A stretch of DNA of 64,000 nucleotides from Gammaproteobacteria bacterium (GTDB lineage: Bacteria > Pseudomonadota > Gammaproteobacteria > SZUA-152): positions 2,650 through 66,649 of the forward strand of contig JAKISS010000001.1 of the NCBI GenBank assembly GCA_021648485.1. The letters are read 5' to 3'. The translations under genes and the position numbers were made by a program. The notes beneath the pieces were generated by a model, which saw nothing but the letters and a program-made list of their open reading frames with translations, did no database searches and was not told where the DNA came from. This document shows positions 1 to 64,000 of the stretch, one piece after another (position 1 is the first letter of the stretch; each line of letters starts with the position of its first letter).

Positions 1-1358
1 CCGGTGCGTCCATCAACGGGCCATTGGCAGCCGGTATTCCAGGTGTGCCAGCGGCCATGGCGCATATAGCCAAAAAATATGGCCGTCTGTCGCTGGCGAA
101 AAATCTGGCACCTGCCATTCGGCTGGCGCGGAATGGCTTCAAAGTGGATAAACAATACCGGCGTTACGCCGAAATGCGCCTGAAAACCTTGCAGCATTTC
201 CCGACGACGGCAAAGATATTTTTGCACAATAATGCGGTGCCACCATTGGGTTACCGGTTAAAACAGAAAGATCTGGCCAATACCCTGGAATCTATCGCAC
301 AACACGGTGGGTCGGATTTTTACCGGGGGGCTTTGGCTAAGCGTCTGGTGGATGCGGTAAAAAAGGCGGGAGGTATCTGGTCTCTGGATGATTTGAAAAA
401 TTACAACATTGTTGAACGGGAGCCGGTGCGTACAGAATATCGCGGCATGACATTAATTTCCGCAGCGCTGCCTTCATCAGGCGGTATTACGTTGGCCAGT
501 ATGTTGCAGATGTTACAACAGTACGATCTGCATAAAATGTCGGATACCGACCGGGCACATTTAATCATTGAGGTGATGCGCCGTGCATACCGTGACAGGG
601 CGGAGTATTTGGGGGACAGTGATTTTGTGGACGTACCCGTTGCGCGTTTGACCAGTACGGCTTATGCCAAAGAGCTGGTGAAAGGGATTCGCATGGACGA
701 GGCCACACCCAATACAGCGCTGAAACCTGTGGGCAAGCCCGGTGGGGCGGGTACTGATACCACACATTTCTCCATACTGGATAAAGAAGGTAACCGTGTT
801 GCGGCAACCTTGAGCGTGAATTATCTTTTTGGTTCCTGTTTTGTGGTGCCGGGCACCGGTTTTTTGCTCAATGACGAAATGGACGATTTTTCGGCCAAGC
901 CCGGTGTTGCCAATGCCTATGGTTTGATTGGTGCGGAGGCCAATGCCATCGAACCGGGCAAACGCCCCTTGTCGAGCATGTCTCCCACCTTTCTGGAAGA
1001 CAAACGGGGTGTGGCCATTATTGGTACGCCCGGTGGCAGTCGTATTATCAGTATGGTTTTACTGGCTGCCTTGCACTATGCAGAGGGTGCTGATGCACCT
1101 TCCATTGTGCAGCTTCCCCGGTTCCATCATCAATACGTGCCGGATATGGTGATGTTTGAAGATGATGCATTTTCCGAAAAAACGGAACAGGAACTTGAAC
1201 TGCGTGGACATGTGCTGAAAAAACAAATGTCACCCTATGGTGGTGGTTTTGGTCACTACGGCAACATGCAAGGCATTGTGTGGGACAAGCACAAAAATAA
1301 AGTCACTGCTGCCAGCGATGCGCGAGGCATTGGTGCCGCTGTTGTTTTCGGGCAATGA
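1..1358 (+). CDS. ggt: gamma-glutamyltransferase, C-terminal ~445 aa (5' end outside the window)
   Basis: The frame is open to the window start. It contains the GGT nucleophile/autoprocessing region 'GAGTDTTHFSILDKEGN' and the small-subunit motif 'GTPGGSRIIS'. Confidence 0.9.
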   Translation, partial: GASINGPLAAGIPGVPAAMAHIAKKYGRLSLAKNLAPAIRLARNGFKVDKQYRRYAEMRLKTLQHFPTTAKIFLHNNAVPPLGYRLKQKDLANTLESIAQHGGSDFYRGALAKRLVDAVKKAGGIWSLDDLKNYNIVEREPVRTEYRGMTLISAALPSSGGITLASMLQMLQQYDLHKMSDTDRAHLIIEVMRRAYRDRAEYLGDSDFVDVPVARLTSTAYAKELVKGIRMDEATPNTALKPVGKPGGAGTDTTHFSILDKEGNRVAATLSVNYLFGSCFVVPGTGFLLNDEMDDFSAKPGVANAYGLIGAEANAIEPGKRPLSSMSPTFLEDKRGVAIIGTPGGSRIISMVLLAALHYAEGADAPSIVQLPRFHHQYVPDMVMFEDDAFSEKTEQELELRGHVLKKQMSPYGGGFGHYGNMQGIVWDKHKNKVTAASDARGIGAAVVFGQ

Positions 1359-1401
1359 AAAAGGGCAATGAAAAAGGGCAATGAAAAAGGGCAATGAAAA
1401 A
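1350..1401. repeat. perfect 13-bp tandem repeat x4 (GGGCAATGAAAAA)
   Basis: Read directly. Four identical head-to-tail units. The first unit contains the last two codons and the TGA stop of ggt (stop at 1356-1358). Confidence 0.95.
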
Positions 1402-1430
1402 TATCAGGCAGTGGTGATTGAAGGGATTTT

Positions 1431-2222
1431 ATGATGTTTGGTTTTATGCGACAGGCTGCATTGCTGGATAGTGAATCCGTTGACTGGATGCTGGATGTTT
1501 TTGACTGGGCACTGGTCAATTTTAATCGTCAGAAATTACAGGCTGAAACACGCCTGATTTATCCCAATAATGAATATTTTCCGGGAGAAGAAAGCAGTGT
1601 AGAAGGTATGGCAGCGTTGATTTTTACGCAAGTCAAAACCTATGCAGGTATTGCAGCGCTACCCTGTGATCTGCAAAATGAAACGGGCATCAGCCATGCA
1701 GTGTCGTCCGGGCCAGAGCTGCCAGTGGCCGCCGACAGTAAAAAATGGGTGTTTACGTACCACACACATACGCTGAACAATCCCGAAGTATTGATTGCCT
1801 CTTTTGCACATCAAATTGCCTTTCATATTGTTTCTTCGACACATAATCCACCACCGGGCGGAAAGGAAAACTGGCCACATGCCGCAGAAATTCTGGCAAC
1901 GCTGATGGGCTTTGGGGTCATTATGGCGAATACGGCAAACACACAAAAAATTCGATCCTGTGGCAGTTGCAGTGGGCCGGCTGTGGAACGGGAGTCATTT
2001 TTATCGCAGTATGATATGAGCTATGCCCTGGCGATATTTTGCGCATTGAAAAATATTCCCGCAAAAGAGGCGACATTGCACCTGAAAAAAACATTACGTG
2101 CTTTCTATAAAAAGTCGCACAAGGAAATATTGAATACGGCTTTTCCTGGTAACGCCAGACTGGCATCTTTACAGGCCACATATTTTTCAACTCATCAACA
2201 CGCTATTAAGGACAACCCATAA
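1431..2222 (+). CDS. hypothetical protein (263 aa), family not recognised
   Basis: Long ORF whose stop directly abuts the ppnN start (TAA-ATG), which suggests an operon. Contains a 'CGSCSGP' Cys pair. I recognise no family. Confidence 0.6.
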   Translation: MMFGFMRQAALLDSESVDWMLDVFDWALVNFNRQKLQAETRLIYPNNEYFPGEESSVEGMAALIFTQVKTYAGIAALPCDLQNETGISHAVSSGPELPVAADSKKWVFTYHTHTLNNPEVLIASFAHQIAFHIVSSTHNPPPGGKENWPHAAEILATLMGFGVIMANTANTQKIRSCGSCSGPAVERESFLSQYDMSYALAIFCALKNIPAKEATLHLKKTLRAFYKKSHKEILNTAFPGNARLASLQATYFSTHQHAIKDNP

Positions 2223-3599
2223 ATGAATGAATCTGTCGATGTGATGAATGCGCGCATTTCGCCGGAAGGGCGGCTTGATGTGCTTTCCCAGCTTGAAGTG
2301 AGCAAATTACTGGATGCCAGCCAGGGGGATTTATACAAAATCTTCAGAAATTGTTCTCTGGCTGTGTTGAATTGTGGCAACAGTATGGATGATGGAAAAG
2401 AGTTACTGGAACGTTATAGTTCGTTTGATATCAGTGTGATTCAGCAAGAGCGTGGCATCAAACTTGAAGTTAAAAATGCACCGGCAAATGCCTTTGTCGA
2501 TGGCACAATGATCAAAGGTATTAATGAACATTTGTTTGCTGTGCTGAGAGATGTTGTGTACGTCAATAATGAAATTGACGATAACCCGAAGTTTAATCTT
2601 GATACTTCGGAAGGGATAACAACCGCCGTATTTCATATCCTGCGTAATTCAAAAATTTTACTGCCCATGAAACCACCCAACATGGTGGTGTGCTGGGGTG
2701 GTCATTCCATTAAACGTAAAGAATACGACTACACAAAAGAAGTCGGGCATGAAATGGGCCTGCGGGGAATGGATATTTGCACAGGCTGTGGCCCGGGCGC
2801 AATGAAGGGGCCCATGAAAGGCGCGACTATCGGTCATGCCAAGCAACGCATTACTAATGGCCAGTATCTGGGCATTAGTGAACCCGGCATTATTGCCGCC
2901 GAATCACCCAACCCGATTGTGAATGATCTGGTGATCATGCCCGACATTGAAAAACGTCTTGAGGCCTTTGTGCGAACCGGTCACGGTATTGTTGTGTTTC
3001 CGGGAGGGGCAGGTACAGCAGAAGAGATTCTTTATATTCTGGGTATATTGTTGCACCCGAAAAACAAAAACATTCCGTTTCCGTTGATTCTGACAGGCCC
3101 GGAATGTGCGAAAGATTATTTTGTGGGGATCAACCAGTTTATTGCGGACACACTAGGGATTGAAGCACAACAACGTTACACAGTTATTATTGATGATCCG
3201 GCACAAGTGGGACGTGAAATGGCCGCTGGCTTGAAAAAAGTGCGGGAGTTTCGCAGAAAAACAGGAGATGCCTTTTATTTTAACTGGCTGTTGCATATTG
3301 ACCTCGCATTTCAGCAGCCCTTTTTACCCACGCACAAAAACATGTCAACGCTGGAATTGCATAAAGATCAGCCTGTGCATTTATTGGCAGCAAACTTACG
3401 CCGCGCTTTTTCAGGTATCGTTGCCGGTAATGTGAAGGATGAAGGTATTCGCACTATCGAAAAACACGGTCATTTTGAGATCAGGGGTGATGTGAGCATG
3501 ATGAAATCACTGGATGTATTACTGACTTCATTTGTTCAGCAGGAACGAATGAAATTACCGGGTAAAAAATACACGCCGTGTTATCAGGTTGTTACGTAG
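2223..3599 (+). CDS. ppnN: nucleotide 5'-monophosphate nucleosidase PpnN (LOG-family, YgdH-like)
   Basis: 458 aa, matching the length class of E. coli PpnN. Carries LOG-family motifs 'TGCGPGAMKGPMKGA' and 'VVFPGGAGTAEE'. Confidence 0.85.
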   Translation: MNESVDVMNARISPEGRLDVLSQLEVSKLLDASQGDLYKIFRNCSLAVLNCGNSMDDGKELLERYSSFDISVIQQERGIKLEVKNAPANAFVDGTMIKGINEHLFAVLRDVVYVNNEIDDNPKFNLDTSEGITTAVFHILRNSKILLPMKPPNMVVCWGGHSIKRKEYDYTKEVGHEMGLRGMDICTGCGPGAMKGPMKGATIGHAKQRITNGQYLGISEPGIIAAESPNPIVNDLVIMPDIEKRLEAFVRTGHGIVVFPGGAGTAEEILYILGILLHPKNKNIPFPLILTGPECAKDYFVGINQFIADTLGIEAQQRYTVIIDDPAQVGREMAAGLKKVREFRRKTGDAFYFNWLLHIDLAFQQPFLPTHKNMSTLELHKDQPVHLLAANLRRAFSGIVAGNVKDEGIRTIEKHGHFEIRGDVSMMKSLDVLLTSFVQQERMKLPGKKYTPCYQVVT

Positions 3600-3701
3600 C
3601 GTTTGTCACAATATGTGCTGGTTAGTGAATAAAGCTATTGGTTTGTATGGAGAAATTAAACTTTTCAGCAAGCGCAATAATGAAGCAGATGAAAAGTAAA
3701 C

Positions 3702-4034
3702 ATGGTTTATCAAAGTCCTAAATTAAAGTATATATTTTCAGTAGCGGCAATATTGTTTGTTATGACAAAATTATTTACTGCGGTCATTATCTTAAAAGAT
3801 GACCCTAGTGTTTTTTTAGTGTTAAAGCTTTCGCCCTCTTTAGATAGTCAATTATCTCTATCGTTAGTTGATGAAAAAAAATATATTACGTTATTCTCAG
3901 ATGAAAATGGTTTTATAGGGGAAAGTCTTTATTATTTGGTTGCTTTTTATTTATGGTGGTTAATGCCTGTGTTTATGGTGTTTTTTATCTTTGTTTTTTC
4001 TCGAAAAAAGCATGAACAATTAGCTGAATATTAA
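3702..4034 (+). CDS. hypothetical small membrane protein
   Basis: 110-aa ORF in a very AT-rich stretch with two hydrophobic segments. No recognisable family, so it may be spurious. Confidence 0.35.
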   Translation: MVYQSPKLKYIFSVAAILFVMTKLFTAVIILKDDPSVFLVLKLSPSLDSQLSLSLVDEKKYITLFSDENGFIGESLYYLVAFYLWWLMPVFMVFFIFVFSRKKHEQLAEY

Positions 4035-4148
4035 CTGTTTTATACGCAGCTTCGTTGCACCAGGCAGTATAGTAAGGTGGAAAGTGAGCATAGTACTATC
4101 GGAAGTGATCGTTTGTTATACATAAAAATATATAAATAGGGAGTTTTC

Positions 4149-4796
4149 ATGAGAATTATTTTGTTGGGTGCCCCAGGGGCGGGTAAAGGGACGGTGGCAA
4201 AAGTGTTGACGAAATTGGATGGTGCCGTACAGATTTCTACCGGCGATATTTTGCGTGGTGCCGTTCAGGCGGATACAGAGCTGGGGAAAAAAGCCAATGC
4301 GTTTATGAAAGCGGGGGATTTGGTGCCGGACGATTTGATCATGGATATTATGAAAGATCGGCTACAGGAGCCTGACTGTAAAAAAGGCTTTTTACTGGAT
4401 GGTTTTCCCCGCACCATTCCACAGGCTGAGGCACTGAAAACCTTGCTGGGTGATCTGGGTATTGAGCTGGATATGGCAGCCAGTCTTGAAGTGCCGCGTG
4501 AGGAAATTCTGAACCGTCTGAGCACACGTCGAACCTGTGAGAATTCCACCTGTCAGGCGATTTATAATGTGAAAAGCAGCCCGACAAAAGTGGATGGTAT
4601 TTGTGATAAATGTGGCAGCAAGGTCATTCAGCGTGAGGACGAAACGGAAGAGGCGATTACTCACCGCCTGGAAACTTACTGCGAAAAAACAGCACCTTTA
4701 ATAGGGTATTATGAGAAGGAAGGGTTATTAATGACGGTGGATGCCTGTGTGACGGATGATGTGGTCAAGGCCATTCAGGCACGGTTGAAAACCTGA
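4149..4796 (+). CDS. adk: adenylate kinase (Cys-containing lid)
   Basis: N-terminal P-loop 'MRIILLGAPGAGKGT' and 'GFLLDGFPRT'. The lid carries 'C..STC...CDKCG', a zinc-lid type. SD 'AGGGAG' lies upstream. Confidence 0.95.
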   Translation: MRIILLGAPGAGKGTVAKVLTKLDGAVQISTGDILRGAVQADTELGKKANAFMKAGDLVPDDLIMDIMKDRLQEPDCKKGFLLDGFPRTIPQAEALKTLLGDLGIELDMAASLEVPREEILNRLSTRRTCENSTCQAIYNVKSSPTKVDGICDKCGSKVIQREDETEEAITHRLETYCEKTAPLIGYYEKEGLLMTVDACVTDDVVKAIQARLKT

Positions 4797-4817
4797 AAAT
4801 CGACCAATTGCATAAAG

Positions 4818-4856
4818 ACCGGGTCCGGTATATCTTTGGCGGGCCCGGTTTTTTTG
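4818..4856 (+). terminator. rho-independent terminator after adk
   Basis: Stem ACCGGGTCC / GGGCCCGGT with a 14-nt loop, followed by a T7 run. Confidence 0.7.
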
Positions 4857-4921
4857 TGGTGATGGACATTTATCTCGTTTCATTCAGCGGTATTGACCCT
4901 TAATCAGAGAAGGAGGCCACC

Positions 4922-5326
4922 ATGTCTACATTTATGCCTGTATTACGTGTTTTTATATTAGGAATCGTTGCACTTGGATTATTGAGCAGTGTTGCTGTTT
5001 TTGCAGGGAGTGACCATGAAAAATCGGCCACTTATCAAATAGCAGAAATCATGCATCGTTTGAAACATTACCCCAGTCCTGCGGGTAAAGAGGTGTTGAA
5101 AAAAATCACACAAGCGGCGAGTACAACTGAAAATGAGCGTACCATCGCAACGGCAATGCTGAATTTACAGCACAAAGTGGTTAGCAGTGATATTCCAAAG
5201 CTGGAAGCGGTTATTGCTGATAAAAAAGCAACAGCCCATGAACGTGAATTGGCCGGCATTGTGCTGAGCCTGGATCATCGTCCTACCCAGCAGGATAAGG
5301 CCAAGCTTAAGGCGATGATGCAATAG
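4922..5326 (+). CDS. hypothetical secreted protein
   Basis: 134-aa ORF with an N-terminal signal-like helix (…LLSSVAVFAG) and SD 'GAAGGAGG' upstream. No family recognised. Confidence 0.55.
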   Translation: MSTFMPVLRVFILGIVALGLLSSVAVFAGSDHEKSATYQIAEIMHRLKHYPSPAGKEVLKKITQAASTTENERTIATAMLNLQHKVVSSDIPKLEAVIADKKATAHERELAGIVLSLDHRPTQQDKAKLKAMMQ

Positions 5327-5510
5327 TTTTTACTTTCTCTCTATCCTGGGCGCTTGTTCGAGAATATTGTTTTGTAGAAGATCGGTTTTGTAAAAAACCG
5401 CGTTCTCGGGCGGGCTCCTGATACTTTTTCAGATGCAATCCGTTTATCGTTTATCCCATATGGATTAAATGTGTTTGTCATTCACATTGACTCGCCAGAG
5501 GAAAATAAAC

Positions 5511-6653
5511 ATGTTCACTCCGAGTGTAAAAGGTTTGCTGGCCAGTGTGGTGATTATGGCTGCATTACTATCTTTTAGTGCGTTTAGTATGGACACGGTT
5601 AAAACCGAAAATTATTCGCTGCGGATAAATACGCTGGTTACAGGCCTGAAGCATCCGTGGGGACTCGCATTTTTACCGGATGGTCGCATGTTGGTGACGG
5701 AGCGTGCAGGGCGTTTGCGTCTTATTGCTGCAAATGGTGTGCTTGATCCCAAGCCCATAGCCGGTTTGCCTCATATTGAAGTTGACGGTCAGGGTGGTCT
5801 GCTGGATATTGTTCTCCATCCGGATTATGCGAAAAACGGTTGGCTTTATCTTTCTTATGTCGCGTCAAACAAACACGGTAACGGTACTGAAGTGGCACGT
5901 TTCCGGCTCGATGGTTATCGCCTCAAGGATTTTCAGAGTATTTTTCGTATGGAGCCCAAACTGCCGGGCGCGCGCCATTTCGGTTCGCGATTATTATTCG
6001 ATGAGCAAGGCTATCTTTATATCACGCTGGGTGACCGTGGTGACAAGGAGCGGGCACAGCAATTAAGTGATCACCTGGGTACGGTTGTTCGTTTGCACGA
6101 TGATGGCAGCATACCCACTGACAATCCTTTTCGTTATCAAAACAACGCCAAAGCGGAAATCTATACTTATGGCAATCGTAATGTACAGGGCATCGCTCAA
6201 AATCCCTGGACCAAAGCAATCTGGGCACATGAACACGGCCCCCAGGGCGGCGACGAAGTGAATGTGTTGCAGTCGGGGGTGAATTACGGCTGGCCGGTGA
6301 TCACCTATGGTGTGAATTATGGCTGGGGTACCCGGATTGGCGAAGGCACTGCCAAAAAAGGTATGGCTCAACCCATTCATTATTGGGTGCCCAAATCCAT
6401 TGCGCCTTCTGGTATGACTTTTTATAAGGGTGATAAATTTCCCGACTGGCAGGGTGATCTGTTTTTGGGTGCATTACGTGATCAAATGCTGGTGAGGCTG
6501 GAAATTAATGGTGAAAAAGTGACAAAGGAAGAGCATATCCTGAAAGGTAAATTAGGGCGCATCCGTGATGTTAAAACGGGAGCCGATGGTTATCTTTATC
6601 TGCTTGTCGATGCAGGCAATGGCAAGTTGGTCAGACTGGAGCCTGCGAAGTAG
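5511..6653 (+). CDS. PQQ-dependent sugar (aldose/sorbosone) dehydrogenase, YliI-like beta-propeller
   Basis: Signal peptide from the ATG at 5511. Motifs 'HPWGLAFLPDGRMLVTER', 'HFGSRLLFD', 'GNRNVQG' and 'EHGPQGGDEVN' are typical of soluble glucose/sorbosone dehydrogenases. The track start at 5469 is probably too early. Confidence 0.8.
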   Translation: MFTPSVKGLLASVVIMAALLSFSAFSMDTVKTENYSLRINTLVTGLKHPWGLAFLPDGRMLVTERAGRLRLIAANGVLDPKPIAGLPHIEVDGQGGLLDIVLHPDYAKNGWLYLSYVASNKHGNGTEVARFRLDGYRLKDFQSIFRMEPKLPGARHFGSRLLFDEQGYLYITLGDRGDKERAQQLSDHLGTVVRLHDDGSIPTDNPFRYQNNAKAEIYTYGNRNVQGIAQNPWTKAIWAHEHGPQGGDEVNVLQSGVNYGWPVITYGVNYGWGTRIGEGTAKKGMAQPIHYWVPKSIAPSGMTFYKGDKFPDWQGDLFLGALRDQMLVRLEINGEKVTKEEHILKGKLGRIRDVKTGADGYLYLLVDAGNGKLVRLEPAK

Positions 6654-6657
6654 GGTG

Positions 6658-8703
6658 ATGCCAGGGGGCACATGTTATACAGTGCTGATAGCGGTTTGTT
6701 TGCCCTGTATTACGGCTGCACAAACACCTGCACCCTCGAAAGAGCCACTGCATATTACGATTACTGCGGGGCGGCTCGATAACGCGTTGGCGGAAACACC
6801 TGCGGCGGCCAGCGTGCTGACCGGTGACGCACTTCATGGTGCGCGCCAGCAACTGGGTCTGGATGAAGTGCTTGCTGGTGTCCCCGGCGTTTTCGCCGTT
6901 AACCGTTATAATTTTGCACAAGACCTGCGTCTGTCTATTCGTGGTTTTGGTGCCCGGGCCAATTTTGGTATTCGTGGCGTGCGTATTTTGATCGATGGTA
7001 TTCCGGCAACGACACCGGATGGTCAATCCAGTATCGATGACATTGATCTCGACACGCTGGACCGTATCGAGATTATCCGTGGTCCCGCAGGTGCGCTTTA
7101 TGGCCCTTCCGCAGGCGGAGTGCTGAGTATGGAAACCCGCCACAGTATGACGACCCCATATGCGGAAAGCGGTATCAAACGTGGTGCTTACGGTGTTTCT
7201 GACCTTCGCTTTAAAGGCAATAATACACACGGCAGGTTGGGTTATGCACTCAATGCTTCCCGGTTTCGTATTGAGGGTTATCGTGCGCAATCCGCTGCGG
7301 AAAGAGAATTGTTTAATGGTCGGCTTGATTATGATTTCAAAAACGGCGGTGAACTGACAACGACGTTTGCATCACTTGATGCTCCGCTGGCACAAGATCC
7401 CGGTGGACTCACCGCCGAGCAGGTGCGTGCTGATCCACGTCAGGCTGCGCCGGTTAATCTGCGTTTTGATACCGGCGAGTCCGTGCGCCAACAGCGACTG
7501 GGTTTGCACACTCGCCATCCTCTTGCCGGTGGCGCTGAAGTGCGTTTAAGCGGTTACTTTGTTCAGCGCGATTTTGCCAATCGTTTGCCGTTCAATATGA
7601 TCGAGCTTGACCGGCGTTTTGGTGGTGTTGGTGTGGAATACCAGCGCGAAACGCAGTGGTCAGCCGGGTCCGGGCGGTTGCTGCTGGGTGTTGATGTTGA
7701 CTATCAAAACGATGAACGCCGTCGTCGCGAGAATCTGGACGGTGTTGCGGGGGACTTGCGCTTTGATCAACGCGAGCGCGTGATGAACAGCGGCGTTTTT
7801 ATCACCCACGAACAGCAACTGGCGCAGCAGCTGCGTCTGGATATTGGTTTGCGGTATGACCGCTTGCGTATTACTGCCGATGATCGTTTTTTAAATAATG
7901 GTGATGATTCCGATGCCGTCAGTTTTGCGCACTGGAGCCCCAGCATCGCATTACTTGTGCAGCGCGACAGTGCAACCCAGCTGTACGTCCGTATTGCCAC
8001 CGGTTTTGAAACGCCCACTACGACCGAACTTGTCCGTATTGATGGCAGTGGCGGTTTCAATAATGCGTTAGCCCCGGCAACGTCCGTGAACTATGAACTG
8101 GGTGCCCGCATAACACCTGTGCCAGATATGCATCTCGAAGCCGCGTTGTTTCAGATTGATATAGGCGACCAGCTGGTTCCTTTTGAAATTTCCGACTCAC
8201 CCGGTCGCTTTGCCTTTGAAAATGCAGGCCGTTCGCGCAACCGTGGTCTGGAGGCGGCGCTGTCACTGGGTAAATACACCGGATGGGGGCTGAAACTTGC
8301 GTACACTTATTCGGATTTTCGGTTTATTAAATTTACCGATAAAAACAGTGTGGCGCTGGATGGTAATCATTTTCCCGGTGTGCCCATGCATTTATTTAAT
8401 CTGGAATCGCGGTATCGCCACTATTCAGGTGTGTATGTGGCCTTTGAAGCGCGTTATACCGGTCGCTATTACGCAGATAATCTCAATACCGTTGAGATTG
8501 CTTCATCCATCAACAGCGGCCTGCGCCTGAGTTACCCGCATTTTGTTAATGGCTGGCGGTTTACTGTTTCCGGGGGCATTAATAATCTTTTTGATGAACG
8601 TTATTACGCCAATGTGCGTTTGAATGCCAGAGGCGGGCGATACTTCGAGCCTGCGCCAGGTCGTCACGGGTATCTGGGTTTTAGTGCAGGCCGTGATTTT
8701 TGA
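6658..8703 (+). CDS. TonB-dependent outer-membrane receptor
   Basis: Plug motifs 'IRGFG', 'ILIDGIPATTPDG' and 'IEIIRGPAGALYG', followed by a long beta-barrel ending '...SAGRDF'. The start is set at the ATG just after the previous stop. The track start at 6565 overlaps the upstream gene. Confidence 0.85.
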   Translation: MPGGTCYTVLIAVCLPCITAAQTPAPSKEPLHITITAGRLDNALAETPAAASVLTGDALHGARQQLGLDEVLAGVPGVFAVNRYNFAQDLRLSIRGFGARANFGIRGVRILIDGIPATTPDGQSSIDDIDLDTLDRIEIIRGPAGALYGPSAGGVLSMETRHSMTTPYAESGIKRGAYGVSDLRFKGNNTHGRLGYALNASRFRIEGYRAQSAAERELFNGRLDYDFKNGGELTTTFASLDAPLAQDPGGLTAEQVRADPRQAAPVNLRFDTGESVRQQRLGLHTRHPLAGGAEVRLSGYFVQRDFANRLPFNMIELDRRFGGVGVEYQRETQWSAGSGRLLLGVDVDYQNDERRRRENLDGVAGDLRFDQRERVMNSGVFITHEQQLAQQLRLDIGLRYDRLRITADDRFLNNGDDSDAVSFAHWSPSIALLVQRDSATQLYVRIATGFETPTTTELVRIDGSGGFNNALAPATSVNYELGARITPVPDMHLEAALFQIDIGDQLVPFEISDSPGRFAFENAGRSRNRGLEAALSLGKYTGWGLKLAYTYSDFRFIKFTDKNSVALDGNHFPGVPMHLFNLESRYRHYSGVYVAFEARYTGRYYADNLNTVEIASSINSGLRLSYPHFVNGWRFTVSGGINNLFDERYYANVRLNARGGRYFEPAPGRHGYLGFSAGRDF

Positions 8704-8712
8704 CGATGCTCA

Positions 8713-9786
8713 CTACCTGCACTTGATACCTAACGGATCATCAGGATCAATGCCGTCCATGAAACGTTTTTTACGGTCACTGTTTGTGGTTTGGTAAACA
8801 CGACCTATCCAGTTGTTGATCATCGCCTCGCCGGTGTCATGCCAGGTGTTGTGAAGGTATGAACAAATCAGCGCTTCGGGGAATACCGGCAATGGCTCTT
8901 TGCCTGCTTTTGCTTTTATCAGCCGGGCCTTGTGCTCAAGCAGAATGGCTTGCACCTGCTGACTGAAATAATTATCGGGGAAGGGAGGGTAGCTGTCCCG
9001 TTTATCATCAACAAACAACATAACTTCCCGTTTGTATTCCTTTAACAGGCTGTTGATGTCGTATTCCGGGTGACCCTGGAAATAGACAATGCGAAACAGG
9101 TCTTCACTGACCGCAAGATGCACGCCTGCATCAGGGCTTGCAACCAGCACATGCAAACCCGCATCTTCAAACTGCTGTTGGGTAATTTCGTTATAGCGGG
9201 AGTGGGGTACATTAAAACGTGTGTTGATATCGCTGACCAGTGGATGGGCGCGATCCATTACTTCGTGCTGGAAGACACCCCAGCATTTTTCCGCGAGTTT
9301 TTTCCGTTTTTGCTGATGTCTGAATTGCACAACGGCATGGGTGGCCAGACAGGAGCACAGTATGGATGTGACATTGTTATACCCCCAATCGATGATCTCG
9401 ATCAGGGGCTCCCAAAATGCCTCATCTGCCAGATTGGGCTGGGTGACGTTGGCACCGGTGATAATGAGCGCGTCCAGTCCCTCTGCCTTGATGGCATCAA
9501 ATGTTTCATAATATTGACGGATGTGCGCAGCCGCCTTTTCACCTCGCGGCAATTGCGGCAGGGTGAACAGGTGAATATAAAACTGTGCGATTTGATTGCT
9601 CTCACTGACAATGCGCAAAAACTGGCGCTCGGTTGCTTCAAGTGCCGCATCCGGCATCATGTTCAGCAGGCCGATATGCATTTCCCGGATATCCTGTTGC
9701 CGGGCACGAGCCGGGTCCAGCACGGAGTCTCCTTCTTCACGAAGACGGGTAAATGTTGGCAATGATGAATTGGCGACCAGCGGCAT
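8713..9786 (-). CDS. metA: homoserine O-acyl(succinyl/acetyl)transferase, MetA family
   Basis: The N-terminus 'MPLVANSSLPTFTRLREEG...IREMHIGLLNMMP' parallels E. coli MetA 'MPIRVPDELPAVNFLREEN...LILNLMP'. ATG at 9786 is preferred over the TTG at 9828. Confidence 0.85.
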   Translation of the reverse strand: MPLVANSSLPTFTRLREEGDSVLDPARARQQDIREMHIGLLNMMPDAALEATERQFLRIVSESNQIAQFYIHLFTLPQLPRGEKAAAHIRQYYETFDAIKAEGLDALIITGANVTQPNLADEAFWEPLIEIIDWGYNNVTSILCSCLATHAVVQFRHQQKRKKLAEKCWGVFQHEVMDRAHPLVSDINTRFNVPHSRYNEITQQQFEDAGLHVLVASPDAGVHLAVSEDLFRIVYFQGHPEYDINSLLKEYKREVMLFVDDKRDSYPPFPDNYFSQQVQAILLEHKARLIKAKAGKEPLPVFPEALICSYLHNTWHDTGEAMINNWIGRVYQTTNSDRKKRFMDGIDPDDPLGIKCR

Positions 9787-9799
9787 GAAGGTTTCCGGG

Positions 9800-10657
9800 T
9801 TAGTTAATGGGATTGTTTTTTCGAGCAATAGCAGTGGCGATCAGATTGACGAAGTTCTCTTCTGTTTGCACCTCTGCCAGCTCATCCGTGCTAATGGTGT
9901 AACCGTATTTTTTTGCGATGGCTTCATAACGCGGAATACGCGAATGAAACAAGCGGGGAAAAACCCAGCGCACAAATTCATCCGGGTTGATCAGGGCGAT
10001 ATACGGCAGATTATTTTCTGACATGTATATTTCAAGCTGTTCATCAAGAAAGGTTTCACGGTAATAAAGCGGCTTGGGGTCATTTTCAGCACGCTGAATC
10101 AGCTTTTTTTCATCCTGTTTGCTGGCTTGAATGTAAAGAATAAGCGTGTGTCTGGCCAGCGTGTCAATAACGGCGGGATCATCAAGTTCGCAGGCGCTGC
10201 CACCGGCATCATTGATGAAATGTTTGTAGCCATAAATATCCTGCGCCTTTTGAATAAATGCCGGCACATCATTCATCGCGGCAATTTCAGCTTCCCGATG
10301 CAAGTGCTGGCGACGTTTAAACTCATCCAGACTCAAACCATCCTGTTCCGGGTTACCCAGCTTTCCCATGAAGCTGGCCACCGGTTTCAAGTGATCCACA
10401 GTGATATTGTTACAAATATAAATGGAATCTGACTGTAAAAGATCACGTAAAAAAGGCACCTGCATGGCCTGTATTTTAATATTATCGAGGATAGCCTCAT
10501 CCAGGTAATGTGTACCAATGCGATAATCCGCAGAATAATGAAACCAGTCACTCTTCCTGAGAATGGACGCCAGGCGCGTTTTGCCCACACCGGACATGCC
10601 CAGCAGGGTGATGCGCTTGTGTTCCGTCGAGAGAAATTGCTGTGGGTTGAATTCCAT
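9800..10657 (-). CDS. P-loop NTPase (shikimate-kinase-like fold), first gene of the metA operon
   Basis: Walker A 'GMSGVGKT' near the N-terminus. Stop lies 13 nt before the metA ATG. Specific function not recognised. Confidence 0.7.
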   Translation of the reverse strand: MEFNPQQFLSTEHKRITLLGMSGVGKTRLASILRKSDWFHYSADYRIGTHYLDEAILDNIKIQAMQVPFLRDLLQSDSIYICNNITVDHLKPVASFMGKLGNPEQDGLSLDEFKRRQHLHREAEIAAMNDVPAFIQKAQDIYGYKHFINDAGGSACELDDPAVIDTLARHTLILYIQASKQDEKKLIQRAENDPKPLYYRETFLDEQLEIYMSENNLPYIALINPDEFVRWVFPRLFHSRIPRYEAIAKKYGYTISTDELAEVQTEENFVNLIATAIARKNNPIN

Positions 10658-10700
10658 TGATTGCCCCGGTTATACATCGCTTTAGTGAAAGAATGCGTAC

Positions 10701-10867
10701 TACCTAGATCCTGTAAGTGATCGTGCTTGCGCAGTGCAAGATATTGATTCGTAGAGCGAATGACAACTTTGAGTGTAATCCTTATTGTGATTGCCGAAAA
10801 GTTTCATATCGCTATACGAGTCAAGAGCTTGTGCTGAGTGAGTGCGAGCACTTGCAAGATCTAGGTA
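10701..10867. repeat. ~170-bp imperfect palindromic intergenic element (ERIC/MITE-like)
   Basis: Termini TACCTAGATC...GATCTAGGTA. The two halves stay complementary, with mismatches, along the whole length. It lies 44 bp upstream of the metA-operon start. Confidence 0.5.
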
Positions 10868-11170
10868 CTATATCGTATTGTTTCTTTGGCTCACAGCAAT
10901 CGGTTGATTGGAGCGAAAAACCCTGGTTCGGAAATCAGGAAAGCGCATGAAGCATTGAGTGTTCAAACATGGGGGTAGTGCTGAAACAGAGCATCGTGAA
11001 ATGCTCAGGCCTACCTTGTAGGGAACAAAGAAAAAATCATTTACCTGTGTGTTGATATCGATACTGAATGATATCCGGAAAAACAAAAAAGCCAATGAAA
11101 GGTGCTTAAATGGGATAACGGTGCTATTGTTAAACAATGTTAAACAGTAGCAAAGGATGGAGTAATAACC

Positions 11171-11437
11171 ATGTTAGGCGTTCGATTAGACCCTGAGCTG
11201 GAACGCCGCCTGGCGGTACTGGCAAAAAAGACCAAACGCTCAAAAAGTTACCTGGCTAAAGAGGCTCTACGAGATTACATCGACCGGCAGGAAAGTCAGG
11301 AGCGGCGGCGGCAGGAGACTCTGGAGCGCTGGGAAGCCTATGAACAGAGTGGGGAAACCATCGGGCATGATGCCATGGTGGACTGGCTGGAATCCTGGGG
11401 TGAAGATGAGGAGAAAGCGTGCCCGGTTATCAAATAG
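11171..11437 (+). CDS. ribbon-helix-helix (CopG/ParD-type) antitoxin
   Basis: 88 aa. N-terminal RHH pattern 'LGVRLDPELERRLAVLAKKTKRSKSYLAKEAL' with an acidic C-terminus. Overlaps the downstream toxin gene by 19 nt. Confidence 0.8.
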   Translation: MLGVRLDPELERRLAVLAKKTKRSKSYLAKEALRDYIDRQESQERRRQETLERWEAYEQSGETIGHDAMVDWLESWGEDEEKACPVIK

Positions 11438-11730
11438 AGCGCCAAATAGAATGGTTGCCGGATGCTGCCCGGGATGTGGCCCGATTACGAGAATTCATCA
11501 GGAAAGACAATCCCCTTGCCGCTAAAAAAGCCAGCCAACGTTTGTTGAGTGCGGTGAAAATCCTGCTTAAAAACCCAGAAGTCGGGATGCCTGGCCTCGA
11601 TGAAGCCTGTGACATGTTCAGGGATTTATACGTTCCATTTGGTCAAGGAGGTTATACCATCCGCTACCGTGTTGACCAACACATTATTCTCATTGTCCGG
11701 GTTTGGCATAGTCGGGAAGAGCGTGGCTGA
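11419..11730 (+). CDS. RelE/ParE-family toxin
   Basis: 103 aa with a GTG start overlapping the antitoxin. The C-terminal 'YTIRYRVDQHIILIVRVWHSRE' is typical of the ParE/RelE plasmid-stabilisation fold. Confidence 0.8.
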   Translation: MPGYQIERQIEWLPDAARDVARLREFIRKDNPLAAKKASQRLLSAVKILLKNPEVGMPGLDEACDMFRDLYVPFGQGGYTIRYRVDQHIILIVRVWHSREERG

Positions 11731-11774
11731 TGTTGCCATATCGTATTGTTTTTTGACTCACACCAACAGCGTCC

Positions 11775-12584
11775 TTAATTTTTAGCCGATTTTTTTAATT
11801 TCGCCAGCGTTTTATTAATGACCCGCGATGCCGCCACATTTCCAAACGTTGCTGTGACAGCCGTGGTCGATCCATATCCCAGCGAGCAATCCAGTGAAAT
11901 ACCGTGAATGCCGGGTTTGGCATGGCTGATGCTGCCATCGGGTTTCGGGTACACCGGCTGCTGGCTGGAAAATACACATTCAATGCGAAAGCTGCGCTTG
12001 CTGTTGCGTGGAAAATGATATTCGCTGCGTAATTGTGCCCGGACTTTGGCGGCGAGGGGGTCATTGTAGGTGCGTGATAAATCCTTGACCTGAATGGCCA
12101 GGGGATCGGTGAGTCCGCCCGCGCCTCCAGTGGTGATGATTGGAATTTTGTTGCGTCGGCAATGGTAAATAATGGCGGATTTAAACTTGATGCTGTCGAT
12201 GGCATCGATCACATAATCATACTGGCGTTCTGGTGACAGGTAACCCCGGATGTTTTTTGTCGTCAAAAAATCATCAATGATTTTGCACTGACAATGCGGA
12301 TTGATACCGGCAATACGCTGCTGTAAAACGGCGGATTTTTTTTCATCCAGCGTGGTGTCCAGCGCGGGCAATTGCCGGTTGATATTACCTTTGCTGACAG
12401 TGTCGTAATCGATGAGCGTAAGCTGACCGACGCCGGTGCGTGCCAGTGTTTCCACCGCCCAGGAGCCTACACCGCCCAAGCCGATAACACAGACATGCAT
12501 CTGCTGAATACTATCCGCAGCGGTTTGTCCATACAGGCGCTGGATACCGCCAAAGCGTTCACTAAAATCCTGATTTTTTATCAT
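11775..12584 (-). CDS. tcdA: tRNA threonylcarbamoyladenosine dehydratase (ThiF/E1-like)
   Basis: 269 aa, the length class of E. coli TcdA/CsdL. Nucleotide-binding motif 'VCVIGLGGVGSWAVETLARTGVGQLTLIDYD'. Confidence 0.85.
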   Translation of the reverse strand: MIKNQDFSERFGGIQRLYGQTAADSIQQMHVCVIGLGGVGSWAVETLARTGVGQLTLIDYDTVSKGNINRQLPALDTTLDEKKSAVLQQRIAGINPHCQCKIIDDFLTTKNIRGYLSPERQYDYVIDAIDSIKFKSAIIYHCRRNKIPIITTGGAGGLTDPLAIQVKDLSRTYNDPLAAKVRAQLRSEYHFPRNSKRSFRIECVFSSQQPVYPKPDGSISHAKPGIHGISLDCSLGYGSTTAVTATFGNVAASRVINKTLAKLKKSAKN

Positions 12585-13357
12585 GTGTTTGTCCGGGAAA
12601 AATCCAATACGGCTTCGGCGTTGGCCGTTGTTTGTGCAGCGACCTTGTTGATGTCTTCAGCGCGCAGTTTTGCTAACGCCTGAAGATATTCGGGTAAATA
12701 TTCGGGACTGTTGCGTTGTCCGTGATGGCGGGCACCTGTCATATCCGGAGCATCGGTTTCCAGTACGATGGCTTCCAACGGTAATTGTTGGGCCAGACGG
12801 TGCAGTTTATGTGAGCGCTCAAAACTTAACATGCCACCGAATCCCAGTTTAAAACCCAGGTCAATGTATTGGTGCGCCTGTTGCTGGCTGCCATTGAAGG
12901 CATGGCAAATACCGCCGGTAACGGTTGTTTTACGCAGACAGGCAAGTACCGCATCATGTGATTTTCGTACATGCAGCAATACCGGGAGTGCTGCATTGGC
13001 GGCTACGACAAGCTGTTCTTCAAACAGTGTGCGTTGGCGGCTCTGATCCAGCGTTTGACAATAAAAATCCAGACCGATTTCACCCACAGCAATGGGCCGC
13101 CGGTGTTTGATATATTCAGCCAGCTTGTCAATATCATCGGGACTATGCTGATCCAGATAAACCGGGTGCAGGCCAAAAGCGGCGTACAGGGCAGGGCTTG
13201 ATGCGCAGATTTCCCACTGTTTGTTCCAGGTCTTTGCCATGATGCCCGGTACGACGATATGTGAAATCCCAACGTGTAGACAGTGTTCAAGCACGGTATT
13301 GCGATCAGCATCAAATGCGGCAACATCAATATGTGCATGGGTATCGATCAGTTTCAT
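12581..13357 (-). CDS. TatD-family metal-dependent hydrolase
   Basis: N-terminal 'LIDTHAHID', internal 'GEIGLD', 'HCFNG-like ICHAFNGS' and 'ETDAPDM'. There is a 4-nt overlap with tcdA. Confidence 0.85.
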   Translation of the reverse strand: MKLIDTHAHIDVAAFDADRNTVLEHCLHVGISHIVVPGIMAKTWNKQWEICASSPALYAAFGLHPVYLDQHSPDDIDKLAEYIKHRRPIAVGEIGLDFYCQTLDQSRQRTLFEEQLVVAANAALPVLLHVRKSHDAVLACLRKTTVTGGICHAFNGSQQQAHQYIDLGFKLGFGGMLSFERSHKLHRLAQQLPLEAIVLETDAPDMTGARHHGQRNSPEYLPEYLQALAKLRAEDINKVAAQTTANAEAVLDFSRTNT

Positions 13358-13519
13358 TTGGCGTATTTTACGCGATCCTCCTCATGGATCGGAAGTGGCA
13401 AGAAAAAATAGCATCATCAATGATTTACCGCATGATTCTCATCAGTGTTCCAGATTTGAAAATACTGTTTTATTCGTTACACTCGGGAAATTGCATTTTT
13501 GCCTTAGGGAGGAAGAGAA

Positions 13520-14248
13520 ATGCGTTCAACGATTCGGGGTGTGTTATCGGTCGTCTCGGTTTTAGCATTCAGTTGCAGTCTGGCCGGGTTGGTGAGTGCG
13601 GCAGAAACGAAGCTGTATGATAAAGGTCTTGCAGCATATAACGCGGGTGATTACACGGCGGCCTATAAATTCACCATGCCACTGGCTAATCAGGGGCATC
13701 CTGCCGCAAAAAACCTGCTGGGTATGATGTATGAGCTGGGTAAAGGCGTGCCGCAGGATCTGGCCCGCTCAGTGAGTTATTATCGCCAGGGCGCGAAGCA
13801 GGGTGACCCGTATGCCCAATACAACCTGGCTGTTTCGTTTGATTCCGGCACCGGTGTTCCGCAAAATTACCGGGAAGCTGTTCGCTGGTTTCGGCGCGCA
13901 GCAGAACAGGGTATCAGTGCCGCACAATATGATCTTGGTGTGATGATGGAACGGGGTCGCGGTGTCGACAAAAATTTTCAAAAAGCCGCCAACTGGTATC
14001 AGAAAGCAGCAAAACAAGGGCATGTACAGGCTCAAAACAATCTGGCGTGGTTGTACGAAAAAGGTCAGGGGGTTGAGCGGGATCTGGTAACGGCCTATGC
14101 ATGGTTTGATGTTGCTGCGGCGCAGGGTTTTGAGTCTGCGCAACACAAACGTGATGCCATCAAGGTTGAATTAACAGCTGGCGACCTGGACAAGGCGCAG
14201 GCCAGATCAACACAATTGCGGAAAAACATTTTACAGACTACTCACTGA
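13520..14248 (+). CDS. secreted Sel1-repeat (TPR-like) protein
   Basis: Signal peptide, then five 36-aa Sel1-type repeats of the form 'A..WY.KAA.QG...AQ..LG.MYE.G.GV..D'. Confidence 0.85.
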   Translation: MRSTIRGVLSVVSVLAFSCSLAGLVSAAETKLYDKGLAAYNAGDYTAAYKFTMPLANQGHPAAKNLLGMMYELGKGVPQDLARSVSYYRQGAKQGDPYAQYNLAVSFDSGTGVPQNYREAVRWFRRAAEQGISAAQYDLGVMMERGRGVDKNFQKAANWYQKAAKQGHVQAQNNLAWLYEKGQGVERDLVTAYAWFDVAAAQGFESAQHKRDAIKVELTAGDLDKAQARSTQLRKNILQTTH

Positions 14249-14256
14249 ACCCCGCA

Positions 14257-14281
14257 GCATGGCAGGCCGGGCCTGCCATGC
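14257..14281. terminator. GC-rich perfect palindrome between convergent genes (possible bidirectional terminator)
   Basis: GCATGGCAGGCC-G-GGCCTGCCATGC, with 12-bp arms. No clear U-tract on either side, so function is uncertain. Confidence 0.4.
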
Positions 14282-14292
14282 AATGTCCACAA

Positions 14293-15369
14293 TCAGGGTT
14301 GGTTTTCACCCACTTTTTCATCGGCATAACGCCAAATATCCACATCCCGTCCCTGCTCTCTGAAATGATCCGCGTAATCCGTCAGGTAACGCTGAAAGCT
14401 GGGTTGCTTTTTATAGGCCTCACTGAGCACATAACTCAGTATTCCCTGAGTATGAAAGACTTTGAAAAAGGCTTCGGTACGGATAATCTCTTTACCTTGT
14501 GGATTAAAAACCAGAATGGAGGGCGCATATTCTACGTTGAGTTTTTTGGCCCATTCGCGCGCGGTCATTTTTTCGCCTTCGGGGGTGATAACCGGTGTTT
14601 TTGACCACATGTCCAGCTGGACAACATCAAACTGCCTGATAATGTCGAGCAGCTCGGTATCAGGCAGAATTTTCTGGTGTAGAAAATCACAATTCGGACA
14701 GTCTTTTTGCTCAAAAAATACGGCGAAAGGCCGTTTGTTTTCCTTCACTTTTGCGGAAAAATCAAAAGGTGGTTTGCTGAAAAAAGGTTCAGTATTAAGT
14801 GTTTTGCTCGCTTTGCTGGCCGGGAGATTAGCCTGAATGAAATCCCGGTAGCTGATTTCTTTTTCTTTGCGTTGCGCGACATAGTCCAGATCCAGGCTGA
14901 AGCGTTGTGGTGAGCGGTAACCATTGATACGCAGTGCGACGTTACCCTGCTCATCAAAAAAAATGATCGTCGGTGTAAATTGTACCCTGAGTTTTTCCGC
15001 GAAGGTTTTTTCCGTGTACTGCTGGCCATCAAAGTGAGTGACCGGACGATCTCCCCACATATTAATGGCAATAAGATCGAAGTTTTTCTGCGCTTTTTCT
15101 GTGATTTCTTTTTGCGAGAAGTTACGTTGCACCACTGCATTACAGTAAGGGCAGCCATCCTGATGGAAGAAAATTACCAGTCGTTTCCCCTCGCTGGTTG
15201 CTTCAGTAAGATCTTCCGGAAAATCGAGAAAACTGTCTTTGAACCAGGTGGGGTAGTCAGTTTCTATTCCCCCAAAAAACTCTCCCTTTTTGGGGGAGGC
15301 AAAAGGCTCCAGCGAAAAGAGTATCAGGGTTGAGGCGAGCAACGGGACACTGAAAGCAGGGTATCGCAT
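14293..15369 (-). CDS. periplasmic thioredoxin-fold protein with two CxxC domains
   Basis: Signal peptide from 'MRYPAFSVPLLAST'. Two thioredoxin-like modules with 'DGCPYCN' and 'KDCPNCD'. The track start at 15441 is probably too early. Confidence 0.7.
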   Translation of the reverse strand: MRYPAFSVPLLASTLILFSLEPFASPKKGEFFGGIETDYPTWFKDSFLDFPEDLTEATSEGKRLVIFFHQDGCPYCNAVVQRNFSQKEITEKAQKNFDLIAINMWGDRPVTHFDGQQYTEKTFAEKLRVQFTPTIIFFDEQGNVALRINGYRSPQRFSLDLDYVAQRKEKEISYRDFIQANLPASKASKTLNTEPFFSKPPFDFSAKVKENKRPFAVFFEQKDCPNCDFLHQKILPDTELLDIIRQFDVVQLDMWSKTPVITPEGEKMTAREWAKKLNVEYAPSILVFNPQGKEIIRTEAFFKVFHTQGILSYVLSEAYKKQPSFQRYLTDYADHFREQGRDVDIWRYADEKVGENQP

Positions 15370-15632
15370 GTGATGGCTTCCCGGAAAAATATTTATCGGT
15401 GTGTTTCGGTTGGTGTTTGAGTATAGCAGTGTAATGGTCACACTTCATGCTCATGTTTTCAGGTTAACTGTTATTGTAATTTATTGAGTATTATCGAGAT
15501 TTTTAATTTTCTGCGTTGAAAAATAAGCTGGCTGTGTGTAGCACAAAGGATTAGCTTATTAGCTGAATTGTTTATAAGTTAATCAAATCTTCAATTATGT
15601 GTGTGAATATTATTAAGTCATACTGCGCGTAC

Positions 15633-16079
15633 ATGTTTCGAGCATTGAAGACATTTTTATTATTTTTCCTGGTTTTCCAGGTTGGAATGATGCCCATATC
15701 GCAGGCGTTTGCTGCGCGGCACATGCATGATAGTTCCCATGAAGTTTCCCATAAAAAAATAATGACTGCTGTTTTTCCATCGTCAGCGATGATTGCGGAA
15801 TTTCAACACGTTGTTAAATCCAACAGAAAAGACGGTTTGTCAGATATGGCTCATGTCTCTTCCTCGTCACAGAAAACATATTTGCAAAGCAGCCGGTGTG
15901 GCAAAAGAAATGGGCACAAAGGGGATTGTGACAGTTGCCAATGTACACCGATTGTTGCTGCTCCTGTTTTAATGCAAGAGACTTCGGTATCGACACCAGC
16001 GGAATCGTATAACGTTAAATGGGGTTGTCCATTATACAACGTTTTTATGGCTCCACTTCTCAGACCTCCCGCTTCCTGA
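15633..16079 (+). CDS. small secreted Cys/His-rich protein with C-terminal 'LY..LLRPP' tail (CzcI/DUF2946-like; assignment from memory)
   Basis: Signal peptide 'MFRALKTFLLFFLVFQVGMMPISQAFA', a Cys cluster 'CDSCQC', and the tail 'CPLYNVFMAPLLRPPAS'. That tail is shared with the ORFs at 42500 and 50776. Confidence 0.55.
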   Translation: MFRALKTFLLFFLVFQVGMMPISQAFAARHMHDSSHEVSHKKIMTAVFPSSAMIAEFQHVVKSNRKDGLSDMAHVSSSSQKTYLQSSRCGKRNGHKGDCDSCQCTPIVAAPVLMQETSVSTPAESYNVKWGCPLYNVFMAPLLRPPAS

Positions 16080-16449
16080 ATATCACCGCGTATTTATTTG
16101 TAAGACGATATAAATCGTTCTACAAAAAATTAATGCGCAAAGAGCGCTCCTTAAGTTGTGAATACAGCCTCCGTTATATATCGAGGGTGCGTAAAACTTA
16201 ATCGCTTGAAGTATTTCCGCGATAAAAATTCCTGTCGCAGATTGGTTGGTGTTCTGTTTGTTTATTAAACAGGCCCTATAAAATATTCATTATCAGAGGT
16301 AACGTAATGAAAAGATATAATGCAAAAATGTTTAAAGTTAAGGGGAAGCTTGTAATTAGCACAAGCTTTAACTATATACCGGGGGGCGTGCTGCTCTGCT
16401 CCAAGTTGGAGCATGCCTGCGATCTCAATCAAACCTGGGGGCAACACAA

Positions 16450-18015
16450 ATGAAGAAAGTCAGTATGAAGATGTCTACGTGTTTTTGTCGTGTGGGAGCA
16501 ATGTTTATGCTTCCGATAGTGGCGATAAGTATGTTTTTGGTTGATATCGGTGCCGCAGAAGCGGTACCGGCTTTTGCGCGCAAGTTTCAGGCAAACTGTG
16601 CTTTGTGCCATACCAATGTTCCTCGGCTTGCACCTTTCGGCCAGCAGTTTCTGGCCAATGGTTATCAGTTTCCGGGCACAATGGATGGTGGTGATACTGC
16701 CAAAATCAAACTGGATGGTGCTCAGGGGCCAGTAACGCTGGATACGTTATCTAACATGATGGCTGTGCGTTTACGCGGTGACATCCAGAAAGCCTCGTTC
16801 AAAAATGAACCTGGAGATGGTGTTGATGATCGCTGGGCCATTGAAATGCCTAAAATCGTCAATTTTTTCTTTGGTGGTACCGTTGCGGAAAATATCAGTT
16901 ATTTTATCGAGTCTGAATACAACACTATGGAAAGTGATGAACCTTCTGTGAAATTCGAGCGGGCTGTCATGCAATTTAGCAACCTTGGCGGTGTACAAGG
17001 TGTTGCGAATGTGAAAGTAGGTCGATTTGATCCTTCGTCGCTGTTTTCATTTCCGACTCATCGCCAGCAGTTGAACCCGATTCTGCCGATTGCGGATACG
17101 GGTACGTATCCACCGATGATCCAGCGGATTCCCTTATTACCCTATGCATTTTCGAGCAAATTATTCGGCATGAGCACTGCGGGGGTTGCGGCAGGTACAG
17201 CCGGCACTGCTGTGGGTGATGGCTTTTCTCTGTTGCCATTTGCCCCAACACTGTATAACGCGCCAGTGCAGAATGGTATTTCGATACATGGCCGCCCGGG
17301 TGGTGGTGGAAGCCCATTGCTGTATCAAATAGGGCTCGCATTGAATGATAAAGCGGATGGTACGGCTGAACAGCGCACGGATGTTTATGCCATGTTGCGT
17401 TTTGATTTCCAGGCAGCCGGGGCTGATGCGCAGATTTCCGGTTTCTGGTACAACGCACCGGATGCGGCCCGCTCAACATTGTTGATGCTTGGTAATGTTC
17501 AATATGCAGACAGCGCAACAGACATCACCCGTGTGGGTATTGGTGCGCGGGCGCAATGGGAAACGGTGGATGTCTATTTTGCATATACCCAGGATTCAAT
17601 TGACAATCCGACATGGAATGATTTGCCTAATGCGATGATGATCGCTGCGGCCAACAGTTCAGAATGGCAAGACACCGCAACGGGGTTTTCTCTGGAGGCA
17701 GACTGGCGTTTTGACCCTAACTGGATGCTGGGTGTGCGTTATGACCAGATGGATGCAGGTGGTCTGGAGCGATTGCCAGCAGGGGTGGTAACAGCTGCAA
17801 ATGACAAGATTAATGCCACCGTGCAAATGATCAGTCCCATTCTCAAATACTATCCCAGCCCTAATATTGCGTTGTATACGCGGGCACACATCAATATAAG
17901 TTCTTCCTCTACACTGCCAGATACAAACGGTCAGGTTGCGGGGTTTTCAGGCCAGGAACATCCAGCCTCTAATCTGGAAAATGTGTTGACGTTGGGTGTC
18001 GATATGGCTTTCTAG
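16450..18015 (+). CDS. outer-membrane fused monoheme cytochrome c-porin candidate (Cyc2-like)
   Basis: Signal peptide. A single CxxCH ('PAFARKFQANCALCHTNVPRLAPFGQQF', nt 16597-16611). The ~450 aa that follow are Gly/Ala/aromatic-rich with no further Cys, ending in 'GVDMAF' (an OM-barrel C-terminal Phe). Confidence 0.6.
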   Translation: MKKVSMKMSTCFCRVGAMFMLPIVAISMFLVDIGAAEAVPAFARKFQANCALCHTNVPRLAPFGQQFLANGYQFPGTMDGGDTAKIKLDGAQGPVTLDTLSNMMAVRLRGDIQKASFKNEPGDGVDDRWAIEMPKIVNFFFGGTVAENISYFIESEYNTMESDEPSVKFERAVMQFSNLGGVQGVANVKVGRFDPSSLFSFPTHRQQLNPILPIADTGTYPPMIQRIPLLPYAFSSKLFGMSTAGVAAGTAGTAVGDGFSLLPFAPTLYNAPVQNGISIHGRPGGGGSPLLYQIGLALNDKADGTAEQRTDVYAMLRFDFQAAGADAQISGFWYNAPDAARSTLLMLGNVQYADSATDITRVGIGARAQWETVDVYFAYTQDSIDNPTWNDLPNAMMIAAANSSEWQDTATGFSLEADWRFDPNWMLGVRYDQMDAGGLERLPAGVVTAANDKINATVQMISPILKYYPSPNIALYTRAHINISSSSTLPDTNGQVAGFSGQEHPASNLENVLTLGVDMAF

Positions 18016-18154
18016 AGGTTATTTTGGCGGGTGCAGAGATGTACCCGCTTTTTCTCTTTCTGGTTCCCTCGGTCCTCCGTGGGAATCCATATCCGGCTTT
18101 GTAGTAGTAACAACATCATACACTTTTCGGCATATCACTTGCCTTTACCACCCG

Positions 18155-19546
18155 TTAATTCAAGTTATGCAATATGACCCGAAACCGGGTACATTTTTCT
18201 GTGGATTCAACTTTGATACTGCCACCATGAATGTCAATAATGGATTTGACGATGGACAACCCCAGTCCGGCACCTTCGTCACTGCGATGCCGTGAGGCAT
18301 CAACACGATGAAAACGGTTGAACAGTAGCGGGATGTGTTCAGCCGGAATAACCGGGCCGGGGTTTTCCACGCTGATGGATATGGTCTGCCCGGGCAATTG
18401 TTCAAGTCGCACATGCACGGTATTGCCCGACGGAGAATGACGAATGGCGTTGGATAAGAGGTTGTTCAATACACGCCGCAACATGAGCCGGTCTGCGAGC
18501 ATGGTGGCGGTGCCATGCAGGACTAACGCAACACCTTGTTCTTCCGCCCATGCTTCGTAGTACTCAAAAAGATCCTGTACTTCTTTGGCGAGATCAACAT
18601 CCGTGCGGTTCAGTTGGTACTGCCCGTTATCCGCTTTGGCAAGGAACAACATGTCACCGATCATTTGTGCCATGCGTTCATATTCTTCGATATTGGAATA
18701 AAGGATTTCACGGTATTCATCATTGCTGCGCGATTGAGACAGGGCTACCTGGGTCTGTGTCAGCAGACTGGTCACCGGTGTGCGGAGTTCGTGAGCAATG
18801 TCGGCAGAAAAATTGGATAAACGCTGAAAGGCTTCTTCCATGCGTGCGAGCATGTCGTTGAATGAGTTTGCCAGATCGGTAAGTTCCCGGGGTACGGTTT
18901 CCGGAGATAAACGCGTGTTCAGTTCGTTGGCACTGATGCGGTGGATTTGTGTGACGATGGTGTGCAAGGGGGCATGGCCCCGACGTACGGCTATCCAGCC
19001 CATCAGGCCCATGAGTACGGTGCCGCTGGCAACCATTAACCACAATGTGAGACGAAAATGGTCAAGAAAGCGCAAGTGGCTGTTGATAGCCACAGCCACA
19101 GACATTGTATAATACCGCGGAGTTGTCGTGTTGTTTTCCGCAAGGTGTCGGGTTAATACGCGGTAAGTGTGTTTGGCATCACTCCAATGGCGTATTTTAT
19201 CATTATTGTCGAAAGTGGTTTGATTGAGCGAGGAAAGATCAGGCCCGCCAGGACTGGAAAACAGGGTATAGCCATCCGGAGTGGTGATGTGCAGTACGGT
19301 GCCATGGTGCCCCACCAGCACGTCATTAAATCTTTGCGCCAGCGCCACAGGGCTGTTTGTTGCATCGTGGCCGGCCAGTGTTTGTGATACGGCGTGAGCA
19401 ACACTCGCAAGCTCAGCATCATCTTCAATCTCAAAATGACGTTCAATGGAACGCTCGATGATCCAGCCGAAACCGGTTAAAACTATGGCCGCAGCAATGG
19501 CAAACAGCAGGGTCAGGCGTAACGTTAGCGAAGGTGGTCGGCGCAT
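18155..19546 (-). CDS. copS: heavy-metal (copper) sensor histidine kinase
   Basis: Two TM helices flank a periplasmic domain. HAMP, H-box 'FSADIAHELRTPV', and N/G boxes 'NLLSNAIRH' and 'GAGLGLSIVKSI'. Adjacent to copR and divergent from copAB. Confidence 0.85.
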   Translation of the reverse strand: MRRPPSLTLRLTLLFAIAAAIVLTGFGWIIERSIERHFEIEDDAELASVAHAVSQTLAGHDATNSPVALAQRFNDVLVGHHGTVLHITTPDGYTLFSSPGGPDLSSLNQTTFDNNDKIRHWSDAKHTYRVLTRHLAENNTTTPRYYTMSVAVAINSHLRFLDHFRLTLWLMVASGTVLMGLMGWIAVRRGHAPLHTIVTQIHRISANELNTRLSPETVPRELTDLANSFNDMLARMEEAFQRLSNFSADIAHELRTPVTSLLTQTQVALSQSRSNDEYREILYSNIEEYERMAQMIGDMLFLAKADNGQYQLNRTDVDLAKEVQDLFEYYEAWAEEQGVALVLHGTATMLADRLMLRRVLNNLLSNAIRHSPSGNTVHVRLEQLPGQTISISVENPGPVIPAEHIPLLFNRFHRVDASRHRSDEGAGLGLSIVKSIIDIHGGSIKVESTEKCTRFRVILHNLN

Positions 19547-19552
19547 CGTTTT

Positions 19553-20236
19553 TCAATTTTCATCTGACACGTCAAGCATGTAACCCATGCCGCGTACAGT
19601 GTGAATCAACCGAGTGTCAAAGTCGTCGTCAATTTTAGCCCGCACCCGGCGAATTGCGACATCAATGACATTGGTATCACTGTCGAAATTCATATCCCAT
19701 ACTTGAGAGGCAATCAAAGAACGGGGCAGCACTTCTCCCTGGCGACGCATCAATAGTTCCAGTAAAGCAAATTCTTTAGCAGTGAGTGTGATGCGTTGGC
19801 CGTTACGGATAACCCGGCGACGCATAAGATCCAGTTCCAGGTCAGCAACTTTGAGTGTGGTTTCCGTTGCGATTGTTGCACCGCGTCGCAGCAGTGTGCG
19901 CACCCGCGCCAGTAATTCTGCGAAGGCAAAAGGTTTAACCAGATAATCATCCGCACCCAGCTCCAGACCTTTGACGCGATCTTCCACGCTATCCCGTGCG
20001 GTGAGAAATAACACAGGCACTGTTCTACCTGCTTCACGCAGTGATTGCAGGATACGCCAGCCGTCTACGTCCGGCAGCATGACATCGAGAATAATCAGAT
20101 CGTAAGGCTCGGTCATCGCAAAGTGATGGCCGTCCAGGCCGTTACGGGCGAGGTCTGTCACAAAGCCCGCTTCACTGAGCCCTTGTTTGAGATAGTCCCC
20201 GATTTTAGTTTCGTCTTCGACAATGAGTATTTTCAT
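19553..20236 (-). CDS. copR: heavy-metal response regulator (OmpR family, CusR/CopR type)
   Basis: 'MKILIVEDE...[14 protein letters not shown]' receiver domain plus a winged-helix C-terminus '[11 protein letters not shown]'. Confidence 0.9.
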
Positions 20237-20341
20237 TCATAACCTACAGTCGGTATACCGGAATTCGGATAGCGCTGGATAGAGCGCTTTGTATTTTACC
20301 TTGTGTACTTTATTCGCAATATGCTGTCGATAACATGACCG

Positions 20342-20365
20342 GATCATTACAACATTGTAATGATC
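20342..20365. promoter_or_regulatory. candidate CopR/CusR 'copper box' in the copR-copA divergent region
   Basis: Perfect 11-2-11 inverted repeat GATCATTACAA-CA-TTGTAATGATC. It lies 91 bp upstream of the MCO copA start and 106 bp upstream of the copR start. As I recall, the E. coli CusR box is TGACAA-N2-TTGTCA, which this resembles. Confidence 0.5.
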
Positions 20366-20455
20366 TTGTCAGCTTGAGGACAGGGAAAGTTCGCTATAGT
20401 TTTGACATCAACTCGGTGTGAACTGAACACACTCTTGCAAAAGGATTAAAGCCGC

Positions 20456-22216
20456 ATGAGAAGAACTCCCTCAAATACGCGTGTCATTCCCGACCTCTCT
20501 CGTCGCCGGTTTTTACAGGGGCTTGCTGCCGGTGGTGTACTGGCGGGTTTGTCACCCTGGGTCAAACCTGCCTGGGCAGGTGAAGTTGCCACCACGGCCA
20601 CGGGTATGGCTCCGGTGCTCAGTGGTACAGAATTTGATCTCGTTGTTGCGGAGACTGCGGTTAACTATACGGGCAGCCCGCGTATGGCAACCACAATCAA
20701 CGGTTCCATTCCGTCCCCCATTTTGCGGTGGCGTGAAGGTGATACGGTGACTATTCGTGTCACTAATCGTCTGAACACATCAACCTCTATTCATTGGCAT
20801 GGCATCATTCTGCCGTATCAAATGGATGGTGTTCCCGGGATCAGCTTTGCCGGTATCGCGCCTGGTGAAACCTTCACTTACCGTTTTAAGGTAGATCAGG
20901 CAGGCACTTATTGGTATCACTCCCACAGTGGCTTTCAGGAACAGACCGGCATGTACGGCACAATTATTGTTGAACCAAGAGGCGGTGAACACATTCGTGC
21001 GGATCGTGATTATGTTGTGCAGTTATCGGATTGGACTGACGAAGATCCCATGAAGGTGTATGCGAAGTTAAAAAAACAAAGTGACTACTATAATTTTAAT
21101 GCACCGACGGCCATGGATTTTTTCCGCGATGCTTCCGAACGTGGTCTGGGTAAAGCCATGGAGAGACGGCGCATGTGGAATCAGATGCGCATGAGTCCCA
21201 CGGACCTGGCGGATATTTCTGCCCACACTTATACCTACCTTATGAATGGCACGACACCGGCGGGTAACTGGACCGGGCTGTTTAATCCGGGTGAGCGGGT
21301 GCGGTTGCGTTTTATCAGCAGCGGCACGCAGAGTTTCTTCGATGTGCGTATTCCCGGTCTGAAAATGACCGTAGTGCATGTGGATGGCCAGGATATCGAA
21401 CCGGTCACTGTGGATGAATTACGCTGCGGGCCGGGCGAAACATATGACGTGCTGGTGACGCCTCAGGACGATGCCTACACTATTTTTGCGCAATCCATGG
21501 ATCGTACCGGCTATGCACGTGGCACGCTCGCGACCCGTGCGGATCTCACTGCCCCTATTCCGAAGCTGGATGAACCCGAATGGCTGACCATGACGGACAT
21601 GATGGGTGCAATGGCCCAGGGTGGTGTTATGGGTGGTATGGGCGGCATGAATCACAGTGGTCACAGTATGTCAGGCAGCATGAATAAAAATGCTACACCG
21701 GTACGTCACGCCAAAACGGAATACGGACCGAGTGTGGATATGCGTGTGGATATGCCGCGTACCAACCTGGATGATCCGGGTATCGGTCTGCGTAACAATG
21801 GCCGACGAGTGCTGACGTATGCGGATATAAAAACACCTGGTGAGCCTGTTGACCCGCGTGAGCCTGGCCGGGACATTGAATTACATCTAACGGGAAATAT
21901 GGAACGTTACACCTGGTCACTGGACGGTCTGGAATTTGGCAAGTCTACGCCAATACACTTCCGCCATGGCGAACGCCTGCGAGTGATTCTGCACAACGAC
22001 ACGATGATGACCCATCCTATGCATTTACACGGTATGTGGAGTGACATGGAAGATGCAGACGGGGAGTTTCTGGCGCGCCGACACACTATCAGCGTGCAAC
22101 CGGCGCAGCGCGTCAGTTTTCGGGTCACTGCGGATGCTCTCGGGCGTTGGGCCTGGCACTGCCACCTGCTTTATCACATGGATGCGGGCATGTTCCGCGA
22201 AGTGATAGTGACGTGA
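20456..22216 (+). CDS. copA: copper-resistance multicopper oxidase (CopA/PcoA type), Tat-exported
   Basis: Twin-arginine signal 'SRRRFLQGLAAGG'. Copper-ligand motifs 'HWHG', 'YHSH', 'HPMHLHG' and 'WAWHCHLLYHMDAGM'. Met-rich loop 'MTDMMGAMAQGGVMGGMGGMNHSGHSMSGSM'. Confidence 0.9.
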   Translation: MRRTPSNTRVIPDLSRRRFLQGLAAGGVLAGLSPWVKPAWAGEVATTATGMAPVLSGTEFDLVVAETAVNYTGSPRMATTINGSIPSPILRWREGDTVTIRVTNRLNTSTSIHWHGIILPYQMDGVPGISFAGIAPGETFTYRFKVDQAGTYWYHSHSGFQEQTGMYGTIIVEPRGGEHIRADRDYVVQLSDWTDEDPMKVYAKLKKQSDYYNFNAPTAMDFFRDASERGLGKAMERRRMWNQMRMSPTDLADISAHTYTYLMNGTTPAGNWTGLFNPGERVRLRFISSGTQSFFDVRIPGLKMTVVHVDGQDIEPVTVDELRCGPGETYDVLVTPQDDAYTIFAQSMDRTGYARGTLATRADLTAPIPKLDEPEWLTMTDMMGAMAQGGVMGGMGGMNHSGHSMSGSMNKNATPVRHAKTEYGPSVDMRVDMPRTNLDDPGIGLRNNGRRVLTYADIKTPGEPVDPREPGRDIELHLTGNMERYTWSLDGLEFGKSTPIHFRHGERLRVILHNDTMMTHPMHLHGMWSDMEDADGEFLARRHTISVQPAQRVSFRVTADALGRWAWHCHLLYHMDAGMFREVIVT

Positions 22217-22245
22217 ATATGGTGATGAAGGAAAAGGTGACTGCA

Positions 22246-23184
22246 ATGAACAAACGATTGACATTAGGCTGCGTATTTTTGTTAAGCAGTAGTGCTTTCC
22301 CCGTCTGGGCAGACAATGACGCCGCGCAGGATAGGCCGACGATGCCCATGAAAAATATGGATCATAATGCTATGCCGGGTATGAATCATGGCGATAAACA
22401 AAGTGCTAATGAAAAACCGGGTGCCATGCAGGGCAGGGCGCAGGGTGGATCGGCACCGGCCAATGCCCGTGATCCACATGCTTATTCAGGCGGCTATTCC
22501 ATTGAGTCCGGTAAATATGCGTTACCCGGGCCACGGATATTAAAACTGGCGGATGAATATAATTTTGCATCATTGCTGGTTGATCGACTGGAAATGGTGC
22601 GCACTTCAGATAACAGCTCGATAACCTATGATCTGCAAGGCTGGTATGGGCGTGATTATGATCGTCTGGTGATCAAGGCCGAAGGTAATGTGGATAACGG
22701 GAAAATAGAGGAAGCCAGTACCGAGTTGTTATGGAGCCATGCCTTGACAACTTATTGGGATGGACAATTAGGCCTTCGTTACGACAGTGGTGAAGACCCT
22801 GGTCGTACCTGGGTGGCTTTTGGCGTGCAGGGTTTGGCACCTTATTGGTTTGAGCTGGACATTACAGGTTATGTCGGCGAAGAAGGTCGCACAGCGTTGG
22901 GCCTGGAAGCAGAATACGAAATACTGTTCACGCAAAAACTGATTCTGACACCACGCATTGAAGCCAGTGTTTATGGTAAAGACGATGTTAAACGTGGCAC
23001 GGGTTCCGGGTTATCTGAATTTTCTGCGGGGCTTCGTTTACGTTATGAAATTCGGCGGGAATTTGCACCTTATGCAGGTATTGAATGGGCCAGCACATAT
23101 GGTGGCACGGCCGATTATGCGCGTGCAGCGGGACTCGATACGCGTGAAACACGCGCCGTAGCAGGTCTTCGATTCTGGTTTTGA
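22246..23184 (+). CDS. copB: copper-resistance outer-membrane protein CopB/PcoB
   Basis: Signal peptide 'MNKRLTLGCVFLLSSSAFPVWA', a Met/His-rich N-terminal segment 'MPMKNMDHNAMPGMNHG', and a barrel ending 'AGLRFWF'. The start is chosen downstream of the copA stop. The track start at 22147 overlaps copA. Confidence 0.85.
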   Translation: MNKRLTLGCVFLLSSSAFPVWADNDAAQDRPTMPMKNMDHNAMPGMNHGDKQSANEKPGAMQGRAQGGSAPANARDPHAYSGGYSIESGKYALPGPRILKLADEYNFASLLVDRLEMVRTSDNSSITYDLQGWYGRDYDRLVIKAEGNVDNGKIEEASTELLWSHALTTYWDGQLGLRYDSGEDPGRTWVAFGVQGLAPYWFELDITGYVGEEGRTALGLEAEYEILFTQKLILTPRIEASVYGKDDVKRGTGSGLSEFSAGLRLRYEIRREFAPYAGIEWASTYGGTADYARAAGLDTRETRAVAGLRFWF

Positions 23185-23262
23185 AGGGTGATGGGTGCAA
23201 TGTGCTGATGCCACATTTAAACACCTGAATTTCAAATGCACAGGTATATGAGGACGTTAACG

Positions 23263-24327
23263 ATGAAAAATATACTGATACGTTTATCAATCTTCACGTT
23301 ATTGTTTCCCTTTGTCACAATTGCACAGCCGTTGTTGTATGTCCCCACAGGTAACACGAATGATGTTGTGATTATTGATCTCAGTACAGACAAAATTATT
23401 GGGCGAATTGATGAGCTGGAAAATGCTCATGGCCTGTCGAGCAGTCGTTACACTGAATATCTGGTTGCAGGCAGTATGCAGGCACCGGGTACAAAAAAAT
23501 CCGCTGCAGCCAAACCCGCGAAAATGAGTGAAGCTGAACATGCGGAACATCATGCGAATACCAAAAGCAAGGCTGAGAAAACGGCTACACCAAGTTATGT
23601 TTCCATTATTCATGCCAAGCATGGGCACGTCATGCGTCGTGTCGAAGTAGGTGCGCTGACACATCATACGGCCGTATCACCGGATGGGAAAATCGCGATT
23701 GCCGTACATTCCGGGGCGGGCGATATTTCTGTTATCGATCTCGATAAAATGAATGTTATCAAAATATTGCAAACCGGAACATGGCCTAATTATGCAGTGT
23801 TTAGCAGCGACGGAAATTTTCTTTATATCACAAATGCCGGCATGGATATGGTCAGTGAAATTAATACCCGGACATGGCAGGTCACACGGGAAATAAACGT
23901 TGGTAAAGCACCGGAGCACATGGTGATCAGTACTGATAATAAATTTCTTTATGTTGCCAATAAGACTGGCGGGTCTGTTTCTGTTGTCAATTTAACGGAT
24001 GGAAATGTGACAAAAACTTGGCCAGTGGGTGAAAAAATACACGGCATAGATTTGTCGGACGATGGCCGTTGGTTGTTTGTGGCCAGTAAAGGTACTGACA
24101 CGTTAAGCCGGATTAATCTTTCCAACGGAAAAGTTTCTACAATTGATTTGTTACCTTCACCGTACCATGTTGCATATATTACCGGACTGAACAAACTTTA
24201 TGTTTCCAGTCGGAAAATACCCAAAATCTGGGTGCTTAACCCGCAAACTCTGCACGTCGAGAATGAAATTGACTTGGGTAAGGGGGTAGCACATCAGATG
24301 GTTATTCGTTCAAACAACAACAAATAG
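23263..24327 (+). CDS. secreted YVTN-type beta-propeller repeat protein
   Basis: Signal peptide 'MKNILIRLSIFTLLFPFVTIAQP'. Repeated ~40-aa units ('LYV.N...V.VI.L', 'FLYITNAG', 'FLYVANK', 'LFVASKG', 'LYVSS'). One loop is His-rich ('EAEHAEHHANTK'). Confidence 0.7.
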   Translation: MKNILIRLSIFTLLFPFVTIAQPLLYVPTGNTNDVVIIDLSTDKIIGRIDELENAHGLSSSRYTEYLVAGSMQAPGTKKSAAAKPAKMSEAEHAEHHANTKSKAEKTATPSYVSIIHAKHGHVMRRVEVGALTHHTAVSPDGKIAIAVHSGAGDISVIDLDKMNVIKILQTGTWPNYAVFSSDGNFLYITNAGMDMVSEINTRTWQVTREINVGKAPEHMVISTDNKFLYVANKTGGSVSVVNLTDGNVTKTWPVGEKIHGIDLSDDGRWLFVASKGTDTLSRINLSNGKVSTIDLLPSPYHVAYITGLNKLYVSSRKIPKIWVLNPQTLHVENEIDLGKGVAHQMVIRSNNNK

Positions 24328-24349
24328 GACAACAAAATAGGAGTCACCT

Positions 24350-24772
24350 ATGTTTACAGTGAGTGAATTGGCAAAGCGAACCGATGTCACACCGGATACG
24401 GTGCGTCATTATGTACATATTGGCATGCTGAAGCCTGAGCGTAATCCTCATAACGGTTATAAATTATTTAGTGGTGAGGACGTTACCAAGCTGCGCTTCA
24501 TTCGTCAGGCGCAGAGTCTAGGGTTCACTCTGGCAGAAATTGGTGAAATTCTTAATCATTCCATGGCAGGAGGGTCTCCCTGTCCCCAGGTGCGTGAGCT
24601 GATGCAACGCCGGGTTGTTGAAAATAAAATCAAACTGGATGCGTTGAATGCCTTACAAAAACGCATGGAAGAAGCCTTGTTACTTTGGGAAAACATACCC
24701 AATGGACAGCCTGATGGCGACTCGGTTTGTCATTTGATTGAATCGGTCACTTTATTGAATCCAAAAGCTTGA
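24350..24772 (+). CDS. MerR-family metal-responsive transcriptional regulator
   Basis: N-terminal wHTH 'FTVSELAKRTDVTPDTVRHYVHIGML', a dimerisation helix, and candidate metal ligands 'GGSPCP' and 'DSVCHLIE'. Confidence 0.85.
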   Translation: MFTVSELAKRTDVTPDTVRHYVHIGMLKPERNPHNGYKLFSGEDVTKLRFIRQAQSLGFTLAEIGEILNHSMAGGSPCPQVRELMQRRVVENKIKLDALNALQKRMEEALLLWENIPNGQPDGDSVCHLIESVTLLNPKA

Positions 24773-24800
24773 CCTATTAGCTGCGCATAGGTTTTACACT
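24769..24800 (+). promoter_or_regulatory. MerR-type promoter/operator (TTGACC-20 bp-TACACT with dyad ACCTAT-N9-ATAGGT)
   Basis: The -35 box overlaps the merR-like stop codon. The 20-bp spacer is over-long, as in MerR-family activated promoters, and the dyad is centred in it. It lies 56 bp upstream of the Met-rich gene. Confidence 0.6.
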
Positions 24801-24855
24801 TGCCAGTAGAAAACAAATAAACGGTTGTTTGTTTCCAAACAGAGATTAAAGGAGA

Positions 24856-25281
24856 TTGATCATGAAATTCACAATGAAACCGGTTTTAGGCACATCTGTT
24901 TTGCTGATTGCATTGTTGGCAACCCCTCTGTTGTATGCAGGAGAACAGCATGCCAAAGGCATGAACGGCATGTCCGGGCAGCACAGTAAGCAAATGATGA
25001 ACATGGATAAGATGCAAGGCCAAATGAGTGAGATGTCGAAAATGATGGAAGAGGCCCATGCGACAAAAGACATGGATAAACGTCACGAGATGATGCGTAA
25101 ACACATGAAAAAAATGCAAGACGTGATGGGTAATATGAAGGGCATGATGAGCGACAATATGTCGGGTACCATGAATATGGAACAACATCAGAAAATGATG
25201 TCAACACGTATGGACATGATGCAGGGCATGATGGAGCAGATGCTCAAACAGCAATCCATGATGATGGATACAAAGAAATAA
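24856..25281 (+). CDS. secreted methionine-rich protein (candidate periplasmic Cu(I)/Ag(I) binder)
   Basis: SD 'AAAGGAG', a signal peptide, then ~112 aa containing 33 Met (counted) plus several His. No Cys in the mature part. Confidence 0.7.
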   Translation: MIMKFTMKPVLGTSVLLIALLATPLLYAGEQHAKGMNGMSGQHSKQMMNMDKMQGQMSEMSKMMEEAHATKDMDKRHEMMRKHMKKMQDVMGNMKGMMSDNMSGTMNMEQHQKMMSTRMDMMQGMMEQMLKQQSMMMDTKK

Positions 25282-25344
25282 TTGCTTTGTTATGGTGATG
25301 TTTACCCGTTTATAACAATAAAAGCAGGCAGCAGGAGTGAGACA

Positions 25345-27918
25345 ATGACCAAGGATCCAGTATGTGGAATGGATGTCGCCGAAACATCCGGGCATCACTC
25401 AGAATATGAAGGAGATACCTACTATTTTTGCAGTGAGAGTTGTCAACACAAGTTTGAGGATACTCCTGCTTCATATGTGAAAAACAGCCAGCTTAAGGAT
25501 CCGGTGTGTGGCATGGATGTTACCACTGACTCTGATTTCCATACAAAGCATGAAGGTGAAAATTATTATTTCTGTAGCGAAAACTGCCAGCACACGTTTG
25601 GAAAAAATCCACAACAGTATTTACACAATCAGGAAAGCAATGCTTGCAGTCATGAACACAAGAGCGATACCCGCCAGCAGCCTGTCGATGAATCTGCGAT
25701 TTATACGTGCCCTATGCATCCTGAGGTTGAGCAGCAAGGGCCGGGGGCCTGTCCCAAATGCGGTATGGCACTGGAGCCCAAGAATGTACCTTTGACCGCT
25801 ACCAAAACGAAATATACCTGCCCTATGCATCCGGAGATTGTTCAGGATCAGCCTGGCAGTTGTCCCAAGTGTGGTATGGCACTGGAAGCCGTTACTGTAG
25901 AAGCAGAAGAAGATACCAGTGAACTGGAGTACATGAGCAAACGTTTCTGGGTCAGTGCTGTATTGGCCCTTCCTGTGTTATTCAGTGCCATGGCGGCTGA
26001 ATTCTGGCCTGAAGGCATGGCAGAATTGATTGACCCCAGTTTGCGGCAATGGTTGGAAATGATTGTGTCAGCACCGGTCATTATCTGGGGTGGCTGGATA
26101 TTTTATGTGCGCGCTATCCAGTCTGTGATCACACGTAACCTGAACATGTTTACCCTTATCGGACTCGGTGTCTCGGTTGCCTTTACGTATAGTGTCATTG
26201 CCACTGTGGCTCCCGGTATCTTTCCGGCGGCGGTCTTTAACGACGTTGGTGTTGTGCCGGTTTATTTTGAAGCCGCAGCCGTTATCACTGCCTTGATACT
26301 GCTGGGGCAGGTGCTGGAATTGCGGGCACGCAGTCAAACCAATGCGGCCATCAAATTGCTGTTAGGCCTGGCACCCAAAACTGCACGCATCGTACGTGAG
26401 GATGGTACTGAAGAAGATATTCCCATGGAACACGTACAAGTCGGCGATGTTCTGCGGGTACGCCCGGGTGAAAAGGTACCGGTGGACGGTACCGTGATTG
26501 AAGGTGAGAGCAACGTTGATGAGTCCATGGTCACTGGTGAACCGCTGCCGGTAGGAAAAAACAAAGGCGAACGTCTCATTGGTGCTACGGTTAATGGTAC
26601 CGGTGGTCTGTTAATGCGGGCTGAAAAGGTAGGCGCTGATACATTGTTATCACAAATTGTACAGATGGTAGCCGATGCCCAGCGTTCACGGGCACCCATT
26701 CAAAGACTGGTTGATCTTGTTGCAGGCTACTTTGTGCCTGTAGTGGTGGTGATCGCTATTATTACCTTCATCGTCTGGAGTTTGTGGGGGCCGGAGCCAG
26801 CAATCGCTTATGCCGTAATTAATGCAGTGGCGGTGTTGATTATCGCCTGTCCCTGCGCGTTGGGTTTGGCAACCCCCATGTCCATTATGGTAGGTACCGG
26901 CAAAGGCGCGATGATGGGTGTACTGTTTAAAAATGCCGAAGCACTGGAGGTCTTGCGCAAGGTGGATACTCTGGTGGTGGACAAAACCGGCACGCTCACC
27001 GAAGGCAAGCCAAAACTGGTGGCGGTAACATCTGTTGGTGATTTTTCTGAAGACGATGCCTTGCGCCTGATTGCCAGCCTGGAACGTGCCAGTGAACATC
27101 CCTTGGCCGAGGCCATTGTACAGGGGGCAGAAGAACGCAAACTGGTCTTGGTAAAAGCCGATAACTTCCAGTCAATCACCGGCAAAGGGGTAACAGGTGA
27201 TGTGGATGGACACAGTGTGGCCATGGGTAACATCAAATTGCTGGAAGACCTTGGTATTGATGCGGGCGACTTGCCTCAACAGGCCGATACACAACGGGCT
27301 GAAGGTCAGACAGTCATGTTCTTTGCCATCGATGGTAAAGCCGCCGGGTTGATTGGTGTTGCCGACCCCATCAAGGAAACCACGCCCGAAGCGATTCGCG
27401 ACTTGCATGCCGCCGGTATCAAAGTCGTTATGCTCACTGGCGACAGTCGTAAAACGGCTGAAGCAGTGGCTGCGAAACTGGATATTGACCAGGTACAGGC
27501 CGAGGTATTGCCGGATCAGAAAGCTGCCGTTGTCAAGCAGCTTCAGGATGAAGGACGTATTGTCGCCATGGCAGGTGATGGCATTAATGATGCCCCTGCC
27601 CTGGCACAGGCCCATGTCGGTATCGCCATGGGAACGGGTACTGATGTTGCCATGGAAAGTGCTGGGGTGACGCTGGTGAAAGGTGATTTACGCGGCATTG
27701 TGCGAGCACGGCGCTTGTCTCAGGCCACCATGCGCAATATTCGCCAAAACCTGTTCTTTGCCTTCATCTATAATTCGTTAGGCGTACCGGTTGCGGCGGG
27801 GCTGCTCTATCCCTTCTTTGGTATTTTATTATCACCGATCATTGCCGCAGCGGCCATGAGTTTCAGTTCGGTGTCGGTGATCATGAATGCCCTGCGACTG
27901 AAGAACTTGCGCCTATAA
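25345..27918 (+). CDS. copper-translocating P1B-type ATPase (CopA-type) with 2x YHS + 2x 'CPMHP..CPKCG' N-terminal modules
   Basis: Motifs 'CPC' ([12 protein letters not shown]), 'DKTGTLT', 'GDGINDAP' and 'TGES-like TGEP'. The N-terminus has two 'DPVCGMDV...YYFCSE.CQH.F' and two 'YTCPMHPE...CPKCGMALE' modules. SD 'AGGAG' precedes the ATG at 25345. Confidence 0.95.
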
Positions 27919-27999
27919 AGCAGATGCAGAAAGAAGAACCTTGTACATTTTGGCAGAAAAGTCAGACCTTCAGAAGCCACTAAAAACGAGGAGCTTAAA

Positions 28000-28671
28000 A
28001 TGCATAGTGTTGGGTATGCATATGGTATGTGGGTGGTGGTCGCGTTTAACGTTGGCCTGTTCCTCTTTTTTACTCTGAGCTTTCTGAAACCACGGGGCAG
28101 CCAGGAGTGGCGCAGTATGAGCGTGGTGACGGCCTTTTTTGTCGCCCTGTTTGCCGAAATGTACGGCTTTCCGTTAACGATTTATTTACTGACCGGCTGG
28201 CTAGGTGATGCCTATCCTGCACTGGAGCCCTTCAGCCATAAACTGGGACATCTGTGGGTCGTGGTGCTTGGCGGATCAACGCTGGCCTGGGCAGTGGTGA
28301 TGGCTCTGAGTCTGGTATTGATGCTCATGGGCTACACGCTGCTGTCAAAAGGCTGGACACAAATCCATGCTGCTCGTGGCGGTCTGGTGACCGATGGTAT
28401 TTATACCTATGCCCGCCATCCACAATACACCGGACTCTTTCTGGTGATCATCGGCTTTTTGGTGCAGTGGCCCACGATACTTACCGTAATAATGGCACCC
28501 GTTCTATTGTTTGCTTATGTCCATCTGGCCAGAGTGGAAGAGCGGCGAGCCGAGGTGGAGTTCGGTGTAGAGTACGACGAATACGTCCGTAAAACACCGG
28601 CCTTTTTTCCACCTCTGAATCAGTGGAAAGCATTTTTAACAGTGAACGTTCCGGATGAAGAAACATCGTAA
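28000..28671 (+). CDS. isoprenylcysteine carboxyl methyltransferase (ICMT/PEMT)-family membrane methyltransferase
   Basis: Polytopic membrane protein with the family hallmark 'GIYTYARHPQYTGLFLVIIG' and a downstream 'EE..L...FG..Y..Y' region. Confidence 0.75.
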   Translation: MHSVGYAYGMWVVVAFNVGLFLFFTLSFLKPRGSQEWRSMSVVTAFFVALFAEMYGFPLTIYLLTGWLGDAYPALEPFSHKLGHLWVVVLGGSTLAWAVVMALSLVLMLMGYTLLSKGWTQIHAARGGLVTDGIYTYARHPQYTGLFLVIIGFLVQWPTILTVIMAPVLLFAYVHLARVEERRAEVEFGVEYDEYVRKTPAFFPPLNQWKAFLTVNVPDEETS

Positions 28672-28696
28672 TTATTATTAGAACAGGAGGTGACAT

Positions 28697-29023
28697 ATGG
28701 AAGGCCTGGGTTCGTTTTTACTGTTTGCGGCGTTTTTTTATTTCATGATGCGCTTCGGCTGTGGTTCACACATGACACACGGGCAGGGTGGTCACGATCA
28801 TTCCAAAGGTAATGCTTCTGGTCACGATGATGGCGCAGGAAAATATATTGATCCCGTTTGTGGTATGGAAGTTGAAACCGAGCAAGGCTACGGAAAGATG
28901 TACCAGGGCATGCTCTATCGTTTTTGTTCCAGGAACTGTCTGGACAAATTTGACAATGAGCCAGAGCGTTATATCAATAAACAGCAGGCTCTCGTGATGG
29001 AGGAAAAAAACAATGACCACTAA
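28697..29023 (+). CDS. membrane-anchored His-rich YHS-domain protein
   Basis: N-terminal TM helix, a His-rich linker 'HMTHGQGGHDHSKGNASGHDD', then the YHS module 'DPVCGMEV...YRFCSRNCLDKF'. Confidence 0.8.
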   Translation: MEGLGSFLLFAAFFYFMMRFGCGSHMTHGQGGHDHSKGNASGHDDGAGKYIDPVCGMEVETEQGYGKMYQGMLYRFCSRNCLDKFDNEPERYINKQQALVMEEKNNDH

Positions 29024-29315
29024 TACAATGACAAACCGTTATCAACAACAGGGGATTTCATTATTAGGTGTAGGGCATGCGACCAGCTTGTTGCTGGCGA
29101 TCAGTTTTGCACTGTGTGTCAGTTTTGATTTGCTTTTTCCTGAACATGCCATGTACAAAACCTGGCAACAACTGTTACCCGGTTTTGAATGGCTAAGCTG
29201 GAAAAGTTTTTTCCTGGGATTGATCGAAGCTTATGGTTATGGCTGGTTTTTCGCATTGATCTGGGTTCCTATCTATAATTTTGTTACGCTGCGAGGTAGG
29301 CAAGAAAAAAATTGA
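29013..29315 (+). CDS. small two-TM membrane protein, unknown function
   Basis: 100 aa with two hydrophobic helices. Overlaps the upstream gene by 11 nt and the downstream one by 4 nt, consistent with translational coupling. Confidence 0.6.
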   Translation: MTTNTMTNRYQQQGISLLGVGHATSLLLAISFALCVSFDLLFPEHAMYKTWQQLLPGFEWLSWKSFFLGLIEAYGYGWFFALIWVPIYNFVTLRGRQEKN

Positions 29316-29332
29316 GTTATCAGGGAGGCAAT

Positions 29333-30121
29333 ATGTCACCGGGATATCGTAAAAATAACAAGGTAAAAAGAAACAGGCGCACAACTATCTGGCATCATTT
29401 TCTTGATGCGCACCCGGAGTATTTAGCACGACATTATTGGTGGGCCTATTTATGGCGGTTTGGAGTATGGTTTTTTGATCATCAACCTATCATCAATGCC
29501 ATTCTGTTCGGGCAGTATCAAACCCTTAAAAAGCAGGCATTGCAAGCTTGCATGACAAACCGGCCAAAAGGCCGTCTGTTACAGTTGACCTGTGTGTATG
29601 GGAGTCTTACACCTTCATTGATCAAATCAATGAAAAAAGATGAAGATCTTTACCTGATGGATGTTGCCGACGTACAACTGGATGCAACACGCAAAAAGCT
29701 CAACAATAAAGAAAAAAGTCGATTGCTGGCGACACGTATGAATGCGGAACATCTCGCTTATTGCGACGATGCATTTTCCACTATTCTGATGTTCTTTCTG
29801 TTACATGAATTACCCGCTGATGCACGGGAACGCACGCTTAATGAAACGCTACGGGTGTTGCAACCTGGTGGCCGCCTTGTGGTTACTGAATATGGTCAAT
29901 ATCCTCGCCAGCATTTTTTATGCCGGTTTTGGCCGATACGTATTTTATTATTAGGTTTGGAACCTTTTTTGGGCGATTTTTGGCACAGGAATCTGTTTGC
30001 CATGTTACGCCGTCATGCAAAGACGCATAACAAAACACTCAAACGGGTAAATGAGTTTCACTGTTTCTCCAATTTTTACCGGGTATGTGTGTTTGAGGTA
30101 AATAGCCCGGATGATGAATAA
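29333..30121 (+). CDS. class I SAM-dependent methyltransferase
   Basis: Motifs 'LLQLTCVYGS' (motif I region), 'LMDVADVQL', 'FSTILMFFLLHELP' and 'LQPGGRLVVTEY'. ATG at 29333 with SD 'AGGGAGG' (the track start is a TTG at 29312). Confidence 0.7.
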   Translation: MSPGYRKNNKVKRNRRTTIWHHFLDAHPEYLARHYWWAYLWRFGVWFFDHQPIINAILFGQYQTLKKQALQACMTNRPKGRLLQLTCVYGSLTPSLIKSMKKDEDLYLMDVADVQLDATRKKLNNKEKSRLLATRMNAEHLAYCDDAFSTILMFFLLHELPADARERTLNETLRVLQPGGRLVVTEYGQYPRQHFLCRFWPIRILLLGLEPFLGDFWHRNLFAMLRRHAKTHNKTLKRVNEFHCFSNFYRVCVFEVNSPDDE

Positions 30122-31097
30122 AAGTATGATGAATCAAAACCATGTCGGTAATACCGTTGCAAAGTACCCGCGAATGGGGGTGCTATTAAGCTCAGGAGGA
30201 GGGCGCGGTGTTTATGCACATACGGGGTTTCTCTCAGCTCTGGAAACATTAAAGCTGCCCATTACCGCACTCGCAGGTTGCAGCGCAGGGGCATTGGTTG
30301 GAGGAATAGTGGCCAGCGGTACTTCTTTGCCGGATTGGGTTGCTGCACTTAACACAGTGCAGCGAAAAGAATTCTGGAGGCCAGCCTCTTTACCCGGCTT
30401 ACTCTGGTGTATGTTTCGTGACAAAGGGCGTGGTATTACCGGTATTTCAGATACCAAATGGGCGATAGAGTTTTGTCAGAAAAACCTTCATGTAAAAACG
30501 TTTGAAGAATGTCAGTTTCCTTTTTATGCCTTGGCCATTGACCTGGACAGCGGGGAAAAAACCATATTTTCAGAAGGCGAACTGGCCCCCCGTATTATGG
30601 CGAGTGCAGCAATTCCTATCGTCTATCAACCGGTACATATTGACGACAAATATTTTTGTGACGGAGCCGTGGTGGATTTTGCACCCACGGATGCAATCTG
30701 TTGTTTACATAACCTGGATGTGGTTATTGTGCATCATGTATCACAGCGTTTTGATAAAAATAAAAGTATTGATCACGCACGGACTGAACCGTGGACGTTG
30801 CTAAAAATCACGGATCGTCTGCTTTATCGAAATCGTCCATGGTACTTATCGGATGAAGGCGCATCCTCACAGCAAATTTCATCACAACGCTGTCCCTGTG
30901 GCTGTGGTGCGATAATCATTGTCATCGAACCTGAATTGCCCGAATTGACCTGGCCAATGACCAAAGGAGGTGCTCAGGTATTGTATGAAGCGGAACAGCA
31001 AACGATAGATTTACTGACACCGTATCAAGCGGCCCTGCAAACTGATCCACGGGGAATGTTTCCAAAAAATATCAAAGCATGTGATAACAGTGACTGA
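30111..31097 (+). CDS. patatin-like phospholipase
   Basis: Oxyanion 'SSGGGRG', the nucleophile elbow 'GCSAG' (GxSxG), and the catalytic Asp motif 'DGAVVD'. Overlaps the upstream gene by 11 nt. Confidence 0.85.
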   Translation: MMNKSMMNQNHVGNTVAKYPRMGVLLSSGGGRGVYAHTGFLSALETLKLPITALAGCSAGALVGGIVASGTSLPDWVAALNTVQRKEFWRPASLPGLLWCMFRDKGRGITGISDTKWAIEFCQKNLHVKTFEECQFPFYALAIDLDSGEKTIFSEGELAPRIMASAAIPIVYQPVHIDDKYFCDGAVVDFAPTDAICCLHNLDVVIVHHVSQRFDKNKSIDHARTEPWTLLKITDRLLYRNRPWYLSDEGASSQQISSQRCPCGCGAIIIVIEPELPELTWPMTKGGAQVLYEAEQQTIDLLTPYQAALQTDPRGMFPKNIKACDNSD

Positions 31098-31117
31098 AAC
31101 AAGAGGTTTTTGTAGAA

Positions 31118-31801
31118 ATGAATGATCAATATGTATGGCTTTTATGGTCAAGTGCTTTTTTGGTACCATGGATAATCATTTATATCAGCTTCCCGGCACA
31201 CCGGCGTGCCATGCTATGGGCAAGCCTGTTCACCATGCCCTTTGGTTTGAGTGAACCATTATTTGTACCGGAATACTGGAGTCCTCCCAGCCTGTTTGAT
31301 CTGGCTTTACGCACAGGCTTTGATATTGAAAGTTTGATTTTTTGTTTTGGTATTGGCGGCATCGCGGCGGTGATGTATAACCTCCTGACGCGCCGGGTTC
31401 CTGTTAGGATACCGACAAATGAACGTAAGCAACCTTTGCATCGTCATCATTACAAGGCGATGGCAGCTCCTTTTGTTGTTTTTATTCCATTATATTTTCT
31501 ACCATGGAATCCTATTTATCCCTCTATTGTTGCCATGATCGTTGGTGCAGTTGCCAACATTCTTTGCCGCCCGGATTTAAAATGGAAAACATGGATTGGG
31601 GGGCTGCTGTTTCTGGTTTATTACGCACTGTTTCTCGTCGGGCTGGAATGGTCTGCACCGGGTTATATTGATCGCGTCTGGAACTTATCGGCACTAAGCG
31701 GTATCAATATTGCATTTATGCCCCTGGAAGAACTGCTTTTTGCCATTGCTTTTGGTATGTACTGGGCAGGTGTTTATGAACATATCACATGGCGAAAATG
31801 A
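31118..31801 (+). CDS. polytopic membrane protein, lycopene-cyclase-domain-like
   Basis: Seven or so hydrophobic segments. 'MPLEELLFAIAF' resembles the PxEE..F motif of CrtYc/d-type lycopene cyclase domains. The assignment is from memory and unverified. Confidence 0.4.
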   Translation: MNDQYVWLLWSSAFLVPWIIIYISFPAHRRAMLWASLFTMPFGLSEPLFVPEYWSPPSLFDLALRTGFDIESLIFCFGIGGIAAVMYNLLTRRVPVRIPTNERKQPLHRHHYKAMAAPFVVFIPLYFLPWNPIYPSIVAMIVGAVANILCRPDLKWKTWIGGLLFLVYYALFLVGLEWSAPGYIDRVWNLSALSGINIAFMPLEELLFAIAFGMYWAGVYEHITWRK

Positions 31802-31822
31802 CATGCGAACAGGAGATAGATA

Positions 31823-32599
31823 ATGAGCGAACAGCACACAATGGAAGCTTGTCCCGCCACCCGCCCGCGCCGGTTTTATGATTGTACGCTCAATGAAAAA
31901 CTGCTTTATACCTCATTTTTATTGTTAGCGGGATTAGCCTATCTGATGGCATTGGGCTATCTTTATTCCAGTTTTCAAGGTATCGATGGTAAGCCGGGGC
32001 TATCCGTGGAAGATATCGCTGAGAATTATTATGGTAACCGCAGTGGTACGCGACTGGAATCTGCATTGCGTGGGCCCATGGCCAGTTACATTGATGTTGA
32101 ACAACGTCACCACATTGTTGAATGGCTGAAGTCAGGTGCGCCGGAAAGTGGTTATGACAGCAAAATCCGTCCCATTCTTGCTGAACGCTGTTTTGGTTGC
32201 CATAGCGCTGCTTCGGGTTTACCGGTTCCTGATTTTACCCGCTACGCAGGCATTAAACCCGTTGCCAACGTGGATACCGGAGTTTCTCTGCACAGTTTGA
32301 TGAAAGTTTCACATATCCATTTATTTGGCATCGGTCTGGTAGCCCTGGGTATTGGTCTTATTTTCCGTTTTACTTTTCTGCCATCCTGGCTTCAACACAC
32401 GCTAACGTTAGCGCCATTTATTGCTATTTTTACTGATATCCTGGCCTGGTTTTTCACTAAATGGGACCCGCACTATGCGTATATCGTTGTTATCGCCGGT
32501 GCTGTTCTGGGTTTAGCCTGGGCGGCGCAGATCAGTATCTCTTTGTACCAGATCTGGTTTTTAAAATGTCGCGTGACACCGGGACATAATCGACCTTGA
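31823..32599 (+). CDS. membrane protein with a single CxxCH motif in a soluble loop
   Basis: One N-terminal TM helix, then a ~110-aa soluble segment with 'ILAERCFGCHSAASGLPVPDF' (nt 32189-32203), then three C-terminal TM helices. Confidence 0.6.
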   Translation: MSEQHTMEACPATRPRRFYDCTLNEKLLYTSFLLLAGLAYLMALGYLYSSFQGIDGKPGLSVEDIAENYYGNRSGTRLESALRGPMASYIDVEQRHHIVEWLKSGAPESGYDSKIRPILAERCFGCHSAASGLPVPDFTRYAGIKPVANVDTGVSLHSLMKVSHIHLFGIGLVALGIGLIFRFTFLPSWLQHTLTLAPFIAIFTDILAWFFTKWDPHYAYIVVIAGAVLGLAWAAQISISLYQIWFLKCRVTPGHNRP

Positions 32600-32713
32600 C
32601 CTGTGGTCAGCACGCACATCATACACTTTATTCATCCTTGGTATAACGATTGCCTGGACTGGTGGATTTGACGTTAACGCAGACCAGAGCCGCTTTTCGG
32701 TGAGGAGTTTTCG

Positions 32714-33460
32714 ATGCTGATTAAGACGAAAAAAAATTGTCTGTGGTGCGATAAGCCAATCACTAATGGGGTACACACCACTGACAATAACGATGTCTTT
32801 TGTTGTGAGGGATGTTATCTCGGATACATGGCGCATCAGCGTTTTCAGCACGAGCGTGATGAAATTCAGTTATCACTGGTTGAGGCGTTGGCAGCAGCAC
32901 TGGATGCCCGCGAACATGAAACGGGAATGCACTCACAGCGCGTCGCATGCCATACCCAGGTATTGGCACGGCAATTCAGTAAAGACAAAAGTGTGCTTCA
33001 GCAGATCTACTGGGGTTCACTGTTACACGATATCGGTAAAATCGCTATTCCTGATTTTATTTTATTAAACCCTCATGCACTGAATGACGATGAATGGAAG
33101 ATTATGCGTAGCCATTCACAACGTGGATACGATATTATCAGTGATATTCCATTCATGAGTGAAGCGGCAAATATCGTGTTATGTCACGAGGAGCGCTGGG
33201 ATGGGGGTGGTTATCCGCAGGGTTTGAAAGGGAAAGCCATTCCATGGGGTGCAAGATTGTTTGCTATTATTGATACACTGGATGCCATTACCTCGGATCG
33301 TCCCTACAGGAAAGCACAATCTTTTGATGCGGCCAAAAAGGAAATCATCAACATGAGTGGTCAGCAATTTGATCCGGAGGGCGTGGAAGCCTTTCTGGCC
33401 GAAGAAGATATTTTACGCGGGATGGTGGAGGTGAAATGCACGCTGGTGACAGAGCGCTAA
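32714..33460 (+). CDS. HD-GYP domain protein (c-di-GMP phosphodiesterase type) with N-terminal Cys-rich metal-binding module
   Basis: 'HSQRV', 'LLHDIGKIAIP' and 'HEERWDGGGYPQGL' (HD-GYP). The N-terminal 'CLWCDKPI...VFCCEGCYLGY' matches the CxxC...CCxxC pattern found at the N-termini of some cation ATPases. Confidence 0.85.
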   Translation: MLIKTKKNCLWCDKPITNGVHTTDNNDVFCCEGCYLGYMAHQRFQHERDEIQLSLVEALAAALDAREHETGMHSQRVACHTQVLARQFSKDKSVLQQIYWGSLLHDIGKIAIPDFILLNPHALNDDEWKIMRSHSQRGYDIISDIPFMSEAANIVLCHEERWDGGGYPQGLKGKAIPWGARLFAIIDTLDAITSDRPYRKAQSFDAAKKEIINMSGQQFDPEGVEAFLAEEDILRGMVEVKCTLVTER

Positions 33461-33580
33461 TAATGCGCAACGATGGTTTTTGTGCGGTGAACGCGAGCAA
33501 CTTATGCTGAATACAGGTGGATGGCCAAGATTAACATCAGGTTTGCCACCCGCCTGCAACAAACAGGAAAACCGGCTTAT

Positions 33581-33979
33581 ATGTTGAAAACACATTATTT
33601 CATTTTAGCGGCTGTGCTGAGTTTGTTTTTGGCAGGCTGTGACAGCCTGGACCCGGAAGAAATACGCAAGCGTCAACATTTCCCCGGGAAGGATTTTGTC
33701 GCTGATGCTCAACAGGGGGAGACGCTGTTTGTGGCGAATTGTTCACAGTGTCACGGCCCGGCAGGGCAGGGGACACGGCAGGGACCACCACTGGTGGACA
33801 AAATATACCGCCCTGCACATCACGCCGATATTACCTTTCACTGGGCCGTAAAAAACGGTGTCAAACACCACCACTGGGGATTCGGCGACATGCCGCCCAT
33901 CAAGAATGTTTCTCCCGAGGATGTCGGTCATATTATCGCCTATATCCGCCAACAACAGCGTAATGCGGGTATTCAGTAA
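33581..33979 (+). CDS. lipoprotein c-type cytochrome (class I), paralog of 41883-42284
   Basis: Lipobox 'LFLAGC' and the heme motif 'CSQCHGPAGQG'. It shares 'GPPL...Y.P.HHAD.TF..AV..GV..HHW.FGDMPP' with the other copy. Confidence 0.8.
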   Translation: MLKTHYFILAAVLSLFLAGCDSLDPEEIRKRQHFPGKDFVADAQQGETLFVANCSQCHGPAGQGTRQGPPLVDKIYRPAHHADITFHWAVKNGVKHHHWGFGDMPPIKNVSPEDVGHIIAYIRQQQRNAGIQ

Positions 33980-34019
33980 TCATTGAATCGCCCTGTATGC
34001 CGGGTGTTTTTGTCAGCTT

Positions 34020-34823
34020 ATGAATATCATAAACTGGGTTAACCGCCTGCGTGTTCGTCACACACTGACGCAATATCCCATTCCCTATGAATTGTGGGAA
34101 ACTGTGATTAACAGAGCCAGCCTGCTACATGACCTGAGTGCCACAGAGGAAGCCGGTTTGCGCGAACTGGCGACGCTGTTTCTTCATCAGAAGACAATTA
34201 CCGGCGCACAAGGCTTGCTGGTCAGCGACGAAATGAAAGTGATTATTGCCGCTCAGGCAGTGCTTCTGGTGCTGGAGCTTGGGCTGGATTATTACAATGG
34301 ATGGGTTGAGATTATTCTTTACCCAAGTGCCTTTCGGGTCAATCATGGAGATGTTGATCAAAATGGGCTGGTGTCCAGTGACTCACATAATCTCAGCGGA
34401 GAATCCTGGTTGCGCGGGCCGGTGATTCTTTCCTGGGAAGATATCGAGTACGAACTGCATACGCCTCACTCAGGGTATAACGTTGTTGTGCATGAGTTTG
34501 CACATAAACTGGATATGCTGAACGGGCGCGCCAATGGTATGCCACCACTCCATCCCCGTATGGAAATCGATCAGTGGACACGCGCACTCAGTGGTGCATT
34601 CGAAATATTGCAACAGCAAGTCGCGCATCAGCACCCAACACGGATTAATGCTTATGCGGCTACAACGCCTGCTGAATATTTTGCGGTAGTCAGCGAATAC
34701 TTTTTCACTGCACCGGATGTGCTCGGGAAACACTGCCCGGATGTATATTTGCAGTTAACACAATTTTACCGTCAGAATCCTGCTTCACGCCGAGAGCACA
34801 AAATGACAGAAAATGCCCGGTAA
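34020..34823 (+). CDS. mtfA: MtfA-family zinc peptidase (M90, Mlc titration factor A-like)
   Basis: 267 aa. The HExxH motif 'VVHEFAHKLD' sits in the expected position, and 'EYFAVVSEYFF' is typical of MtfA/DUF980. Confidence 0.8.
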   Translation: MNIINWVNRLRVRHTLTQYPIPYELWETVINRASLLHDLSATEEAGLRELATLFLHQKTITGAQGLLVSDEMKVIIAAQAVLLVLELGLDYYNGWVEIILYPSAFRVNHGDVDQNGLVSSDSHNLSGESWLRGPVILSWEDIEYELHTPHSGYNVVVHEFAHKLDMLNGRANGMPPLHPRMEIDQWTRALSGAFEILQQQVAHQHPTRINAYAATTPAEYFAVVSEYFFTAPDVLGKHCPDVYLQLTQFYRQNPASRREHKMTENAR

Positions 34824-34860
34824 TGTAAAGCCGGGTTAAATGGTGTGTCGCGGGCGATAA

Positions 34861-35121
34861 CTATAGCAGTTTTCGTATGCGTTCAAAGCCCTGCTTGATT
34901 TCATCGGCAACGAGTTTGCTTGCTTCAATAACGTTGGATGATGTGTCCGCCGCTTCTTTGCGTAACACATCTGCTTTGCTGCCAAGTTCTTCGAGTTTCT
35001 TTTCAAGTTCAGAAAGTTCGTCACGCACTTCGGCTTTTGCCAAATGGATTTGCAATCGTATTTCATCCTTTTGCTGTTTCAGGCTTTCAATGATGTTGTC
35101 AATATCGCGTTGATGTGACAT
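34861..35121 (-). CDS. hypothetical coiled-coil protein
   Basis: 86 aa, highly charged with heptad-like periodicity. It lies 38 nt downstream of the ABC1 kinase gene on the same strand. Confidence 0.5.
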   Translation of the reverse strand: MSHQRDIDNIIESLKQQKDEIRLQIHLAKAEVRDELSELEKKLEELGSKADVLRKEAADTSSNVIEASKLVADEIKQGFERIRKLL

Positions 35122-35159
35122 GTTTTTCTCCCTTTGTGTGTGGGTTATTTAGATTGAGG

Positions 35160-36824
35160 TTATACACGTCCTGAACGTGATATGCCTCGCAACAGACGAA
35201 AAGTCACCCATAACGCCAGGGTGTAACCACCCAGGGCAATCAGTGGCATACCGGCAATCACTGGTTTTAATTCACTCTGTGCCAACAATGATGACGCAAT
35301 ATAAAGCCCCAGCGCAACCAGTGCCAGAGCTATCCGATTACTGCTGCGATCAACATGGTTTTCAAAATCGCGTAATCCACGATGATGAAGCGGTATTTCG
35401 AATTTTCCTGAGCGCGACCGCCGGAGAAATCTCGCCAGTGCCTTGGGTAATTCCTGGGCAAATACGGATGCTTCGTATTTGAGACGCGCTGAACTTGATC
35501 CCCCTGCTGACTCTTTAAGCGCTGTTGTCATCAGTGTTGCCCCCTTGCTTTGCCAATAATCAGCCATGTTAAATTGCGGGTCCAGACTGCGCAGGGTGGA
35601 TTCCATGATTAACAGGGCGCGCATGATTAACAGTAAATGGTAAGGCATACGCAGGTTGAACCCCCAGCCCATGCGTGCTGCACTCAGCATGGCTGTTGCC
35701 AGTGACCATTCCTGTAATGACACGCTGGCATATTCCTGAATAAGCTCGTTCATTCCTCGTTGTACCTGTTGGCGATCAATTTCTTCGCCCAATAGTCCGA
35801 GGTCGAGGTAGCTATCGAGCAGCCATTCACTGTCCTGATTAATCAATGCCAGAAAAAAGCCGGCCAGTTTTCGGCGTGTGGTGATATCGATGAGTCCCAC
35901 CATGCCAAAATCATGAAAACAAATTTTCCCGTTGTCCATGATAAAGAGATTGCCGGGGTGTGGGTCGGCATGAATGCAACCCATGACAAAAAACTGATGC
36001 AGATAAGCATCTGCAAAATTGATGGCCAGTTGCGGCCCGTCTTTTTGCACGGAAGGGTCGGTGACCAGCCGACCACCGCTCATTTCTTGAACCATCACTG
36101 ACTCGGTGCAAAGTTCCGGAATGGCGGCCGGGATGTGAATCGTTGATGAATCTTTGAAGGCTTCACGAAAACGGTGCGTATTGCGCATCTCCTGACGAAA
36201 ATCCATTTCCTTCATCAGGGTAAGGCCGTTTTCACGTACGATTTCCGGTAGAGAATATTTTTGCAGCTGAGGTGCCAGCGCCAATACAACCCGTAACACC
36301 AGTTTGAGCAGGCGTATATCCTGTGTCACCTGGTTACGCAGATCTGGTCGTCGCACCTTGATGATGACCTTGCGTCCATCCGGCAATATTGCTTTGTGTA
36401 CCTGTGCAATGGATGCTGCTGCCAGGGGAGTGTCGTCAAATTCGGCAAACAGGTTTTCGATAGAATCCCCCAGTGCCTGTTCGATTTCCCGCCGGGCTAT
36501 TTTACTGTCGAAAGCCTGTACGTGATCTTGCAGGTTTTGCAAGGCCTCTACGTAATCATTCGGCAGAATATCCTGACGCAGACTCAGGCCTTGCCCCAGT
36601 TTGACGAATGTTGTTCCCAGTTTTTCCAGCACTTTGCTCAAGCGTTGTGCCGGGCTGATAGCGGGATGTAAAAGATGGCTGTACACCAGTCCCAGCCAAA
36701 CGATGTGGCTACCGATTGCCCAATAAATTTGTATCAGTCTTCGCAAGGTACCCATAGCGTGTTTTGTTTGTCCTGTTTGGTGATCCCGGCCAGTTTTTTG
36801 TCGAATTTTTATTAAGCCTATCAC
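35160..36824 (-). CDS. ABC1/UbiB-family atypical kinase
   Basis: 'AAASIAQVHKA', 'VIIKVRRP', 'HADPHPGNLF' and 'FHDFGMVG' are kinase-like motifs, and there are C-terminal TM helices. The true start may be the internal Met at ~36755. Confidence 0.85.
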   Translation of the reverse strand: MIGLIKIRQKTGRDHQTGQTKHAMGTLRRLIQIYWAIGSHIVWLGLVYSHLLHPAISPAQRLSKVLEKLGTTFVKLGQGLSLRQDILPNDYVEALQNLQDHVQAFDSKIARREIEQALGDSIENLFAEFDDTPLAAASIAQVHKAILPDGRKVIIKVRRPDLRNQVTQDIRLLKLVLRVVLALAPQLQKYSLPEIVRENGLTLMKEMDFRQEMRNTHRFREAFKDSSTIHIPAAIPELCTESVMVQEMSGGRLVTDPSVQKDGPQLAINFADAYLHQFFVMGCIHADPHPGNLFIMDNGKICFHDFGMVGLIDITTRRKLAGFFLALINQDSEWLLDSYLDLGLLGEEIDRQQVQRGMNELIQEYASVSLQEWSLATAMLSAARMGWGFNLRMPYHLLLIMRALLIMESTLRSLDPQFNMADYWQSKGATLMTTALKESAGGSSSARLKYEASVFAQELPKALARFLRRSRSGKFEIPLHHRGLRDFENHVDRSSNRIALALVALGLYIASSLLAQSELKPVIAGMPLIALGGYTLALWVTFRLLRGISRSGRV

Positions 36825-37061
36825 ACCAAAGCTAGCGCCTGTTCTGTATTACATACAGACAAAATGCAGGTCGAGGATAAAAGCCTGAAAATAAAGTTGA
36901 TTCTGATGTCAGGTTGATAACGTTTACATTTCACTTCTAAGTGGAACGATAAATGCAAAAAGTAAAAACACGTCATTTGTTTATTACTTATAATCTGAAA
37001 TGTTAATCATATTTGGCCTTCCAATGGCTTCTATATCTTCAGAATTATAATGTGAATGTGC

Positions 37062-37093
37062 TTGACCTGTAGGCTACATTCAGGTTTTACACT
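37062..37093 (+). promoter_or_regulatory. second, apparently orphan MerR-type promoter (TTGACC-20 bp-TACACT)
   Basis: 'CTTGACCTGTAGGCTACATTCAGGTTTTACACT' has the same hexamers, spacer length and flanks as the site at 24769-24800. It contains the dyads ACCTG...CAGGT and TGTAG-G-CTACA. Confidence 0.45.
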
Positions 37094-37257
37094 GTGAATG
37101 GTGTTATACAGGAGGGCGGATCACTGATGAATATTCTCAGTGACCATTAGGACAGTATGTCGGTATGTATGCTGCCTGGATTTAATTTTATATCGAGAGT
37201 AATCAGGAGACCGCAGGCAGCATAATACAAGCATATCGTATTGTCGAAGTGTGTTAG

Positions 37258-37374
37258 TTTCCGGTGATTAAAAAAGAAGGCGGTTACACGATTGATTACG
37301 AATATTGTAAAGGGTGTGGTATTTGCGCAGAGGAGTGCCCGTGCGGACATATTGATATGGAATCTGTGGTGTAA
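37258..37374 (+). pseudogene. C-terminal remnant of a 4Fe-4S ferredoxin-domain protein (PorD/2-oxoacid:ferredoxin oxidoreductase delta-like)
   Basis: The open frame reads '..[36 protein letters not shown]' with a canonical CxxCxxCxxxCP motif. It is preceded by an in-frame TAG and has no plausible full-length partner. Confidence 0.5.
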
Positions 37375-37441
37375 GGATGGTGGAGTTAAGGTGTTTATGA
37401 TTTTTTGTGTTCCACTCTCATTCAACATACGGCAAAACCGT

Positions 37442-37471
37442 AGGGTGGAACAAGCGCAGCGGTTCCACCAA
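37442..37471. repeat. 30-bp hairpin-forming repeat, copy 1
   Basis: AGGGTGGAACAAGCGCAGCGGTTCCACCAA. The internal stem is GGTGGAAC/GTTCCACC. Its exact reverse complement is at 37659-37688. Confidence 0.85.
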
Positions 37472-37658
37472 CAGGCTATTAAGGAACAACAAATCGCCTC
37501 TGTGCCACGACCGCTGACAAAAAAATCAAAACCCTGCACCAAAAAACCGATTGTCTGAAACAGGAGAAAAACTCTCTTATGTAACAACGACGCACCGGAA
37601 AATGGTGAGTCAAGGTGGACGTTGATAGTTGATCGAATCTTGAAGATGCCCGTAGCGT

Positions 37659-37688
37659 TTGGTGGAACCGCTGCGCTTGTTCCACCCT
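37659..37688. repeat. 30-bp hairpin-forming repeat, copy 2 (inverted)
   Basis: TTGGTGGAACCGCTGCGCTTGTTCCACCCT, the perfect reverse complement of 37442-37471. Confidence 0.85.
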
Positions 37689-37786
37689 GCCCAGGGTATA
37701 CCTTTAAGGGGAGAGAGTTGGGGTAAGGGGTGAATTGCACAGGGTAATGTGATGCTATTGGTCAGGAATTCAGAGGAGAAGAAATA

Positions 37787-37876
37787 ATGGAATGGTTAAT
37801 ACTTTTGTTGGTGGCTTGCTGTATTACCATGATCTTTTTTATGTGTGGCGGGCATGGGGAATCAGGTGATAAATGA
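37787..37876 (+). CDS. candidate 29-aa small membrane protein (below the ORF-track cut-off)
   Basis: ATG preceded by 'GAGGAG' at an 8-nt spacing. Encodes 'MEWLILLLVACCITMIFFMCGGHGESGDK'. The stop lies 31 nt before the oxidoreductase start. Confidence 0.35.
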   Translation: MEWLILLLVACCITMIFFMCGGHGESGDK

Positions 37877-37907
37877 TAAATATTCGTTCTGACTTCGGAA
37901 AAAAATA

Positions 37908-39056
37908 ATGACGGAAACAAAAATAAATCAGGAAACGCCTGTAGAAATCGCTGGTGCCGGTCCCGCCGGACTGGCAGCAGCAATCACTCTGGCCCATGCC
38001 GGGCGTCAGGTGATCGTACATGAAGCACATAAAAGAGTGGGGCATCGTTTTGGTGGTGACTTTCAGGGGCTGGAAAACTGGACAACTCAGAATGATGTGC
38101 TCAACGAATTTAAAGCACTTGGTTTGACGACAGACTTTACAGCCATGCCAGGTTGTAACGGGACGGCTTTTGATTCCGCCCGAAAATCCTATGAAATCAA
38201 AAGTGATGAACCTCTGTTTTATCTGATTGAGCGTGGCCCCGGTCCCGATACGCTTGATAGTGCCTTGTTAAAGCAGGCGCAATCGCTTGGTGTCGAGGTT
38301 CGTTTTAACAGTCGTCTGCGTCAAATGGCCGGTGAAGGCATTCTCGCCGCCGGGCCGCGTGCTGCTGATGCCATCGCCGTGGGCTATCACTTTGAGACCG
38401 ACATGACAGACGGTTATTGGGTTATCTGTGACGATGACCTGGCTCCTCAGGGTTATGCCTATCTCCTGGTAATGAAGGGCAGAGGCACGGTTAAAAGCTG
38501 CATGTTTTCCAGTTTTAAACAGGAGAAATGTTATGTGCAGCGAACGGTGGAAGCCTTTCAGGAGCTGGTTGGTCTGGAGATGAAAAATCCCCGGCCTCAT
38601 GGTGGCAGTGGTAATTTTCGTATTCCGCGTAGTGCTTATAGCGGCCCGCATCCCCTGGTGGGGGAACAGGCCGGTTTTCAGGATACGTTATGGGGGTTTG
38701 GTATGCGGCTGGCGATTTCATCCGGCGTACTGGCGGCAAGAAGTTTGTTGAATGATGAAAACTACGACATGCTCTGGCAGCATGAGCTGCGGCCGCAAAT
38801 GGAAACGTCAATTGTTAACCGCAGTCTGTTTTCATTGCTGGGAAATCGGGGTTACGGCTGGTTTCTGGGGAATCAGCTTGCCAGGCCGGATTTACGAGCA
38901 TCATTGCGACGGCAGTATCAGCCGTCCCTGATTAAGCGGTTACTTGGCCCGTGGGCCAGGCATCGTTATAGCAGCCGTCGAAAAGATATCACTTGTGATC
39001 ACATTGACTGTTACTGTGTCTGGTGTCGGGAAGAGTGTTGTGTACATGAGCAGTGA
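37908..39056 (+). CDS. FAD-dependent oxidoreductase (geranylgeranyl-reductase-like) with Cys-rich C-terminal tail
   Basis: Dinucleotide-binding 'VEIAGAGPAGLAAAITLAHAGRQVIVHE'. The C-terminal 'CDHIDCYCVWCREECCVHEQ' has 7 Cys in 20 aa. Confidence 0.8.
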   Translation: MTETKINQETPVEIAGAGPAGLAAAITLAHAGRQVIVHEAHKRVGHRFGGDFQGLENWTTQNDVLNEFKALGLTTDFTAMPGCNGTAFDSARKSYEIKSDEPLFYLIERGPGPDTLDSALLKQAQSLGVEVRFNSRLRQMAGEGILAAGPRAADAIAVGYHFETDMTDGYWVICDDDLAPQGYAYLLVMKGRGTVKSCMFSSFKQEKCYVQRTVEAFQELVGLEMKNPRPHGGSGNFRIPRSAYSGPHPLVGEQAGFQDTLWGFGMRLAISSGVLAARSLLNDENYDMLWQHELRPQMETSIVNRSLFSLLGNRGYGWFLGNQLARPDLRASLRRQYQPSLIKRLLGPWARHRYSSRRKDITCDHIDCYCVWCREECCVHEQ

Positions 39057-39085
39057 AACAAAAAAATAGCCACAGGTCATTGATA

Positions 39086-39264
39086 ATCCTAAATTAATCA
39101 GTTAAACCGTAGCGAGAGCGACTAAGGTGCGGAAGATAAAGCGTTTTTCAGGTTATTTTGGACGAAAGCGTATCACCCATACGGTGAGTTCAACATGTTC
39201 TGAAAAATGCTTTAGATTCTGTGCATTAGGCGCTCGCAGTAGATTTAACTGATTAATTTAGGAT
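39086..39264 (+). mobile_element. 179-bp MITE-like palindromic element, copy A
   Basis: Perfect 21-bp terminal inverted repeats ATCCTAAATTAATCAGTTAAA / TTTAACTGATTAATTTAGGAT. The interior is an imperfect long hairpin. The reverse complement of 41195-41373 is identical except for 1 nt. Confidence 0.7.
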
Positions 39265-39265
39265 A

Positions 39266-39682
39266 ATGAAAGTCAGCGAATTATCCAGACTAACCCGGGT
39301 AACACCGGCAGCGATACGTCATTACGTAAGGGTTGGACTGTTGCACCCAAAACGAAATCCCGTCAATGATTATCAACTATTCAGCGATTTTGATGTCAAA
39401 AGAGTTAACTTTATCCGTCAGGCGAAAGGGCTGGGGTTCTCCTTGAGTGATATCCAGGAAATTTTCAAACACGGAAAACAGGGGTAGTCACCTTGTCCCA
39501 CTGTCCGGGATATTATTCACCAGCGTATTGAAGATAACCGGGTGCAACTGGCTGAACTGAATATTTTGACAAAACGGATGAAAAAGGCATTGGAAAAATG
39601 GAAAACCATGCCGGATGGGGAGCCGAATGGTGATGAAATTTGTCACCTTATTGAGACAGTCGCAAAACCACTGTCACTATAA
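39266..39682 (+). pseudogene. MerR-family regulator interrupted by an in-frame TAG (paralog of 24350-24772)
   Basis: 'MKVSELSRLTRVTPAAIRHYVRVGLL...HGKQG*SPCPTVRD...EICHLIE' is collinear with the intact paralog ('...MAGGSPCPQVRE...SVCHLIE'). The TAG at 39485-39487 sits where the paralog has Gly. The same frame continues to the TAA at 39680-39682. Confidence 0.75.
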
Positions 39683-39723
39683 ATAGTGTGTCAGAGGGAA
39701 ATTAAAACAGAAGGAGAAACGAT

Positions 39724-40218
39724 ATGAATCAGAATGAAGATCCGGTCAAAGACCCGGTGTGCGAAATGATGGTGAACCCGCAGGATAATGTGATTGAATA
39801 TCAGAAAATGTCTTTTGCGTTTTGCTCAAAGCAGTGCCAGGAACGTTTCCTGGCTAACCCGCATTTATATATCGGCATACCAGGCATTAAAGCACCTAAA
39901 CAGGAAGGGCGGGAAGTGATCAAGCGGCGCAGGATGCATCTGTCTCATACCTTGTCCCCGGATGAAATTACGCTGGTCAGTGAAGCATTACGGGCAATGA
40001 TGGGCATCAAGGATCTTGCGATTACGCAAGACACTGTCGAGATTACCTATGATCTTCTACAGGCCACATTGAAGCAGATTGAAGACAAACTGATTGAGAT
40101 TGGTATTCAATTGGGTGGCGGCTGGACAGAACGCCTGCAACGTGCGTTTTTACAGGAAAGTGAGGAATTGCAGGTCGAAAGTATGGAAGTAACGACAACC
40201 CCTCACTATCGGGTTTAA
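39724..40218 (+). CDS. YHS-domain protein with ferredoxin-like (HMA-like, no CxxC) C-terminal domain
   Basis: N-terminal 'DPVCEMMV...FAFCSKQCQERFLANPHLY'. SD 'AAGGAG' upstream. Confidence 0.75.
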   Translation: MNQNEDPVKDPVCEMMVNPQDNVIEYQKMSFAFCSKQCQERFLANPHLYIGIPGIKAPKQEGREVIKRRRMHLSHTLSPDEITLVSEALRAMMGIKDLAITQDTVEITYDLLQATLKQIEDKLIEIGIQLGGGWTERLQRAFLQESEELQVESMEVTTTPHYRV

Positions 40219-40244
40219 CTTTTTGTTATCAAGGGTATTGAACA

Positions 40245-40408
40245 TATACCCGCAGCGATTGAAATTCAGGTACTCATTGCACGCTCTCTTCATTCCGTGG
40301 CTGCGTTGAAATTCCTCACAATAGACCGGCTATTACTCGTCATTTCGCCTTGCCATGAAATGAATATGACGCACACTGAACACCTAAATTTCAAACGCTA
40401 CGGGTATA
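40245..40408. repeat. ~164-bp imperfect palindromic intergenic element (third family)
   Basis: Termini TATACCCGCAGCGATTGAAATTCAGGT / ACCTAAATTTCAAACGCTACGGGTATA (3 mismatches). The interior halves are partly complementary. It lies between convergent genes. Confidence 0.5.
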
Positions 40409-40530
40409 GCATTGGAGTATTTGTTTTATGTTGCGGCATTATTTTACGGGCTTGGCGGGCGTATATTTTTACATAACGCTATACCTGTAACATTTGAGGT
40501 CCATTATCCCGGCCCTGCCGACAATATTGC

Positions 40531-41196
40531 TCAATGATTCTTTGGGCGGAAGCCATCCGGGAATATTTTTTTGATGAGCACAATCCCAAGAGAAAACGCG
40601 CCCAATAACAAAAGCGTGATTGCAATAGTGTTGGTTTCGGTGGAGGCCAGTTCGCTGCCGAAATGCGCCAATAGAAAGCTGCTGGGAATAATGCCCGCCA
40701 GTGTCGCCAGGGCAAATCGCCAAAAAGTCAATGCGGTAACGCCAGCCGCATAACTGACCATGTCGAAAGAAATAAATGGCAACAGCCGGGACACAAATAC
40801 AATGCTCATTAACGTCGTCTGTGAACCCAGCAAGTACTTGTCATAACGATCACCTAACCCGTTTTTGAGAGCCTCGGCACCTGACAGACGAGCGATAAAA
40901 AAAGCAATAATTGCACCCAGTCCTGCACCTATTACTACATATACGGTTCCCAGGTAATGACCATAAACTGCACCTGATACCAGTGCGATGGGCGCGCTGG
41001 GGACAGGACTCATCACAATGGCCAGTGTCAGCAGGCCAATGATAACGAGCGGGCCAAAGATGCCCAGTTGTTGTATCCAGGCTTTGAGTGCACTGCCATC
41101 ACCCAGGAAATCAATTATACCTTTATGCGAGAGTACAAAATATCCCGCAATAATCAGCGCAATAATAATGCCGGGTTTTATCAGCCGTGACATCAT
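40531..41196 (-). CDS. TVP38/TMEM64 (DedA-related, SNARE-associated) family membrane protein
   Basis: 221 aa, polytopic, with a family-typical 'SPVPSAPIALVSGAVYG' re-entrant region. The start codon overlaps the last 2 nt of MITE copy B. Confidence 0.75.
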   Translation of the reverse strand: MMSRLIKPGIIIALIIAGYFVLSHKGIIDFLGDGSALKAWIQQLGIFGPLVIIGLLTLAIVMSPVPSAPIALVSGAVYGHYLGTVYVVIGAGLGAIIAFFIARLSGAEALKNGLGDRYDKYLLGSQTTLMSIVFVSRLLPFISFDMVSYAAGVTALTFWRFALATLAGIIPSSFLLAHFGSELASTETNTIAITLLLLGAFSLGIVLIKKIFPDGFRPKNH

Positions 41197-41373
41197 CCTA
41201 AATTAATCAGTTAAATCTACTGCGAGCGCCTAAGGCACAGAATCTAAAGCATTTTTCAGAACATGTTGAACTCACCGTATGGGTGATACGCTTTCGTCCA
41301 AAATAACCTGAAAAACGCTTTATCTTCCGCACCTTAGTCGCTCTCGCTACGGTTTAACTGATTAATTTAGGAT
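41195..41373 (-). mobile_element. 179-bp MITE-like palindromic element, copy B (inverted relative to A)
   Basis: The reverse complement is identical to 39086-39264 apart from one A/C difference. Confidence 0.7.
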
Positions 41374-41393
41374 CATACATTGTCTACGGATGG

Positions 41394-41876
41394 TTATTGT
41401 CGTTGGCGTTGCAAAGCTTCATTGTTGATGTCCGCCTGAATTTTTCGTGTTTCTTCAGGCCAGCGACTTTTTATGTAGGCAATAACCGCCCAGATATCGT
41501 CGTCACTGAGGGTGTCTCTCCAGGCTGGCATGTCACTTTTGTAATCATCTGGGGCATAGGGCGGTATCATTCCCAGTTTGGTGATACCGAACAGAAGCTC
41601 GTCAGCATGATGCCAGGTATGCCCGGTTTCATCATGGGGCGGAGCAGGTAATTTGCCGTCGGGTTTCCGTATTCGCCAGTTTTTCTGCCCTTCAAGATTG
41701 GCTCCGTGACACAATGAGCAAAAGCGTTTGTAGACAAGTTCACCGCGTTTTAGCTGTTCATTCTCGGTGTTTTCTGCCTGTGCAACCATTGGCACAACCA
41801 TTGTCATACATAATAAAGTCACGTACGCAGGGCAGCGCATGATTTTAAAAAACATATTTGAGTTTTCCTTGCGCAA
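41394..41876 (-). CDS. c-type cytochrome (class I, monoheme)
   Basis: Signal peptide and the heme motif 'CSLCHGANLEGQ'. Downstream 'HTWHHADELLFGITK...MPAW' provides the distal Met region. Confidence 0.8.
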   Translation of the reverse strand: MRKENSNMFFKIMRCPAYVTLLCMTMVVPMVAQAENTENEQLKRGELVYKRFCSLCHGANLEGQKNWRIRKPDGKLPAPPHDETGHTWHHADELLFGITKLGMIPPYAPDDYKSDMPAWRDTLSDDDIWAVIAYIKSRWPEETRKIQADINNEALQRQRQ

Positions 41877-41882
41877 TGGAAA

Positions 41883-42284
41883 TTAATAAATACCGTTTTC
41901 ACGCTGTAACCAGCGAATAAAGGGTAAAAGAACATCAACATCTTTTCGTGTTGCACCTGGCACCGGTGGCATGTCGCCAAAGCGCCAGTGATGAGCTTGT
42001 ACACCTTTGAGCACTGCCCGGTAAAATGTCGGATCAGCATGGTGTGACGGCTTGTAAAATCCGTGCATCAACGGCGGACCCTGAGGGGTGCCATTTCCCC
42101 ATTTTCCGTGACAGCTGGAACACAGGTCTCTAAATTTTTCCATGCCGACAACATATTTTTCGGGTACTTTCGGTGGGTTGTCAATGGAATATTTAGTGGC
42201 AGCGATCACGCCCGACAGGGGAGCCAACGATAAAATTGCCAATGTAAGCAAGCTACAAAATAAAAATCGGAATTTCATCATCAT
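41883..42284 (-). CDS. c-type cytochrome (class I), paralog of 33581-33979
   Basis: Signal peptide, 'CSSCHGKWGNG', and the shared 'GPPLMHGFYKPSHHADPTFYRAVLKGVQAHHWRFGDMPP'. Confidence 0.8.
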   Translation of the reverse strand: MMMKFRFLFCSLLTLAILSLAPLSGVIAATKYSIDNPPKVPEKYVVGMEKFRDLCSSCHGKWGNGTPQGPPLMHGFYKPSHHADPTFYRAVLKGVQAHHWRFGDMPPVPGATRKDVDVLLPFIRWLQRENGIY

Positions 42285-42298
42285 TACCTTTTTGTAAT
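42283..42298. promoter_or_regulatory. possible second copper box (ATTAC-N6-GTAAT)
   Basis: ATTACCTTTTTGTAAT has the same half-sites and spacing as the core of 20342-20365 (ATTACAACATTGTAAT). It lies in the divergent region between the cytochrome genes and the Cus-like operon, but it overlaps the first of three consecutive ATGs of the cytochrome gene. Confidence 0.3.
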
Positions 42299-42499
42299 AT
42301 TAAAGAAACGGGGTTGTTTGCGTGTATTATATCGTCAAATTGATTGTGTATGTGATGCATTTGATGAGTCGGATGCAAGTTACACACAGGAAGGAACCTA
42401 CGCTTTGTGATCAGGTCAGACTGCACAATGTCCAGCGGCATTATGTATAGGCAATTGTTGACAAAATCACATACTGGCACCTACACTTTATCCCTAATC

Positions 42500-42868
42500 A
42501 TGGCTATCTTTATACAACATCTTCGTCTACTGCTGATCATTGCCATCGTGCTGTCACCTGTACAGCCTGTGTTTGCTGTGCAAGCTGACGATTCGATGGC
42601 TCTCTTGATGAGCGCAGAGGCAGCTATAGTCAGTGATATTGCCCAAAGCGATACGGTGAAAATGCTGGATGATGCTTGCAACAAGCAGGGGAAATGCAGC
42701 AATTGTCAGGATGTCAATCATTGCAGCAGTTGTCCTGTGTCGCTGGGAATTCCCCAGATTCTGTCGAAACATACCGAACTGAGTACGCATATTCAACTCA
42801 CTGTTTCAGGCGTTTCGCTCTACAGCGCTGATCTCTTGCCGGATTACCGGCCTCCACGTTACTCCTGA
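42500..42868 (+). CDS. small secreted Cys-rich protein with 'LY..LL..RPP' tail (CzcI/DUF2946-like), leader of the Cus-like operon
   Basis: Signal peptide 'MAIFIQHLRLLLIIAIVLSPVQPVFA', the Cys cluster 'CSNCQDVNHCSSC', and the tail 'VSLYSADLLPDYRPPRYS'. The start is uncertain (the track uses a GTG at 42407). Confidence 0.55.
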   Translation: MAIFIQHLRLLLIIAIVLSPVQPVFAVQADDSMALLMSAEAAIVSDIAQSDTVKMLDDACNKQGKCSNCQDVNHCSSCPVSLGIPQILSKHTELSTHIQLTVSGVSLYSADLLPDYRPPRYS

Positions 42869-43061
42869 TTTTTAACCTGCGGGGTTTGCCCGCATGGCTG
42901 CGCTTGCGCGCGCGTGTTATGAATATTTCAGGAGAATCTGATGATTCTGTTCCATTTGGCAGCTTCCGGTCAGAAAATGACTGGCATTACATTATTTTCA
43001 GGATTGCTCACAGCATTTCATTATGCTGTGGGTTTTATCTGCTTCAAGGAAGGAGGGTGGT

Positions 43062-44384
43062 ATGCCGTTTAAGCAATTATTTTCTCTGTTGGCGATTAGT
43101 GGTTTGCTTATTGTCAGCAGTGTCAACGTTGTGCTTGCAGCATCGGAGCCAAAGCAACTGTCTCTGGCGGATGCGGTGGCCATTACCCTGACGGATCACC
43201 CAGGGCTGGCGGCGATGAAAACCCGTGCCGAAGCGCTCGCCGCAGTGCCTTCACAACAAGGTTCGCTGCCTGACCCCCGCTTGTCATTGAACATGCTGAA
43301 TTTACCTATCGATAGTTTTGATTTTAATCAGGAAGGCATGACTCAGTTACAGGTCGGATTCAGTCAGATGTTGCCATTTCCCGGCAAACTTGGGTTACGC
43401 GAGGCCGTTGCCGAGCATGAAAGCACAGCGGCCCGCTGGCAGGTTGAAGAATTACGTTTGAAGCTGGTGCGTGATGTGAAAACGGTGTGGTGGAATCTGT
43501 ATTTCACGGATCGTGCGCTGGAAATCGTGGCTCGAAACAGGGGGCTGTTGCGTCAGTTTGTCGATGTTGCACAAACTAAATACAAGGTGGGCAAGGGGCT
43601 GCAACAGGATGTTCTGCTTGCGCAACTGGAATTGTCCAAATTGCATGATCAAAGCATCAATTTGCAGGGGTTGCGGCGCAATCAGGTTGTTCAACTGAAT
43701 ACCTTGCTGGACCAGCCCACCAATAGCCCATTGCAATTACCCCAACGAATAACGGAAACGCTGGCGGAGATTACTGATGAACAAGGGTTACTCAGTTATG
43801 CCGCAAAAACCCGTCCTGTGCTGGCTGCGGCTCACAGTAAAATTGATGCAGCCCGTGCCCGCCTGGGTCTGGCAAAAAAGAGTTATTCCCCTGATTTTAC
43901 GTTAGGTGCTGCGTATGGTTATCGTGGCGGAGAAAATATCGATGGCAGCAGCCGTGATGATTTTCTCTCTGTGATGTTCAGTATGAATCTGCCTATTTAT
44001 GCCGGAGCCCGGCAAGACAAGGCTGTCGATCAGCGTACTTCTCAGGTATTGCAAAACCGGTATGAACTGGATGATGCCCACAGCAGGGTAGCGGCCGAGG
44101 TATCGCGCGCATTGGCTGACTATCAGCAATCCCGCGAACAGGTCAGCTTGTTTAAACAGGGCATTATTCCCCAGGCCGCGCAGACCGTTGCTTCTATGCT
44201 GGCGGCTTATCAGGTGAGCAAAGTGGATTTTCTGAATCTGGTGCGTGCGCAGATTACCTTATTCAATTACGAGACCCGTTACTGGAAGGCTTTGTCCCGG
44301 GGCAATCAGGCGCTGGCACGATTAGCTGCGGCTGTTGGCAAGCAAAGTTTGTTTGATGGCGATGAAAAAAATAACTGGAATTAG
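43062..44384 (+). CDS. cusC: TolC-family outer-membrane efflux protein (CusC-like)
   Basis: SD 'AAGGAGGG' and a signal peptide. Two OEP repeats with the coiled pattern typical of heavy-metal RND outer-membrane factors. First structural gene of an OMF-MFP-RND operon. Confidence 0.8.
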   Translation: MPFKQLFSLLAISGLLIVSSVNVVLAASEPKQLSLADAVAITLTDHPGLAAMKTRAEALAAVPSQQGSLPDPRLSLNMLNLPIDSFDFNQEGMTQLQVGFSQMLPFPGKLGLREAVAEHESTAARWQVEELRLKLVRDVKTVWWNLYFTDRALEIVARNRGLLRQFVDVAQTKYKVGKGLQQDVLLAQLELSKLHDQSINLQGLRRNQVVQLNTLLDQPTNSPLQLPQRITETLAEITDEQGLLSYAAKTRPVLAAAHSKIDAARARLGLAKKSYSPDFTLGAAYGYRGGENIDGSSRDDFLSVMFSMNLPIYAGARQDKAVDQRTSQVLQNRYELDDAHSRVAAEVSRALADYQQSREQVSLFKQGIIPQAAQTVASMLAAYQVSKVDFLNLVRAQITLFNYETRYWKALSRGNQALARLAAAVGKQSLFDGDEKNNWN

Positions 44385-44429
44385 TATTTTTAATGCTAAT
44401 TGATTAGCACGAAATTTTGAGGTGAATTC

Positions 44430-45929
44430 ATGAACAAACAAACTGTGATGGTCGCAATACTGGTTGCATTGGCCGTGGGTGGCGGTGGTGGATACTGGTT
44501 TGCATCACGTATGGCTCCTGATGCCATGAGCACGGCTGGCGATGCCAAACAGGAACGCAAAGCCCTGTTTTATCGAAATCCTATGAACCCGGCCATTACG
44601 TCTCCGGTGCCTGCGCAGGACGAGATGGGTATGGATTATATTCCGGTTTATGCGGACGACAATACACCCAAAGAGCGCAAGGCACTGTTTTACCGGAATC
44701 CCATGAACCCGGCTATTACCTCACCAGTACCCGCTCAGGATGAAATGGGCATGGATTATATTCCGGTTTATGCGGACGAGGACAATGCCGGAGATGCTCC
44801 CGCAGGTACGGTGAAAATTGATCCGGTTACTGTACAAAACATTGGTGTGCGTACGGCCATCGTAGAGCAACGTACCCTGAGTCGGCATATTCGTGCAGTG
44901 GGTCGGGTTGCGTACAACGAGGAACGTTTATCCCGTCTGCATCCTAAGACTGAGGGTTGGATCAAAGAGCTGCGCATTGACAAAACGGGTTCACCGGTCA
45001 AAAAAAATGACATCCTGTTAAGTATTTATGCGCCGCAACTGGTTGCCAGCCAGGAAGAATATCTGTTGGCAATGAAAAGCAAACAGATTTTGGCAGACAG
45101 TCCTTTCGACGATATTCGTCAGGGAGCCATTGATCTGGAGAAAACGGCACGGGAACGTTTGGAATTGCTGGATATGGCTGAGCACCAGATTCGAGAGTTG
45201 GAGCGCACGCACGAGATAAAAAAGTATCTGCATATTCATTCACCTTTTAACGGAATCGCAATAAAAATTGGAGCCCGTGAGGGACAGTACGTTACCCCCA
45301 AAACAGAATTATATATGTTGGCCGACCTGTCCAAAATATGGGTGTATGTTGATATTTACGAATATGAATTGCCCTGGATTACGGTGGGTGATCAGGTCGA
45401 GATGGAATTAACGGGTGTGCCTGGCAGAGTTTTCACAGGCCGTCTTGCCTATATTTATCCCTATGCAGAGGCCAGAACCCGCACGATCAGAGTGCGTCTG
45501 GTTTTTGATAACAAAGAGTTGTTGTTGAAACCCGATATGTTTGCCGAGGTCAGCATTGCCGCGAGTCGGCAGATTGCTGCCGTAGTGGTGCCCGCCGAAG
45601 CTGTGGTGCGCTCAGGGACTCGTGAACAGGTATTCGTGGTGCGCGGTGCCGGAAAATTTGAACCGCGTGAAGTCAAAATCGGTATCACTACCAGCGGTGT
45701 CACCCAGATACTGACCGGTCTGAAGGTTGGTGAAGAAGTAGTGACCTCCTCCCAGTTCCTTATTGATTCAGAGTCCAAGTTGCGTGAAGCGACCGCGAAA
45801 ATGATGGAGATACTGAATGCGGGGCAGGGTGATAACAACTCCGCAAGTGTATTTGATGATATGTCTATGGATGATATGTCTATGGATGATATGTCTATGG
45901 ATGATATGTCGCCGGAAAAAGCAAAATAG
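44430..45929 (+). CDS. cusB: RND periplasmic adaptor (CusB-like) with duplicated N-terminal tri-Met module and C-terminal (DDMSM)n tail
   Basis: Membrane-fusion-protein core (a 'barrel-sandwich' region 'VKKNDILLSIYAPQLV...', and a beta-barrel 'VPAEAVVRSGTREQVFV'). Positioned between the OMF and the RND pump. Confidence 0.85.
   Translation: MNKQTVMVAILVALAVGGGGGYWFASRMAPDAMSTAGDAKQERKALFYRNPMNPAITSPVPAQDEMGMDYIPVYADDNTPKERKALFYRNPMNPAITSPVPAQDEMGMDYIPVYADEDNAGDAPAGTVKIDPVTVQNIGVRTAIVEQRTLSRHIRAVGRVAYNEERLSRLHPKTEGWIKELRIDKTGSPVKKNDILLSIYAPQLVASQEEYLLAMKSKQILADSPFDDIRQGAIDLEKTARERLELLDMAEHQIRELERTHEIKKYLHIHSPFNGIAIKIGAREGQYVTPKTELYMLADLSKIWVYVDIYEYELPWITVGDQVEMELTGVPGRVFTGRLAYIYPYAEARTRTIRVRLVFDNKELLLKPDMFAEVSIAASRQIAAVVVPAEAVVRSGTREQVFVVRGAGKFEPREVKIGITTSGVTQILTGLKVGEEVVTSSQFLIDSESKLREATAKMMEILNAGQGDNNSASVFDDMSMDDMSMDDMSMDDMSPEKAK
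44553..44792 (+). repeat. 120-bp (40-codon) tandem duplication inside cusB-like gene
   Basis: Both copies encode an identical 35-aa 'ERKALFYRNPMNPAITSPVPAQDEMGMDYIPVYAD'. The DNA differs at 16 third-codon positions. Confidence 0.95.
45855..45910 (+). repeat. perfect 15-bp tandem repeat x3.7 (GATGATATGTCTATG) encoding (DDMSM)n
   Basis: Read directly. It lies at the extreme 3' end of the cusB-like gene. Confidence 0.95.
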
Positions 45930-45935
45930 GGGCAC

Positions 45936-48900
45936 ATGATGATTCAAAATATTATTAACGCCTCGTTGCGTGATAAATTCCTGGTACTGATTGCCACAGC
46001 ATTAATCGTCGTGGCCGGTATATTTGCCGTCAAAAACACACCACTGGATGCCATTCCGGATCTTTCTGATGTGCAGGTTATTGTCTTTACCGAATACCCG
46101 GGACAGTCACCGCAGGTTGTGGAAGATCAGGTGACCTATCCCTTGACCACAGCAATGCTGGCGGTACCCTCTGCCAAAGTGGTGCGTGGTTATTCTTTCT
46201 TTGGTTTTTCCTTTGTCTACATTATTTTTGAAGACGGTACTGATATGTACTGGGCCCGTTCGCGGGTGCTGGAGTATCTAAACTATGTTAGCTCCCGGTT
46301 ACCTGCCGGACTATCGCCTTCGCTGGGGCCGGATGCTACCGGTGTCGGTTGGATTTACGAATATGCCCTGGTGGATCGCACTGGCAAACATGACCTGGCA
46401 CAACTGCGTTCCTTGCAGGACTGGTATTTACGTTATCCCTTGCAAACAGTACAGGGTGTTTCCGAAGTGGCCTCGGTAGGCGGTTATGTCAAACAATATC
46501 AGGTGGAGGTTGACCCCAATGCTTTGTTAGCCTACGGCATTCCGTTGTCCAAAGTAAAATATGCTATTCAGCGTTCCAATAATGATGTAGGTGGCAAACT
46601 GGTAGAGATGGCCGAGACCGAATACATGGTGCGCGGCAAAGGCTACATTCGTTCCATTGCGGACCTGGAAGTTATTCCGGTGGGCGTTGATGCCAATGGC
46701 ACACCCATACGCCTGATGGATGTGGCGAACATCCAGATTGGTCCCGAATTACGGCGTGGTGTGGCAGAGCTTAATGGCGAAGGTGAAGTCGTCGGTGGCG
46801 TGGTGATTATGCGCTTCGGCGAAAATGCCTTGGCCACCATCGAACGGGTACGTGAAAAGCTGGAAGAACTGAAAAGCGGTTTGCCGGAAGGCGTAGAGAT
46901 TGTGCCGGTCTATGACCGTGGCGACCTCATCGAACGCGCAGTGAATAACCTGGCTGAGAAACTCATCGAAGAATCCATTGTAGTGAGTCTTATCTGCATC
47001 TTGTTTTTGTTGCATGTCCGTTCGGCGCTGGTGGCTGTTATTAGCTTGCCTGTAGGGATTCTAATGGCGTTTATCATCATGAAATGGCAAGGCATTAATG
47101 CCAACATCATGTCGCTCGGTGGTATTGCCATCGCCATCGGAGCCATGGTGGATGGTGCCATTGTGATGATTGAAAATGCCCATAAACACCTGGAACACGC
47201 AGGTAATAAAAAGGGCCGTGAACTGACCCTGCCCGAACGCTGGGAAGCGGTGGCCTCGGCCTCACGCGAAGTGGGCCCCGCGTTGTTTTTCTCACTATTG
47301 ATTATCACCGTATCCTTCCTGCCGGTATTTACGCTTCAAGCCCAGGAAGGGCGTTTGTTCGCACCGCTGGCGTTCACCAAAACCTATGCCATGGCAGCAG
47401 CAGCCATTCTTGCGATTACTCTGGTGCCGGTATTAATGGGCTATTTTATTCGCGGCAGGATCATGCCCGAAGCCAAAAACCCGGTGAATCGTTTTCTGCA
47501 TGCCATTCATTCGCCGACACTGAAAAGTGCCATTCAGTGGCGTTGGTTGACGCTGTTTGTGGCGGGAACATTGTTACTGGTAACGGCCTGGCCGGTGAAC
47601 AAACTTGGCAGTGAATTCATGCCGCCGCTGGATGAAGGTGACATCCTGTACATGCCCACCACCTATCCGGGATTGTCGATTACCAAGGCCAAGGAAATTT
47701 TGCAACAGACAGACAAAATCCTCTACACCTTTCCGGAAGTGCATCAGGTTTTCGGCAAAGCGGGGCGTGCTGAAACGGCTACCGACCCGGCACCGCTGGC
47801 GATGCTCGAAACCACCGTACGACTAAAGCCTCGGTCTGACTGGCCGAACCCGGACAAGACCACCAAGGAACTGATGGCCGAAATGGATGCCGCGATCAAA
47901 TTCCCTGGTGTCGCCAATGCCTGGACCATGCCGATCAAGACCCGCATTGACATGTTGTCCACGGGTATCAAAACACCGGTTGGTATCAAAGTCAGCGGAC
48001 CGGACCTCAACGTACTGGAAGAGGTGGCAGGTAATATTGAACGGGCGCTAAAAACCATGCCGGATACATTGTCCGCCTTTGGAGACAAAGCAGCGGGCGG
48101 TTATTACCTGGACTTTGATATCGACCGTGTTGCGGCGTCGCGTTACGGTCTTACTGTGGGTGACGTGCAGGACATTATTCAAAGTGCCATCGGTGGTATG
48201 AACGTCACGCAAACGGTAGAAGGACTGGAGCGTTATCCCGTTAATGTGCGTTATCCGCGTGAGCTGCGTGACAACATGGAACAGTTAAAGCGGGTATTGA
48301 TTCCCACACCCACGGGAACGCAGATTCCACTGGCGCTAGTGGCCGAATTGATATTACGACGCGGGCCACCTGCCATCAAAAGTGAAAACTCACGACCCAA
48401 TGCCTGGGTTTATGTGGACATCAAGACTTCGGATATTGGTGGTTATGTGGCCGATGCCAAAGAGGTGTTGAAAGCCCAGGTGAAAATTCCGGCGGGTTAC
48501 ACTCTGGTATGGTCCGGGCAGTTTGAGTACATGGAACGTGCTGCTGAACGTCTGCGTATCGTGGTGCCAGTGACACTGCTGGTGATCTTCTTGTTGTTGT
48601 ATCTCAACTTTCGCAACGTTTCGGAACCGTTGGTGGTTATGCTTTCCATTCCCTTCGGACTGATTGGTGGTTTTTGGCTGATTTACTGGCTGGGTTTCAA
48701 TATGTCAGTGGCGGTGGCAGTGGGCTTCATTGCCCTGGCGGGTGTAGCAGCGGAAATCGGCGTGCTGGTATTAACCTTTATTGATCATGAAATCGCGCGC
48801 CGCCGTCGCGACAAAGGAGCAGCGTTGGATGCAAAAGAAATCATGGAGGCAGTACATGCAGGTACCTCGGAACGTGTACGACCGATTGTGATGACGGCTA

Positions 48901-49106
48901 CGGCCATCATCGCCGGTTTGTTGCCCATTATGTGGGGCAGCGGCACGGGTTCCGGTGTCATGCAACGTATTGCTGCACCCATGGTGGGAGGTATGGCCAC
49001 CGTCACTATCCTAAGCCTGCTGGTGCTGCCAGTGATTTATGGTTTGGTTTTGCAGTTTCAGGAACGACAACTGCGACGACAAACTGCAAAAAACAATGTG
49101 GCATGA
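45936..49106 (+). CDS. cusA: heavy-metal efflux RND pump, CusA family (Cu(I)/Ag(I) type)
   Basis: 1056 aa with 12-TM RND topology. The TM4 motif 'AIGAMVDGAIVMIEN' (nt 47133-47177) fits the monovalent-cation HME pattern, and 'NAWTMPIKTRIDMLSTGIKTPVGIKV' is typical of CusA. Confidence 0.9.
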   Translation: MMIQNIINASLRDKFLVLIATALIVVAGIFAVKNTPLDAIPDLSDVQVIVFTEYPGQSPQVVEDQVTYPLTTAMLAVPSAKVVRGYSFFGFSFVYIIFEDGTDMYWARSRVLEYLNYVSSRLPAGLSPSLGPDATGVGWIYEYALVDRTGKHDLAQLRSLQDWYLRYPLQTVQGVSEVASVGGYVKQYQVEVDPNALLAYGIPLSKVKYAIQRSNNDVGGKLVEMAETEYMVRGKGYIRSIADLEVIPVGVDANGTPIRLMDVANIQIGPELRRGVAELNGEGEVVGGVVIMRFGENALATIERVREKLEELKSGLPEGVEIVPVYDRGDLIERAVNNLAEKLIEESIVVSLICILFLLHVRSALVAVISLPVGILMAFIIMKWQGINANIMSLGGIAIAIGAMVDGAIVMIENAHKHLEHAGNKKGRELTLPERWEAVASASREVGPALFFSLLIITVSFLPVFTLQAQEGRLFAPLAFTKTYAMAAAAILAITLVPVLMGYFIRGRIMPEAKNPVNRFLHAIHSPTLKSAIQWRWLTLFVAGTLLLVTAWPVNKLGSEFMPPLDEGDILYMPTTYPGLSITKAKEILQQTDKILYTFPEVHQVFGKAGRAETATDPAPLAMLETTVRLKPRSDWPNPDKTTKELMAEMDAAIKFPGVANAWTMPIKTRIDMLSTGIKTPVGIKVSGPDLNVLEEVAGNIERALKTMPDTLSAFGDKAAGGYYLDFDIDRVAASRYGLTVGDVQDIIQSAIGGMNVTQTVEGLERYPVNVRYPRELRDNMEQLKRVLIPTPTGTQIPLALVAELILRRGPPAIKSENSRPNAWVYVDIKTSDIGGYVADAKEVLKAQVKIPAGYTLVWSGQFEYMERAAERLRIVVPVTLLVIFLLLYLNFRNVSEPLVVMLSIPFGLIGGFWLIYWLGFNMSVAVAVGFIALAGVAAEIGVLVLTFIDHEIARRRRDKGAALDAKEIMEAVHAGTSERVRPIVMTATAIIAGLLPIMWGSGTGSGVMQRIAAPMVGGMATVTILSLLVLPVIYGLVLQFQERQLRRQTAKNNVA

Positions 49107-49272
49107 ATGTCCCACATAATTGTAATTAAGCGGTTTTATTCCTCTCCTCTTGATGAGGGGGAAACTGGGAGGAAGGATGATATTACCGAACCTGATTCAA
49201 GCCTTCCCCCAACTCTTTGAAGTATATAAAAAGACGGAATATTAATATTACATATCAACAGGAGAATGAAAG

Positions 49273-49782
49273 ATGAAAAAATTAACACTGATTTCGGTTA
49301 TTACCACTTTGCTGGTTTCCATGAGTGCTGTTGTTCAGGCATCGGAAGGTCACGACCATGGCCATGATGACGGTCACAGCAACATGAGTGGAATGAAACA
49401 TGATGATCATCATGATGGTCATAGCTCTGCGGGTCATGATGAAAAGGGCATGCCACACAAAAAGGGCGAGATGTTTCTGGTGAAAAAAGAAGTTGATGGT
49501 TACGATGTCAGCTTCCACATCATGAAAGCCAAAGCCGGTAAGGAAATGGGAGGCAGTCATGACTTTATGATCAAAGTGGAAAAAAATGGCAAGGCACTGG
49601 ACAATATCACCATGAATACCAAAGTAGTGCATCCTAATGGCAAAGAAGAAAGTAAAAAAGTCATGAAAATGGGTGACTGGTATATGGCAGGCTATGACCT
49701 TGGGCATGAAGGAAAACATCAGATGATGATTCTTTTTAAAACCAAAGATGGTCAAAAACATAAAGCCGGAATTTATTATTAA
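49273..49782 (+). CDS. secreted His-rich metal-binding protein
   Basis: Signal peptide, 'SEGHDHGHDDGHSNMSGMKHDDHHDGHSSAGHDEKGMPH', then a ~110-aa beta-rich domain. SD 'AGGAGAA' upstream. Confidence 0.65.
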   Translation: MKKLTLISVITTLLVSMSAVVQASEGHDHGHDDGHSNMSGMKHDDHHDGHSSAGHDEKGMPHKKGEMFLVKKEVDGYDVSFHIMKAKAGKEMGGSHDFMIKVEKNGKALDNITMNTKVVHPNGKEESKKVMKMGDWYMAGYDLGHEGKHQMMILFKTKDGQKHKAGIYY

Positions 49783-49855
49783 GCAAATAATTACATGAGT
49801 GCCAGGCAGCTCAGTTTTTGCGCTGCCTGATACCCTGTATTTTCAGGAGCAGTCC

Positions 49856-50182
49856 ATGAACTTTAAAAAAGTAACAGCGATTATCCGTTGTGAATCCTGT
49901 GAAAAAGTTGAGCAAAAATTACAAAAGCTCGGTGTGCATGGTTTCAGTATCAGCAAAGTAAAAGGTTATGGTGAATATGCTGACCTTTACAGCAATGACT
50001 GGCTGGTGAGTCATGCACGCATTGAGATATTTACTGAAGCCTCCAAGGCGGAAGAAATTGCTGAAGCCATTATGGAGGCCGCACATGTTGGCCTGGAAGG
50101 TGATGGCATTATTGCAGTGTTGCCGGTTGAAAAACTGTTTCGGATTCGTACCCGTAGTGAGTTTAAGCCTGGTGATGCGTGA
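49856..50182 (+). CDS. P-II (GlnB)-like signal-transduction protein with divergent T-loop
   Basis: 'VTAIIR', 'GVHGFSISKVKGYGE' and 'GDGIIAVLPVEKLFRIRT' align with the PII fold. The T-loop region is altered. SD 'AGGAG' before the ATG at 49856. Confidence 0.7.
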   Translation: MNFKKVTAIIRCESCEKVEQKLQKLGVHGFSISKVKGYGEYADLYSNDWLVSHARIEIFTEASKAEEIAEAIMEAAHVGLEGDGIIAVLPVEKLFRIRTRSEFKPGDA

Positions 50183-50775
50183 TATTCGTCGATACTGGAA
50201 TATGCCTGAGTGTATAAATATGACTTAATGAGTTGTTTGCCGGAATAAAGCCAAACTATTTTCCACCAATTGACATATAAAAAATCAGAGTTGCGGCGGC
50301 TGGTCCATTTTTATGCGGGATATATTCAATGCCATATTCCACGTTATCATTGTATATTATTTGATCTATAGGTAATCCAACCGAAAGAAGGAGCTCAAAT
50401 ATACTTGTATAATGCGAATATCTTTTCTTTGATTAACCCCATTGATACCTACAGTACAGATTGTACTATCCCTGTTATCATTGCATTTTCTTAACGTAGA
50501 AAGATGGTAATACCTTACTAAAATCGGGAACTACTACCAATAGAAAATTCATTGTGGTTTTGTCATCCGGTGTCGAATGCAAATGCATGACACACCAGCA
50601 GAGGGCGCGCAATTTACCTCGTTTTCACTCGCGAAAAGGTCAGAATGTGATGGCAAAAGCACCTACAGGGTTGTCTTTCTGAGAAAATCATAAACTTGCT
50701 GCCTGAATTGCCGATACAGTACAGACGGGTAGAGAGAGTTGACTACGGAGCATGCTTGCAGCAGAATCGACACCG

Positions 50776-51108
50776 ATGCGAAAATTTCTGATCTCCATAT
50801 TAGTACTGATGAGCCTGTGCTCCGGGTCGGCCTTTGCCTGGGATAAACACCCTGCATCGATGTCGAACCATGGGGTGGCTGTTGCTATGGATATGGTTGC
50901 TGACCTGGATCATGATCATTCCGGTGGTTTCTCTCAAAACGGGTCGTATCCTGATGACCATTGTGGCCATGGCGCGGCACATCTGGTGGGCATCTTTTAT
51001 GACGCTTCGTTGAAAGCGCTGAATATCGACCACAGCTACCGCGCTGTTGCGATGGTTTCTTTTCCTTCCCTGTATATTTCTCCGCTACTCCGACCTCCTA
51101 TCGTTTAA
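50776..51108 (+). CDS. small secreted His-rich protein with 'LY..LLRPP' tail (CzcI/DUF2946-like), leader of the Czc-like operon
   Basis: Signal peptide 'MRKFLISILVLMSLCSGSAFA', 'DLDHDHSGG...DDHCGHGAAH', and the tail 'FPSLYISPLLRPPIV'. Confidence 0.55.
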   Translation: MRKFLISILVLMSLCSGSAFAWDKHPASMSNHGVAVAMDMVADLDHDHSGGFSQNGSYPDDHCGHGAAHLVGIFYDASLKALNIDHSYRAVAMVSFPSLYISPLLRPPIV

Positions 51109-51193
51109 TCCTTTTTGTCTTTTTTTCGTGCGCAGCTGTGCTTGTTGCGGTGGTGCGTGCTTTTTTGTAAAAGATTTTTGAAGGATTATTCTC

Positions 51194-52522
51194 ATGTTGT
51201 TAACACGTATTTTTTATGCGGGTGTTTGCATTTATTGGCTGTTACCTATGGCTGCCGTGGCCGATGTCAGCACTTCTACCGGTGTTAGTCGTACCATTAC
51301 TGGCACTACAGGGGCGGATAAAATCGATCCGGCACTGCCTGCATTTATCAAACAGGTCTGGGCAGAAAGTCCCGCTGTGCAAGGGGCTCAGGCGGCAGTA
51401 GAAGCTGCACGGGCTCGTCGCGATGGGGCAGACAGGCCGTTGCACAATCCGTCACTGGGGCTGGATGCTGAGCGTACCGATATCAATACCAGCACCATTG
51501 GTTTGACCCAAACGCTGGACTGGAGTGACAAGCGAGGTGCGTTGGTCAATATTGCCAAACAGGAAGAGCAAGCCGTTCAGGCTGCCTTTCAGGAAGTCCG
51601 GCGCAGTACGGCACTGGAAGCGCTCAATGCGTTAGTGGATTTTTCCACGGCGCGTGAAATGCAGAAACTGGCGAAGCATCGCATGCAATTGATGCAGACG
51701 CTGGTGGACACGGCAACACAACGCCAGGCCGCAGGTGATATGCAGGCGCTGGATATGATATTGGCTCAGGTGGCGTACAGCGAGGCATTGATGACGCAGG
51801 CGGAGGCTGAAAGCGCATTGAGTGAAGCTGAGACGGCCTTGCAGGCTGTCAGTGGTTTGATGCAATCGCGGTCACAATCGTCATTACAATGGCCGTCATT
51901 GCCCGGTGCGCTCGCGTTACCTTCCGCACAACAAACCGAAAGCACGGCATTTGAAACCCTGCCAAGGCTGGCCATGTTGCGTAGCCGTGTGGAAGCGGCC
52001 AGGGCGCGAGTCAGTCTGGCACAGAAAACAGGACGTATTGATCCGACGCTCGGTATCCGGGCCGGTAAGGAAGACAGTGCAACATTGTTGGGACTGAGTT
52101 TGGAAATCCCGCTTTTTGTGCGCAACAGCTTCAAGGCAGAGGCGCGTGCTGCTTCTCATGAGGCCATCGTTGAAGAGCAGGCGTACCGTGATGCTTATCG
52201 ACGCGCCAGGGCTTATTTTGCCGGTGCGCTTGCCCGTTATCAAAATACCAGTCGTGCCTGGAGCGTCTGGTTGGCGGCAGGTCAACATGCCCAGCGTGAG
52301 CAAATGAGTTTGCTGAATCAACTGTGGCAGGTGGGTGAATTAAGTGTCACGGAGTATCTCATTCAGGCCAAACAAAATATCGATACACAAGAGGCTGCAA
52401 CCCGTTTGCTGGGTGAGGCCCGGCAGGCGCATTTCGCCTGGCTGGCGGCGTCCAATCAGGTTGAACACTGGTTGGGCCTGGCACAGCACGATATCGAAAC
52501 GAATTCCGGAGAATCAAAATGA
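51194..52522 (+). CDS. czcC: TolC-family outer-membrane efflux protein (CzcC-like)
   Basis: Signal peptide and two OEP repeats. Overlaps the adaptor gene by 4 nt. Confidence 0.8.
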   Translation: MLLTRIFYAGVCIYWLLPMAAVADVSTSTGVSRTITGTTGADKIDPALPAFIKQVWAESPAVQGAQAAVEAARARRDGADRPLHNPSLGLDAERTDINTSTIGLTQTLDWSDKRGALVNIAKQEEQAVQAAFQEVRRSTALEALNALVDFSTAREMQKLAKHRMQLMQTLVDTATQRQAAGDMQALDMILAQVAYSEALMTQAEAESALSEAETALQAVSGLMQSRSQSSLQWPSLPGALALPSAQQTESTAFETLPRLAMLRSRVEAARARVSLAQKTGRIDPTLGIRAGKEDSATLLGLSLEIPLFVRNSFKAEARAASHEAIVEEQAYRDAYRRARAYFAGALARYQNTSRAWSVWLAAGQHAQREQMSLLNQLWQVGELSVTEYLIQAKQNIDTQEAATRLLGEARQAHFAWLAASNQVEHWLGLAQHDIETNSGESK

Positions 52523-53853
52523 AACGCACATTATTTTTGCAGCATGCCGTTTATTGTTTGTTGTTGTTATCCAGTCTGGCGATGTCCAGCGTTGTTTTGG
52601 CTGAAGGAGATCATGACGATCTTGATGATTTTTCTGGCATTGAAATGGAAGATAGTCACGAAAGCCATGGTGATGAAGGTCATCAGCATCAAAAAGAAGG
52701 CCATGGCCATGAAGATGATGGCCATGAAGAAAAAGGGCATGACCATGGTGATCATGACGAGGGCGGTCATGATGAAAGTGGTCATGATGAAAGTGGTCAT
52801 GACGAAGGTGACGATGGTCACGGTCATGGCGAAGTTGCAAGCGACGCTGAATTGAATGATGTTCAGCGCCGTTTAGCAGGCGTTGAAACCATGGCTGTAA
52901 AACATCAGTCACTGGGTGATGCAATTACCGCACCTGGTGAGGCAATGCTGAATGCCTACCGTACCACCAGAGTAACGCCACGCACACCTTCTCAGGTGAC
53001 AGAGCGCCATGTGCGACTGGGTGATCATGTTAAAAAGGGTCAGCGGTTGGTAACGCTTTCCAGTGTGGAAATGGCTGAGGCACAGGGCGCACTGATGGAA
53101 GCTAATGTAGAACTGCGTCGTGTCACAAAACTGGGGCGAAAGGTGGTTTCTGAAAAACGCTTTGTGGCGGCACAAATTGCCTATCAGCTCGCGTATGCCA
53201 GAGTCAGTGCTTACGGTATGGCGAAAAAGCAAATTCAGTCTTTGCTGAAAACCGGGGATGCCACCCGTGCGACGGGTGAATTTCATCTGGTTTCATTACA
53301 GGATGGCACGGTAATCAGTGATGATTTTGTTGTGGGTGAATTAATTGATCCGGGTTATGTGTTAATGACCATCAGTGATGAGTCGGTGCTTTGGATCGAA
53401 GCTAGGTTAACTCCTGAAGATGCAGCACGCACTGTTCTGGGAGCAGTGGCTCGCGTTCAGGTGGGCAAACGCTGGATTGCAGGCAAGGTTGCACAGGCTA
53501 GCCATACCCTTGACGAGACGACACGTACGCTGGCAGTGCATATTGAAATTGCTAATCGCAATGAAGTTGTTCACCCCGGTCAGTTTGTTAGCGTTTTTAT
53601 TGAAGGCAATAAAAAACAGCAAGGTATTGCTGTGCCGATAGAAGCGGTATTACGTGGCCCTGATGGTGACTGGCAGGTGTTTGTGGAAACCGCACCGGGA
53701 CGTTTTGAGCCCAAAGAAATTACCGTGTTGAGCACCCTGGGTGACCAGATGTTGGTAGAAGGTATTGCTGAAGGCACCACCATCGTGAGCAAAGGTGCAT
53801 TCTTCGTGCAGTCCGAAATGGCCAAGGGCGGATTTGATCCGCATAACCATTAA
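52519..53853 (+). CDS. czcB: RND periplasmic adaptor (CzcB-like) with long His/Asp/Glu-rich N-terminal region
   Basis: 'EGDHDDLDD...HESHGDEGHQHQKEGHGHEDDGHEEKGHDHGDHDEGGHDESGHDESGHDEGDDGHGHGE' followed by an MFP core. Includes 15-bp repeats at 52765-52809. Confidence 0.85.
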   Translation: MKRTLFLQHAVYCLLLLSSLAMSSVVLAEGDHDDLDDFSGIEMEDSHESHGDEGHQHQKEGHGHEDDGHEEKGHDHGDHDEGGHDESGHDESGHDEGDDGHGHGEVASDAELNDVQRRLAGVETMAVKHQSLGDAITAPGEAMLNAYRTTRVTPRTPSQVTERHVRLGDHVKKGQRLVTLSSVEMAEAQGALMEANVELRRVTKLGRKVVSEKRFVAAQIAYQLAYARVSAYGMAKKQIQSLLKTGDATRATGEFHLVSLQDGTVISDDFVVGELIDPGYVLMTISDESVLWIEARLTPEDAARTVLGAVARVQVGKRWIAGKVAQASHTLDETTRTLAVHIEIANRNEVVHPGQFVSVFIEGNKKQQGIAVPIEAVLRGPDGDWQVFVETAPGRFEPKEITVLSTLGDQMLVEGIAEGTTIVSKGAFFVQSEMAKGGFDPHNH

Positions 53854-53880
53854 TCTACTGACTCAAGGAGAATAAACATC

Positions 53881-56800
53881 ATGTTAAATCGTTTAATCGA
53901 CTGGTCAGTTGCCAACCGTTTACTGGTTGTGATTGGCCTGCTGGCGCTAATGGCGTCGGCAACACTTATTATACCGAAACTGAATCTGGATGCATTTCCA
54001 GATGTGACTAATGTGCAGGTATCCATTAACACCGAAGCCCCTGGTCTGGGCGCAGAAGAAGTTGAGCAATTAATTACCTTTCCCATTGAGGCGGTAATGT
54101 ATGCGTTGCCGGATGTAGAGCAGGTGCGCTCCATATCAAAAACAGGTTTGTCAGGTATCACCGTGGTTTTCAAGGAAGGGAAAGATATTTATTTTGCCCG
54201 ACAGTTGGTTTTTGAACGTTTACAGTCGGCCAAAGAACTGATACCCGAAGGCGTTGGTACACCCGAAATCGGCCCGAATACGTCTGGACTGGGACAGGTC
54301 TACCAATATCTCATGGTGGCCGATGCAGAGTCCGGCCTTGATGCCATGGCATTGCGCAGCCTTAATGACTGGGTGGTCAAACTGTTACTGATGCCGGTAG
54401 ACGGCGTGACCGATGTTTTATCCTTCGGGGGTGATGTCCGGCAGTATCAGGTGAATTTGAATCCTTCCCGATTGCTTGCTTACGGCTTACGTCAGCAGGA
54501 TGTGATTGATGCTTTGGAAAACAATAACTCTAACGCGGGCGGCTGGTATATGGACCGTGGTCAGGAGCAGTTAGTTATTCGTGGCATTGGCTGGCTGAGC
54601 CATGATGAAAAAGGCTTAGAAGAGCTACGCCAGATTCCATTGAAAACGGTGGATGGTACCGTTGTTACCATCGCGCAGGTTGCCACGGTAGAGCTGGGTA
54701 GTGAAATACGCCAGGGTGCGGTCACGATGACACGTCGTGATGCTCAGGGGCAGCCGGAGGCATTGGGTGAAGTGGTTGCCGGTATTGTTTTGAAACGTAT
54801 GGGTTCAAATACCAAAAGTACTATTGACGGCATCAACAGTCGTATCGCATTGATCCAACAGGCTTTGCCAGAAGGTGTTCGATTCGAAGCATTTTATGAT
54901 CAGGCAGATTTAATTACGCAAGCAGTTAAAACGGTGGTCGATGCCTTATTGTTGGCGTTTGTTTTCATCGTTGTAGTGTTGGCGCTGTTTTTGATGAACC
55001 TGAGCGCGACGTTTCTGGTATTAATATCAATCCCGATCTCCATTGGCATCGCGTTGATGATCATGGCCTGGTTTGGATTGTCCGCAAACCTCATGTCATT
55101 GGGGGGAATAGCCGTGGCCATTGGCATGTTGGTGGACGGCTCGGTGGTTATGGTGGATAACATGTTCAAGCATCTGGCCCATCCCGATGCTGAACATGAC
55201 AAAGAACGCAGGGCACTGCTGAGTGCGGATGATGTTGATCCTCATGATGTCGTGCATGACCAAACCGGTATTGCCTTACGACTGCAAATTGCTGGCAAGG
55301 AAGTCGTGCGTCCCATATTTTTTGCGACCTCGATTATCCTCGTGGTGTTTTTGCCCCTGTTCAGTTTTGAAGGGGTAGAGGCAAAATTATTTCAACCCAT
55401 GGCCATCAGCATTATGTTGGCCATTGTGTCAGCGGTATTCGTTGCGCTCATCATTGTTCCGGCATTGGCGACCTACCTGTTTCGACATGGCATACGTGAA
55501 AGAGAAAGCCCTTTTTTAAAGCCGCTTGATACACTTTATCGTCGTGGTTTGCGTTGGGCATTGAGAAAAACCAAAGTGGTGGTGGGTTTTGCCTTGGTTT
55601 TGTTGATTGGCGCACTGGCTGTGGTACCGCTACTGGGTACAGAGTTTGTTCCGGAGCTGGAAGAAGGCACCATCAATCTGCGAGTTACTCTGGCACCGAC
55701 GGCCAGTCTGGACACAGCGCTGACCGTCGCACCCAAACTGGAAGCCATGCTGCTGGAATTTCCGGAAGTGATTTATGCATTGAGTCGCATCGGCAGACCT
55801 GAAATTGGTGGTGACCCGGAACCGGTCAATAATATCGAAATCTACATTGGCCTGAAACCCGTCAGCGAATGGACGAGTGCCGATAACCGGCAAGCCTTGC
55901 AAGGTTTGATGGAGCAGAAACTGGAACAACACCCCGGTTTGTTGTTGAATTTTTCTCAGCCCATTGCCACACGGGTTGATGAATTATTATCAGGTGTCAA
56001 AGCACAGCTTGCCATTAAACTGTTTGGACCGGATCTGGCAGTCCTTGCAGAGAAAGGGCAGGCCATCGAAAAAGTGATACAGGGCATTGATGGCGCGAAA
56101 GATGTGGCCATGGAGCAGATTGTAGGTGAAGCACAATTAGTGGTACGCCCGGACAGAAATCAACTGTCGCGTTACGGGTTGGCGGTGGGTGATGTGATGG
56201 CTCTCGTAAGCGATGGCCTGGGTGGACGTGCAGCCGGACAAATCATCAACGGTAATGAACGTTATGATATCTATGTTCGACTGGCGGAAGTCTATCGTGC
56301 CGACGCTAATGCCATTGCCAATTTGCGCTTGCAATCACCCACCGGACAATGGGTTCGTCTGGGCGATGTTGCACAAATCAGCATTGAATCCGGGCCGCCC
56401 CAGGTACGACGCGACGATGTGCAACGGCGTGTTGTCATTCAGGCCAATGTACAGGGACGCGACATGGGCAGTGTCGTTGCTGACATTCGAGCCGCCATTG
56501 ATACGCAAGTGTCCTTGCCAGCAGGGTATTCCGTGGACATTGGTGGGCAGTTCGAAAATCAGCAGCGCGCGCAAAAGCGCCTGAGCATGGTAGTCCCCCT
56601 GTCACTTGCCCTGATTGCTTTACTGTTATATTTTGCCTTCAAATCGGTAGGGCAGGCGATGCTGATTCTGGTCAACGTACCGCTTGCGGTTATTGGCGGA
56701 GTATTCTCACTGTACCTTTCCGGGCAATACCTTTCTGTACCCAGCTCCATTGGTTTTATTACCCTGTTTGGTGTTGCCGTACTCAACGGTGTTGTGATGG

Positions 56801-57084
56801 TAGAAAGTATCAACCAGCGTATTGCTGATGGACTTTCCATGGATGATGCTATCTTTAACGGAGCAACGTCACGCCTGCGCCCGGTGTTGATGACAGCGAT
56901 TACCTCCGCACTGGGTTTAATACCCATGTTGATGTCAACCGGTGTCGGCGCGGAAATCCAGAAACCACTGGCGACCGTTATTGTCGGGGGATTACTGACA
57001 GCAACATTCTTAACCCTGTTTGTGTTGCCGACGCTTTTTTCATGGTTTTCCAAAGGTAAATTCAGTGATATGAGAAAAGTATAA
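53881..57084 (+). CDS. czcA: heavy-metal efflux RND pump (CzcA/HME family, atypical TM4 motif)
   Basis: 1067 aa with RND topology. The TM4 motif is 'AIGMLVDGSVVMVDN' (nt 55117-55161). It is followed by a CDF gene. Confidence 0.85.
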   Translation: MLNRLIDWSVANRLLVVIGLLALMASATLIIPKLNLDAFPDVTNVQVSINTEAPGLGAEEVEQLITFPIEAVMYALPDVEQVRSISKTGLSGITVVFKEGKDIYFARQLVFERLQSAKELIPEGVGTPEIGPNTSGLGQVYQYLMVADAESGLDAMALRSLNDWVVKLLLMPVDGVTDVLSFGGDVRQYQVNLNPSRLLAYGLRQQDVIDALENNNSNAGGWYMDRGQEQLVIRGIGWLSHDEKGLEELRQIPLKTVDGTVVTIAQVATVELGSEIRQGAVTMTRRDAQGQPEALGEVVAGIVLKRMGSNTKSTIDGINSRIALIQQALPEGVRFEAFYDQADLITQAVKTVVDALLLAFVFIVVVLALFLMNLSATFLVLISIPISIGIALMIMAWFGLSANLMSLGGIAVAIGMLVDGSVVMVDNMFKHLAHPDAEHDKERRALLSADDVDPHDVVHDQTGIALRLQIAGKEVVRPIFFATSIILVVFLPLFSFEGVEAKLFQPMAISIMLAIVSAVFVALIIVPALATYLFRHGIRERESPFLKPLDTLYRRGLRWALRKTKVVVGFALVLLIGALAVVPLLGTEFVPELEEGTINLRVTLAPTASLDTALTVAPKLEAMLLEFPEVIYALSRIGRPEIGGDPEPVNNIEIYIGLKPVSEWTSADNRQALQGLMEQKLEQHPGLLLNFSQPIATRVDELLSGVKAQLAIKLFGPDLAVLAEKGQAIEKVIQGIDGAKDVAMEQIVGEAQLVVRPDRNQLSRYGLAVGDVMALVSDGLGGRAAGQIINGNERYDIYVRLAEVYRADANAIANLRLQSPTGQWVRLGDVAQISIESGPPQVRRDDVQRRVVIQANVQGRDMGSVVADIRAAIDTQVSLPAGYSVDIGGQFENQQRAQKRLSMVVPLSLALIALLLYFAFKSVGQAMLILVNVPLAVIGGVFSLYLSGQYLSVPSSIGFITLFGVAVLNGVVMVESINQRIADGLSMDDAIFNGATSRLRPVLMTAITSALGLIPMLMSTGVGAEIQKPLATVIVGGLLTATFLTLFVLPTLFSWFSKGKFSDMRKV

Positions 57085-57087
57085 ATT

Positions 57088-57966
57088 ATGGGGCATGAGC
57101 ATCATCACGATGTAGAAACCATGGGCGATCAGCGTTTGCTGATCGCCATTATCATTAACATGCTGCTGACACTGGCCCAGGTGGTTGGCGGTATTATTTC
57201 CGGCAGTTTGTCACTCATCGCCGATGCCTTGCACAACTTCAGTGATGCCAGCTCATTATTGATTGCCATGGTTGCGCGTAAAATTGGCCGACAACCGCCC
57301 GATGCCTTTAAAACCTTCGGCTACAAACGAGCCGAAGTGATTGCGGCTCTGATTAATCTGGTTACCCTGGTATTGATCGGGCTCTATCTCATTTACGAAG
57401 CACTATGGCGTTTTTACTCCCCACAAGAAATTGAAGGCTGGATAGTGGTTATTGTTGCCAGTGTTGCGCTGGTCATTGATGTGGCCACAGCGATGTTGAC
57501 GTACAGTATGTCAAAAAACAGCCTGAATATCCGTGCCGCCTTCTTGCATAACGTTTCTGATGCTTTGGCCTCTGTAGGAGTGATAGTGGCGGGCAGCCTT
57601 ATCTTACTCTATGGCTGGTACTGGACAGATACCGTGATGACACTGGCCATTGCAGGCTATGTTCTTTATCAGGCAGCCACCATGCTACCCCTGACCATAC
57701 ATATATTAATGCAAGGCACACCTGAAAACCTTACCATTGACGAAGTGATCAACGCCATGGAAAAAACGACAGGCGTGTGTAATGTGCACCATGTGCATGT
57801 CTGGCAGATTGATGAACATCAAATTGCATTGGAAGCACATGTCGTTATCACTGATTTCGCGCAAACGGAACAGGTCAAAAAAATATTGAAAACTGAACTT
57901 AAACAGCGCTTTTCCATCGCTCATTCCACGCTGGAATTTGAGGTTGTTCATTGCGAAGAATGTTGA
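57088..57966 (+). CDS. czcD: cation diffusion facilitator (CzcD/ZitB-type)
   Basis: N-terminal 'MGHEHHHD', six TM helices, 'SLIADALHNFSD' (the TM2 HxxxD site) and 'FLHNVSDAL' (TM5). There is a C-terminal cytoplasmic domain. Confidence 0.9.
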   Translation: MGHEHHHDVETMGDQRLLIAIIINMLLTLAQVVGGIISGSLSLIADALHNFSDASSLLIAMVARKIGRQPPDAFKTFGYKRAEVIAALINLVTLVLIGLYLIYEALWRFYSPQEIEGWIVVIVASVALVIDVATAMLTYSMSKNSLNIRAAFLHNVSDALASVGVIVAGSLILLYGWYWTDTVMTLAIAGYVLYQAATMLPLTIHILMQGTPENLTIDEVINAMEKTTGVCNVHHVHVWQIDEHQIALEAHVVITDFAQTEQVKKILKTELKQRFSIAHSTLEFEVVHCEEC

Positions 57967-58016
57967 AGAATGACACAGCGATGGCATGGGAAGAGTTGAT
58001 ATGATTTTGTTGATAT

Positions 58017-58035
58017 AACCCCGCTTCGGGGTTTT
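58017..58035 (+). terminator. rho-independent terminator after czcD
   Basis: AACCCCG-CTT-CGGGGTT followed by TT(C)T. It lies 50 nt after the stop codon. Confidence 0.65.
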
Positions 58036-58746
58036 CTACGAAACCGCTATTTGTGTAAGTCGCAAGAAAGCTGACATCGCTAATGCTGTTGTCCAGCATG
58101 TTGCTCGGCGCGGGAGAGGTGATTATCGTCCGTGTCTCTTTACGCTTGATTCGAGATAAAAGCATGAACTGTCGCTGTGCTGCCGCATCATTTACGATGG
58201 CCGTTAGATCACATGGCCTCGATGTCTTGTGCTATCTCGCCTTCAGTCTATGCCTCAGAATAAGTCCGTGCCTATGCTGGGCGTACACAAGCGCATTAAC
58301 GTTGACCGGTTTTACACGCCGCTTCGTTGCACTTCGTCCTGTGCAAAACCGCCAGGTTATGCAAGGCAGGGTGTAAAAATAAAAAATTGAAGGTGGACTT
58401 TCAGGTTTGTTTTTTGTTAACTTAACCATATTATTTTTCAACAAGCACTTTAAAACAAGTTGATTTTTTTGGTATTTTATGTAAGTGAGTGCTTTTTTAA
58501 AGTTAATCACCATCGTCAATTGTCTGGTTGCATGTGATTCGCAACATTAAACCTGGCAGAAAAGATTACTCCGCTAATCGGACGCAATATTTAAGGGATT
58601 GAAAATTATGCTTCAGCGTGCAGTCAGATTTTTATAGTCAAAAGCACAAGCGGAGGTGGTTTGCCAAAATGCACTGTGTTATCGTATTTAGCCGTGGCTA
58701 ATAACACATTATGTGGGCTGTAAAACTGCGCCTTTCTTTCAGTCTG

Positions 58747-58783
58747 TTGTGCAGTCAGTTAATCCATTGTGCAGTCAGTTAAT
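58747..58783. repeat. 20-bp-period direct repeat (TTGTGCAGTCAGTTAAT x2) upstream of the methyltransferase gene
   Basis: Read directly. Two 17-nt identical cores spaced 20 bp apart, 44 bp upstream of the ATG at 58827. Confidence 0.8.
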
Positions 58784-58826
58784 TCAAACGTTAGGCTAAT
58801 GTATACCATACAAAACTGGGAAAGTA

Positions 58827-59606
58827 ATGACAAAAAGACATCGAATACAATTTCCGAAAGATGAATCAATCAGCCTCAATCAAGACGAAGCCTATTTCTA
58901 CCTTCAAGGGTCGAGTGGCGAGAGAAAAATAAGGTTTCATGACTACGATGAAATTTATCAAGTGCCAGGCCTGTATGAACAAGTATTTTATGATCGTCTT
59001 AAATGCACATCTCCAAGTAAAGTAGCATCAATTCTCGAGTCGGCGGTAAAACAGTATCAAAATAACTTTACTGAGCTTCGTATATTAGACTTAGGTGCGG
59101 GCAATGGCATGATGGGAGAAGAGCTAAAAAAACAAGGAGTCTCCCGCTTAATAGGCGTAGATATAATTACCGAAGCTTATGATGCAACGATTCGAGATAG
59201 ACCGGGAATCTATGACGCATACTATGTTGAGGATTTCACCAGGCTAGACAAGGATAAAAAGGAAGAAATAGCATCATGGCAATGTGATTGTATGGTAACG
59301 GTTGCGGCGCTTGGTTTCGGTGACATTCCAACGAAGGCATTTTTAGAAGCATTTAATATAGTCAAAAATAAAGCGTGGGTGGCCTTTAATATTAAGGATA
59401 CTTTTTTTGATATTGGCGATGAATCAGGGTTTTCAAAAATGATCAGGGAATTAATTTTTTCGAAATATCTTGATATTTATTACATCGAACGTTATCGACA
59501 TAGGTTATCAATTGAAGGCGAGCCACTGTACTATTTCGCAATAACAGGATGGAAGACATCAGATGTACCTGATGATTTTTTGGAGGAAAAAGGCATCATA
59601 ACTTAG
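58827..59606 (+). CDS. class I SAM-dependent methyltransferase (orphan, AT-rich)
   Basis: Motif I 'ILDLGAGNGMMGEEL', motif II 'LIGVDI'. The gene is much more AT-rich than its neighbours. Confidence 0.7.
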   Translation: MTKRHRIQFPKDESISLNQDEAYFYLQGSSGERKIRFHDYDEIYQVPGLYEQVFYDRLKCTSPSKVASILESAVKQYQNNFTELRILDLGAGNGMMGEELKKQGVSRLIGVDIITEAYDATIRDRPGIYDAYYVEDFTRLDKDKKEEIASWQCDCMVTVAALGFGDIPTKAFLEAFNIVKNKAWVAFNIKDTFFDIGDESGFSKMIRELIFSKYLDIYYIERYRHRLSIEGEPLYYFAITGWKTSDVPDDFLEEKGIIT

Positions 59607-59848
59607 CAAACGCAGTAGAGTCCGACAGGCCTCCGCAGCGCTTCGTTTGTGGCCTGGTGCCACGAGCCTTTGAAGACCAATGGGGTCAGAATGGAGTAAG
59701 GCCAAACTCGTTTGATTCTTAACCAAATCTGCCCCCATTGGTTTGCATGCCTAATACCAAATAAGCCAAGCCGTTCACAAAGTTTTCGTAATTCCTTAGC
59801 AGTTCCCGCTCAAACCCCGGAGGGTTTATAAATAAAATTTAGCTCCCC

Positions 59849-59888
59849 GCTGTTTCATGTGGGTAGATGCTGTTTCATGTGGGTAGAT
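59849..59888. repeat. perfect 20-bp tandem duplication (GCTGTTTCATGTGGGTAGAT x2)
   Basis: Read directly. It overlaps the 3' end of the transposase fragment. Confidence 0.9.
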
Positions 59889-60073
59889 CGAACTCCAGTT
59901 TTTGCCAAAGTAAGATAAGCCATAGCAATAAAATTTCGATTACTTCTATAATCTCTAGCCTGGCTCTTAGCGGATTGAATTAAACTGTTCATCCCTTCAA
60001 GTAGTGCGTTAGTTAAGTAACTGTCCATCCAGTTCAACACACTATCCCAGTGCCGTTTAATAGTTTTTCTGTT
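59855..60073 (-). pseudogene. C-terminal fragment (~72 aa) of a DDE transposase, ISL3-like
   Basis: 'TIKRHWDSVLNWMDSYLTNALLEGMNSLIQSAKSQARDYRSNRNFIAMAYL' fits the ISL3-family C-terminal pattern TN...EG.N..I...K..ARGYR...NF. The family call is from memory. There is no N-terminal part, and an upstream in-frame stop lies at 60074-60076. Confidence 0.6.
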
Positions 60074-60107
60074 TTAATCATCGGTTCAAGGCGACTTGTG
60101 GGTGCCT

Positions 60108-60420
60108 TGTGTGAACATCGTAAAAGCCGTCCTCACGGTTTTGTTAGCGGGCGCAACGGCACACATTTCTTACCCTTACGTTCAACCAGAGCCTGTATCC
60201 ATGGCACGGTTTCCCGTGCCAAAACACCTGACAAACAAACTGATGAACGCCCAAAACCAGGAAGGCTTGCGTGTTTTCGGGATAACCGTCCTTGGCTATT
60301 GGCCTTCCTCCGTGATGGAGCGCATTTGCTAAACGGTATGCCGTGGTAACACGAAGGTTTCGACTTGAATGGGGCAGCAATGTATTTCGTATCGTCAGCA
60401 TTTCCAAAGTATTGGGAATA
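60108..60420. other. GC-rich, self-complementary non-coding segment (possible structured-RNA or group II intron 5' fragment)
   Basis: Three mutually overlapping ORFs in different frames, which is typical of non-coding GC-rich sequence. Long-range complementarities such as CAGGAAGGC...GCCTTCCTC and CACGG...CCGTG. The segment begins 'GTGTGAAC...GTAAAAGCCGTCC', reminiscent of intron 5' ends. Confidence 0.25.
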
Positions 60421-60629
60421 TTAAAGTTTTCTCCTCGGTTACCGCCTTAATCTGATGTAAATCTCTTTGTCTGACAGTGCGTGGCTTATATTGCAGGGGA
60501 TGAGTAAAAGATAAATAAATCAACTGGTTATATGGTTATCATTGTTCGGTGGAAAGAGATTTTCAGGCTGAAAATAACTGATTGGGGCATTCTAAAGCAG
60601 AAAAACAGATAAAAATACGGGAAAATTTA

Positions 60630-62615
60630 ATGAGCACAAATAAATCCATGAGCTTTGCTGGCCGGTATTCATTACGAACCAAAGTTAATTTGACAATTGG
60701 CTTGGTTTTTTTGGCAATGCTGGTTCTGGTGACAACTGCTGCCGTGACCCATGAGCGAAAAAGATTGATGGAGATGGCAGAAAGTCAGGTGAAAGAAATG
60801 ACGACACTGTATTTCGACAGCTTGAACACAATGATGCTCACGGGCACGATGGATCAGCGTAGTATCTTGCGCGAGAAAATGCTGGCCAGGACACAAATAG
60901 TAGTAGCTAGGGTCATTCGTGGACAACCCGTTATTGCGCAATTTGGTCCCGGTTACACCGATGAGGTGCCACTGGATGAGTTGGATAAGCGGGCGCTTTC
61001 GGGTGAGGAAATTATTCGCATTGAAGAGCATGCCGGTGAGCGGATGATGACGGTTATTACTCCCTTTAAGGCAACAGAAAATACGCGTGGGGTGAATTGT
61101 CTAAACTGCCATAATGTATCCAGTGGCGCAATAAATGGGGCTATTCGCATCGGTTATTCACTGTCAGAAATTGACAAAGCTGTGGAGCGTGAATTCTGGA
61201 TAACGGTTTTATTAAATACCGGGTTTTTCTTTATTGGTCTGTTAGTAATTAATACTCTGTTGAAAATATGGATAGTGAAACCACTGGCCAGTTTGAATAA
61301 CGTATTGATTAAGCGCGCACAGGGAGACAAGGATATTCGCGCACTGGTTGATCGTGACGATGAAATTGGTCAAATGAAAAAAGCCTTTAATACAATGGCG
61401 GATAATGTGAATGCCGCGGTAGACAGAGAAAGTCAGTCTGCTGAAAGCCTTCGTAAAAAAGTTGATCAATTACTATCTGCTGTTAATCAGGTGGCAGAGG
61501 GGGATTTTAATGTAAAAATTGACCTGCATGGTGACGGTGCAATAGGTGAGCTTGCCGAAAGCTTGCAGATAATGACCAATTTCATTGCCCAATCAACAGA
61601 ACAAAAACAGGCAGAAGTTGAAATATTAGAGAAAAAAGTGGGTGCCATTTTGCATGTAGTCACTATGGCTTCACAAGGCAATTTAACCGGTGTGGTTAAT
61701 GTCAATGGTGATGACGCCATTGGAAAATTGGCAGAGGGTGTGCAGGCTATGCTGGCAAGCCTGAATACATTGGTAGCGCAAGTACAACGTTCAGGTATTC
61801 AAGTAACCTCATCGGCAACAGAAATTGCGGCAACGGCAAAGCAGCAGGAAGCCACTATTGCGGAACAGGCAGCGACAACCAATGAAATCGTTACAACAGC
61901 AACTGAGATATCGGCTACCACAAAAGAATTGACCAATACTATGGATGAGGTTGCCAAAGTGGCAGATCGCACGCGCTCGTCAGCTGCCAGTGGTCACAAA
62001 GATCTCGGGCGCATGGAATCAACCATGCAACAAATTGTTGAAGCTGCAAAATCGATAGCCTCTCGGTTTGAGGTATTGAATGACAAGGCAAAAAATATTA
62101 ACAGTGTGGTGACAACCATTACCAAAGTTGCTGATCAGACAAACCTTTTATCATTAAATGCAGCGATAGAAGCTGAAAAGGCTGGCGAATATGGCCTGGG
62201 TTTTTCTGTGGTGGCGACAGAGGTGCGCCGTTTGGCGGATCAAACTGCAGTAGCAACGCTGGATATCGAACAAATGGTAAAGGAAATGCAGATGGCAGTA
62301 TCATCGGGTGTGCTGAGTATGGAAAAGTTTACAGATCAGGTGCGTAGTAGCGCTGAAGATGTGAACCAGGTGTCTTCACAACTTGCAGAAATTATTGAAC
62401 AGGTACAGGAGTTTACTCCGCGATTTGAAAATGTGCAGCAGGGGATGCATTTTCAGGCGCAGGGCGCACAGCAAATTACGGAAGCCATGGTGCAATTGAA
62501 TGAGTCAGCACAGCAATCTGTAGAATCAATTCATCATTCTACGTCAGCAATTGATTTGTTGAATGAAGCTGCGCAATTGTTACAAAGTGGTGTTTCAAAA
62601 TTTCGTGTCAGTTAG
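60630..62615 (+). CDS. methyl-accepting chemotaxis protein with CxxCH-containing periplasmic domain and multiple HAMP repeats
   Basis: TM1, a periplasmic ~170 aa with 'VNCLNCHN' (nt 61098-61112), and TM2. Several HAMP-like repeats ('GDFNVKIDLHGDGAIGELAESLQ', 'GNLTGVVNVNGDDAIGKLAEGVQ'). The signalling hairpin is 'ADQTNLLSLNAAIEAEKAGEYGLGFSVVATEVRRLA'. Confidence 0.9.
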   Translation: MSTNKSMSFAGRYSLRTKVNLTIGLVFLAMLVLVTTAAVTHERKRLMEMAESQVKEMTTLYFDSLNTMMLTGTMDQRSILREKMLARTQIVVARVIRGQPVIAQFGPGYTDEVPLDELDKRALSGEEIIRIEEHAGERMMTVITPFKATENTRGVNCLNCHNVSSGAINGAIRIGYSLSEIDKAVEREFWITVLLNTGFFFIGLLVINTLLKIWIVKPLASLNNVLIKRAQGDKDIRALVDRDDEIGQMKKAFNTMADNVNAAVDRESQSAESLRKKVDQLLSAVNQVAEGDFNVKIDLHGDGAIGELAESLQIMTNFIAQSTEQKQAEVEILEKKVGAILHVVTMASQGNLTGVVNVNGDDAIGKLAEGVQAMLASLNTLVAQVQRSGIQVTSSATEIAATAKQQEATIAEQAATTNEIVTTATEISATTKELTNTMDEVAKVADRTRSSAASGHKDLGRMESTMQQIVEAAKSIASRFEVLNDKAKNINSVVTTITKVADQTNLLSLNAAIEAEKAGEYGLGFSVVATEVRRLADQTAVATLDIEQMVKEMQMAVSSGVLSMEKFTDQVRSSAEDVNQVSSQLAEIIEQVQEFTPRFENVQQGMHFQAQGAQQITEAMVQLNESAQQSVESIHHSTSAIDLLNEAAQLLQSGVSKFRVS

Positions 62616-62636
62616 TTACGCAATAAGGTAAATAAT

Positions 62637-63113
62637 GTGTTGTATGCCCAGTTTTTTGTTAATGAAGATCGCTATGTTATCTCGGCAAAGGATATTGTTG
62701 AAATTATTCCGGTTGTACTGCTAAAAAAATTACCGATGTTGCCAAATTATGCAGCAGGATTGATGAATTACCACGGTTATCAGGTTCCAGTAATTGATCT
62801 TTGCTATTTGTTATTGAATCGAGCGTGTCAGAAAAAACTGAGTACAAGGATAATTTTGGTGAACAGGAGTGGAAGTTCCGGAAAATCAATGACACTAGGT
62901 TTCATGGTTGAAAAATCAACGGAAATGATCACTATTGATGAAAATCAATATAACCTCCCGGCAATGAGAAACCCCGATGCGCCTACGAATGGGCCGATTA
63001 TAGAGTATCAAGGGGAGTTGGTAACAAAAATATTAATCGAGGATGTGTTTGATAAGCTGGACAAAAGGTTTTTTCAGCAAGCTGAGATTTTCACTAGTGA
63101 GACAATACTGTAA
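62637..63113 (+). CDS. CheW-like coupling protein
   Basis: 158 aa. 'YVISAKDIVEIIPVV.L..LP..P.YAAGLMNYHGYQVPVIDL' is CheW-domain-like. The stop overlaps the next start (TAATG). Confidence 0.8.
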   Translation: MLYAQFFVNEDRYVISAKDIVEIIPVVLLKKLPMLPNYAAGLMNYHGYQVPVIDLCYLLLNRACQKKLSTRIILVNRSGSSGKSMTLGFMVEKSTEMITIDENQYNLPAMRNPDAPTNGPIIEYQGELVTKILIEDVFDKLDKRFFQQAEIFTSETIL

Positions 63114-64000
63114 TGGCATTTGTTCATATCAAAAACCTGCTGCAGAAGGTTATCGGGTTGCATGTTGATACTGTAGGAGAATCAAGTATTGATAGAGCAA
63201 TAAGTCATAGAATGCATGTAACAGCTTGTGGTAATGTGAGTGAATATTACAAGATAGTAAAAAAAAACAATTTGGAGTTGGATGAATTAATTGAAGAGAT
63301 TGTTGTTCCCGAAACATGGTTTTTCAGGAATGTTACACCATTTGAGATGTTGCGTGATAATGCATTAAAAATTTATGAGAATATTACAAATACAGATAAA
63401 TTAAAAAAACATAATAATGAGGTATCAGGTTCTCTTAAAATATTAAGCATTCCATGTTCGAGTGGTGAGGAGCCATATTCCATTGCAATAATGCTGAGTG
63501 AAGCAGGGTTAAGAAATGACGACTTCCTGATTGATGCTGTTGATATTAGCAAACAAGCCCTGAAAAAATCCCAACGTGCTATTTATGGAAAACATTCGTT
63601 TAGAGAGAAAGGGATGGATTTTCAAAACAAATATTTTTACCCTGTAAAGGCAGGTTTACAGTTGATACCAAGTATTCGTGACTGCGTATCTTTTCGGCAA
63701 GGTAATATTATCATTGATAATATAAGTTCCCTGGAGGAGTATTATGACATAATATTTTGCCGTAATTTATTGATTTATTTTGACCGTGAAACACAACAAA
63801 AAGTATTAAATAAGTTATCAGGAATGTTGAGATGTGGAGGATTATTGTTTGTTGGTCATGCAGAATCAGGGCAAGTTGATAAGAATGACTTTACTAAAGT
63901 TCGTGTAGCCAAGGCATTTTCTTTTCGTAAAAAACATAAGAGAAGGTCTATAATTCAGTCTACAAAATTAAGCAATCATCCCGTGAATAAACTTAAGGAT
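63113..64000 (+). CDS. CheR-type chemotaxis protein methyltransferase (3' end outside the window)
   Basis: My own translation gives 'ETWFFRN', 'LSIPCSSGEEPYSIAIML', 'FCRNLLIYFD' and 'GGLLFVGHAE'. The frame is open to the window end, so it is absent from the ORF track. Confidence 0.85.
   Translation, partial: MAFVHIKNLLQKVIGLHVDTVGESSIDRAISHRMHVTACGNVSEYYKIVKKNNLELDELIEEIVVPETWFFRNVTPFEMLRDNALKIYENITNTDKLKKHNNEVSGSLKILSIPCSSGEEPYSIAIMLSEAGLRNDDFLIDAVDISKQALKKSQRAIYGKHSFREKGMDFQNKYFYPVKAGLQLIPSIRDCVSFRQGNIIIDNISSLEEYYDIIFCRNLLIYFDRETQQKVLNKLSGMLRCGGLLFVGHAESGQVDKNDFTKVRVAKAFSFRKKHKRRSIIQSTKLSNHPVNKLKD

Follow-up and report, generated by a model that had tools for sequence, protein, structure and literature searches.

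Three small open reading frames in the window (the whole 64,000-nucleotide stretch of DNA that was analyzed) are probably cis-acting, metal-sensing leader peptides of the CutF/CopL/CruR kind. All three frames (leaders 1, 2 and 3, at 15633-16079, 42500-42868 and 50776-51108) are open. Each encodes a signal peptide and a Cys/His cluster, with an invariant R-P-P 2-3 codons ahead of the stop codon, and each is followed by a gene on the same strand, after a gap of 370, 193 (or 154) and 85 nt, respectively. The original prediction had described a signal peptide, a Cys/His cluster and a shared tail in these ORFs, and this description is borne out: its motifs and tails are present exactly, and R-P-P occurs without exception in the homologues of families 1, 2 and 3 (22, 20 and 28, respectively). 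Our proposal draws on the anatomy of the leaders, their conservation, a fixed length between their motifs, a covarying RNA stem in family 3 and the gene neighborhoods, all of which the sequences show.

By inspection, the signal peptides have a basic n-region, a hydrophobic core of 12-17 residues and putative cleavage sites (at the slash) AFA/A, VFA/V and AFA/W. The leaders are 148, 122 and 110 aa long, which is below the 150 residues that bound the CutF-like class of Ozturk et al. (2023), although leader 1 is 160 aa, and thus over this limit, when counted from a conserved upstream ATG at 15597. The paired prolines fall within the last 15 residues, as defined for that class, with RPP 2, 3 and 2 residues from the C-terminus. 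In the whole genome, 39,261 stop-to-stop frames reach 40 aa or more, and 62 of them end in RPP followed by zero to four residues. Of these 62, only leaders 1-3 combine this ending with a signal peptide and a suitably spaced Cys/His cluster. The pattern therefore exceeds chance. The metal site is separated from RPP by 38-39, 37-38 and 35-38 residues in families 1, 2 and 3 (35-39 overall), and the linker between metal motif and tail, whose sequence is poorly conserved, is 26-27, 25-26 and 24-27 residues long. By contrast, the N-terminal part of the mature protein varies about two-fold in length (32-71, 22-48 and 27-58 residues).

For the mechanism we reason from CutF and CruR, from which we take the pause at RPP, the binding of metal, the direction of the response and export during translation. 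The leader would be the first ORF translated on a metal-stress transcript, and its signal peptide would thread the chain through SecYEG. With the ribosome at the R-P-P codons, the Cys/His cluster, 35-39 residues back, would be just past the exit tunnel, at or in the translocon. There it could bind metal, presumably Cu(I)/Ag(I) in families 1 and 2, whose ligands are all Cys, and a Zn/Co/Cd-type metal in the His-Cys family 3. Binding might alter the pulling force on the nascent chain and so lengthen the pause at RPP, 2-3 codons before the stop, where the ribosome would cover the stop codon and the following bases. For leader 3, the covered bases would be the 5′ arm of a stem hiding the czcC Shine-Dalgarno sequence; for leader 2, the masking arm may consist of the RPP codons. 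Because a paused ribosome would cover the masking arm, the next gene would be translated only during the leader pause. Once released, the peptide would probably lack structure and be short-lived. The putative pausing motif, RPP followed by I, A, T or R, is neither the RAPP of CruR nor the PPP of CutF.

RNA structure at the leader 3 locus bears on this mechanism. The locus contains the following features.

50739-50767, forward strand: promoter-like TTGACT-17-CAGAAT, weak (9/12 matches) and in an AT-rich region, ending 8 nt before the leader 3 ATG
50776-51108, forward strand: family-3 leader ORF, 110 aa, with signal peptide, H62-C63-x-H65-xxx-H69 and tail SLYISPLLRPPIV; RPP codons at 51091-51099
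51106-51114, forward strand: 5′ arm of the masking stem, formed by the UAA stop and the adjoining UCCUUU, which pairs with GAAGGAUUA at 51180-51188
51127-51166, forward strand: central G+C-rich hairpin followed by UUUUUU, inside the masking stem
51180-51188, forward strand: 3′ arm of the masking stem, holding the Shine-Dalgarno AAGGA of the CzcC-like OMF gene (ATG at 51194)
51194-57966, forward strand: Czc-type operon, comprising a second OEP-family OMF (51194-52522), a CzcB/NccB-like adaptor with a His-rich head (52519-53853), a CusA/CzcA-family pump (53881-57084) and a ZitB-like CDF (57088-57966)

In 22 family-3 loci from different genera, we compared the 20 nt beginning one codon before the leader stop with the 22 nt before the OMF start. 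Regions of the same locus pair at -10.6 kcal/mol on average, versus -6.5 kcal/mol for cross pairs. This complementarity is locus-specific (p<5e-5; the observed value was not attained in any of 20,000 permutations), and compensatory differences are visible across the loci. Since the conserved stem ties the stop codon of the leader to the ribosome-binding site of the gene that follows, it argues for expression control, not for a protein-protein partnership.

At the leader 2 locus, a comparable arrangement is predicted.

42458-42487, forward strand: promoter-like TTGACA-18-TACACT, with 10/12 matches and identified by consensus only, ending 12 nt before the leader 2 ATG
42500-42868, forward strand: family-2 leader ORF, 122 aa, with signal peptide, Cys residues C60, C66, C69, C75 and C78, and tail SLYSADLLPDYRPPRYS
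42845-42855, forward strand: UACCGGCCUCC, the Tyr-Arg-Pro-Pro codons of leader 2, whose partner in the consensus fold is GGAGGGUGGUA at 43052-43062
43006-43033, forward strand: terminator-like 11-bp hairpin with U-rich tail in the spacer, directly 5′ of the OMF Shine-Dalgarno
43062-49106, forward strand: Cus-type RND operon, comprising an OEP/TolC-family OMF, a CusB-like adaptor (44430-45929) and a CusA/CzcA-family pump (45936-49106)

Given the closeness of the promoter-like site to the ATG, the transcript may be leaderless or nearly so. The OMF gene starts at 43062 or 43023, which accounts for the two spacer lengths, and GGAGGGUGGUA consists of its Shine-Dalgarno and the first base of the start codon. 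The predicted long-range pairing is invariant in four loci, and thus there is no covariation. A synonymous-recoding test of this helix is only suggestive (fraction 0.08), and the fold of the leader-2 region has a z of -3.9.

The leader 1 locus has a much longer spacer.

15597-16079, forward strand: family-1 leader ORF with signal peptide, C89...C99xxC102xC104 cluster and tail PLYNVFMAPLLRPPAS
16062-16070, forward strand: R144-P145-P146 codons of leader 1, AGA CCU CCC, two codons before the stop; proposed ribosome-pausing site
16080-16449, forward strand: spacer of 370 nt between leader 1 and the Cyc2-like gene, with a conserved block containing an 8-bp palindrome at 16346-16368
16450-18015, forward strand: putative Cyc2-like fused cytochrome-porin, 521 aa, with signal peptide, a single N-terminal CxxCH (residues 50-54) and a C-terminal Phe
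18026-18049: terminator-like hairpin behind the Cyc2-like gene

Homologues share the N-terminal extension that leader 1 gains from the ATG at 15597 (VNIIKSYCAY), and 38-39 residues separate the last Cys of leader 1 from RPP. We found no masking stem in the spacer (synonymous-recoding fraction 0.94), nor a terminator-like site, an Rfam match or a repeat copy elsewhere in the genome. The palindrome is conserved and promoter- or operator-like, and the Cyc2-like gene may accordingly be transcribed from a promoter of its own. The Cyc2-like protein has a weak OMP_b-brl match (E 0.0013, below the cut-off), and it may share the architecture of Cyc2, in which a signal peptide and a single N-terminal CxxCH precede an outer-membrane beta-barrel of about 400-450 residues. 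Its N-terminal region, P[AS]FAR...CxxCH, is common to ORFs of 400-550 aa in 42 of 301 genomes, and the pairing of leader and Cyc2-like gene is seen in three gammaproteobacterial families.

The leaders might instead act on transcription, as CruR does, with the pause at RPP blocking or allowing Rho-dependent or intrinsic termination in the spacer and no unmasking of a ribosome-binding site. We regard this as possible but unlikely overall; it is most relevant to leader 1 with its 370-nt spacer and to the hairpins of spacers 2 and 3. CruR governs Rho-dependent termination over a 162-nt spacer (PMC9426467), the spacer of leader 1 is 340-420 nt long in all close homologues, and in Cupriavidus metallidurans a monocistronic czcI message exists alongside czcICBA (PMC10127602). 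Moreover, the terminator-like hairpin at 43006-43033 is retained in the family-2 consensus fold with some two-sided changes, and a hairpin recurs at the position of the G+C-rich hairpin and UUUUUU of spacer 3 in most family-3 loci. However, our terminator scan called neither the 51127-51166 hairpin nor any site in spacer 1, and by eye no C-rich, G-poor tract stands out in spacer 1. A ribosome paused at RPP would also not extend as far as hairpins beginning some 20 nt downstream of the stop codon, and the element that covaries in family 3 is the stem between stop codon and Shine-Dalgarno.

The gene neighborhoods help to define the target. An OMF homologue follows the family-3 leader in at least 24 of 30 loci in other genomes, mostly after a gap of 35-85 nt. 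Relatives of families 1, 2 and 3 also precede Tat-signal periplasmic multicopper oxidases in other genomes, and the partner is therefore better described as the first gene of a metal operon than as an outer-membrane protein. No such leader precedes the multicopper oxidase gene of the window itself (20456-22216). The ligand chemistry fits the pump: the Cys-only leader 2 heads a CusB/CusA-type operon, and the His-rich leader 3 heads an operon with a CzcB-type adaptor and a ZitB-like CDF. The earlier observation that each ORF precedes an outer-membrane component thus holds in the window, and for OMF genes in family 3, but does not extend to a generic outer-membrane partner. The generic role at the outer membrane that had been suggested is unsupported, given the multicopper oxidase relatives and the stem between stop codon and ribosome-binding site in family 3.

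These neighborhoods also bear on a second alternative, which we judge somewhat less probable than transcriptional control: that the mature peptides persist in the periplasm as stable metal binders and target the pump, or the outer-membrane component of it, in trans. The metal sensing, delivery or regulation at the outer membrane proposed in the original prediction falls under this model. Such a role could coexist with a leader function. The precedent is CzcI of C. metallidurans CH34 (pMOL30 czcICBA), reported to be a mature periplasmic protein that quenches CzcCBA pump activity (PMC10127602). Like leader 3, CzcI is encoded directly upstream of czcC (75-nt gap) and has a signal peptide and a motif, D-x-D-C-G-x-C-H-L-V, that resembles DDHCGHGAAHLVG. 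Export signals and metal-type ligands in all three window proteins, and the frequent association of family 3 with an OMF gene, are what this model would expect. However, CzcI has no PP motif, its tail being ARAPDRPQWQRLA, and an hhalign comparison with it is not significant (E 0.033, probability 1.6%). No fold is predicted for the mature parts: two AlphaFold2 models have mean pLDDT of 51 and 50 and pTM of 0.21 and 0.22, and are confident only in the signal helix (residues 2-19 and 2-23), although shallow alignments could alone explain this low confidence. The strongest conservation is in the last 16-18 residues and the fixed linker length, not in a domain. The invariable position of RPP 2-3 codons from the stop, the RNA stem leading to the next Shine-Dalgarno and the relatives that head genes for periplasmic rather than outer-membrane proteins likewise argue against action in trans.

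Finally, it is very improbable that the shared tail is a coincidence or functionless convergence and that some ORFs are not real genes: pairwise BLAST among the leaders is weak (E 0.003-0.28) and family 3 resembles family 1 only in the tail, but the reading frame of each ORF is conserved in 10-29 homologues from other genomes and metagenomes, R-P-P is invariant, synteny is conserved and two of three profile comparisons are significant. The alignment of families 1 and 2 spans their full length (115 columns; hhalign probability 94%, E 1e-7), and family 3 matches family 1 in a 25-residue tail (89%, E 2.6e-6); families 3 and 2 are not significantly similar (E 0.055). The three ORFs had been called paralogous. 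This can be upheld over the full length for families 1 and 2, for the tail only between families 3 and 1, and not between families 2 and 3.

The original prediction compared the ORFs to CzcI/DUF2946-type proteins, whose function it considered essentially unknown. The latter view is outdated: CruR (2022) and CutF (2023, 2025) have been described as cis-acting nascent-chain copper sensors with C-terminal ribosome-pausing motifs (PMC9426467; PMC9973294, also bioRxiv 10.1101/2022.11.11.516240; bioRxiv 10.1101/2025.02.05.636593). Leader peptides of the CutF/CruR/CopL class respond to copper or zinc during their own synthesis. The resemblance itself is one of kind, namely small exported Cys/His proteins that head metal operons, and does not extend to the Pfam model or, as noted above, to CzcI. 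DUF2946 (PF11162) matches none of leaders 1-3 at E<=1 and nothing genome-wide at E<=10, weak matches occur in 4 of 28 family-3 homologues (best E 0.012), and hhalign finds no significant profile similarity to three bona fide DUF2946 proteins. True members show CPxC...RAPP, and the hallmark is CXXC and RAPP about 45 residues apart, whereas the window leaders have RPP at 35-39 residues, with CxxC in leaders 1 and 2 and HCxH in leader 3.

CruR (Bp2923 of Bordetella pertussis, the DUF2946 type member) is likewise an upstream ORF at the head of a copper operon. It has an export signal and a Cys motif, its proline motif includes an Arg and lies 3 residues from the C-terminus, and the spacing is conserved (PMC9426467); its long spacer recalls that of leader 1. 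In CruR, however, which has CXXC and RAPP, copper binding relieves the arrest and Rho termination switches an uptake receptor off (PMC9426467), while the window leaders head efflux or oxidation genes expected to be metal-induced.

CopL of Xanthomonas/Stenotrophomonas is a cis-acting, Cys/His-rich small ORF needed for copper induction of the next gene (bioRxiv 10.1101/2022.11.11.516240). Judged by description, not sequence, relatives of families 1 and 2 (L049 and L040) have the same arrangement upstream of a multicopper oxidase; CopL precedes the multicopper oxidase gene copA, whereas leaders 1, 2 and 3 precede a Cyc2-like porin or an OMF. SecM, ApdA, ApdP and the RQH family are exported proteins that serve as monitoring substrates and have their Arg/Pro arrest motif close to the C-terminus; a downstream ribosome-binding site is unmasked by them, and translocation pulling force releases the arrest (PMC10987492). 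These proteins sense Sec/YidC activity through R-A/G-P-P or R-A-G-P, whereas we propose a metal input and the Arg adjoins both prolines.

The likeness to CutF (Rhodobacter capsulatus, cutFOG), again by description rather than sequence, covers the small size, Sec signal peptide, Cys motif, far-C-terminal proline motif, fixed distance between the motifs, position directly upstream of a metal-resistance gene and shielding of the next gene's Shine-Dalgarno by a stem-loop. Such a stem-loop is present with locus-specific complementarity for leader 3, predicted but invariant for leader 2 and not found for leader 1. CutF differs in having a PPP run rather than RPP[IATR], CxxxC rather than CxxCxC, CxxC or HCxHxxxH, and, like CruR, a spacing of 45 residues (PMC9426467; bioRxiv 10.1101/2022.11.11.516240), 6-10 more than the 35-39 seen here; its proline motif alone caused no stalling in reporter fusions (bioRxiv 10.1101/2022.11.11.516240). 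Downstream of CutF-like proteins, the genes found most often are OEP genes (bioRxiv 10.1101/2022.11.11.516240), which also follow leaders 2 and 3 in the window, and relatives of the window leaders head multicopper oxidases as cutF does. The Cyc2-like cytochrome-porin, which is not among the listed neighbors of CutF-like proteins, would be a new element as the target of such a leader.

All three small exported ORFs are open at the coordinates originally reported, and the sequences quoted for them were confirmed. We refer to them as leaders 1, 2 and 3, and to each leader with its homologues as families 1, 2 and 3. RPP denotes an Arg-Pro-Pro near each C-terminus that we propose as a ribosome-pausing site.

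15633-16079: leader 1, 148 aa, ligands C89 and C99xxC102xC104, RPP at residues 144-146
42500-42868: leader 2, 122 aa, ligands C60, C66, C69, C75 and C78, RPP at residues 117-119
50776-51108: leader 3, 110 aa, ligands H62-C63-x-H65-xxx-H69, RPP at residues 106-108

Each N-terminus has a basic n-region, then a hydrophobic core and then an AxA-type cleavage site; these signal peptides were assigned by eye. For leader 1, an alternative in-frame ATG at 15597 would add 12 residues, and these are conserved among homologues. On the same strand, 370 nt 3' of leader 1, lies a gene whose 521-aa product has a single N-terminal CxxCH, matches a beta-barrel model weakly and ends in Phe; we call this putative cytochrome-porin Cyc2-like. 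Leader 2 is followed on its strand, at 193 nt (154 nt with an upstream ATG), by an OEP-family gene for a TolC-like outer-membrane efflux protein (OMF), beyond which the operon encodes a CusB-like adaptor and a CusA/CzcA-family pump. A second OEP-family gene lies 85 nt 3' of leader 3, again on the same strand, and is followed by genes for a CzcB/NccB-like adaptor, a pump and a ZitB-like CDF.

Promoter-like hexamers are present at 42458-42487, ending 12 nt ahead of the leader-2 ATG, and at 50739-50767, ending 8 nt ahead of the leader-3 ATG. No Shine-Dalgarno sequence was found ahead of either of these leaders. Their mRNAs may carry little or no 5' untranslated sequence, and a leaderless or near-leaderless message is described for czcI2 of C. 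metallidurans (PMC10127602). We also considered a candidate copper/CopR box, ATTAC-N6-GTAAT, which occurs at 42283-42298, some 200 nt 5' of leader 2, and again at 20346, between copR and a multicopper oxidase gene, with no copy upstream of leaders 1 and 3. We rejected it as a meaningful copper box, as the three matches in this window do not exceed chance.

The combination of features in the three leaders is rare. Throughout the genome, 62 of 39,261 stop-to-stop frames (at least 40 aa) terminate as RPP plus 0-4 residues, and among these only leaders 1-3 have both an export signal and a correctly spaced Cys/His cluster. A word-indexed search found 10, 20 and 29 homologues of leaders 1, 2 and 3, and an exhaustive profile search added 11 further, more distant small homologues to family 1. 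Of the 300 genomes examined in this class, 34 carry family 3. R-P-P is conserved without exception in all three families.

It had been proposed that the leaders are paralogues with a common C-terminal tail, and profile-profile comparison bears out the tail similarity for two of the three pairs. Pairwise BLAST among the leaders detects weak similarity. Profile alignment of family 1 with family 2 covers their entire length (probability 94%, E 1e-7, 115 columns), so leaders 1 and 2 are probably true paralogues. The profiles of families 3 and 1 align over the last 25 residues only (89%, E 2.6e-6), and no significant match was found between families 3 and 2. The presumably functional tail that leader 3 shares could be either homologous or convergent. 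A tblastn search of plasmids with leader 3 gave no match, a repeat search found no further copies of the leader spacers in the genome, and Rfam gave no match over 15400-51300. Separately, profile positions 95-136 of family 1, its Cys-cluster segment, match 21 separate stretches of P0061, a 1,657-aa protein of the representative library; P0061 is a long repeat protein made of a Cys motif resembling that of family 1.

Within the families, it is the spacing between metal site and tail that is kept. The linker from metal motif to tail is nearly constant in length (26-27, 25-26 and 24-27 residues in families 1, 2 and 3) and poorly conserved in sequence, while the stretch from signal peptide to metal motif varies about two-fold (32-71, 22-48 and 27-58 residues). 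The distance from the last ligand to the Arg is 38-39, 37-38 and 35-38 residues, respectively. With the last ligand 35-39 residues before the Arg, the metal site would lie just outside the exit tunnel when a ribosome stands on RPP. AlphaFold2 predictions on family alignments are confident for the signal helix alone (mean pLDDT 51 and 50; pTM 0.21 and 0.22). Because these alignments are shallow, the predictions are weak evidence that the mature leaders are without a fold. Pausing at RPP is inferred, and the response is presumably one in which metal leads to induction, since the targets are efflux genes.

The original prediction, impressed by the repeated pairing with outer-membrane proteins, favored a generic role at the outer membrane. 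The pairing itself is real in family 3, where an OMF homologue comes next after the leader in at least 24 of 30 loci, mostly with a gap of 35-85 nt, but the outer-membrane protein as such is not the partner. Two distant relatives of families 1 and 2 (locus L049, tail LYRPPRL; locus L040, tail LYRPPRS) and a relative of family 3 (locus L034, tail LLRPPAFTS) each precede a gene for a Tat-signal multicopper oxidase, about 90-100 nt downstream. This is the classical arrangement of the metal-sensing leader peptides CutF and CopL. In RND operons, the OMF gene is merely the first cistron. Moreover, the Cys-only leader 2 heads a Cus-type pump and the His-rich leader 3 heads a Czc-type pump with a zinc CDF; the ligand chemistry tracks the operon type. 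Oxidase partners, the OMF gene's place as first cistron and the match between ligands and operon therefore argue for expression control of the next gene, not for a generic outer-membrane activity.

In family-3 loci we repeatedly find pairing between the Shine-Dalgarno region of the OMF gene and a segment made up of the leader's stop codon plus the 6-10 bases after it; a G+C-rich hairpin lies inside this stem. For leader 3, UAAUCCUUU (51106-51114) is paired with GAAGGAUUA (51180-51188). RNAalifold found no pairs when run on 15 family-3 spacers aligned with MAFFT, because this alignment leaves the two arms out of register. We used a duplex-energy permutation test in its place. Arms from the same locus form duplexes with a mean of -10.6 kcal/mol, as compared with -6.5 kcal/mol for arms combined across loci, and none of 20,000 permutations reached the observed mean. 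The complementarity in family 3 is thus locus-specific, and the stem between stop codon and Shine-Dalgarno has comparative (covariation-type) support. With RPP two sense codons from the stop, a ribosome pausing there would sit exactly over the 5' arm.

Between leader and Shine-Dalgarno, the two pump spacers also contain a G+C-rich hairpin with U-rich sequence after it (43006-43033 and 51127-51166), and attenuation may operate there in addition to masking of the ribosome-binding site. A monocistronic czcI message has been reported in C. metallidurans. One family-3 leader with an intact tail, LLRPPIA, is not followed by an OMF gene (locus L013, on contig G107:C68); the ORF there matches only positions 390-807 of an RND pump model, and the operon is probably rearranged or truncated.

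For leader 2, a different pairing is predicted. The family-2 spacer measures 192-195 nt in every locus, and in the consensus fold UACCGGCCUCC, containing the Y-R-P-P codons, closes the spacer with GGAGGGUGGUA, which extends from the Shine-Dalgarno to the start codon. Both arms of this helix are invariant and hence without covariation. At leader 2 itself, the fold has a z of -3.9, and the native codons rank in the best 8% in a synonymous-recoding test (fraction 0.08). We consider this pairing to be suggestive only. The recoding fractions for leader 2 and two Cyc2 orthologue loci are marginal at 0.08; the test came out negative at the oxidase loci and at leaders 1 and 3. Among 26 family-3 loci (within L007-L036), the first Pro of the final Pro-Pro is CCU in 12, against 5.6 expected from the downstream gene (p about 0.003, with loci counted without phylogenetic correction), and the second Pro is CCC in 16. 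These data give only a hint that the Pro codons (CCU CCN) themselves serve as an anti-Shine-Dalgarno.

The pairing of leader 1 with a Cyc2-like gene is the one point that deserves follow-up. In five metagenome contigs and the sister genome G276, all close relatives, the order is conserved: a divergent thioredoxin-like gene, leader 1, 340-420 nt, the Cyc2-like gene and convergent cusS/cusR. More informative are full-length orthologues in two genomes of other gammaproteobacterial families, G140 (58% identity) and G045 (51% identity). Directly upstream of each is a Cys-rich ORF. In G140 its tail is FRPPRI, which follows the last Cys by 36 residues, and the gap to the orthologue is 147 nt; in G045 the tail is NPPPLSPSA, the distance from the last Cys is 40 residues and the gap is 145 nt. 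The pairing therefore spans the window's genus and two more gammaproteobacterial families; no such leader ORF was found upstream of about 25 more distant Cyc2-like genes. In G140 (locus L082, contig G140:C5, 6348-12910), the orthologue is followed by genes for a YncE-like beta-propeller, a MerR-family regulator and a copper P-type ATPase (YHS + HMBD), which is a second copper-island context for this clade. As side observations, the window's own genome has two more Cyc2-like paralogues (C69:11577-12107 and C50:50293-50484; frames of 445 and 411 aa), and G276 has three Cyc2-like matches.

In the minimum-energy folds of G140 and G045, the Pro codons are paired with the Shine-Dalgarno; statistical support for this pairing is marginal, with z only -0.42 and -1.96 and recoding fractions of 0.08. 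No masking stem was found in the window's own Cyc2-like lineage. The stretch from leader 1 to the Cyc2-like gene lacks a terminator-like site; such a site is present beyond the gene, at 18026. The spacer includes a block at about 16346-16381, CTTGTAATTAxCACAAGCTTTAACTATATACC, whose nucleotides are near-invariant when four diverged loci are compared. Within this block lie a perfect 8-bp palindrome, AAGCTTGT-N7-ACAAGCTT, and hexamers that resemble -35 and -10 boxes; the block may be an operator, a promoter or an RNA hairpin. Given this conserved palindrome and promoter-like sequence, the Cyc2-like gene may also be transcribed independently. A 48-codon ORF (16307-16453) with a good Shine-Dalgarno runs through the block and has an ATGA overlap with the Cyc2-like start. 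We rejected it as a conserved protein: its first half carries non-synonymous changes and its tail is frameshifted among homologues. We regard it as a nucleotide element because its conserved part is invariant at third positions.

Since homologous leaders elsewhere precede multicopper oxidases, the Cyc2-like clade may serve copper defence. On this basis we offer a speculative proposal, which we consider rather unlikely: that a distinct Cyc2-like clade is under Cys-rich, copper-type arrest leaders, and perhaps functions as a copper-induced outer-membrane oxidase or electron conduit for copper defence, e.g., in Cu(I) oxidation at the cell surface, and not as a respiratory Fe(II) oxidase. Our literature search found no paper that connects Cyc2 with leaders of this kind or with copper islands. 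A Cyc2-like cytochrome-porin within copper islands is a new kind of target and, if confirmed, would link an iron-oxidation family to copper stress.

More generally, three "hypothetical proteins" of a hydrothermal-vent gammaproteobacterium become readable as regulatory leaders, and Cys-only versus His-rich ligands predict the metal assignment of the pump. For Czc-type operons, the published surveys we consulted give intergenic lengths alone; a stem from stop codon to Shine-Dalgarno is now comparatively supported for these operons in many genera.

The resemblance to CzcI/DUF2946-type proteins that was originally suggested can be assessed in two parts. No Pfam or NCBIfam model matches any of the three leaders, a whole-genome search with the DUF2946 profile (PF11162) gave no match, and of 28 family-3 homologues the model picks up only 4, weakly. 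Profile comparison of the leader families with three true DUF2946 proteins of the class found no similarity. The DUF2946 protein CruR of Bordetella pertussis, an upstream ORF, senses copper by a CXXC and arrests the ribosome by a C-terminal RAPP, at a CXXC-RAPP distance of 45 residues with a tolerance of 1-2 (PMC9426467). Because the model does not reach them, profile similarity is absent, their tail is RPP rather than RAPP and their ruler, the spacing from metal site to RPP, is 35-39 rather than 45 residues, the leaders lie outside DUF2946.

The main rival is a mature peptide that acts in the periplasm like CzcI, which is reported to damp the pump (PMC10127602). CzcI occupies the same position as leader 3, and both have a short D-x-[DH]-C-G...H-L-V motif. 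However, CzcI lacks the PP tail of leader 3, and the similarity of CzcI of pMOL30 to the leader 3 family is not significant. Such a role could coexist with that of a leader.

A close parallel is CutF of Rhodobacter capsulatus, which is exported co-translationally; copper on its CxxxC prolongs pausing at a C-terminal proline motif, and this melts a stem-loop that masks the cutO Shine-Dalgarno (PMC9973294, which corresponds to bioRxiv 10.1101/2022.11.11.516240; bioRxiv 10.1101/2025.02.05.636593). The CutF group has catalogued 5,334 "CutF-like" proteins, defined as proteins of fewer than 150 aa that have a signal peptide, a PP among their final 15 residues and, no more than 1 kb away, a gene on the same strand. 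Most often their downstream neighbour is an OEP gene (CusC/CzcC/SilC), and some clusters have histidines only. Leaders 1, 2 and 3 have all four of these properties. The original prediction identified a genuine set of small ORFs, and its interpretation finds partial support. The three probably act in the manner of CutF or CopL and are additions to an already known class, the metal-sensing leader peptides of the arrest type, extending the CutF/CruR principle to an RPP variant of the tail and a shorter ruler.

Follow-up and report, generated by a model that had tools for sequence, protein, structure and literature searches.

The window, by which we mean the whole 64,000-nt stretch of gammaproteobacterial DNA analysed here, contains on its forward strand a gene encoding a Cyc2-family porin barrel with a single N-terminally fused c-type heme domain. 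The gene and the features of its product are as follows.

16450–18015, + strand: cyc2-like gene, 521-aa fused monoheme cytochrome c-porin (ORF and homologs)
16450–16563, + strand: signal peptide, residues 1–38, predicted cleavage between AEA and VP (sequence; helix 5–32 in the model)
16561–16629, + strand: Cyc2 signature A38-V-P-A-F-A-R-K-F46, QAN, C50ALCH54, TNV, P58-R-L60 (motif of Keffer 2021)
16702–18012, + strand: beta-barrel porin domain, residues ~85–521, ~16 long strands, C-terminal Phe (DSSP, AlphaFold)

An earlier note on this DNA had described a 521-aa protein with a signal peptide and a sole CxxCH, followed by a long Cys-free remainder rich in Gly, Ala and aromatic residues and ending in GVDMAF; each of these points is borne out by the sequence. 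Cysteines occur at positions 11 and 13, within the signal peptide, and at positions 50 and 53, with no others, so that C53 is followed by 468 residues without Cys. The mature protein contains 55 Ala, 45 Gly and 50 aromatic residues among its 483, and the Phe that terminates ...GVDMAF is invariant across homologs. The signal peptide has a basic N-terminus and a hydrophobic core, its cleavage site would follow from the A-x-A rule, and the mature protein is likely located in the outer membrane.

The single CxxCH, CALCH (residues 50–54, nt 16597–16611), lies inside PAFARKFQANCALCHTNVPRLAPFGQQF, and all 75 full-length family members likewise have only one. The sequence AxPxFAR[Q/K][T/Y] just before CxxCH has been called unique to Cyc2 (Keffer 2021). 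The window protein carries it except at the last position, where Phe replaces Tyr/Thr; several of its nearest relatives share this Phe, and most others have Tyr. The complete motif reads AVPAFARKF-xxx-CALCH-xxx-PRL, with the same three-residue spacing to the first Cys as in 45/45 motif-matching distant representatives, and a PxL element lies four residues past CxxCH (H54-T-N-V-P58-R-L60). The length of 521 aa lies within the range of at least 365 aa used to define Cyc2. Across 74 homologs, residues A38, P40, R44, K45, C50, C53, H54, P58, R59 and L60 do not vary, and conservation within the family is highest in and around the heme motif. The window protein sequence lacks any Cu(I)-binding motif rich in Met or His, and a screen of clade-specific conserved residues found no Cys, Met or His among them.

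AlphaFold modelled the protein with a pLDDT of 83.3 and a pTM of 0.82, the barrel strands lying mostly above pLDDT 90 and the cytochrome region below 50. The earlier note had called for a structure prediction and expected a barrel of 16–18 strands, in agreement with the ~16 long strands of the model. The best Foldseek matches were the outer-membrane porins OmpF, OmpC, Omp-Pst1 and chitoporin (E ~1e-11), and OprP (2o4v) was matched with a TMq of 0.49; the predicted structure thus matches an outer-membrane barrel resembling 16-strand porins. The Pfam OMP_b-brl match is weak (E 1.3e-3, under the cut-off), and PF05275, the CopB barrel family, gives no match to the protein. An identical NCBI protein is named “TonB-dependent receptor”, which is a mis-annotation: neither the TonB-dependent plug nor the barrel model (PF07715, PF00593) matches the window protein, whereas a genuine TonB-dependent receptor at 6565–8703 of the window matches both.

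We found 187 homologs of the window protein, and the family profile reaches ~3,390 clusters of monoheme proteins with variants of the Cyc2 motif; a PDB sequence search for the reference Cyc2 sequences gave no match. Tel_03480 of Ca. Tenderia electrophaga is 57% identical over 95% of the length (E = 1e-168) and has been treated as Cyc2 in Eddie 2017, McAllister 2020, Keffer 2021 (Fig. S7) and PMC9769843. The two proteins share the motif, the single heme, a similar length and membership of one clade, which is monophyletic in 100/100 bootstraps and comprises gammaproteobacteria from hydrothermal sulfide and sediment habitats. Motif, length, barrel model and identity to a published Cyc2 homolog all agree with the Cyc2 architecture proposed by the earlier note. 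From the published placement of the Tenderia protein in Cluster 3, we infer that the window protein belongs to the Tenderia subclade of that cluster.

Function is a separate matter, since Tenderia Cyc2 is only 17.5–21.5% identical to the characterised Cyc2 proteins (Keffer 2021) and function is therefore not transferable in either direction. Cyc2PV-1 of Mariprofundus ferrooxydans (Cluster 1), the protein for which Fe(II) oxidase activity and a potential of 208 mV were demonstrated (values of PV-1 only), shares its architecture with the window protein: a signal peptide, one near-N-terminal CxxCH, AxPxFAR[Q/K][T/Y] and PxL, and a fused porin of ~16 strands whose fold matches are OprP-like. However, identity to it is only ~20%, judged from the 21.5% of the Tenderia protein, and the window protein is ~80–90 residues longer than typical homologs of 400–450 aa. 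Unlike the neutrophilic “Cyc2 iron-oxidation pathway”, it also stands outside any Cyc1, cbb3 or ACIII context. Cyc2 of A. ferrooxidans (Cluster 2) is likewise an outer-membrane monoheme cytochrome-porin, but it comes from an acidophile (560 mV at pH 4.8), is ~19% identical to the Tenderia clade, and is encoded in a respiratory rus operon with cyc1, cox and rus that has no link to copper homeostasis.

The genes that surround the cyc2-like gene in the window are listed below by coordinate.

14293–15441, − strand: secreted double thioredoxin-like protein, a syntenic upstream neighbour in close relatives only
15597–16079, + strand: small secreted protein (start 15597 or 15633) with no family match, syntenic in close relatives only
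18155–19546, − strand: copS/cusS heavy-metal sensor kinase, convergent (PF21085 CusS 7e-39; TIGR01386 2.4e-153)
19553–20236, − strand: copR/cusR response regulator (NF007346 1.8e-113; TIGR01387)
20456–22216, + strand: copA multicopper oxidase, TAT-exported (TIGR01480 6e-286)
22147–23184, + strand: copB outer-membrane copper-resistance protein (PF05275 3e-88)
23236–24327, + strand: secreted 7-bladed YVTN beta-propeller with 11 invariant His
24350–24772, + strand: merR-family (CueR-like) regulator (PF13411, PF09278)
24862–25281, + strand: Met-rich small secreted protein, 139 aa (sequence; no real family match)
25282–27918, + strand: Cu-type P1B ATPase with YHS and HMBD domains
28000–28671, + strand: PEMT/ICMT-like membrane methyltransferase, whose homolog Tel_03475 lies directly upstream of Tenderia cyc2
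33521–33979, + strand: small c-type cytochrome, 152 aa, candidate periplasmic electron acceptor (PF13442, PF00034)
41394–41876, − strand: second small c-type cytochrome, 160 aa

Family matches and coordinates confirm the convergent copS/copR pair, with copAB beyond, that the earlier note had named, as well as the absence of respiratory partners: no cox, cbb3 (CcoN/O), ACIII (ActB/C) or Cyc1-like genes occur within the 64-kb window. Its “CzcI-like” label for the 160-aa upstream protein is unsupported, as no Pfam or NCBIfam model matches at E <= 0.01; this protein is 31–84% identical among the close relatives that keep synteny. The two small c-type cytochrome genes (33521–33979 and 41394–41876) had gone unmentioned, and the product of the second shows weak similarity to a 312-aa cytochrome of respiratory-type operons. 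The window island bears no compositional sign of recent horizontal transfer and is flanked by housekeeping genes. The beta-propeller gene lies directly downstream of the cyc2-like gene in L005, L010, L018, L078 and L081. As a dedicated partner it was rejected, its family being large (993 hits), with a second copy elsewhere in Tenderia.

The earlier note had also proposed that the cyc2-like gene belongs to a copper regulon and that two palindromes upstream of it could be operators. The features relevant to transcription are the following.

16346–16368: palindrome 1, AAGCTTGT-N7-ACAAGCTT, overlapping a −35-like hexamer (sequence)
16350–16378, + strand: putative promoter-like site TTGTAA-17 nt-TATATA, 8/12 of the sigma-70 consensus, under the 9/12 scan threshold
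16397–16413, + strand: palindrome 2, TGCTCCAA-G-TTGGAGCA, probably a 5′-UTR RNA hairpin (alignment)
18026–18049, + strand: terminator-like hairpin and T-run, 11 nt past the stop codon (sequence scan)
20346–20361: perfect cop box ATTACAACATTGTAAT between copR and copA, with no other mismatch-free copy in the window
24769–24797, + strand: MerR-type promoter TTGACC, 19-nt spacer with an ACCTAT-N9-ATAGGT dyad (24772–24792), TACACT

Both palindromes are real, the first lying 3 nt to the left of where it had been placed and the second reading in full (T)GCTCCAA-G-TTGGAGC(A). The 370-nt intergenic region contains two perfect inverted repeats with 8-nt arms, a count that modestly exceeds chance (0.097 expected from dinucleotide shuffles, P(>=2) = 0.0185). 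Their proposed role as operators was not supported. The dyad of palindrome 1 is centred on the −35 edge of the promoter-like site with its 17-nt spacer, and only the four closest relatives retain its core CTTGT-N7-ACAAG; no second copy was found across the 64-kb window, and the element is conserved solely together with the whole upstream block, which led us to reject it as a shared operator. In the alignment, palindrome 2 variants of L002, L003 and L004 retain pairing only via G.U on the + strand, which points to a 5′-UTR RNA hairpin rather than an operator. The TTGTAA-17-TATATA frame is kept in the window and in L002–L004, while L010 has TTGTAT-17-TATATA. With a promoter-like site, a 5′-UTR hairpin and a terminator, the cyc2-like gene appears to form its own transcription unit in the window.

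Of the regulon proposal, the placement among copper genes stood. Using the consensus ATTACA-N4-TGTAAT, we found no cop box with <=2 mismatches in 16080–16450, and a search of the 500 nt ahead of the gene in the remaining clade loci yielded one two-mismatch site, in L004. The operator ACCTAT-N9-ATAGGT occurs in the window only at 24772–24792 and is absent from the 500 nt preceding the gene, both here and at 19 other clade loci. Direct regulatory wiring was accordingly dropped as a candidate, the searches for a cop box, the MerR operator and a generic CueR dyad upstream in the 20 loci having found nothing to support it. Since neither the cop box nor the MerR operator lies upstream of the gene, strict regulon membership is unproven.

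The association with copper genes extends across the clade. We collected an enlarged sample of 154 unique family copies, counted only loci with >=8 kb of flank, took >=51% identity to the window protein as the clade range, and sought copper genes within 10 kb. At least two copper markers were present at 20/27 clade-range loci and 3/77 sister loci (Fisher 1e-12), and at least two respiratory markers at 0/27 and 74/77, respectively (Fisher 6e-22), although these tests overstate the case because the loci are phylogenetically non-independent. Mapping of markers onto the tree gave a similar picture: none of 25 clade loci had respiratory partners and 16/25 had copper markers, and cytochrome partners accompanied 42/43 Nitrospira and 8/8 other sister copies. 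In the sister set (Nitrospira, Woeseia-like and others), cyc2 is followed by a diheme cytochrome c, a CarboxypepD_reg-like protein and cytochromes c, often accompanied by cbb3 oxidase and Alternative Complex III, as illustrated by the ACIII / cyc2 / cytochromes c / ccoNO arrangement of L087. Sister proteins of the Nitrospira/Woeseia-like type are 32–50% identical and have the same motif, single heme and barrel, but the Nitrospira type is shorter (mature ~425 vs ~485 aa in the clade), the heme residues read C-(T/N)(V/A)-CH-T-(R/A) instead of C-AL-CH-T-N, and copper genes are absent nearby save in rare cases.

Clade islands, in contrast, hold cusRS, copAB, the His-rich beta-propeller, the CueR-like merR and the YHS/HMBD P-type ATPase, and further PEMT/ICMT, YHS proteins and small cytochromes c, the last recurring in L010, L078, L080, L082 and L086. 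They also encode CopB and CusC-type outer-membrane components and a Cus-type RND. Among nine further clade members with Pfam-annotated contexts, 7/9 lie in copper islands of differing gene orders. In L081 the gene occupies a central place in the co-directional series copA-copB-YHS-DUF2231-cyc2-beta-propeller-merR (gaps 61 and 158 nt); in L082 it adjoins CopB, and efflux genes adjoin it in several islands. Roughly one quarter of the well-flanked clade members are found outside copper islands: copper and respiratory genes are both missing at L084 and L085, and L013, L014 and L085 adjoin Rnf/Nth/DUF1841 and an M48 peptidase. These comparisons show that the clade lost the cytochrome/oxidase partner set and that the gene is instead embedded in copper-homeostasis islands whose order was repeatedly shuffled. 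Because the beta-propeller follows straight after cyc2 in L005, L010 and L018, we considered an insertion of copSR-copAB that would make the copper link accidental. This idea was dropped in view of the 7/9 further members in other copper-island arrangements; the insertion may describe local history only, and cyc2-beta-propeller-merR-ATPase looks like the older core.

Expression data exist for the Tenderia protein. In Tenderia, cyc2 also lies beside cusRS-copAB-beta-propeller-merR-...-ICMT, but there it ends a co-directional copper string, whereas in the window it precedes the convergent copSR. We used published Tenderia transcriptomes at 470 vs 310 mV (8 samples from one experiment, copper not varied). 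The logFC was +1.62 for copA, +1.83 for copB, +1.57 for the beta-propeller and +1.56 for merR, +0.92 to +1.16 for the four genes from DUF547 to ICMT, and +0.69 for cyc2; the upstream genes 03375–03435 on the same table page ranged from −0.92 to +0.54, none being significantly up. Per-sample correlations between cyc2 and the adjacent copA-to-ICMT string were 0.64–0.92 (n = 8, copper not varied), compared with −0.29 to +0.39 for 19 unrelated genes of the same page. Tenderia cyc2 is preceded by a 459-nt gap, and its basal level is above that of its neighbours.

It is plausible that, as the earlier note hypothesised, an outer-membrane redox step has been recruited into metal homeostasis, a reading backed by neighbourhood and co-expression. 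We propose that the protein is a metal oxidase of the outer membrane linked to copper stress, with Cu(I) as the candidate substrate by context, and see an even chance that this is correct; the clade's Cyc2 may act on copper, either instead of iron or in addition to it. Located at or in the barrel, the heme would accept electrons one at a time from a reduced metal ion on the surface of the cell, by context Cu(I) and possibly also Fe(II). The electrons would pass to an island-encoded periplasmic acceptor, for which a small cytochrome c and the CopA cupredoxin T1 site are candidates, and toxic Cu(I) would be oxidised before, or while, crossing the outer membrane. A. ferrooxidans Cyc2 gives its electrons to the cupredoxin rusticyanin, a precedent for transfer from heme to a copper site. 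We are doubtful of the more specific proposal that the clade is an outer-membrane cuprous oxidase with electrons going to island cytochromes c, CopA or the His-lined beta-propeller; its Cu(I) would come from chloride complexes around weathering copper-iron sulfides, where Cu(I) is abundant.

Known systems offer partial parallels to such a metal oxidase. In the island's own CopA/CopB (PcoA/PcoB), too, a metal oxidase is combined with an outer-membrane barrel, and PcoAB has been proposed as a “porin-MCO” Fe(II) oxidase (He et al. 2017); they are, however, two proteins with copper centres and no heme, and the CopB barrel is smaller and of another family (PF05275). In MtoAB, PioAB and MtrCAB electrons likewise cross the outer membrane via a barrel, but through a separate porin and decaheme cytochrome instead of one fused single-heme polypeptide.

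The leading alternative is that the protein retains the canonical Cyc2 role, oxidising Fe(II), minerals or an electrode for energy with its partners encoded elsewhere, and that copper genes merely co-travel with it on “sulfide-mineral lifestyle” islands; this is possible, although we lean against it. All three biochemically characterised Cyc2 proteins oxidise Fe(II), and the Tenderia homolog, abundant on biocathodes, is a published extracellular-electron-transfer candidate (Eddie 2017), the literature on Tenderia cyc2 giving an electrode or iron oxidase reading and never mentioning the copper neighbours. Tenderia-like Cyc2 homologs are also expressed on inactive sulfide chimneys, and island co-inheritance could explain the linkage without shared function: mobility or defence genes occur in some islands (TraI/AbiE in L081, an ISL3 transposase in L083, Thoeris in L080), although the window island itself has no compositional anomaly and lies between housekeeping genes. 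The lack of a copper-type operator upstream and of a copper-binding motif in the protein, together with the members outside copper islands, also fits this alternative. Against it, the linkage of the gene to copper genes has survived many rearrangements, as in L081, the clade has lost the partners that 74/77 sister copies keep, and Tenderia cyc2 co-varies with the copper string, not with nearby carbon-fixation genes.

An improbable alternative is that the protein acts mainly as a channel, the barrel moving copper or another solute (efflux or exclusion, as proposed for CopB/PcoB) and the heme serving as plug, gate or redox sensor. The nearest folds are diffusion porins and the anion-selective OprP, a cytochrome plugging the barrel opening has been suggested (Keffer 2021), and the gene adjoins CopB or efflux genes in the islands noted above. 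Nonetheless, a catalytic redox role better fits the heme region being the most conserved in the family, the characterised relatives transfer electrons, and CopB and CusC-type components already provide the islands with outer-membrane parts. Reverse flow, in which the protein would pass electrons to an extracellular acceptor such as Cu(II) or Fe(III) and might thus precipitate or immobilise metal on the cell surface, corresponds to the metal reduction listed as an option by the earlier note and could draw on the small periplasmic cytochromes as donors, one-heme electron transfer being reversible in principle, but it is highly improbable given that Cu(I) is the more toxic copper species, that the CopA oxidase, P-type ATPase and Cus-type RND, like the other island genes, remove or oxidise Cu(I), and that no characterised Cyc2 acts as a reductase.

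These results bear on the use of cyc2 as the main marker, for example in FeGenie, for calling iron oxidisers in metagenomes. Cluster 3 dominates hydrothermal-chimney datasets, and its function was called the most uncertain by its discoverers. That a whole Cluster-3 clade has swapped its respiratory partners for copper-homeostasis neighbours is new; it supplies a concrete alternative function and a warning against taking these genes as evidence of iron oxidation. In Tenderia, the potential-dependent induction of cyc2 is key evidence for cathode electron uptake, and the adjacent copper-resistance genes show the same induction more strongly than cyc2 itself. If Cu(I) is the substrate, the clade would represent a new outer-membrane copper defence and possibly a copper-based energy source; a true cuprous oxidase would make copper detoxification oxygen-sparing and respiration-linked, possibly with energy gain. 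Counts of “cyc2” in vent and sediment metagenomes, and the route of electron uptake in Tenderia, would then need re-reading.

The 521-aa product of the ORF at 16450-18015 (+) is a Cyc2-type fused cytochrome-porin. As the earlier note had read it, the protein contains exactly one CxxCH (C50-A-L-C-H54) and a long Cys-free remainder ending in ...GVDMAF, counted here as 468 residues; its cysteines are confined to positions 11 and 13, within the signal peptide, and 50 and 53. Curated libraries returned a single sub-threshold Pfam match (OMP_b-brl, residues 345-520), and an NCBIfam search gave no match. A search of 5.8 billion proteins recovered 187 homologs, among them Tel_03480 of Ca. Tenderia electrophaga (57% identity). 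This protein is the one that Eddie et al. 2017 call "the cyc2 homolog"; McAllister et al. 2020 label it in their Cyc2 tree, Keffer et al. 2021 (Fig. S7) tabulate it with Cyc2 proteins, and PMC9769843 puts it in Cluster III together with Leptospirillum. Keffer et al. 2021 define Cyc2 by a signal peptide, one CxxCH, AxPxFAR[Q/K][T/Y] just upstream and PxL four residues downstream of it, and a length of 365 aa or more that includes a fused porin of 16 strands like OprO/OprP. The window protein carries this signature as A38-VPAFARKF-QAN-CALCH-TNV-PRL60, in which A38, P40, R44, K45, C50, C53, H54, P58, R59 and L60 are invariant in a 74-sequence alignment; exactly one CxxCH, then PxL, is found in 75/75 full-length relatives taken from genomes. 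A family profile search matched ~3,390 clusters at 50% identity (E <= 1e-3), mostly 400-450-aa monoheme proteins with variants of the same motif.

The expected barrel was recovered in the AlphaFold model as ~16 long strands with pLDDT mostly >90 (overall pLDDT 83.3, pTM 0.82), while the cytochrome region has low confidence because heme is absent from the model. The top Foldseek matches were outer-membrane porins only, OprP among them (E about 1e-11). Given the similarity to Tel_03480, the features listed by Keffer et al., the barrel model and the profile matches, membership of this predicted heme-bearing protein in the Cyc2 family is well supported. Identity of Tel_03480 itself to the characterised Cyc2 proteins is no higher than 17.5-21.5%, and the function of Cluster 3 is described as "most uncertain" (Keffer et al. 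2021). An identical NCBI MAG protein (P0001) is named "TonB-dependent receptor"; this is a mis-annotation, since neither a plug nor a TonB-dependent barrel domain was found in the sequence. A genuine TonB-dependent receptor is encoded at 6565-8703.

The cyc2-like gene occupies the edge of a metal island whose left flank consists of housekeeping genes; GC content is flat. The neighbours named in the earlier note, convergent copS/copR and then copA (multicopper oxidase) and copB, are indeed present, and so is the lack of respiratory partners, with no cbb3, cox or ACIII genes in the window. The 160-aa ORF upstream has no family match in Pfam or NCBIfam, leaving its "CzcI-like" label unsupported. 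Besides copSR and copAB, the island comprises a secreted YVTN beta-propeller, a CueR-like merR, a Met-rich secreted protein, a YHS/HMBD P-type ATPase, a PEMT/ICMT-like protein, a YHS protein, two small c-type cytochromes and two RND efflux sets. Its main landmarks are:

20346-20361: sole perfect cop box (CopR-type site) in the window
23236-24327 (+): secreted, 7-bladed YVTN beta-propeller
24350-24772: CueR-like merR, ending inside a MerR-type promoter
24772-24792: sole MerR operator in the window, ACCTAT-N9-ATAGGT, in the 19-nt spacer between TTGACC and TACACT of this textbook promoter
24862-25281: secreted protein of 139 aa, roughly one-quarter Met, 3' of the promoter and followed by the YHS/HMBD P-type ATPase
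28000-28671: PEMT/ICMT-like membrane methyltransferase

In an alignment of 44 sequences, 11 His of the beta-propeller are invariant, some of them forming an SE(A/E)EH-x-x-HH loop (residues 98-106), and in the model a conserved His lies at or just before the first strand in 6/7 blades (H65, H143/144, H228, H269, H311, H353). This set is a possible metal-binding hub, recalling the CuZ site of N2O reductase, which is likewise lined with His. With 993 matches the family is large, and Tenderia has two copies. The methyltransferase gene recurs in the copper islands of other loci (L076 8889-9542; L081 17336-18010; L082 7106-7780; L083 6956-7618), where DUF2933, DUF2934, DUF5676 and YHS proteins are its usual companions.

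Across the family, the ancestral cytochrome and oxidase neighbours were lost in the window's clade, whose members are recurrently embedded in copper islands. When 75 full-length proteins were placed in a neighbour-joining tree, three groups separated: the window's clade and a Nitrospira clade, each recovered in 100/100 bootstraps, and a basal grade made up of Woeseia-like and other copies. Within 10 kb of each copy, cytochrome partners and copper markers were counted at 42/43 and 0/43 Nitrospira copies, at 8/8 and 2/8 copies of the basal grade (a distant P-type ATPase or beta-propeller, L022 and L027), and at 0/25 and 16/25 copies of the window's clade, respectively. A metagenome scan enlarged the set to 154 unique copies, of which those flanked by 8 kb or more were counted.

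Loci with at least two copper or at least two respiratory markers, by identity to the window protein
>=51%: copper 20/27; respiratory 0/27
41-50%: copper 3/20; respiratory 18/20
<=40%: copper 0/57; respiratory 56/57

Fisher tests of the >=51% class against the rest gave 1e-12 for copper and 6e-22 for respiratory markers, values that treat loci of common ancestry as independent and so overstate the case. Two closely related loci, L107 and L109, hold copies of 49% identity, below the 51% range of the clade, next to beta-propeller, merR, P-type ATPase, YHS and DUF547 genes and with no respiratory partners; the context switch may therefore predate the clade as delimited, or have happened twice.

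That the copper neighbourhood is an accident was suggested by L005 and L010 (80% identical) and by L018 (54%), where the beta-propeller directly follows the cyc2-like gene without copSRAB, and is countered by 7/9 further clade members, in whose Pfam-annotated contexts the gene sits inside copper islands of differing gene order. The order is cusS cusR | copA copB x x beta-propeller merR DUF547 x DUF2933 ICMT cyc2 in Tenderia, copA copB YHS DUF2231 cyc2 beta-propeller merR merR x ATPase in L081, and copB cyc2 merR ... in L082; in L083 and L086, ATPase/YHS/DUF5676/PEMT genes lie upstream. Neither copper nor respiratory genes were found around L084 and L085; of the clade members outside copper islands, L013, L014 and L085 adjoin Rnf/Nth/DUF1841 and M48 peptidase genes, and L084 is another case. 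In contrast to the window's clade, L087 (46% identical, 297-kb contig) has ACIII divergently upstream and a diheme cytochrome c, a CarboxypepD_reg-like protein, more cytochromes c and ccoNO downstream, which is the neighbourhood expected for an iron-oxidation pathway.

Some islands have defence or mobility neighbours (Thoeris ThsA/ThsB in L080, 1727-3760; TraI and AbiE in L081, 1-3330; an ISL3 transposase truncating a beta-propeller gene in L083, 1-474), consistent with horizontal movement. Two Cyc2-like genes occur together in many Nitrospira genomes, either convergent with ~7 kb between them or in tandem (L058); such two-copy Nitrospira/Nitrospirales loci are L043, L053, L058, L063, L066, L068 and L071. 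A conserved set (diheme cytochrome c, CarboxypepD_reg-like protein, cytochromes c) lies within 10 kb of the paired genes; for Ca. Nitrospira defluvii (L060), the 21 kb examined contain a single locus of this kind.

In Tenderia, cyc2 co-varies with the cop genes. The supplementary table of Eddie et al. 2017 (log2 fold change, 470 vs 310 mV) gives +1.62 for copA, +1.83 for copB, +1.57 for the beta-propeller, +1.56 for merR, +1.14 for DUF547, +0.92 for the next gene (Tel_03465), +1.02 for DUF2933, +1.16 for ICMT and +0.69 for cyc2; the two genes after cyc2 are at +0.53 and +0.51, cusS at +0.41, cusR at -0.08 and the upstream RND region at -0.92 to +0.54. Over eight samples of one experiment, in which potential and not copper was varied, cyc2 correlated with the copA-to-ICMT genes at r = 0.64-0.92, the PEMT/ICMT gene tracking it most closely (r = 0.92), and with 19 unrelated genes on the same table page at r = -0.29 to +0.39. 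The induction read as electron-uptake support is thus common to the copper genes, and stronger there; copper is absent from the main text of that study. A gap of 459 nt lies before Tenderia cyc2, whose basal level is above that of its neighbours.

The copper-regulon membership proposed in the earlier note is unsupported at the level of operators: scans of the DNA upstream of the gene, covering 20 clade loci, gave neither the cop box nor the MerR operator. The two palindromes it reported are real (16346-16368 and 16397-16413): perfect inverted repeats with 8-nt arms number 2 in 370 nt, where shuffles expect 0.10 (P(>=2) ~0.02). Their proposed role as operators fared less well. The upstream block 16290-16420 is kept only in the four closest relatives; the first palindrome overlaps the one part that L010 retains, a promoter-like TTGTA(A/T)-17-TATATA frame. 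Variants of the second (L002-L004) keep pairing only as G.U on the + strand, which favours a hairpin in the presumed 5'-UTR of the mRNA, although the changes are three one-sided and no double compensatory ones in four sequences, which is weak evidence. With this frame, the putative 5'-UTR hairpin and a terminator-like hairpin 3' of the stop codon, the gene looks monocistronic. A second cop-box-like site, ATTACCTTTTTGTAAT, with one mismatch, lies at 42283-42298, upstream of an ORF at 42407-42868 and of CusCBA-like genes at 43023-49106, which suggests that CopR may also control this efflux system.

As evidence for or against Cu(I) as substrate, the sequence is neutral: no Met/His-rich motifs were found in the window protein, and no clade-specific conserved Cys, Met or His in its clade. 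Clade-specific changes include three positions in or beside the heme motif, C-AL-CH-T-N in the window's clade vs C-(T/N)(V/A)-CH-T-(R/A) in the others, and could tune the heme potential.

The main rival is a canonical Fe(II) or electrode oxidase, a mere hitch-hiker on a "sulfide-mineral" island; in chimney studies such "Cyc2 homologues" are already reported, with iron oxidation or extracellular electron transfer as the interpretation. The Cyc2 family and Tel_03480 are already published. A link of Cyc2 to copper-resistance islands was not found in open-access full texts, the only literature covered, so its absence is not thereby proven.

We propose that the Cyc2-type protein would oxidise a reduced metal at the outer membrane, with Cu(I) as the most economical guess from context. 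Electrons would then pass to a periplasmic acceptor encoded in the island, for which one candidate is a small cytochrome c, as found repeatedly in the islands of the window, L010, L078, L080, L082 and L086. By analogy with A. ferrooxidans, where Cyc2 passes electrons to rusticyanin, the CopA cupredoxin site is a second candidate acceptor.

Follow-up and report, generated by a model that had tools for sequence, protein, structure and literature searches.

The copA cluster of marine Gammaproteobacteria (MerR-CopA-cupredoxin-DUF2933-ICMT), often carried by genomic islands or plasmids, has a P1B-1 copper ATPase with a MerR regulator, followed on the same strand by small membrane proteins and an ICMT gene (Cusick et al. 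2021, PMC8478169). The accessory families ICMT, YHS, and DUF5676 lie beside a copper ATPase in plasmid cassettes of the type YHS-DUF5676-(ICMT)-Cu-ATPase-ICMT (Burkholderia thailandensis p1, Halomonas KO116, and Roseobacter litoralis pRLO149_83), with a YncE-like propeller nearby in Halomonas and an adjacent Lyc_cyc-domain gene in Burkholderia. Membrane-bound ICMT-family proteins also occur in metal-resistance determinants as CzcN/NccN of Cupriavidus metallidurans, where czcN1 is up-regulated on copper exposure (PMC7563307). RquA, the rhodoquinone-synthesis enzyme known from R. rubrum, was active in 15 of 16 sampled homologues (PMC11707229), and an earlier analysis found no genes genetically linked to rquA (per PMC9814641). 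The lxa locus of Burkholderia cenocepacia is a large accessory cluster in which genes for stress or metabolism stand beside a cation ATPase and cytochromes (PMC3721108).

The locus analyzed here has something in common with each of these. It lies in a window, by which we mean the whole stretch of DNA studied (64,000 nucleotides), from a Tenderia/Thiogranum-like marine gammaproteobacterium, and has eight genes, g1 to g8, behind a copper ATPase. As in the copA cluster, MerR and the P1B-1 ATPase precede small membrane proteins and an ICMT gene on one strand, but the window lacks the cupredoxin and DUF2933, the order is ATPase, ICMT, YHS, DUF5676, and five genes follow that are missing from the Alteromonas cluster. 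The plasmid cassettes, which the locus resembles down to the YncE-like and Lyc_cyc neighbors, differ in order and lack RquA, Aq_1264_TM, patatin, and HD-GYP. The likeness to CzcN/NccN is that of a shared Pfam family, their genes belonging to an RND (czc) determinant and g1 lying beside a P1B ATPase. Compared with known RquA, the rquA of the window belongs to a copper-ATPase string, and a heme-motif membrane protein recurs as its partner. Like lxa, the locus is a large accessory cluster with a cation ATPase and cytochromes, but hallmark lxa genes are absent from the window; the B. thailandensis plasmid region with homologues of g1, g2, g3, and g6 looks lxa-like by annotation. We consider it fairly probable that the locus is a composite, in which an accessory set (g1-g3), a module of RquA, g7, and a cytochrome c, and some variable extras form the distal part of a MerR/Cu(I)-ATPase string. 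The locus would thus be a copper-ATPase operon to which a quinone/cytochrome module has been added. An earlier note on this DNA had taken the composition to be undescribed. We did not find the eight-gene combination as a whole in the literature searched, but g1-g3 follow a known copper-cassette arrangement (PMC8478169). A limited literature search found no report of a repeated linkage between rhodoquinone synthesis and copper genes.

The copper-ATPase string and its accessory genes

The open reading frames and their translations bear out the eight plus-strand genes with the spacing and motifs that had been read from the sequence. The gaps from the end of the ATPase through g8 are 81, 25, -11, -4, -11, 20, 21, and 114 nt, such that g1 to g7 are all spaced by at most 25 nt or overlap, and the motifs RHPQYTG, GCSAG/DGA, PLEELLF, CFGCH, CxxC..CCxxC, and HD...GYP are all legible. 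The co-directional string extends from 20456 to 34823, so the run reaches past these eight genes. It lies within a metal-resistance region of about 40 kb, where the profiled ORFs that flank it include CusRS, a multicopper oxidase, CopB, two RND systems, and a CDF.

Upstream of g1, the string includes the copper ATPase and its neighbors. A YncE-like beta-propeller protein with a His-rich insert (23236..24327, plus strand; Pfam YNCE/Lactonase) is recurrent but dispensable: it is found in three related loci and the Halomonas plasmid and is lacking in the closest genome relative (L006). It is followed by a MerR-family metal-responsive regulator (24350..24772, plus strand; Pfam MerR_1 and MerR-DNA-bind), which falls under every NCBIfam equivalog cutoff and whose nearest model is ZntR. 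The translation of the next gene (24856..25281, plus strand) is a secreted Met-rich protein, presumed to be a periplasmic Cu(I) binder, and the gene keeps this position in nine related loci. Then comes a P1B-1 Cu(I)-exporting ATPase (25345..27918, plus strand) with two YHS and two HMBD domains at its N terminus (Pfam E1-E2_ATPase, YHS, and HMBD). It scores 603.8 bits with TIGR01511 (ATPase-IB1_Cu; cutoff 397), carries the motifs CPC, YN, and MSFSS, and probably starts at ATG 25345, though its ORF opens at TTG 25282. The eight genes do therefore sit behind a copper P-type ATPase, which is of the Cu(I) type by TIGR01511 and Pfam.

The first three genes commonly accompany mobile MerR/Cu(I)-ATPase cassettes as accessory genes, in an arrangement that is already documented. 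The product of g1 (28000..28671, plus strand) is a polytopic ICMT/PEMT-family membrane methyltransferase (Pfam PEMT 2e-7, ICMT 3e-6), a CzcN-like accessory protein. Genes of this type follow copper ATPases on five plasmids, as they do in PMC8478169, and an ICMT gene trails copper ATPases in many genomes without any other member of the locus. A single-TM, His-rich YHS-domain protein is encoded by g2 (28697..29023, plus strand; Pfam YHS 2.2e-16) and a two-TM DUF5676 protein by g3 (29013..29315, plus strand; Pfam DUF5676 1.2e-8). Plasmids, too, have YHS and DUF5676 as a pair whose stop and start overlap, and the pair is also found in 19 of the 80 loci anchored on g7; g3 matches 38 plasmids of marine bacteria, and a copper ATPase was nearby in all four inspected plasmid loci with a DUF5676-type gene. 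At the inner membrane, these three proteins presumably deal with copper or with some component that copper has damaged.

RquA, its heme-motif partner, and the variable genes

The fourth gene (29333..30121, plus strand) was identified as RquA, a SAM-dependent aminotransferase predicted to convert ubiquinone to rhodoquinone. Rhodoquinone is a low-potential respiratory quinone. Pfam places g4 in Ubie_methyltran, and the NCBIfam equivalog RquA (NF038261) is more precise, matching at 178.4 bits against a cutoff of 175, a margin of only 3 bits. Within the 90% cluster to which a 98%-identical relative belongs, NCBI calls one member RquA. The protein is 57% identical to Tel_11785 (ALP53758.1) of Ca. 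Tenderia electrophaga, with which it has in common an atypical motif I (LQLTCVYG) and all invariant residues; this homologue made RQ8 in Escherichia coli (PMC11707229, Table S2). The start is probably ATG 29333, though the ORF opens at TTG 29312. The equivalog match and the Tenderia homologue mark g4 as a quinone aminotransferase rather than a lipid methyltransferase. Its pathway, rhodoquinone biosynthesis, is already characterized, an outcome that the earlier note had itself listed as speaking against an undescribed system.

In relatives, the genes that usually flank RquA are those of a small cytochrome c and g7. The latter (31823..32599, plus strand) encodes a 4-TM protein with a periplasmic loop and has no match in our local copy of Pfam; it has more than 1,000 homologues, and PF27139 (Aq_1264_TM) was found in 120 of 120 among the matches listed. 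The family invariants are C123, C126, H127, and a SHIHLFG motif. Hence, of the three metal-binding modules previously proposed among the eight genes, the one in g7 does not stand as such: its CFGCH is an invariant CxxCH motif for heme c attachment rather than a generic metal site. The predicted structure is poor (pLDDT 68) and gave no structural match. In 9 loci from genomes and about 15 from metagenomes, the gene lies directly 3' of RquA; in Fe-oxidizers, its homologues have HemN or HemE and c-type cytochromes as neighbors. In the window, a periplasmic monoheme cytochrome c (33521..33979, plus strand; Pfam Cytochrome_CBB3 and Cytochrom_C) is encoded last before the first terminator-like site. 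It lies 3' of g7/g8 in four related loci; more distant loci have a different small cytochrome c (family c2/d2) just 5' of RquA. The triple of cytochrome c, RquA, and Aq_1264_TM recurs across loci, and could plausibly be a module of electron transfer from quinone to cytochrome, with g7 as a predicted heme-motif protein.

The remaining genes are lineage-variable additions, the least conserved members of the locus. A patatin-like phospholipase, g5 (30111..31097, plus strand; Pfam Patatin 4.9e-24; motifs GGGRG, GCSAG, and DGA), behaves as a lineage-variable indel: it is absent from the closest genome relative and from L094 and present in L093, L095, and L096. A polytopic lycopene-cyclase-domain protein, g6 (31118..31801, plus strand; Pfam Lycopene_cyc 4.5e-12), has homologues in metal or ATPase islands of Methylophaga, B. 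thailandensis, and Croceicoccus plasmids, and we found no carotenoid genes among the profiled ORFs of the window. An HD-GYP phosphodiesterase domain with a Cys-rich N terminus (CxxC..CCxxC) is encoded by g8 (32714..33460, plus strand; Pfam HD_5 9.6e-36; HD and GYP motifs), whose position varies, homologues lying 5' of DUF5676 in four loci.

How far these genes travel together was assessed in 160 related loci, which are not phylogenetically independent, many of them belonging to a single clade of Gammaproteobacteria from hydrothermal or sediment settings. The earlier note had asked whether the eight genes, or a core of them, stay together near P1B ATPases. A core subset does; the whole set is not one conserved unit, since the full order is found only in close relatives at 82 to 93% identity (L093 and L096). 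Among the 28 metagenome RquA loci with at least 3 kb on each side, 11 have the ATPase, 12 PEMT, 15 YHS, and 10 DUF5676. A P1B ATPase is within 10 kb in 19 of the 80 g7-anchored genome loci, in varied orders and from Acidiferrobacterales, Mariprofundus, Hyphococcus, and Thermodesulfobacteriota MAGs. The families regroup around RquA and P1B ATPases in shuffled orders, and in the complete Ca. Tenderia genome the experimentally validated RquA sits in the same neighborhood. In many relatives the ATPase block and RquA are separated by GDH, CFA synthase, or POR genes, and about half of the RquA loci at 52 to 57% identity have no copper gene.

Transcription and competing explanations

The MerR-type promoter at 24769 is borne out. 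It has the long spacer (24769..24800, plus strand; TTGACC-N20-TACACT) and a dyad (ACCTAT-N9-ATAGGT), the motif is overrepresented in the window (5 matches, 0.2 expected), and five relatives keep it 5' of their MerR or Met-rich gene. The 81-nt gap after the ATPase, read earlier as free of a terminator, proved so by terminator scan and folding. Between 24772 and 33979 no intergenic gap has a terminator-like site, and gap folding gave nothing above shuffled controls; the first terminator-like hairpin is at 33989-34006, 3' of the cytochrome c gene. Hence, judging from the sequence, one MerR-type promoter could drive the whole string. Independent transcription could arise at a sigma-70-like site directly 5' of g4 (29250-29279, 10/12 matches, the best of the region), or at a second TTGACC-N20-TACACT site (32596..32627, plus strand), a candidate separate promoter for g8 with a degenerate right half-site, which was not found 5' of g8 in the closest genome relative. 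In the composite locus that we favor, metal-loaded MerR would activate the promoter at 24769, and transcription would include the Met-rich gene, the ATPase, and g1-g7, possibly also g8 and the cytochrome c gene, because no terminator precedes 33989. Such a transcript would link the export of copper with a change in the quinone pool and in the redox partners of that pool. Points that weigh against this reading include the two other candidate promoters, the nearness of the MerR protein to the ZntR model, and the narrow margin of the RquA match.

A different reading denies this link. The RquA/Aq_1264_TM/cytochrome c genes could be a respiratory module with its own promoter, responsive to oxygen or redox rather than metal, that came to lie beside a copper cassette in a hot spot of accessory genes. 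We hold this to be rather unlikely. It fits loci in which the triple stands alone and the 10 kb upstream are free of copper genes (e.g., L106), the unrelated contexts of RquA in three others, the intervening GDH and POR genes of relatives, the sigma-70-like site just 5' of g4, and the fact that rhodoquinone is known for hypoxic metabolism (PMC9814641, PMC11707229). We also found no plasmid homologues of g4 and g7, unlike g1-g3 and g6. Yet the families regroup in varied orders and in distant lineages: PEMT and Aq_1264_TM genes are adjacent in three loci and ATPase and Aq_1264_TM genes in two, RquA-PEMT-Aq_1264_TM occurs in two, MerR-ATPase directly follows RquA in one, and more than half of the 28 RquA loci have YHS genes. 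The tight spacing of g1-g7 in the window also argues against independence.

The earlier note had proposed a single copper-triggered system of eight genes for methylation, deacylation, or cyclization of envelope lipids with c-di-GMP signaling. Several enzymes are indeed of membrane-lipid type (PEMT/ICMT, patatin, Lyc_cyc), a cyclopropane-fatty-acid synthase (c31/d13) is inserted there in five relatives, patatin homologues of about 50% identity occur in 8 of the 28 RquA loci, HD-GYP genes recur in 5 of the 80 g7-anchored loci and in 4 RquA-anchored ones, and a single upstream promoter without a terminator would suit such a system. But the idea leaned on patatin, Lyc_cyc, and HD-GYP, and these are conserved least of all: the closest relative has no patatin, and Lyc_cyc and HD-GYP each occur in only a small fraction of the related loci. 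In addition, g4 is by its assignment an aminotransferase of quinones, g7 together with the cytochrome c suggests electron transfer, and the ICMT gene often follows copper ATPases alone, all of which makes this system improbable. It is more improbable still that low oxygen, not copper, is the theme, with YHS, DUF5676, ATPase, ICMT, Lyc_cyc, UbiB, and RquA forming a hypoxia- or dormancy-type stress island like lxa. Rhodoquinone does serve respiration at low oxygen, and lxa has acetate kinase, phosphate acetyltransferase, PHA synthase, a cation ATPase, and cytochromes (PMC3721108). The B. thailandensis plasmid locus (L086) groups YHS, DUF5676, ATPase, ICMT, FtsH, acetate kinase, thiolase, phosphate acetyltransferase, a PHA-synthase-like hydrolase, Lyc_cyc, and SPW, and the Tenderia locus (L091) and L003 add FtsH, SPW/VKOR, G6PD, glucan phosphorylase, and POR. 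However, this likeness to lxa is one of annotation, universal stress proteins, acetate kinase, and PHA genes are absent from the window, its flanks are metal-resistance genes, and its promoter is of MerR type, not FNR/Anr type.

Two further genes of interest lie downstream. An AarF/UbiB-family ABC1 kinase paralogue (35160..36824, minus strand; Pfam ABC1), of a family associated with quinone biosynthesis, scores 335 bits with TIGR01982 (UbiB) against a cutoff of 487, and an AarF/UbiB-type gene is also near the cluster in four related loci. An FAD-dependent geranylgeranyl-reductase-like protein with a Cys-rich tail (37908..39056, plus strand; Pfam FAD_binding_3, with a weak NCBIfam match to the geranylgeranyl-reductase family) is a habitual neighbor of RquA elsewhere, at most about 1 kb downstream in several loci including that of Tenderia, and within 10 kb in 12 of the 28 well-flanked RquA loci.

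The same-strand gene string and its predicted promoter

The eight genes behind the copper ATPase, g1 to g8 (28000-33460), are + strand ORFs that our ORF calls and translations place exactly where the earlier note had put them. They are tightly packed, with spacings of 81, 25, -11, -4, -11, 20, 21, and 114 nt counted from the ATPase stop, and every motif quoted for the eight proteins is legible in the translations. Profile searches bore out the domain calls: PEMT/ICMT in g1, YHS in g2, DUF5676 in g3, patatin in g5, Lycopene_cyc in g6, and HD_5 (HD-GYP) in g8. The co-directional string reaches past the flagged stretch, spanning 20456-34823 on the + strand. It starts with a multicopper oxidase, CopB, a YncE-like propeller, a MerR, a secreted Met-rich protein, and the ATPase, and continues through g1-g8 into a cytochrome c and an M90 peptidase. 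CusRS is divergent and upstream of the string; two RND efflux systems and a CDF transporter lie downstream. Scanning the window for Rfam families and for tRNAs gave no matches.

The absence of a terminator after the ATPase was confirmed, and none was seen in any other intergenic gap of 24772-33979. The first terminator-like site is a weak hairpin with a U-run (33989-34006), 3' of the cytochrome c gene. The MerR-type promoter proposed at 24769 also holds as a prediction: TTGACC-N20-TACACT carries the dyad ACCTAT-N9-ATAGGT (24769-24800), a long spacer with the dyad operator inside, as expected of MerR targets (19-20 bp between -35 and -10). Five related loci keep the motif 5' of their MerR or Met-rich gene. 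A second TTGACC-N20-TACACT site (32596) lies just 5' of g8 with a degenerate right half-site, and no such site was found before g8 in the closest genome relative (L006). A third exact site occurs at 37062-37093 (+), with the dyad ACCTG...CAGGT and AGGTTTTACACT in common with the 24769 promoter; between it and the gene of a FAD protein (37908) are about 800 nt (37094-37907) with no convincing + strand ORF. Sigma-70-like sites are rarer in the region than in shuffled controls, and the best match, TTCGCA-18-TATAAT (10/12; 29250-29279, +), falls within the 3' end of g3, just 5' of g4. Since the counts of the sigma-70 and terminator scans do not exceed the shuffled expectation, single sites carry little weight.

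The ATPase scores 603.8 bits against TIGR01511 (cut-off, 397) in the profile search, and its translation contains CPC, YN, and MxxSS motifs behind a head of two YHS and two HMBD domains. Judged by its sequence, it is a P1B-1 Cu(I) pump. The families of g1-g3 surround copper ATPases on plasmids of three Pseudomonadota classes, namely those of Methylophaga, Burkholderia thailandensis (adjoining a Lyc_cyc gene), Alteromonas, Roseobacter, and Halomonas (with a YncE-family gene close by), and DUF5676 alone has matches on 38 plasmids. At the nucleotide level, megablast of the 9.7-kb region against plasmids returned a single 133-nt match, within a Lyc_cyc gene. A cluster of MerR, CopA, cupredoxin, DUF2933, and ICMT, often island- or plasmid-borne, has been tabulated over marine Gammaproteobacteria (PMC8478169). 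The window shares MerR, ATPase, and ICMT with this marine “copA cluster,” but profile searches detected neither cupredoxin nor DUF2933 among the ORFs of the string, which makes it a variant rather than a member. CzcN/NccN, a long-known part of czc/ncc determinants, is also an ICMT-family protein, and copper induces czcN1 (PMC7563307). Hence, copper pumps followed by an ICMT gene are a known arrangement. The literature searched yielded no paper on DUF5676, and no cluster joining a lycopene cyclase domain with copper appeared in the titles and abstracts of the papers found.

Identities of g4, g7, and the remaining proteins

The earlier note took g4 for a class I SAM methyltransferase. A generic methyltransferase of the class I or UbiE type is rejected, because g4 passes the NCBIfam RquA cut-off: it scores 178.4 bits against the equivalog HMM NF038261, a small margin over the cut-off of 175, and covers profile positions 2-215 of 218. 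Over 88% of its length it is 57% identical to P0203 (ALP53758.1; Tel_11785), the RquA of Ca. Tenderia electrophaga, whose expression in E. coli gave RQ8 with a mean signal of 19.2 versus 1.2 for the vector (PMC11707229, Table S2). Known RquA differ from the class I methyltransferase consensus in SAM-binding motif I and keep the remaining motifs (PMC5953543). Here, LQLTCVYG replaces the GxGxG-type motif I and is invariant in g4 and 17 relatives, Tenderia RquA among them; all invariant residues of this set are common to g4 and Tenderia RquA. A 98%-identical relative belongs to a 90% cluster with a member that NCBI names RquA. The reaction of RquA depends on Mn2+ and moves the amino group of SAM onto ubiquinone (PMC9814641). 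We assign g4 to RquA, with a predicted function in rhodoquinone biosynthesis. The only ubiquinone-related gene in the window is a UbiB-family paralogue.

For g7, the local copy of Pfam gave no match, cytochrome models included. Its homologues carry PF27139 (Aq_1264_TM) and are highly conserved (65-98% identity among the best 120 matches). The protein has four predicted helices, and the loop of about 100 residues between predicted TM1 and TM2 carries CxxCH; a SHIHLFG motif in the second helix is invariant. The CFGCH had been taken for a metal-binding module and instead appears to be a CxxCH heme-attachment motif, invariant in the family. An AlphaFold2 model from 25 homologues reached a mean pLDDT of 67.8, with no Foldseek match in the PDB below E = 2.6, and a profile search of the PDB gave nothing significant. 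The exact g7 sequence was not found in public assemblies. Distant Aq_1264_TM genes in Zetaproteobacteria, Gallionellaceae, and Rhodanobacter have no copper neighbors; they adjoin c-type cytochromes, HemN or HemE, and MtrA/MtrB-like genes, the latter two recognized by eye. Because of the CxxCH and of these cytochrome and heme-gene neighbors in distant lineages, we read g7 as a putative heme-linked electron-transfer protein. Neither g4 nor g7 had a tblastn match among 72,556 plasmids, which places both outside the mobile cassette.

Some distant loci have a stable gene order. In Zetaproteobacteria (L062-L085) it is CCA-adding enzyme, Aq_1264_TM, monoheme cytochrome c, triheme cytochrome c, and HemN; in Gallionellaceae (L029-L052) it is HemE, PriA, Aq_1264_TM, and a FAD-linked oxidase. 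Several public records of the family (UniRef and NCBI names of g7 homologues) bear the label “elongation factor-1 alpha.” This looks like a propagated misannotation, given that these are 4-TM proteins with CxxCH.

The other three proteins belong to recognizable families. The patatin g5 scores 86 bits (Pfam cut-off, 27.7) and has GGGRG (oxyanion), GCSAG (nucleophile), and the catalytic DGA in its translation, all the motifs of a patatin-like phospholipase, which we predict it to be. The gene is an indel among close relatives, and homologues about 50% identical recur a few genes from RquA, often in the order FAD protein, CBS protein, patatin. The Lycopene_cyc domain of g6 is present, and its homologues recur in metal or ATPase islands. 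A carotenoid (CrtYc/Yd) cyclase was rejected for g6, since the profiled ORFs of the window include no carotenoid genes (crtE/B/I context) and the neighbors of its homologues are metal or ATPase genes; we file it only as a lycopene-cyclase-domain-containing protein. With HD and GYP motifs in an HD_5 domain and no receiver domain, g8 is a putative c-di-GMP phosphodiesterase, and its homologues in relatives occupy another position, upstream of DUF5676.

Recurrent neighborhoods of RquA and Aq_1264_TM

We compared related loci around two anchors, g7 in a genome collection (best 80 of 594 Aq_1264_TM loci) and g4 in a metagenome collection (best 80 of 367 RquA loci), scoring each window protein against the loci by tblastn and clustering the ORFs of the loci. 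Co-occurrence supports the proposed set in part: its core families recur with P1B ATPases, but the complete eight-gene order with the upstream copper genes was found only at 82-93% identity, in metagenome contigs. It is unchanged in L093; in L096 a cyclopropane-fatty-acid (CFA) synthase interrupts it ahead of RquA. In L006, the closest genome relative (about 89% DNA identity), patatin and propeller are missing and there are further indels between genes. Loci at 59-80% identity conserve the order MerR, Met-rich protein, ATPase, PEMT, YHS, DUF5676, small cytochrome c, RquA, and Aq_1264_TM, with CFA synthase or GDH as an optional insert ahead of the cytochrome c. In these loci RquA immediately adjoins the g7 homologue, while patatin, Lyc_cyc, and HD-GYP are sporadic. 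An ORF family, d44 (L109, L112, and L115; e.g., L109 8719-9912), sits between the small cytochrome c and the RquA-Aq_1264_TM pair; it has about 400 aa, an N-terminal CxxCH, and an otherwise beta-barrel-looking sequence. By eye it resembles a Cyc2-type fused cytochrome-porin, a candidate dropped as no Pfam or NCBIfam model matches.

Among the 28 RquA loci flanked by 3 kb or more on each side, the neighbors include YHS (15), PEMT (12), ATPase (11), DUF5676 (10), Aq_1264_TM (8), patatin (8), Lyc_cyc (4), and HD-GYP (3). Twelve of the 28 also have, within 10 kb of RquA, a homologue of the FAD-dependent geranylgeranyl-reductase-like protein encoded here at 37908-39056 (+), which has a Cys-rich C terminus (CDHIDCYCVWCREECC). 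In Tenderia and several other loci, such a homologue follows RquA at a distance of about 1 kb or less. In the window the gene is 4.4 kb past g8 and probably belongs to the same functional neighborhood as RquA. Around g7, a P1B ATPase lies within 10 kb in 19 of the 80 loci.

In distant lineages the associations recur in varied orders. PEMT adjoins Aq_1264_TM in L003, L022, and L025, and the ATPase does so in L033 and L072; RquA, PEMT, and Aq_1264_TM are consecutive in L136 and L141, and a MerR-ATPase pair immediately follows RquA in L145. In Thermodesulfobacteriota MAGs, Aq_1264_TM stands some way beyond a group of DUF5676, PEMT, cytochrome c, and ATPase. The pattern goes beyond frozen synteny, although the loci are non-independent samples. 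In L016-L018 (Thermodesulfobacteriota/Deltaproteobacteria MAGs), g7 homologues are 66-71% identical and copper-block genes are nearby, which suggests inter-phylum transfer or mis-binning. Relatives also have YHS domains fused to metabolic enzymes (alpha-glucan phosphorylase, a LDcluster4/LOG-like protein) scattered through the same neighborhood (L017 5395-7323; L091, Tenderia, 12539-13309; L003 15967-16476); these fusions hint at metal-gated metabolism.

The experimentally validated RquA of Tenderia has the same kind of neighborhood as g4. In its complete genome, a YHS/HMBD ATPase, PEMT, glucan phosphorylase, PilZ, YHS, and DUF5676 are followed by CFA synthase and POR genes, then by RquA and a FAD-binding protein, and finally by YHS-LDcluster4, YHS, DUF5676, FtsH, and SPW/VKOR. 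According to a passage in PMC9814641, an earlier analysis found no genes linked to rquA. Nothing in the literature searched linked rquA with a copper-ATPase string or with Aq_1264_TM, and no cluster joining rhodoquinone with copper resistance appeared in the titles and abstracts of the papers found. The composition had been thought undescribed. All of its parts come from known families, and the ICMT/ATPase linkage is already in print.

For rhodoquinone biology, the recurrent neighborhood would supply the first candidates for partners and a candidate for regulatory input: the small cytochrome c, the CxxCH membrane protein, the geranylgeranyl-reductase-like flavoprotein, YHS proteins, and the MerR/Cu-ATPase pair. 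Their setting is that of aerobic or microaerobic lithoautotrophs (Tenderia relatives), in which “uphill” electron flow is poorly understood. The large, unannotated Aq_1264_TM family (>1000 members) gains a testable role in electron transfer, and the enigmatic ICMT/YHS/DUF5676 accessory genes of copper biology become part of a wider recombining gene set.

A possible link between copper export and the quinone pool

A composite operon is the best-supported account of the string. A MerR-type activator would switch on the genes of the Met-rich protein and of the Cu(I) pump, putatively in response to copper, and transcription probably goes on into the accessory trio g1-g3, whatever part these may play, and the RquA/Aq_1264_TM/cytochrome module; this read-through is predicted because no terminator is in the way. 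Export of copper and a change of the pool to a low-potential quinone could thereby be coupled. The strongest rival is a respiratory module that is independently regulated and merely adjoins the copper cassette. Copper genes are missing from roughly half of the RquA loci at greater distance and from almost all Aq_1264_TM loci of less than 60% identity; against this rival, the two sets come together in shuffled orders in distant lineages. The copper-triggered lipid-remodeling and c-di-GMP signaling module of the earlier note is weakened, and we do not favor it: g4 is identified as RquA, and g5, g6, and g8 are variable among relatives. A hypoxia-type island of the lxa kind is a lead only, and its hallmarks (universal stress proteins, acetate kinase, phosphate acetyltransferase, and PHA genes) were not found among the profiled ORFs of the window.

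The composite operon could be given a wider, speculative reading, which we consider rather unlikely as a whole. A metal sensed by MerR, copper or another, would control the respiratory quinone pool, with Cu(I) export coupled to the conversion of ubiquinone to rhodoquinone. Aq_1264_TM would be a dedicated heme-c link from rhodoquinol to periplasmic cytochromes, and the prenyl-directed enzymes that recur nearby (the ICMT-like methyltransferase, the Lyc_cyc-domain protein, the geranylgeranyl-reductase-like flavoprotein, and the UbiB-like kinase) would tailor or service the quinone. If true, Tenderia-type lithoautotrophs, whose habitat is metal sulfides or electrodes, would rewire their electron transport under metal control, perhaps in the service of “uphill” electron flow.

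Finally, the MerR at 24350 has a similar paralogue at 39266-39685 (+) with an in-frame stop (...KHGKQG*SPCPTV...), at the position of the Gly before SPCP in the first MerR. A pseudogene, recoding, or a sequencing error could each account for the stop. Next comes a YHS protein of 164 aa (39724-40218). Two inverted copies of an element of about 175 nt (39088-39262 and 41197-41371; 98% complementary), both ending in perfect 19-bp terminal inverted repeats (CCTAAATTAATCAGTTAAA), look MITE-like and bracket 1.9 kb containing the MerR paralogue, the YHS protein, and a VTT/DedA gene.
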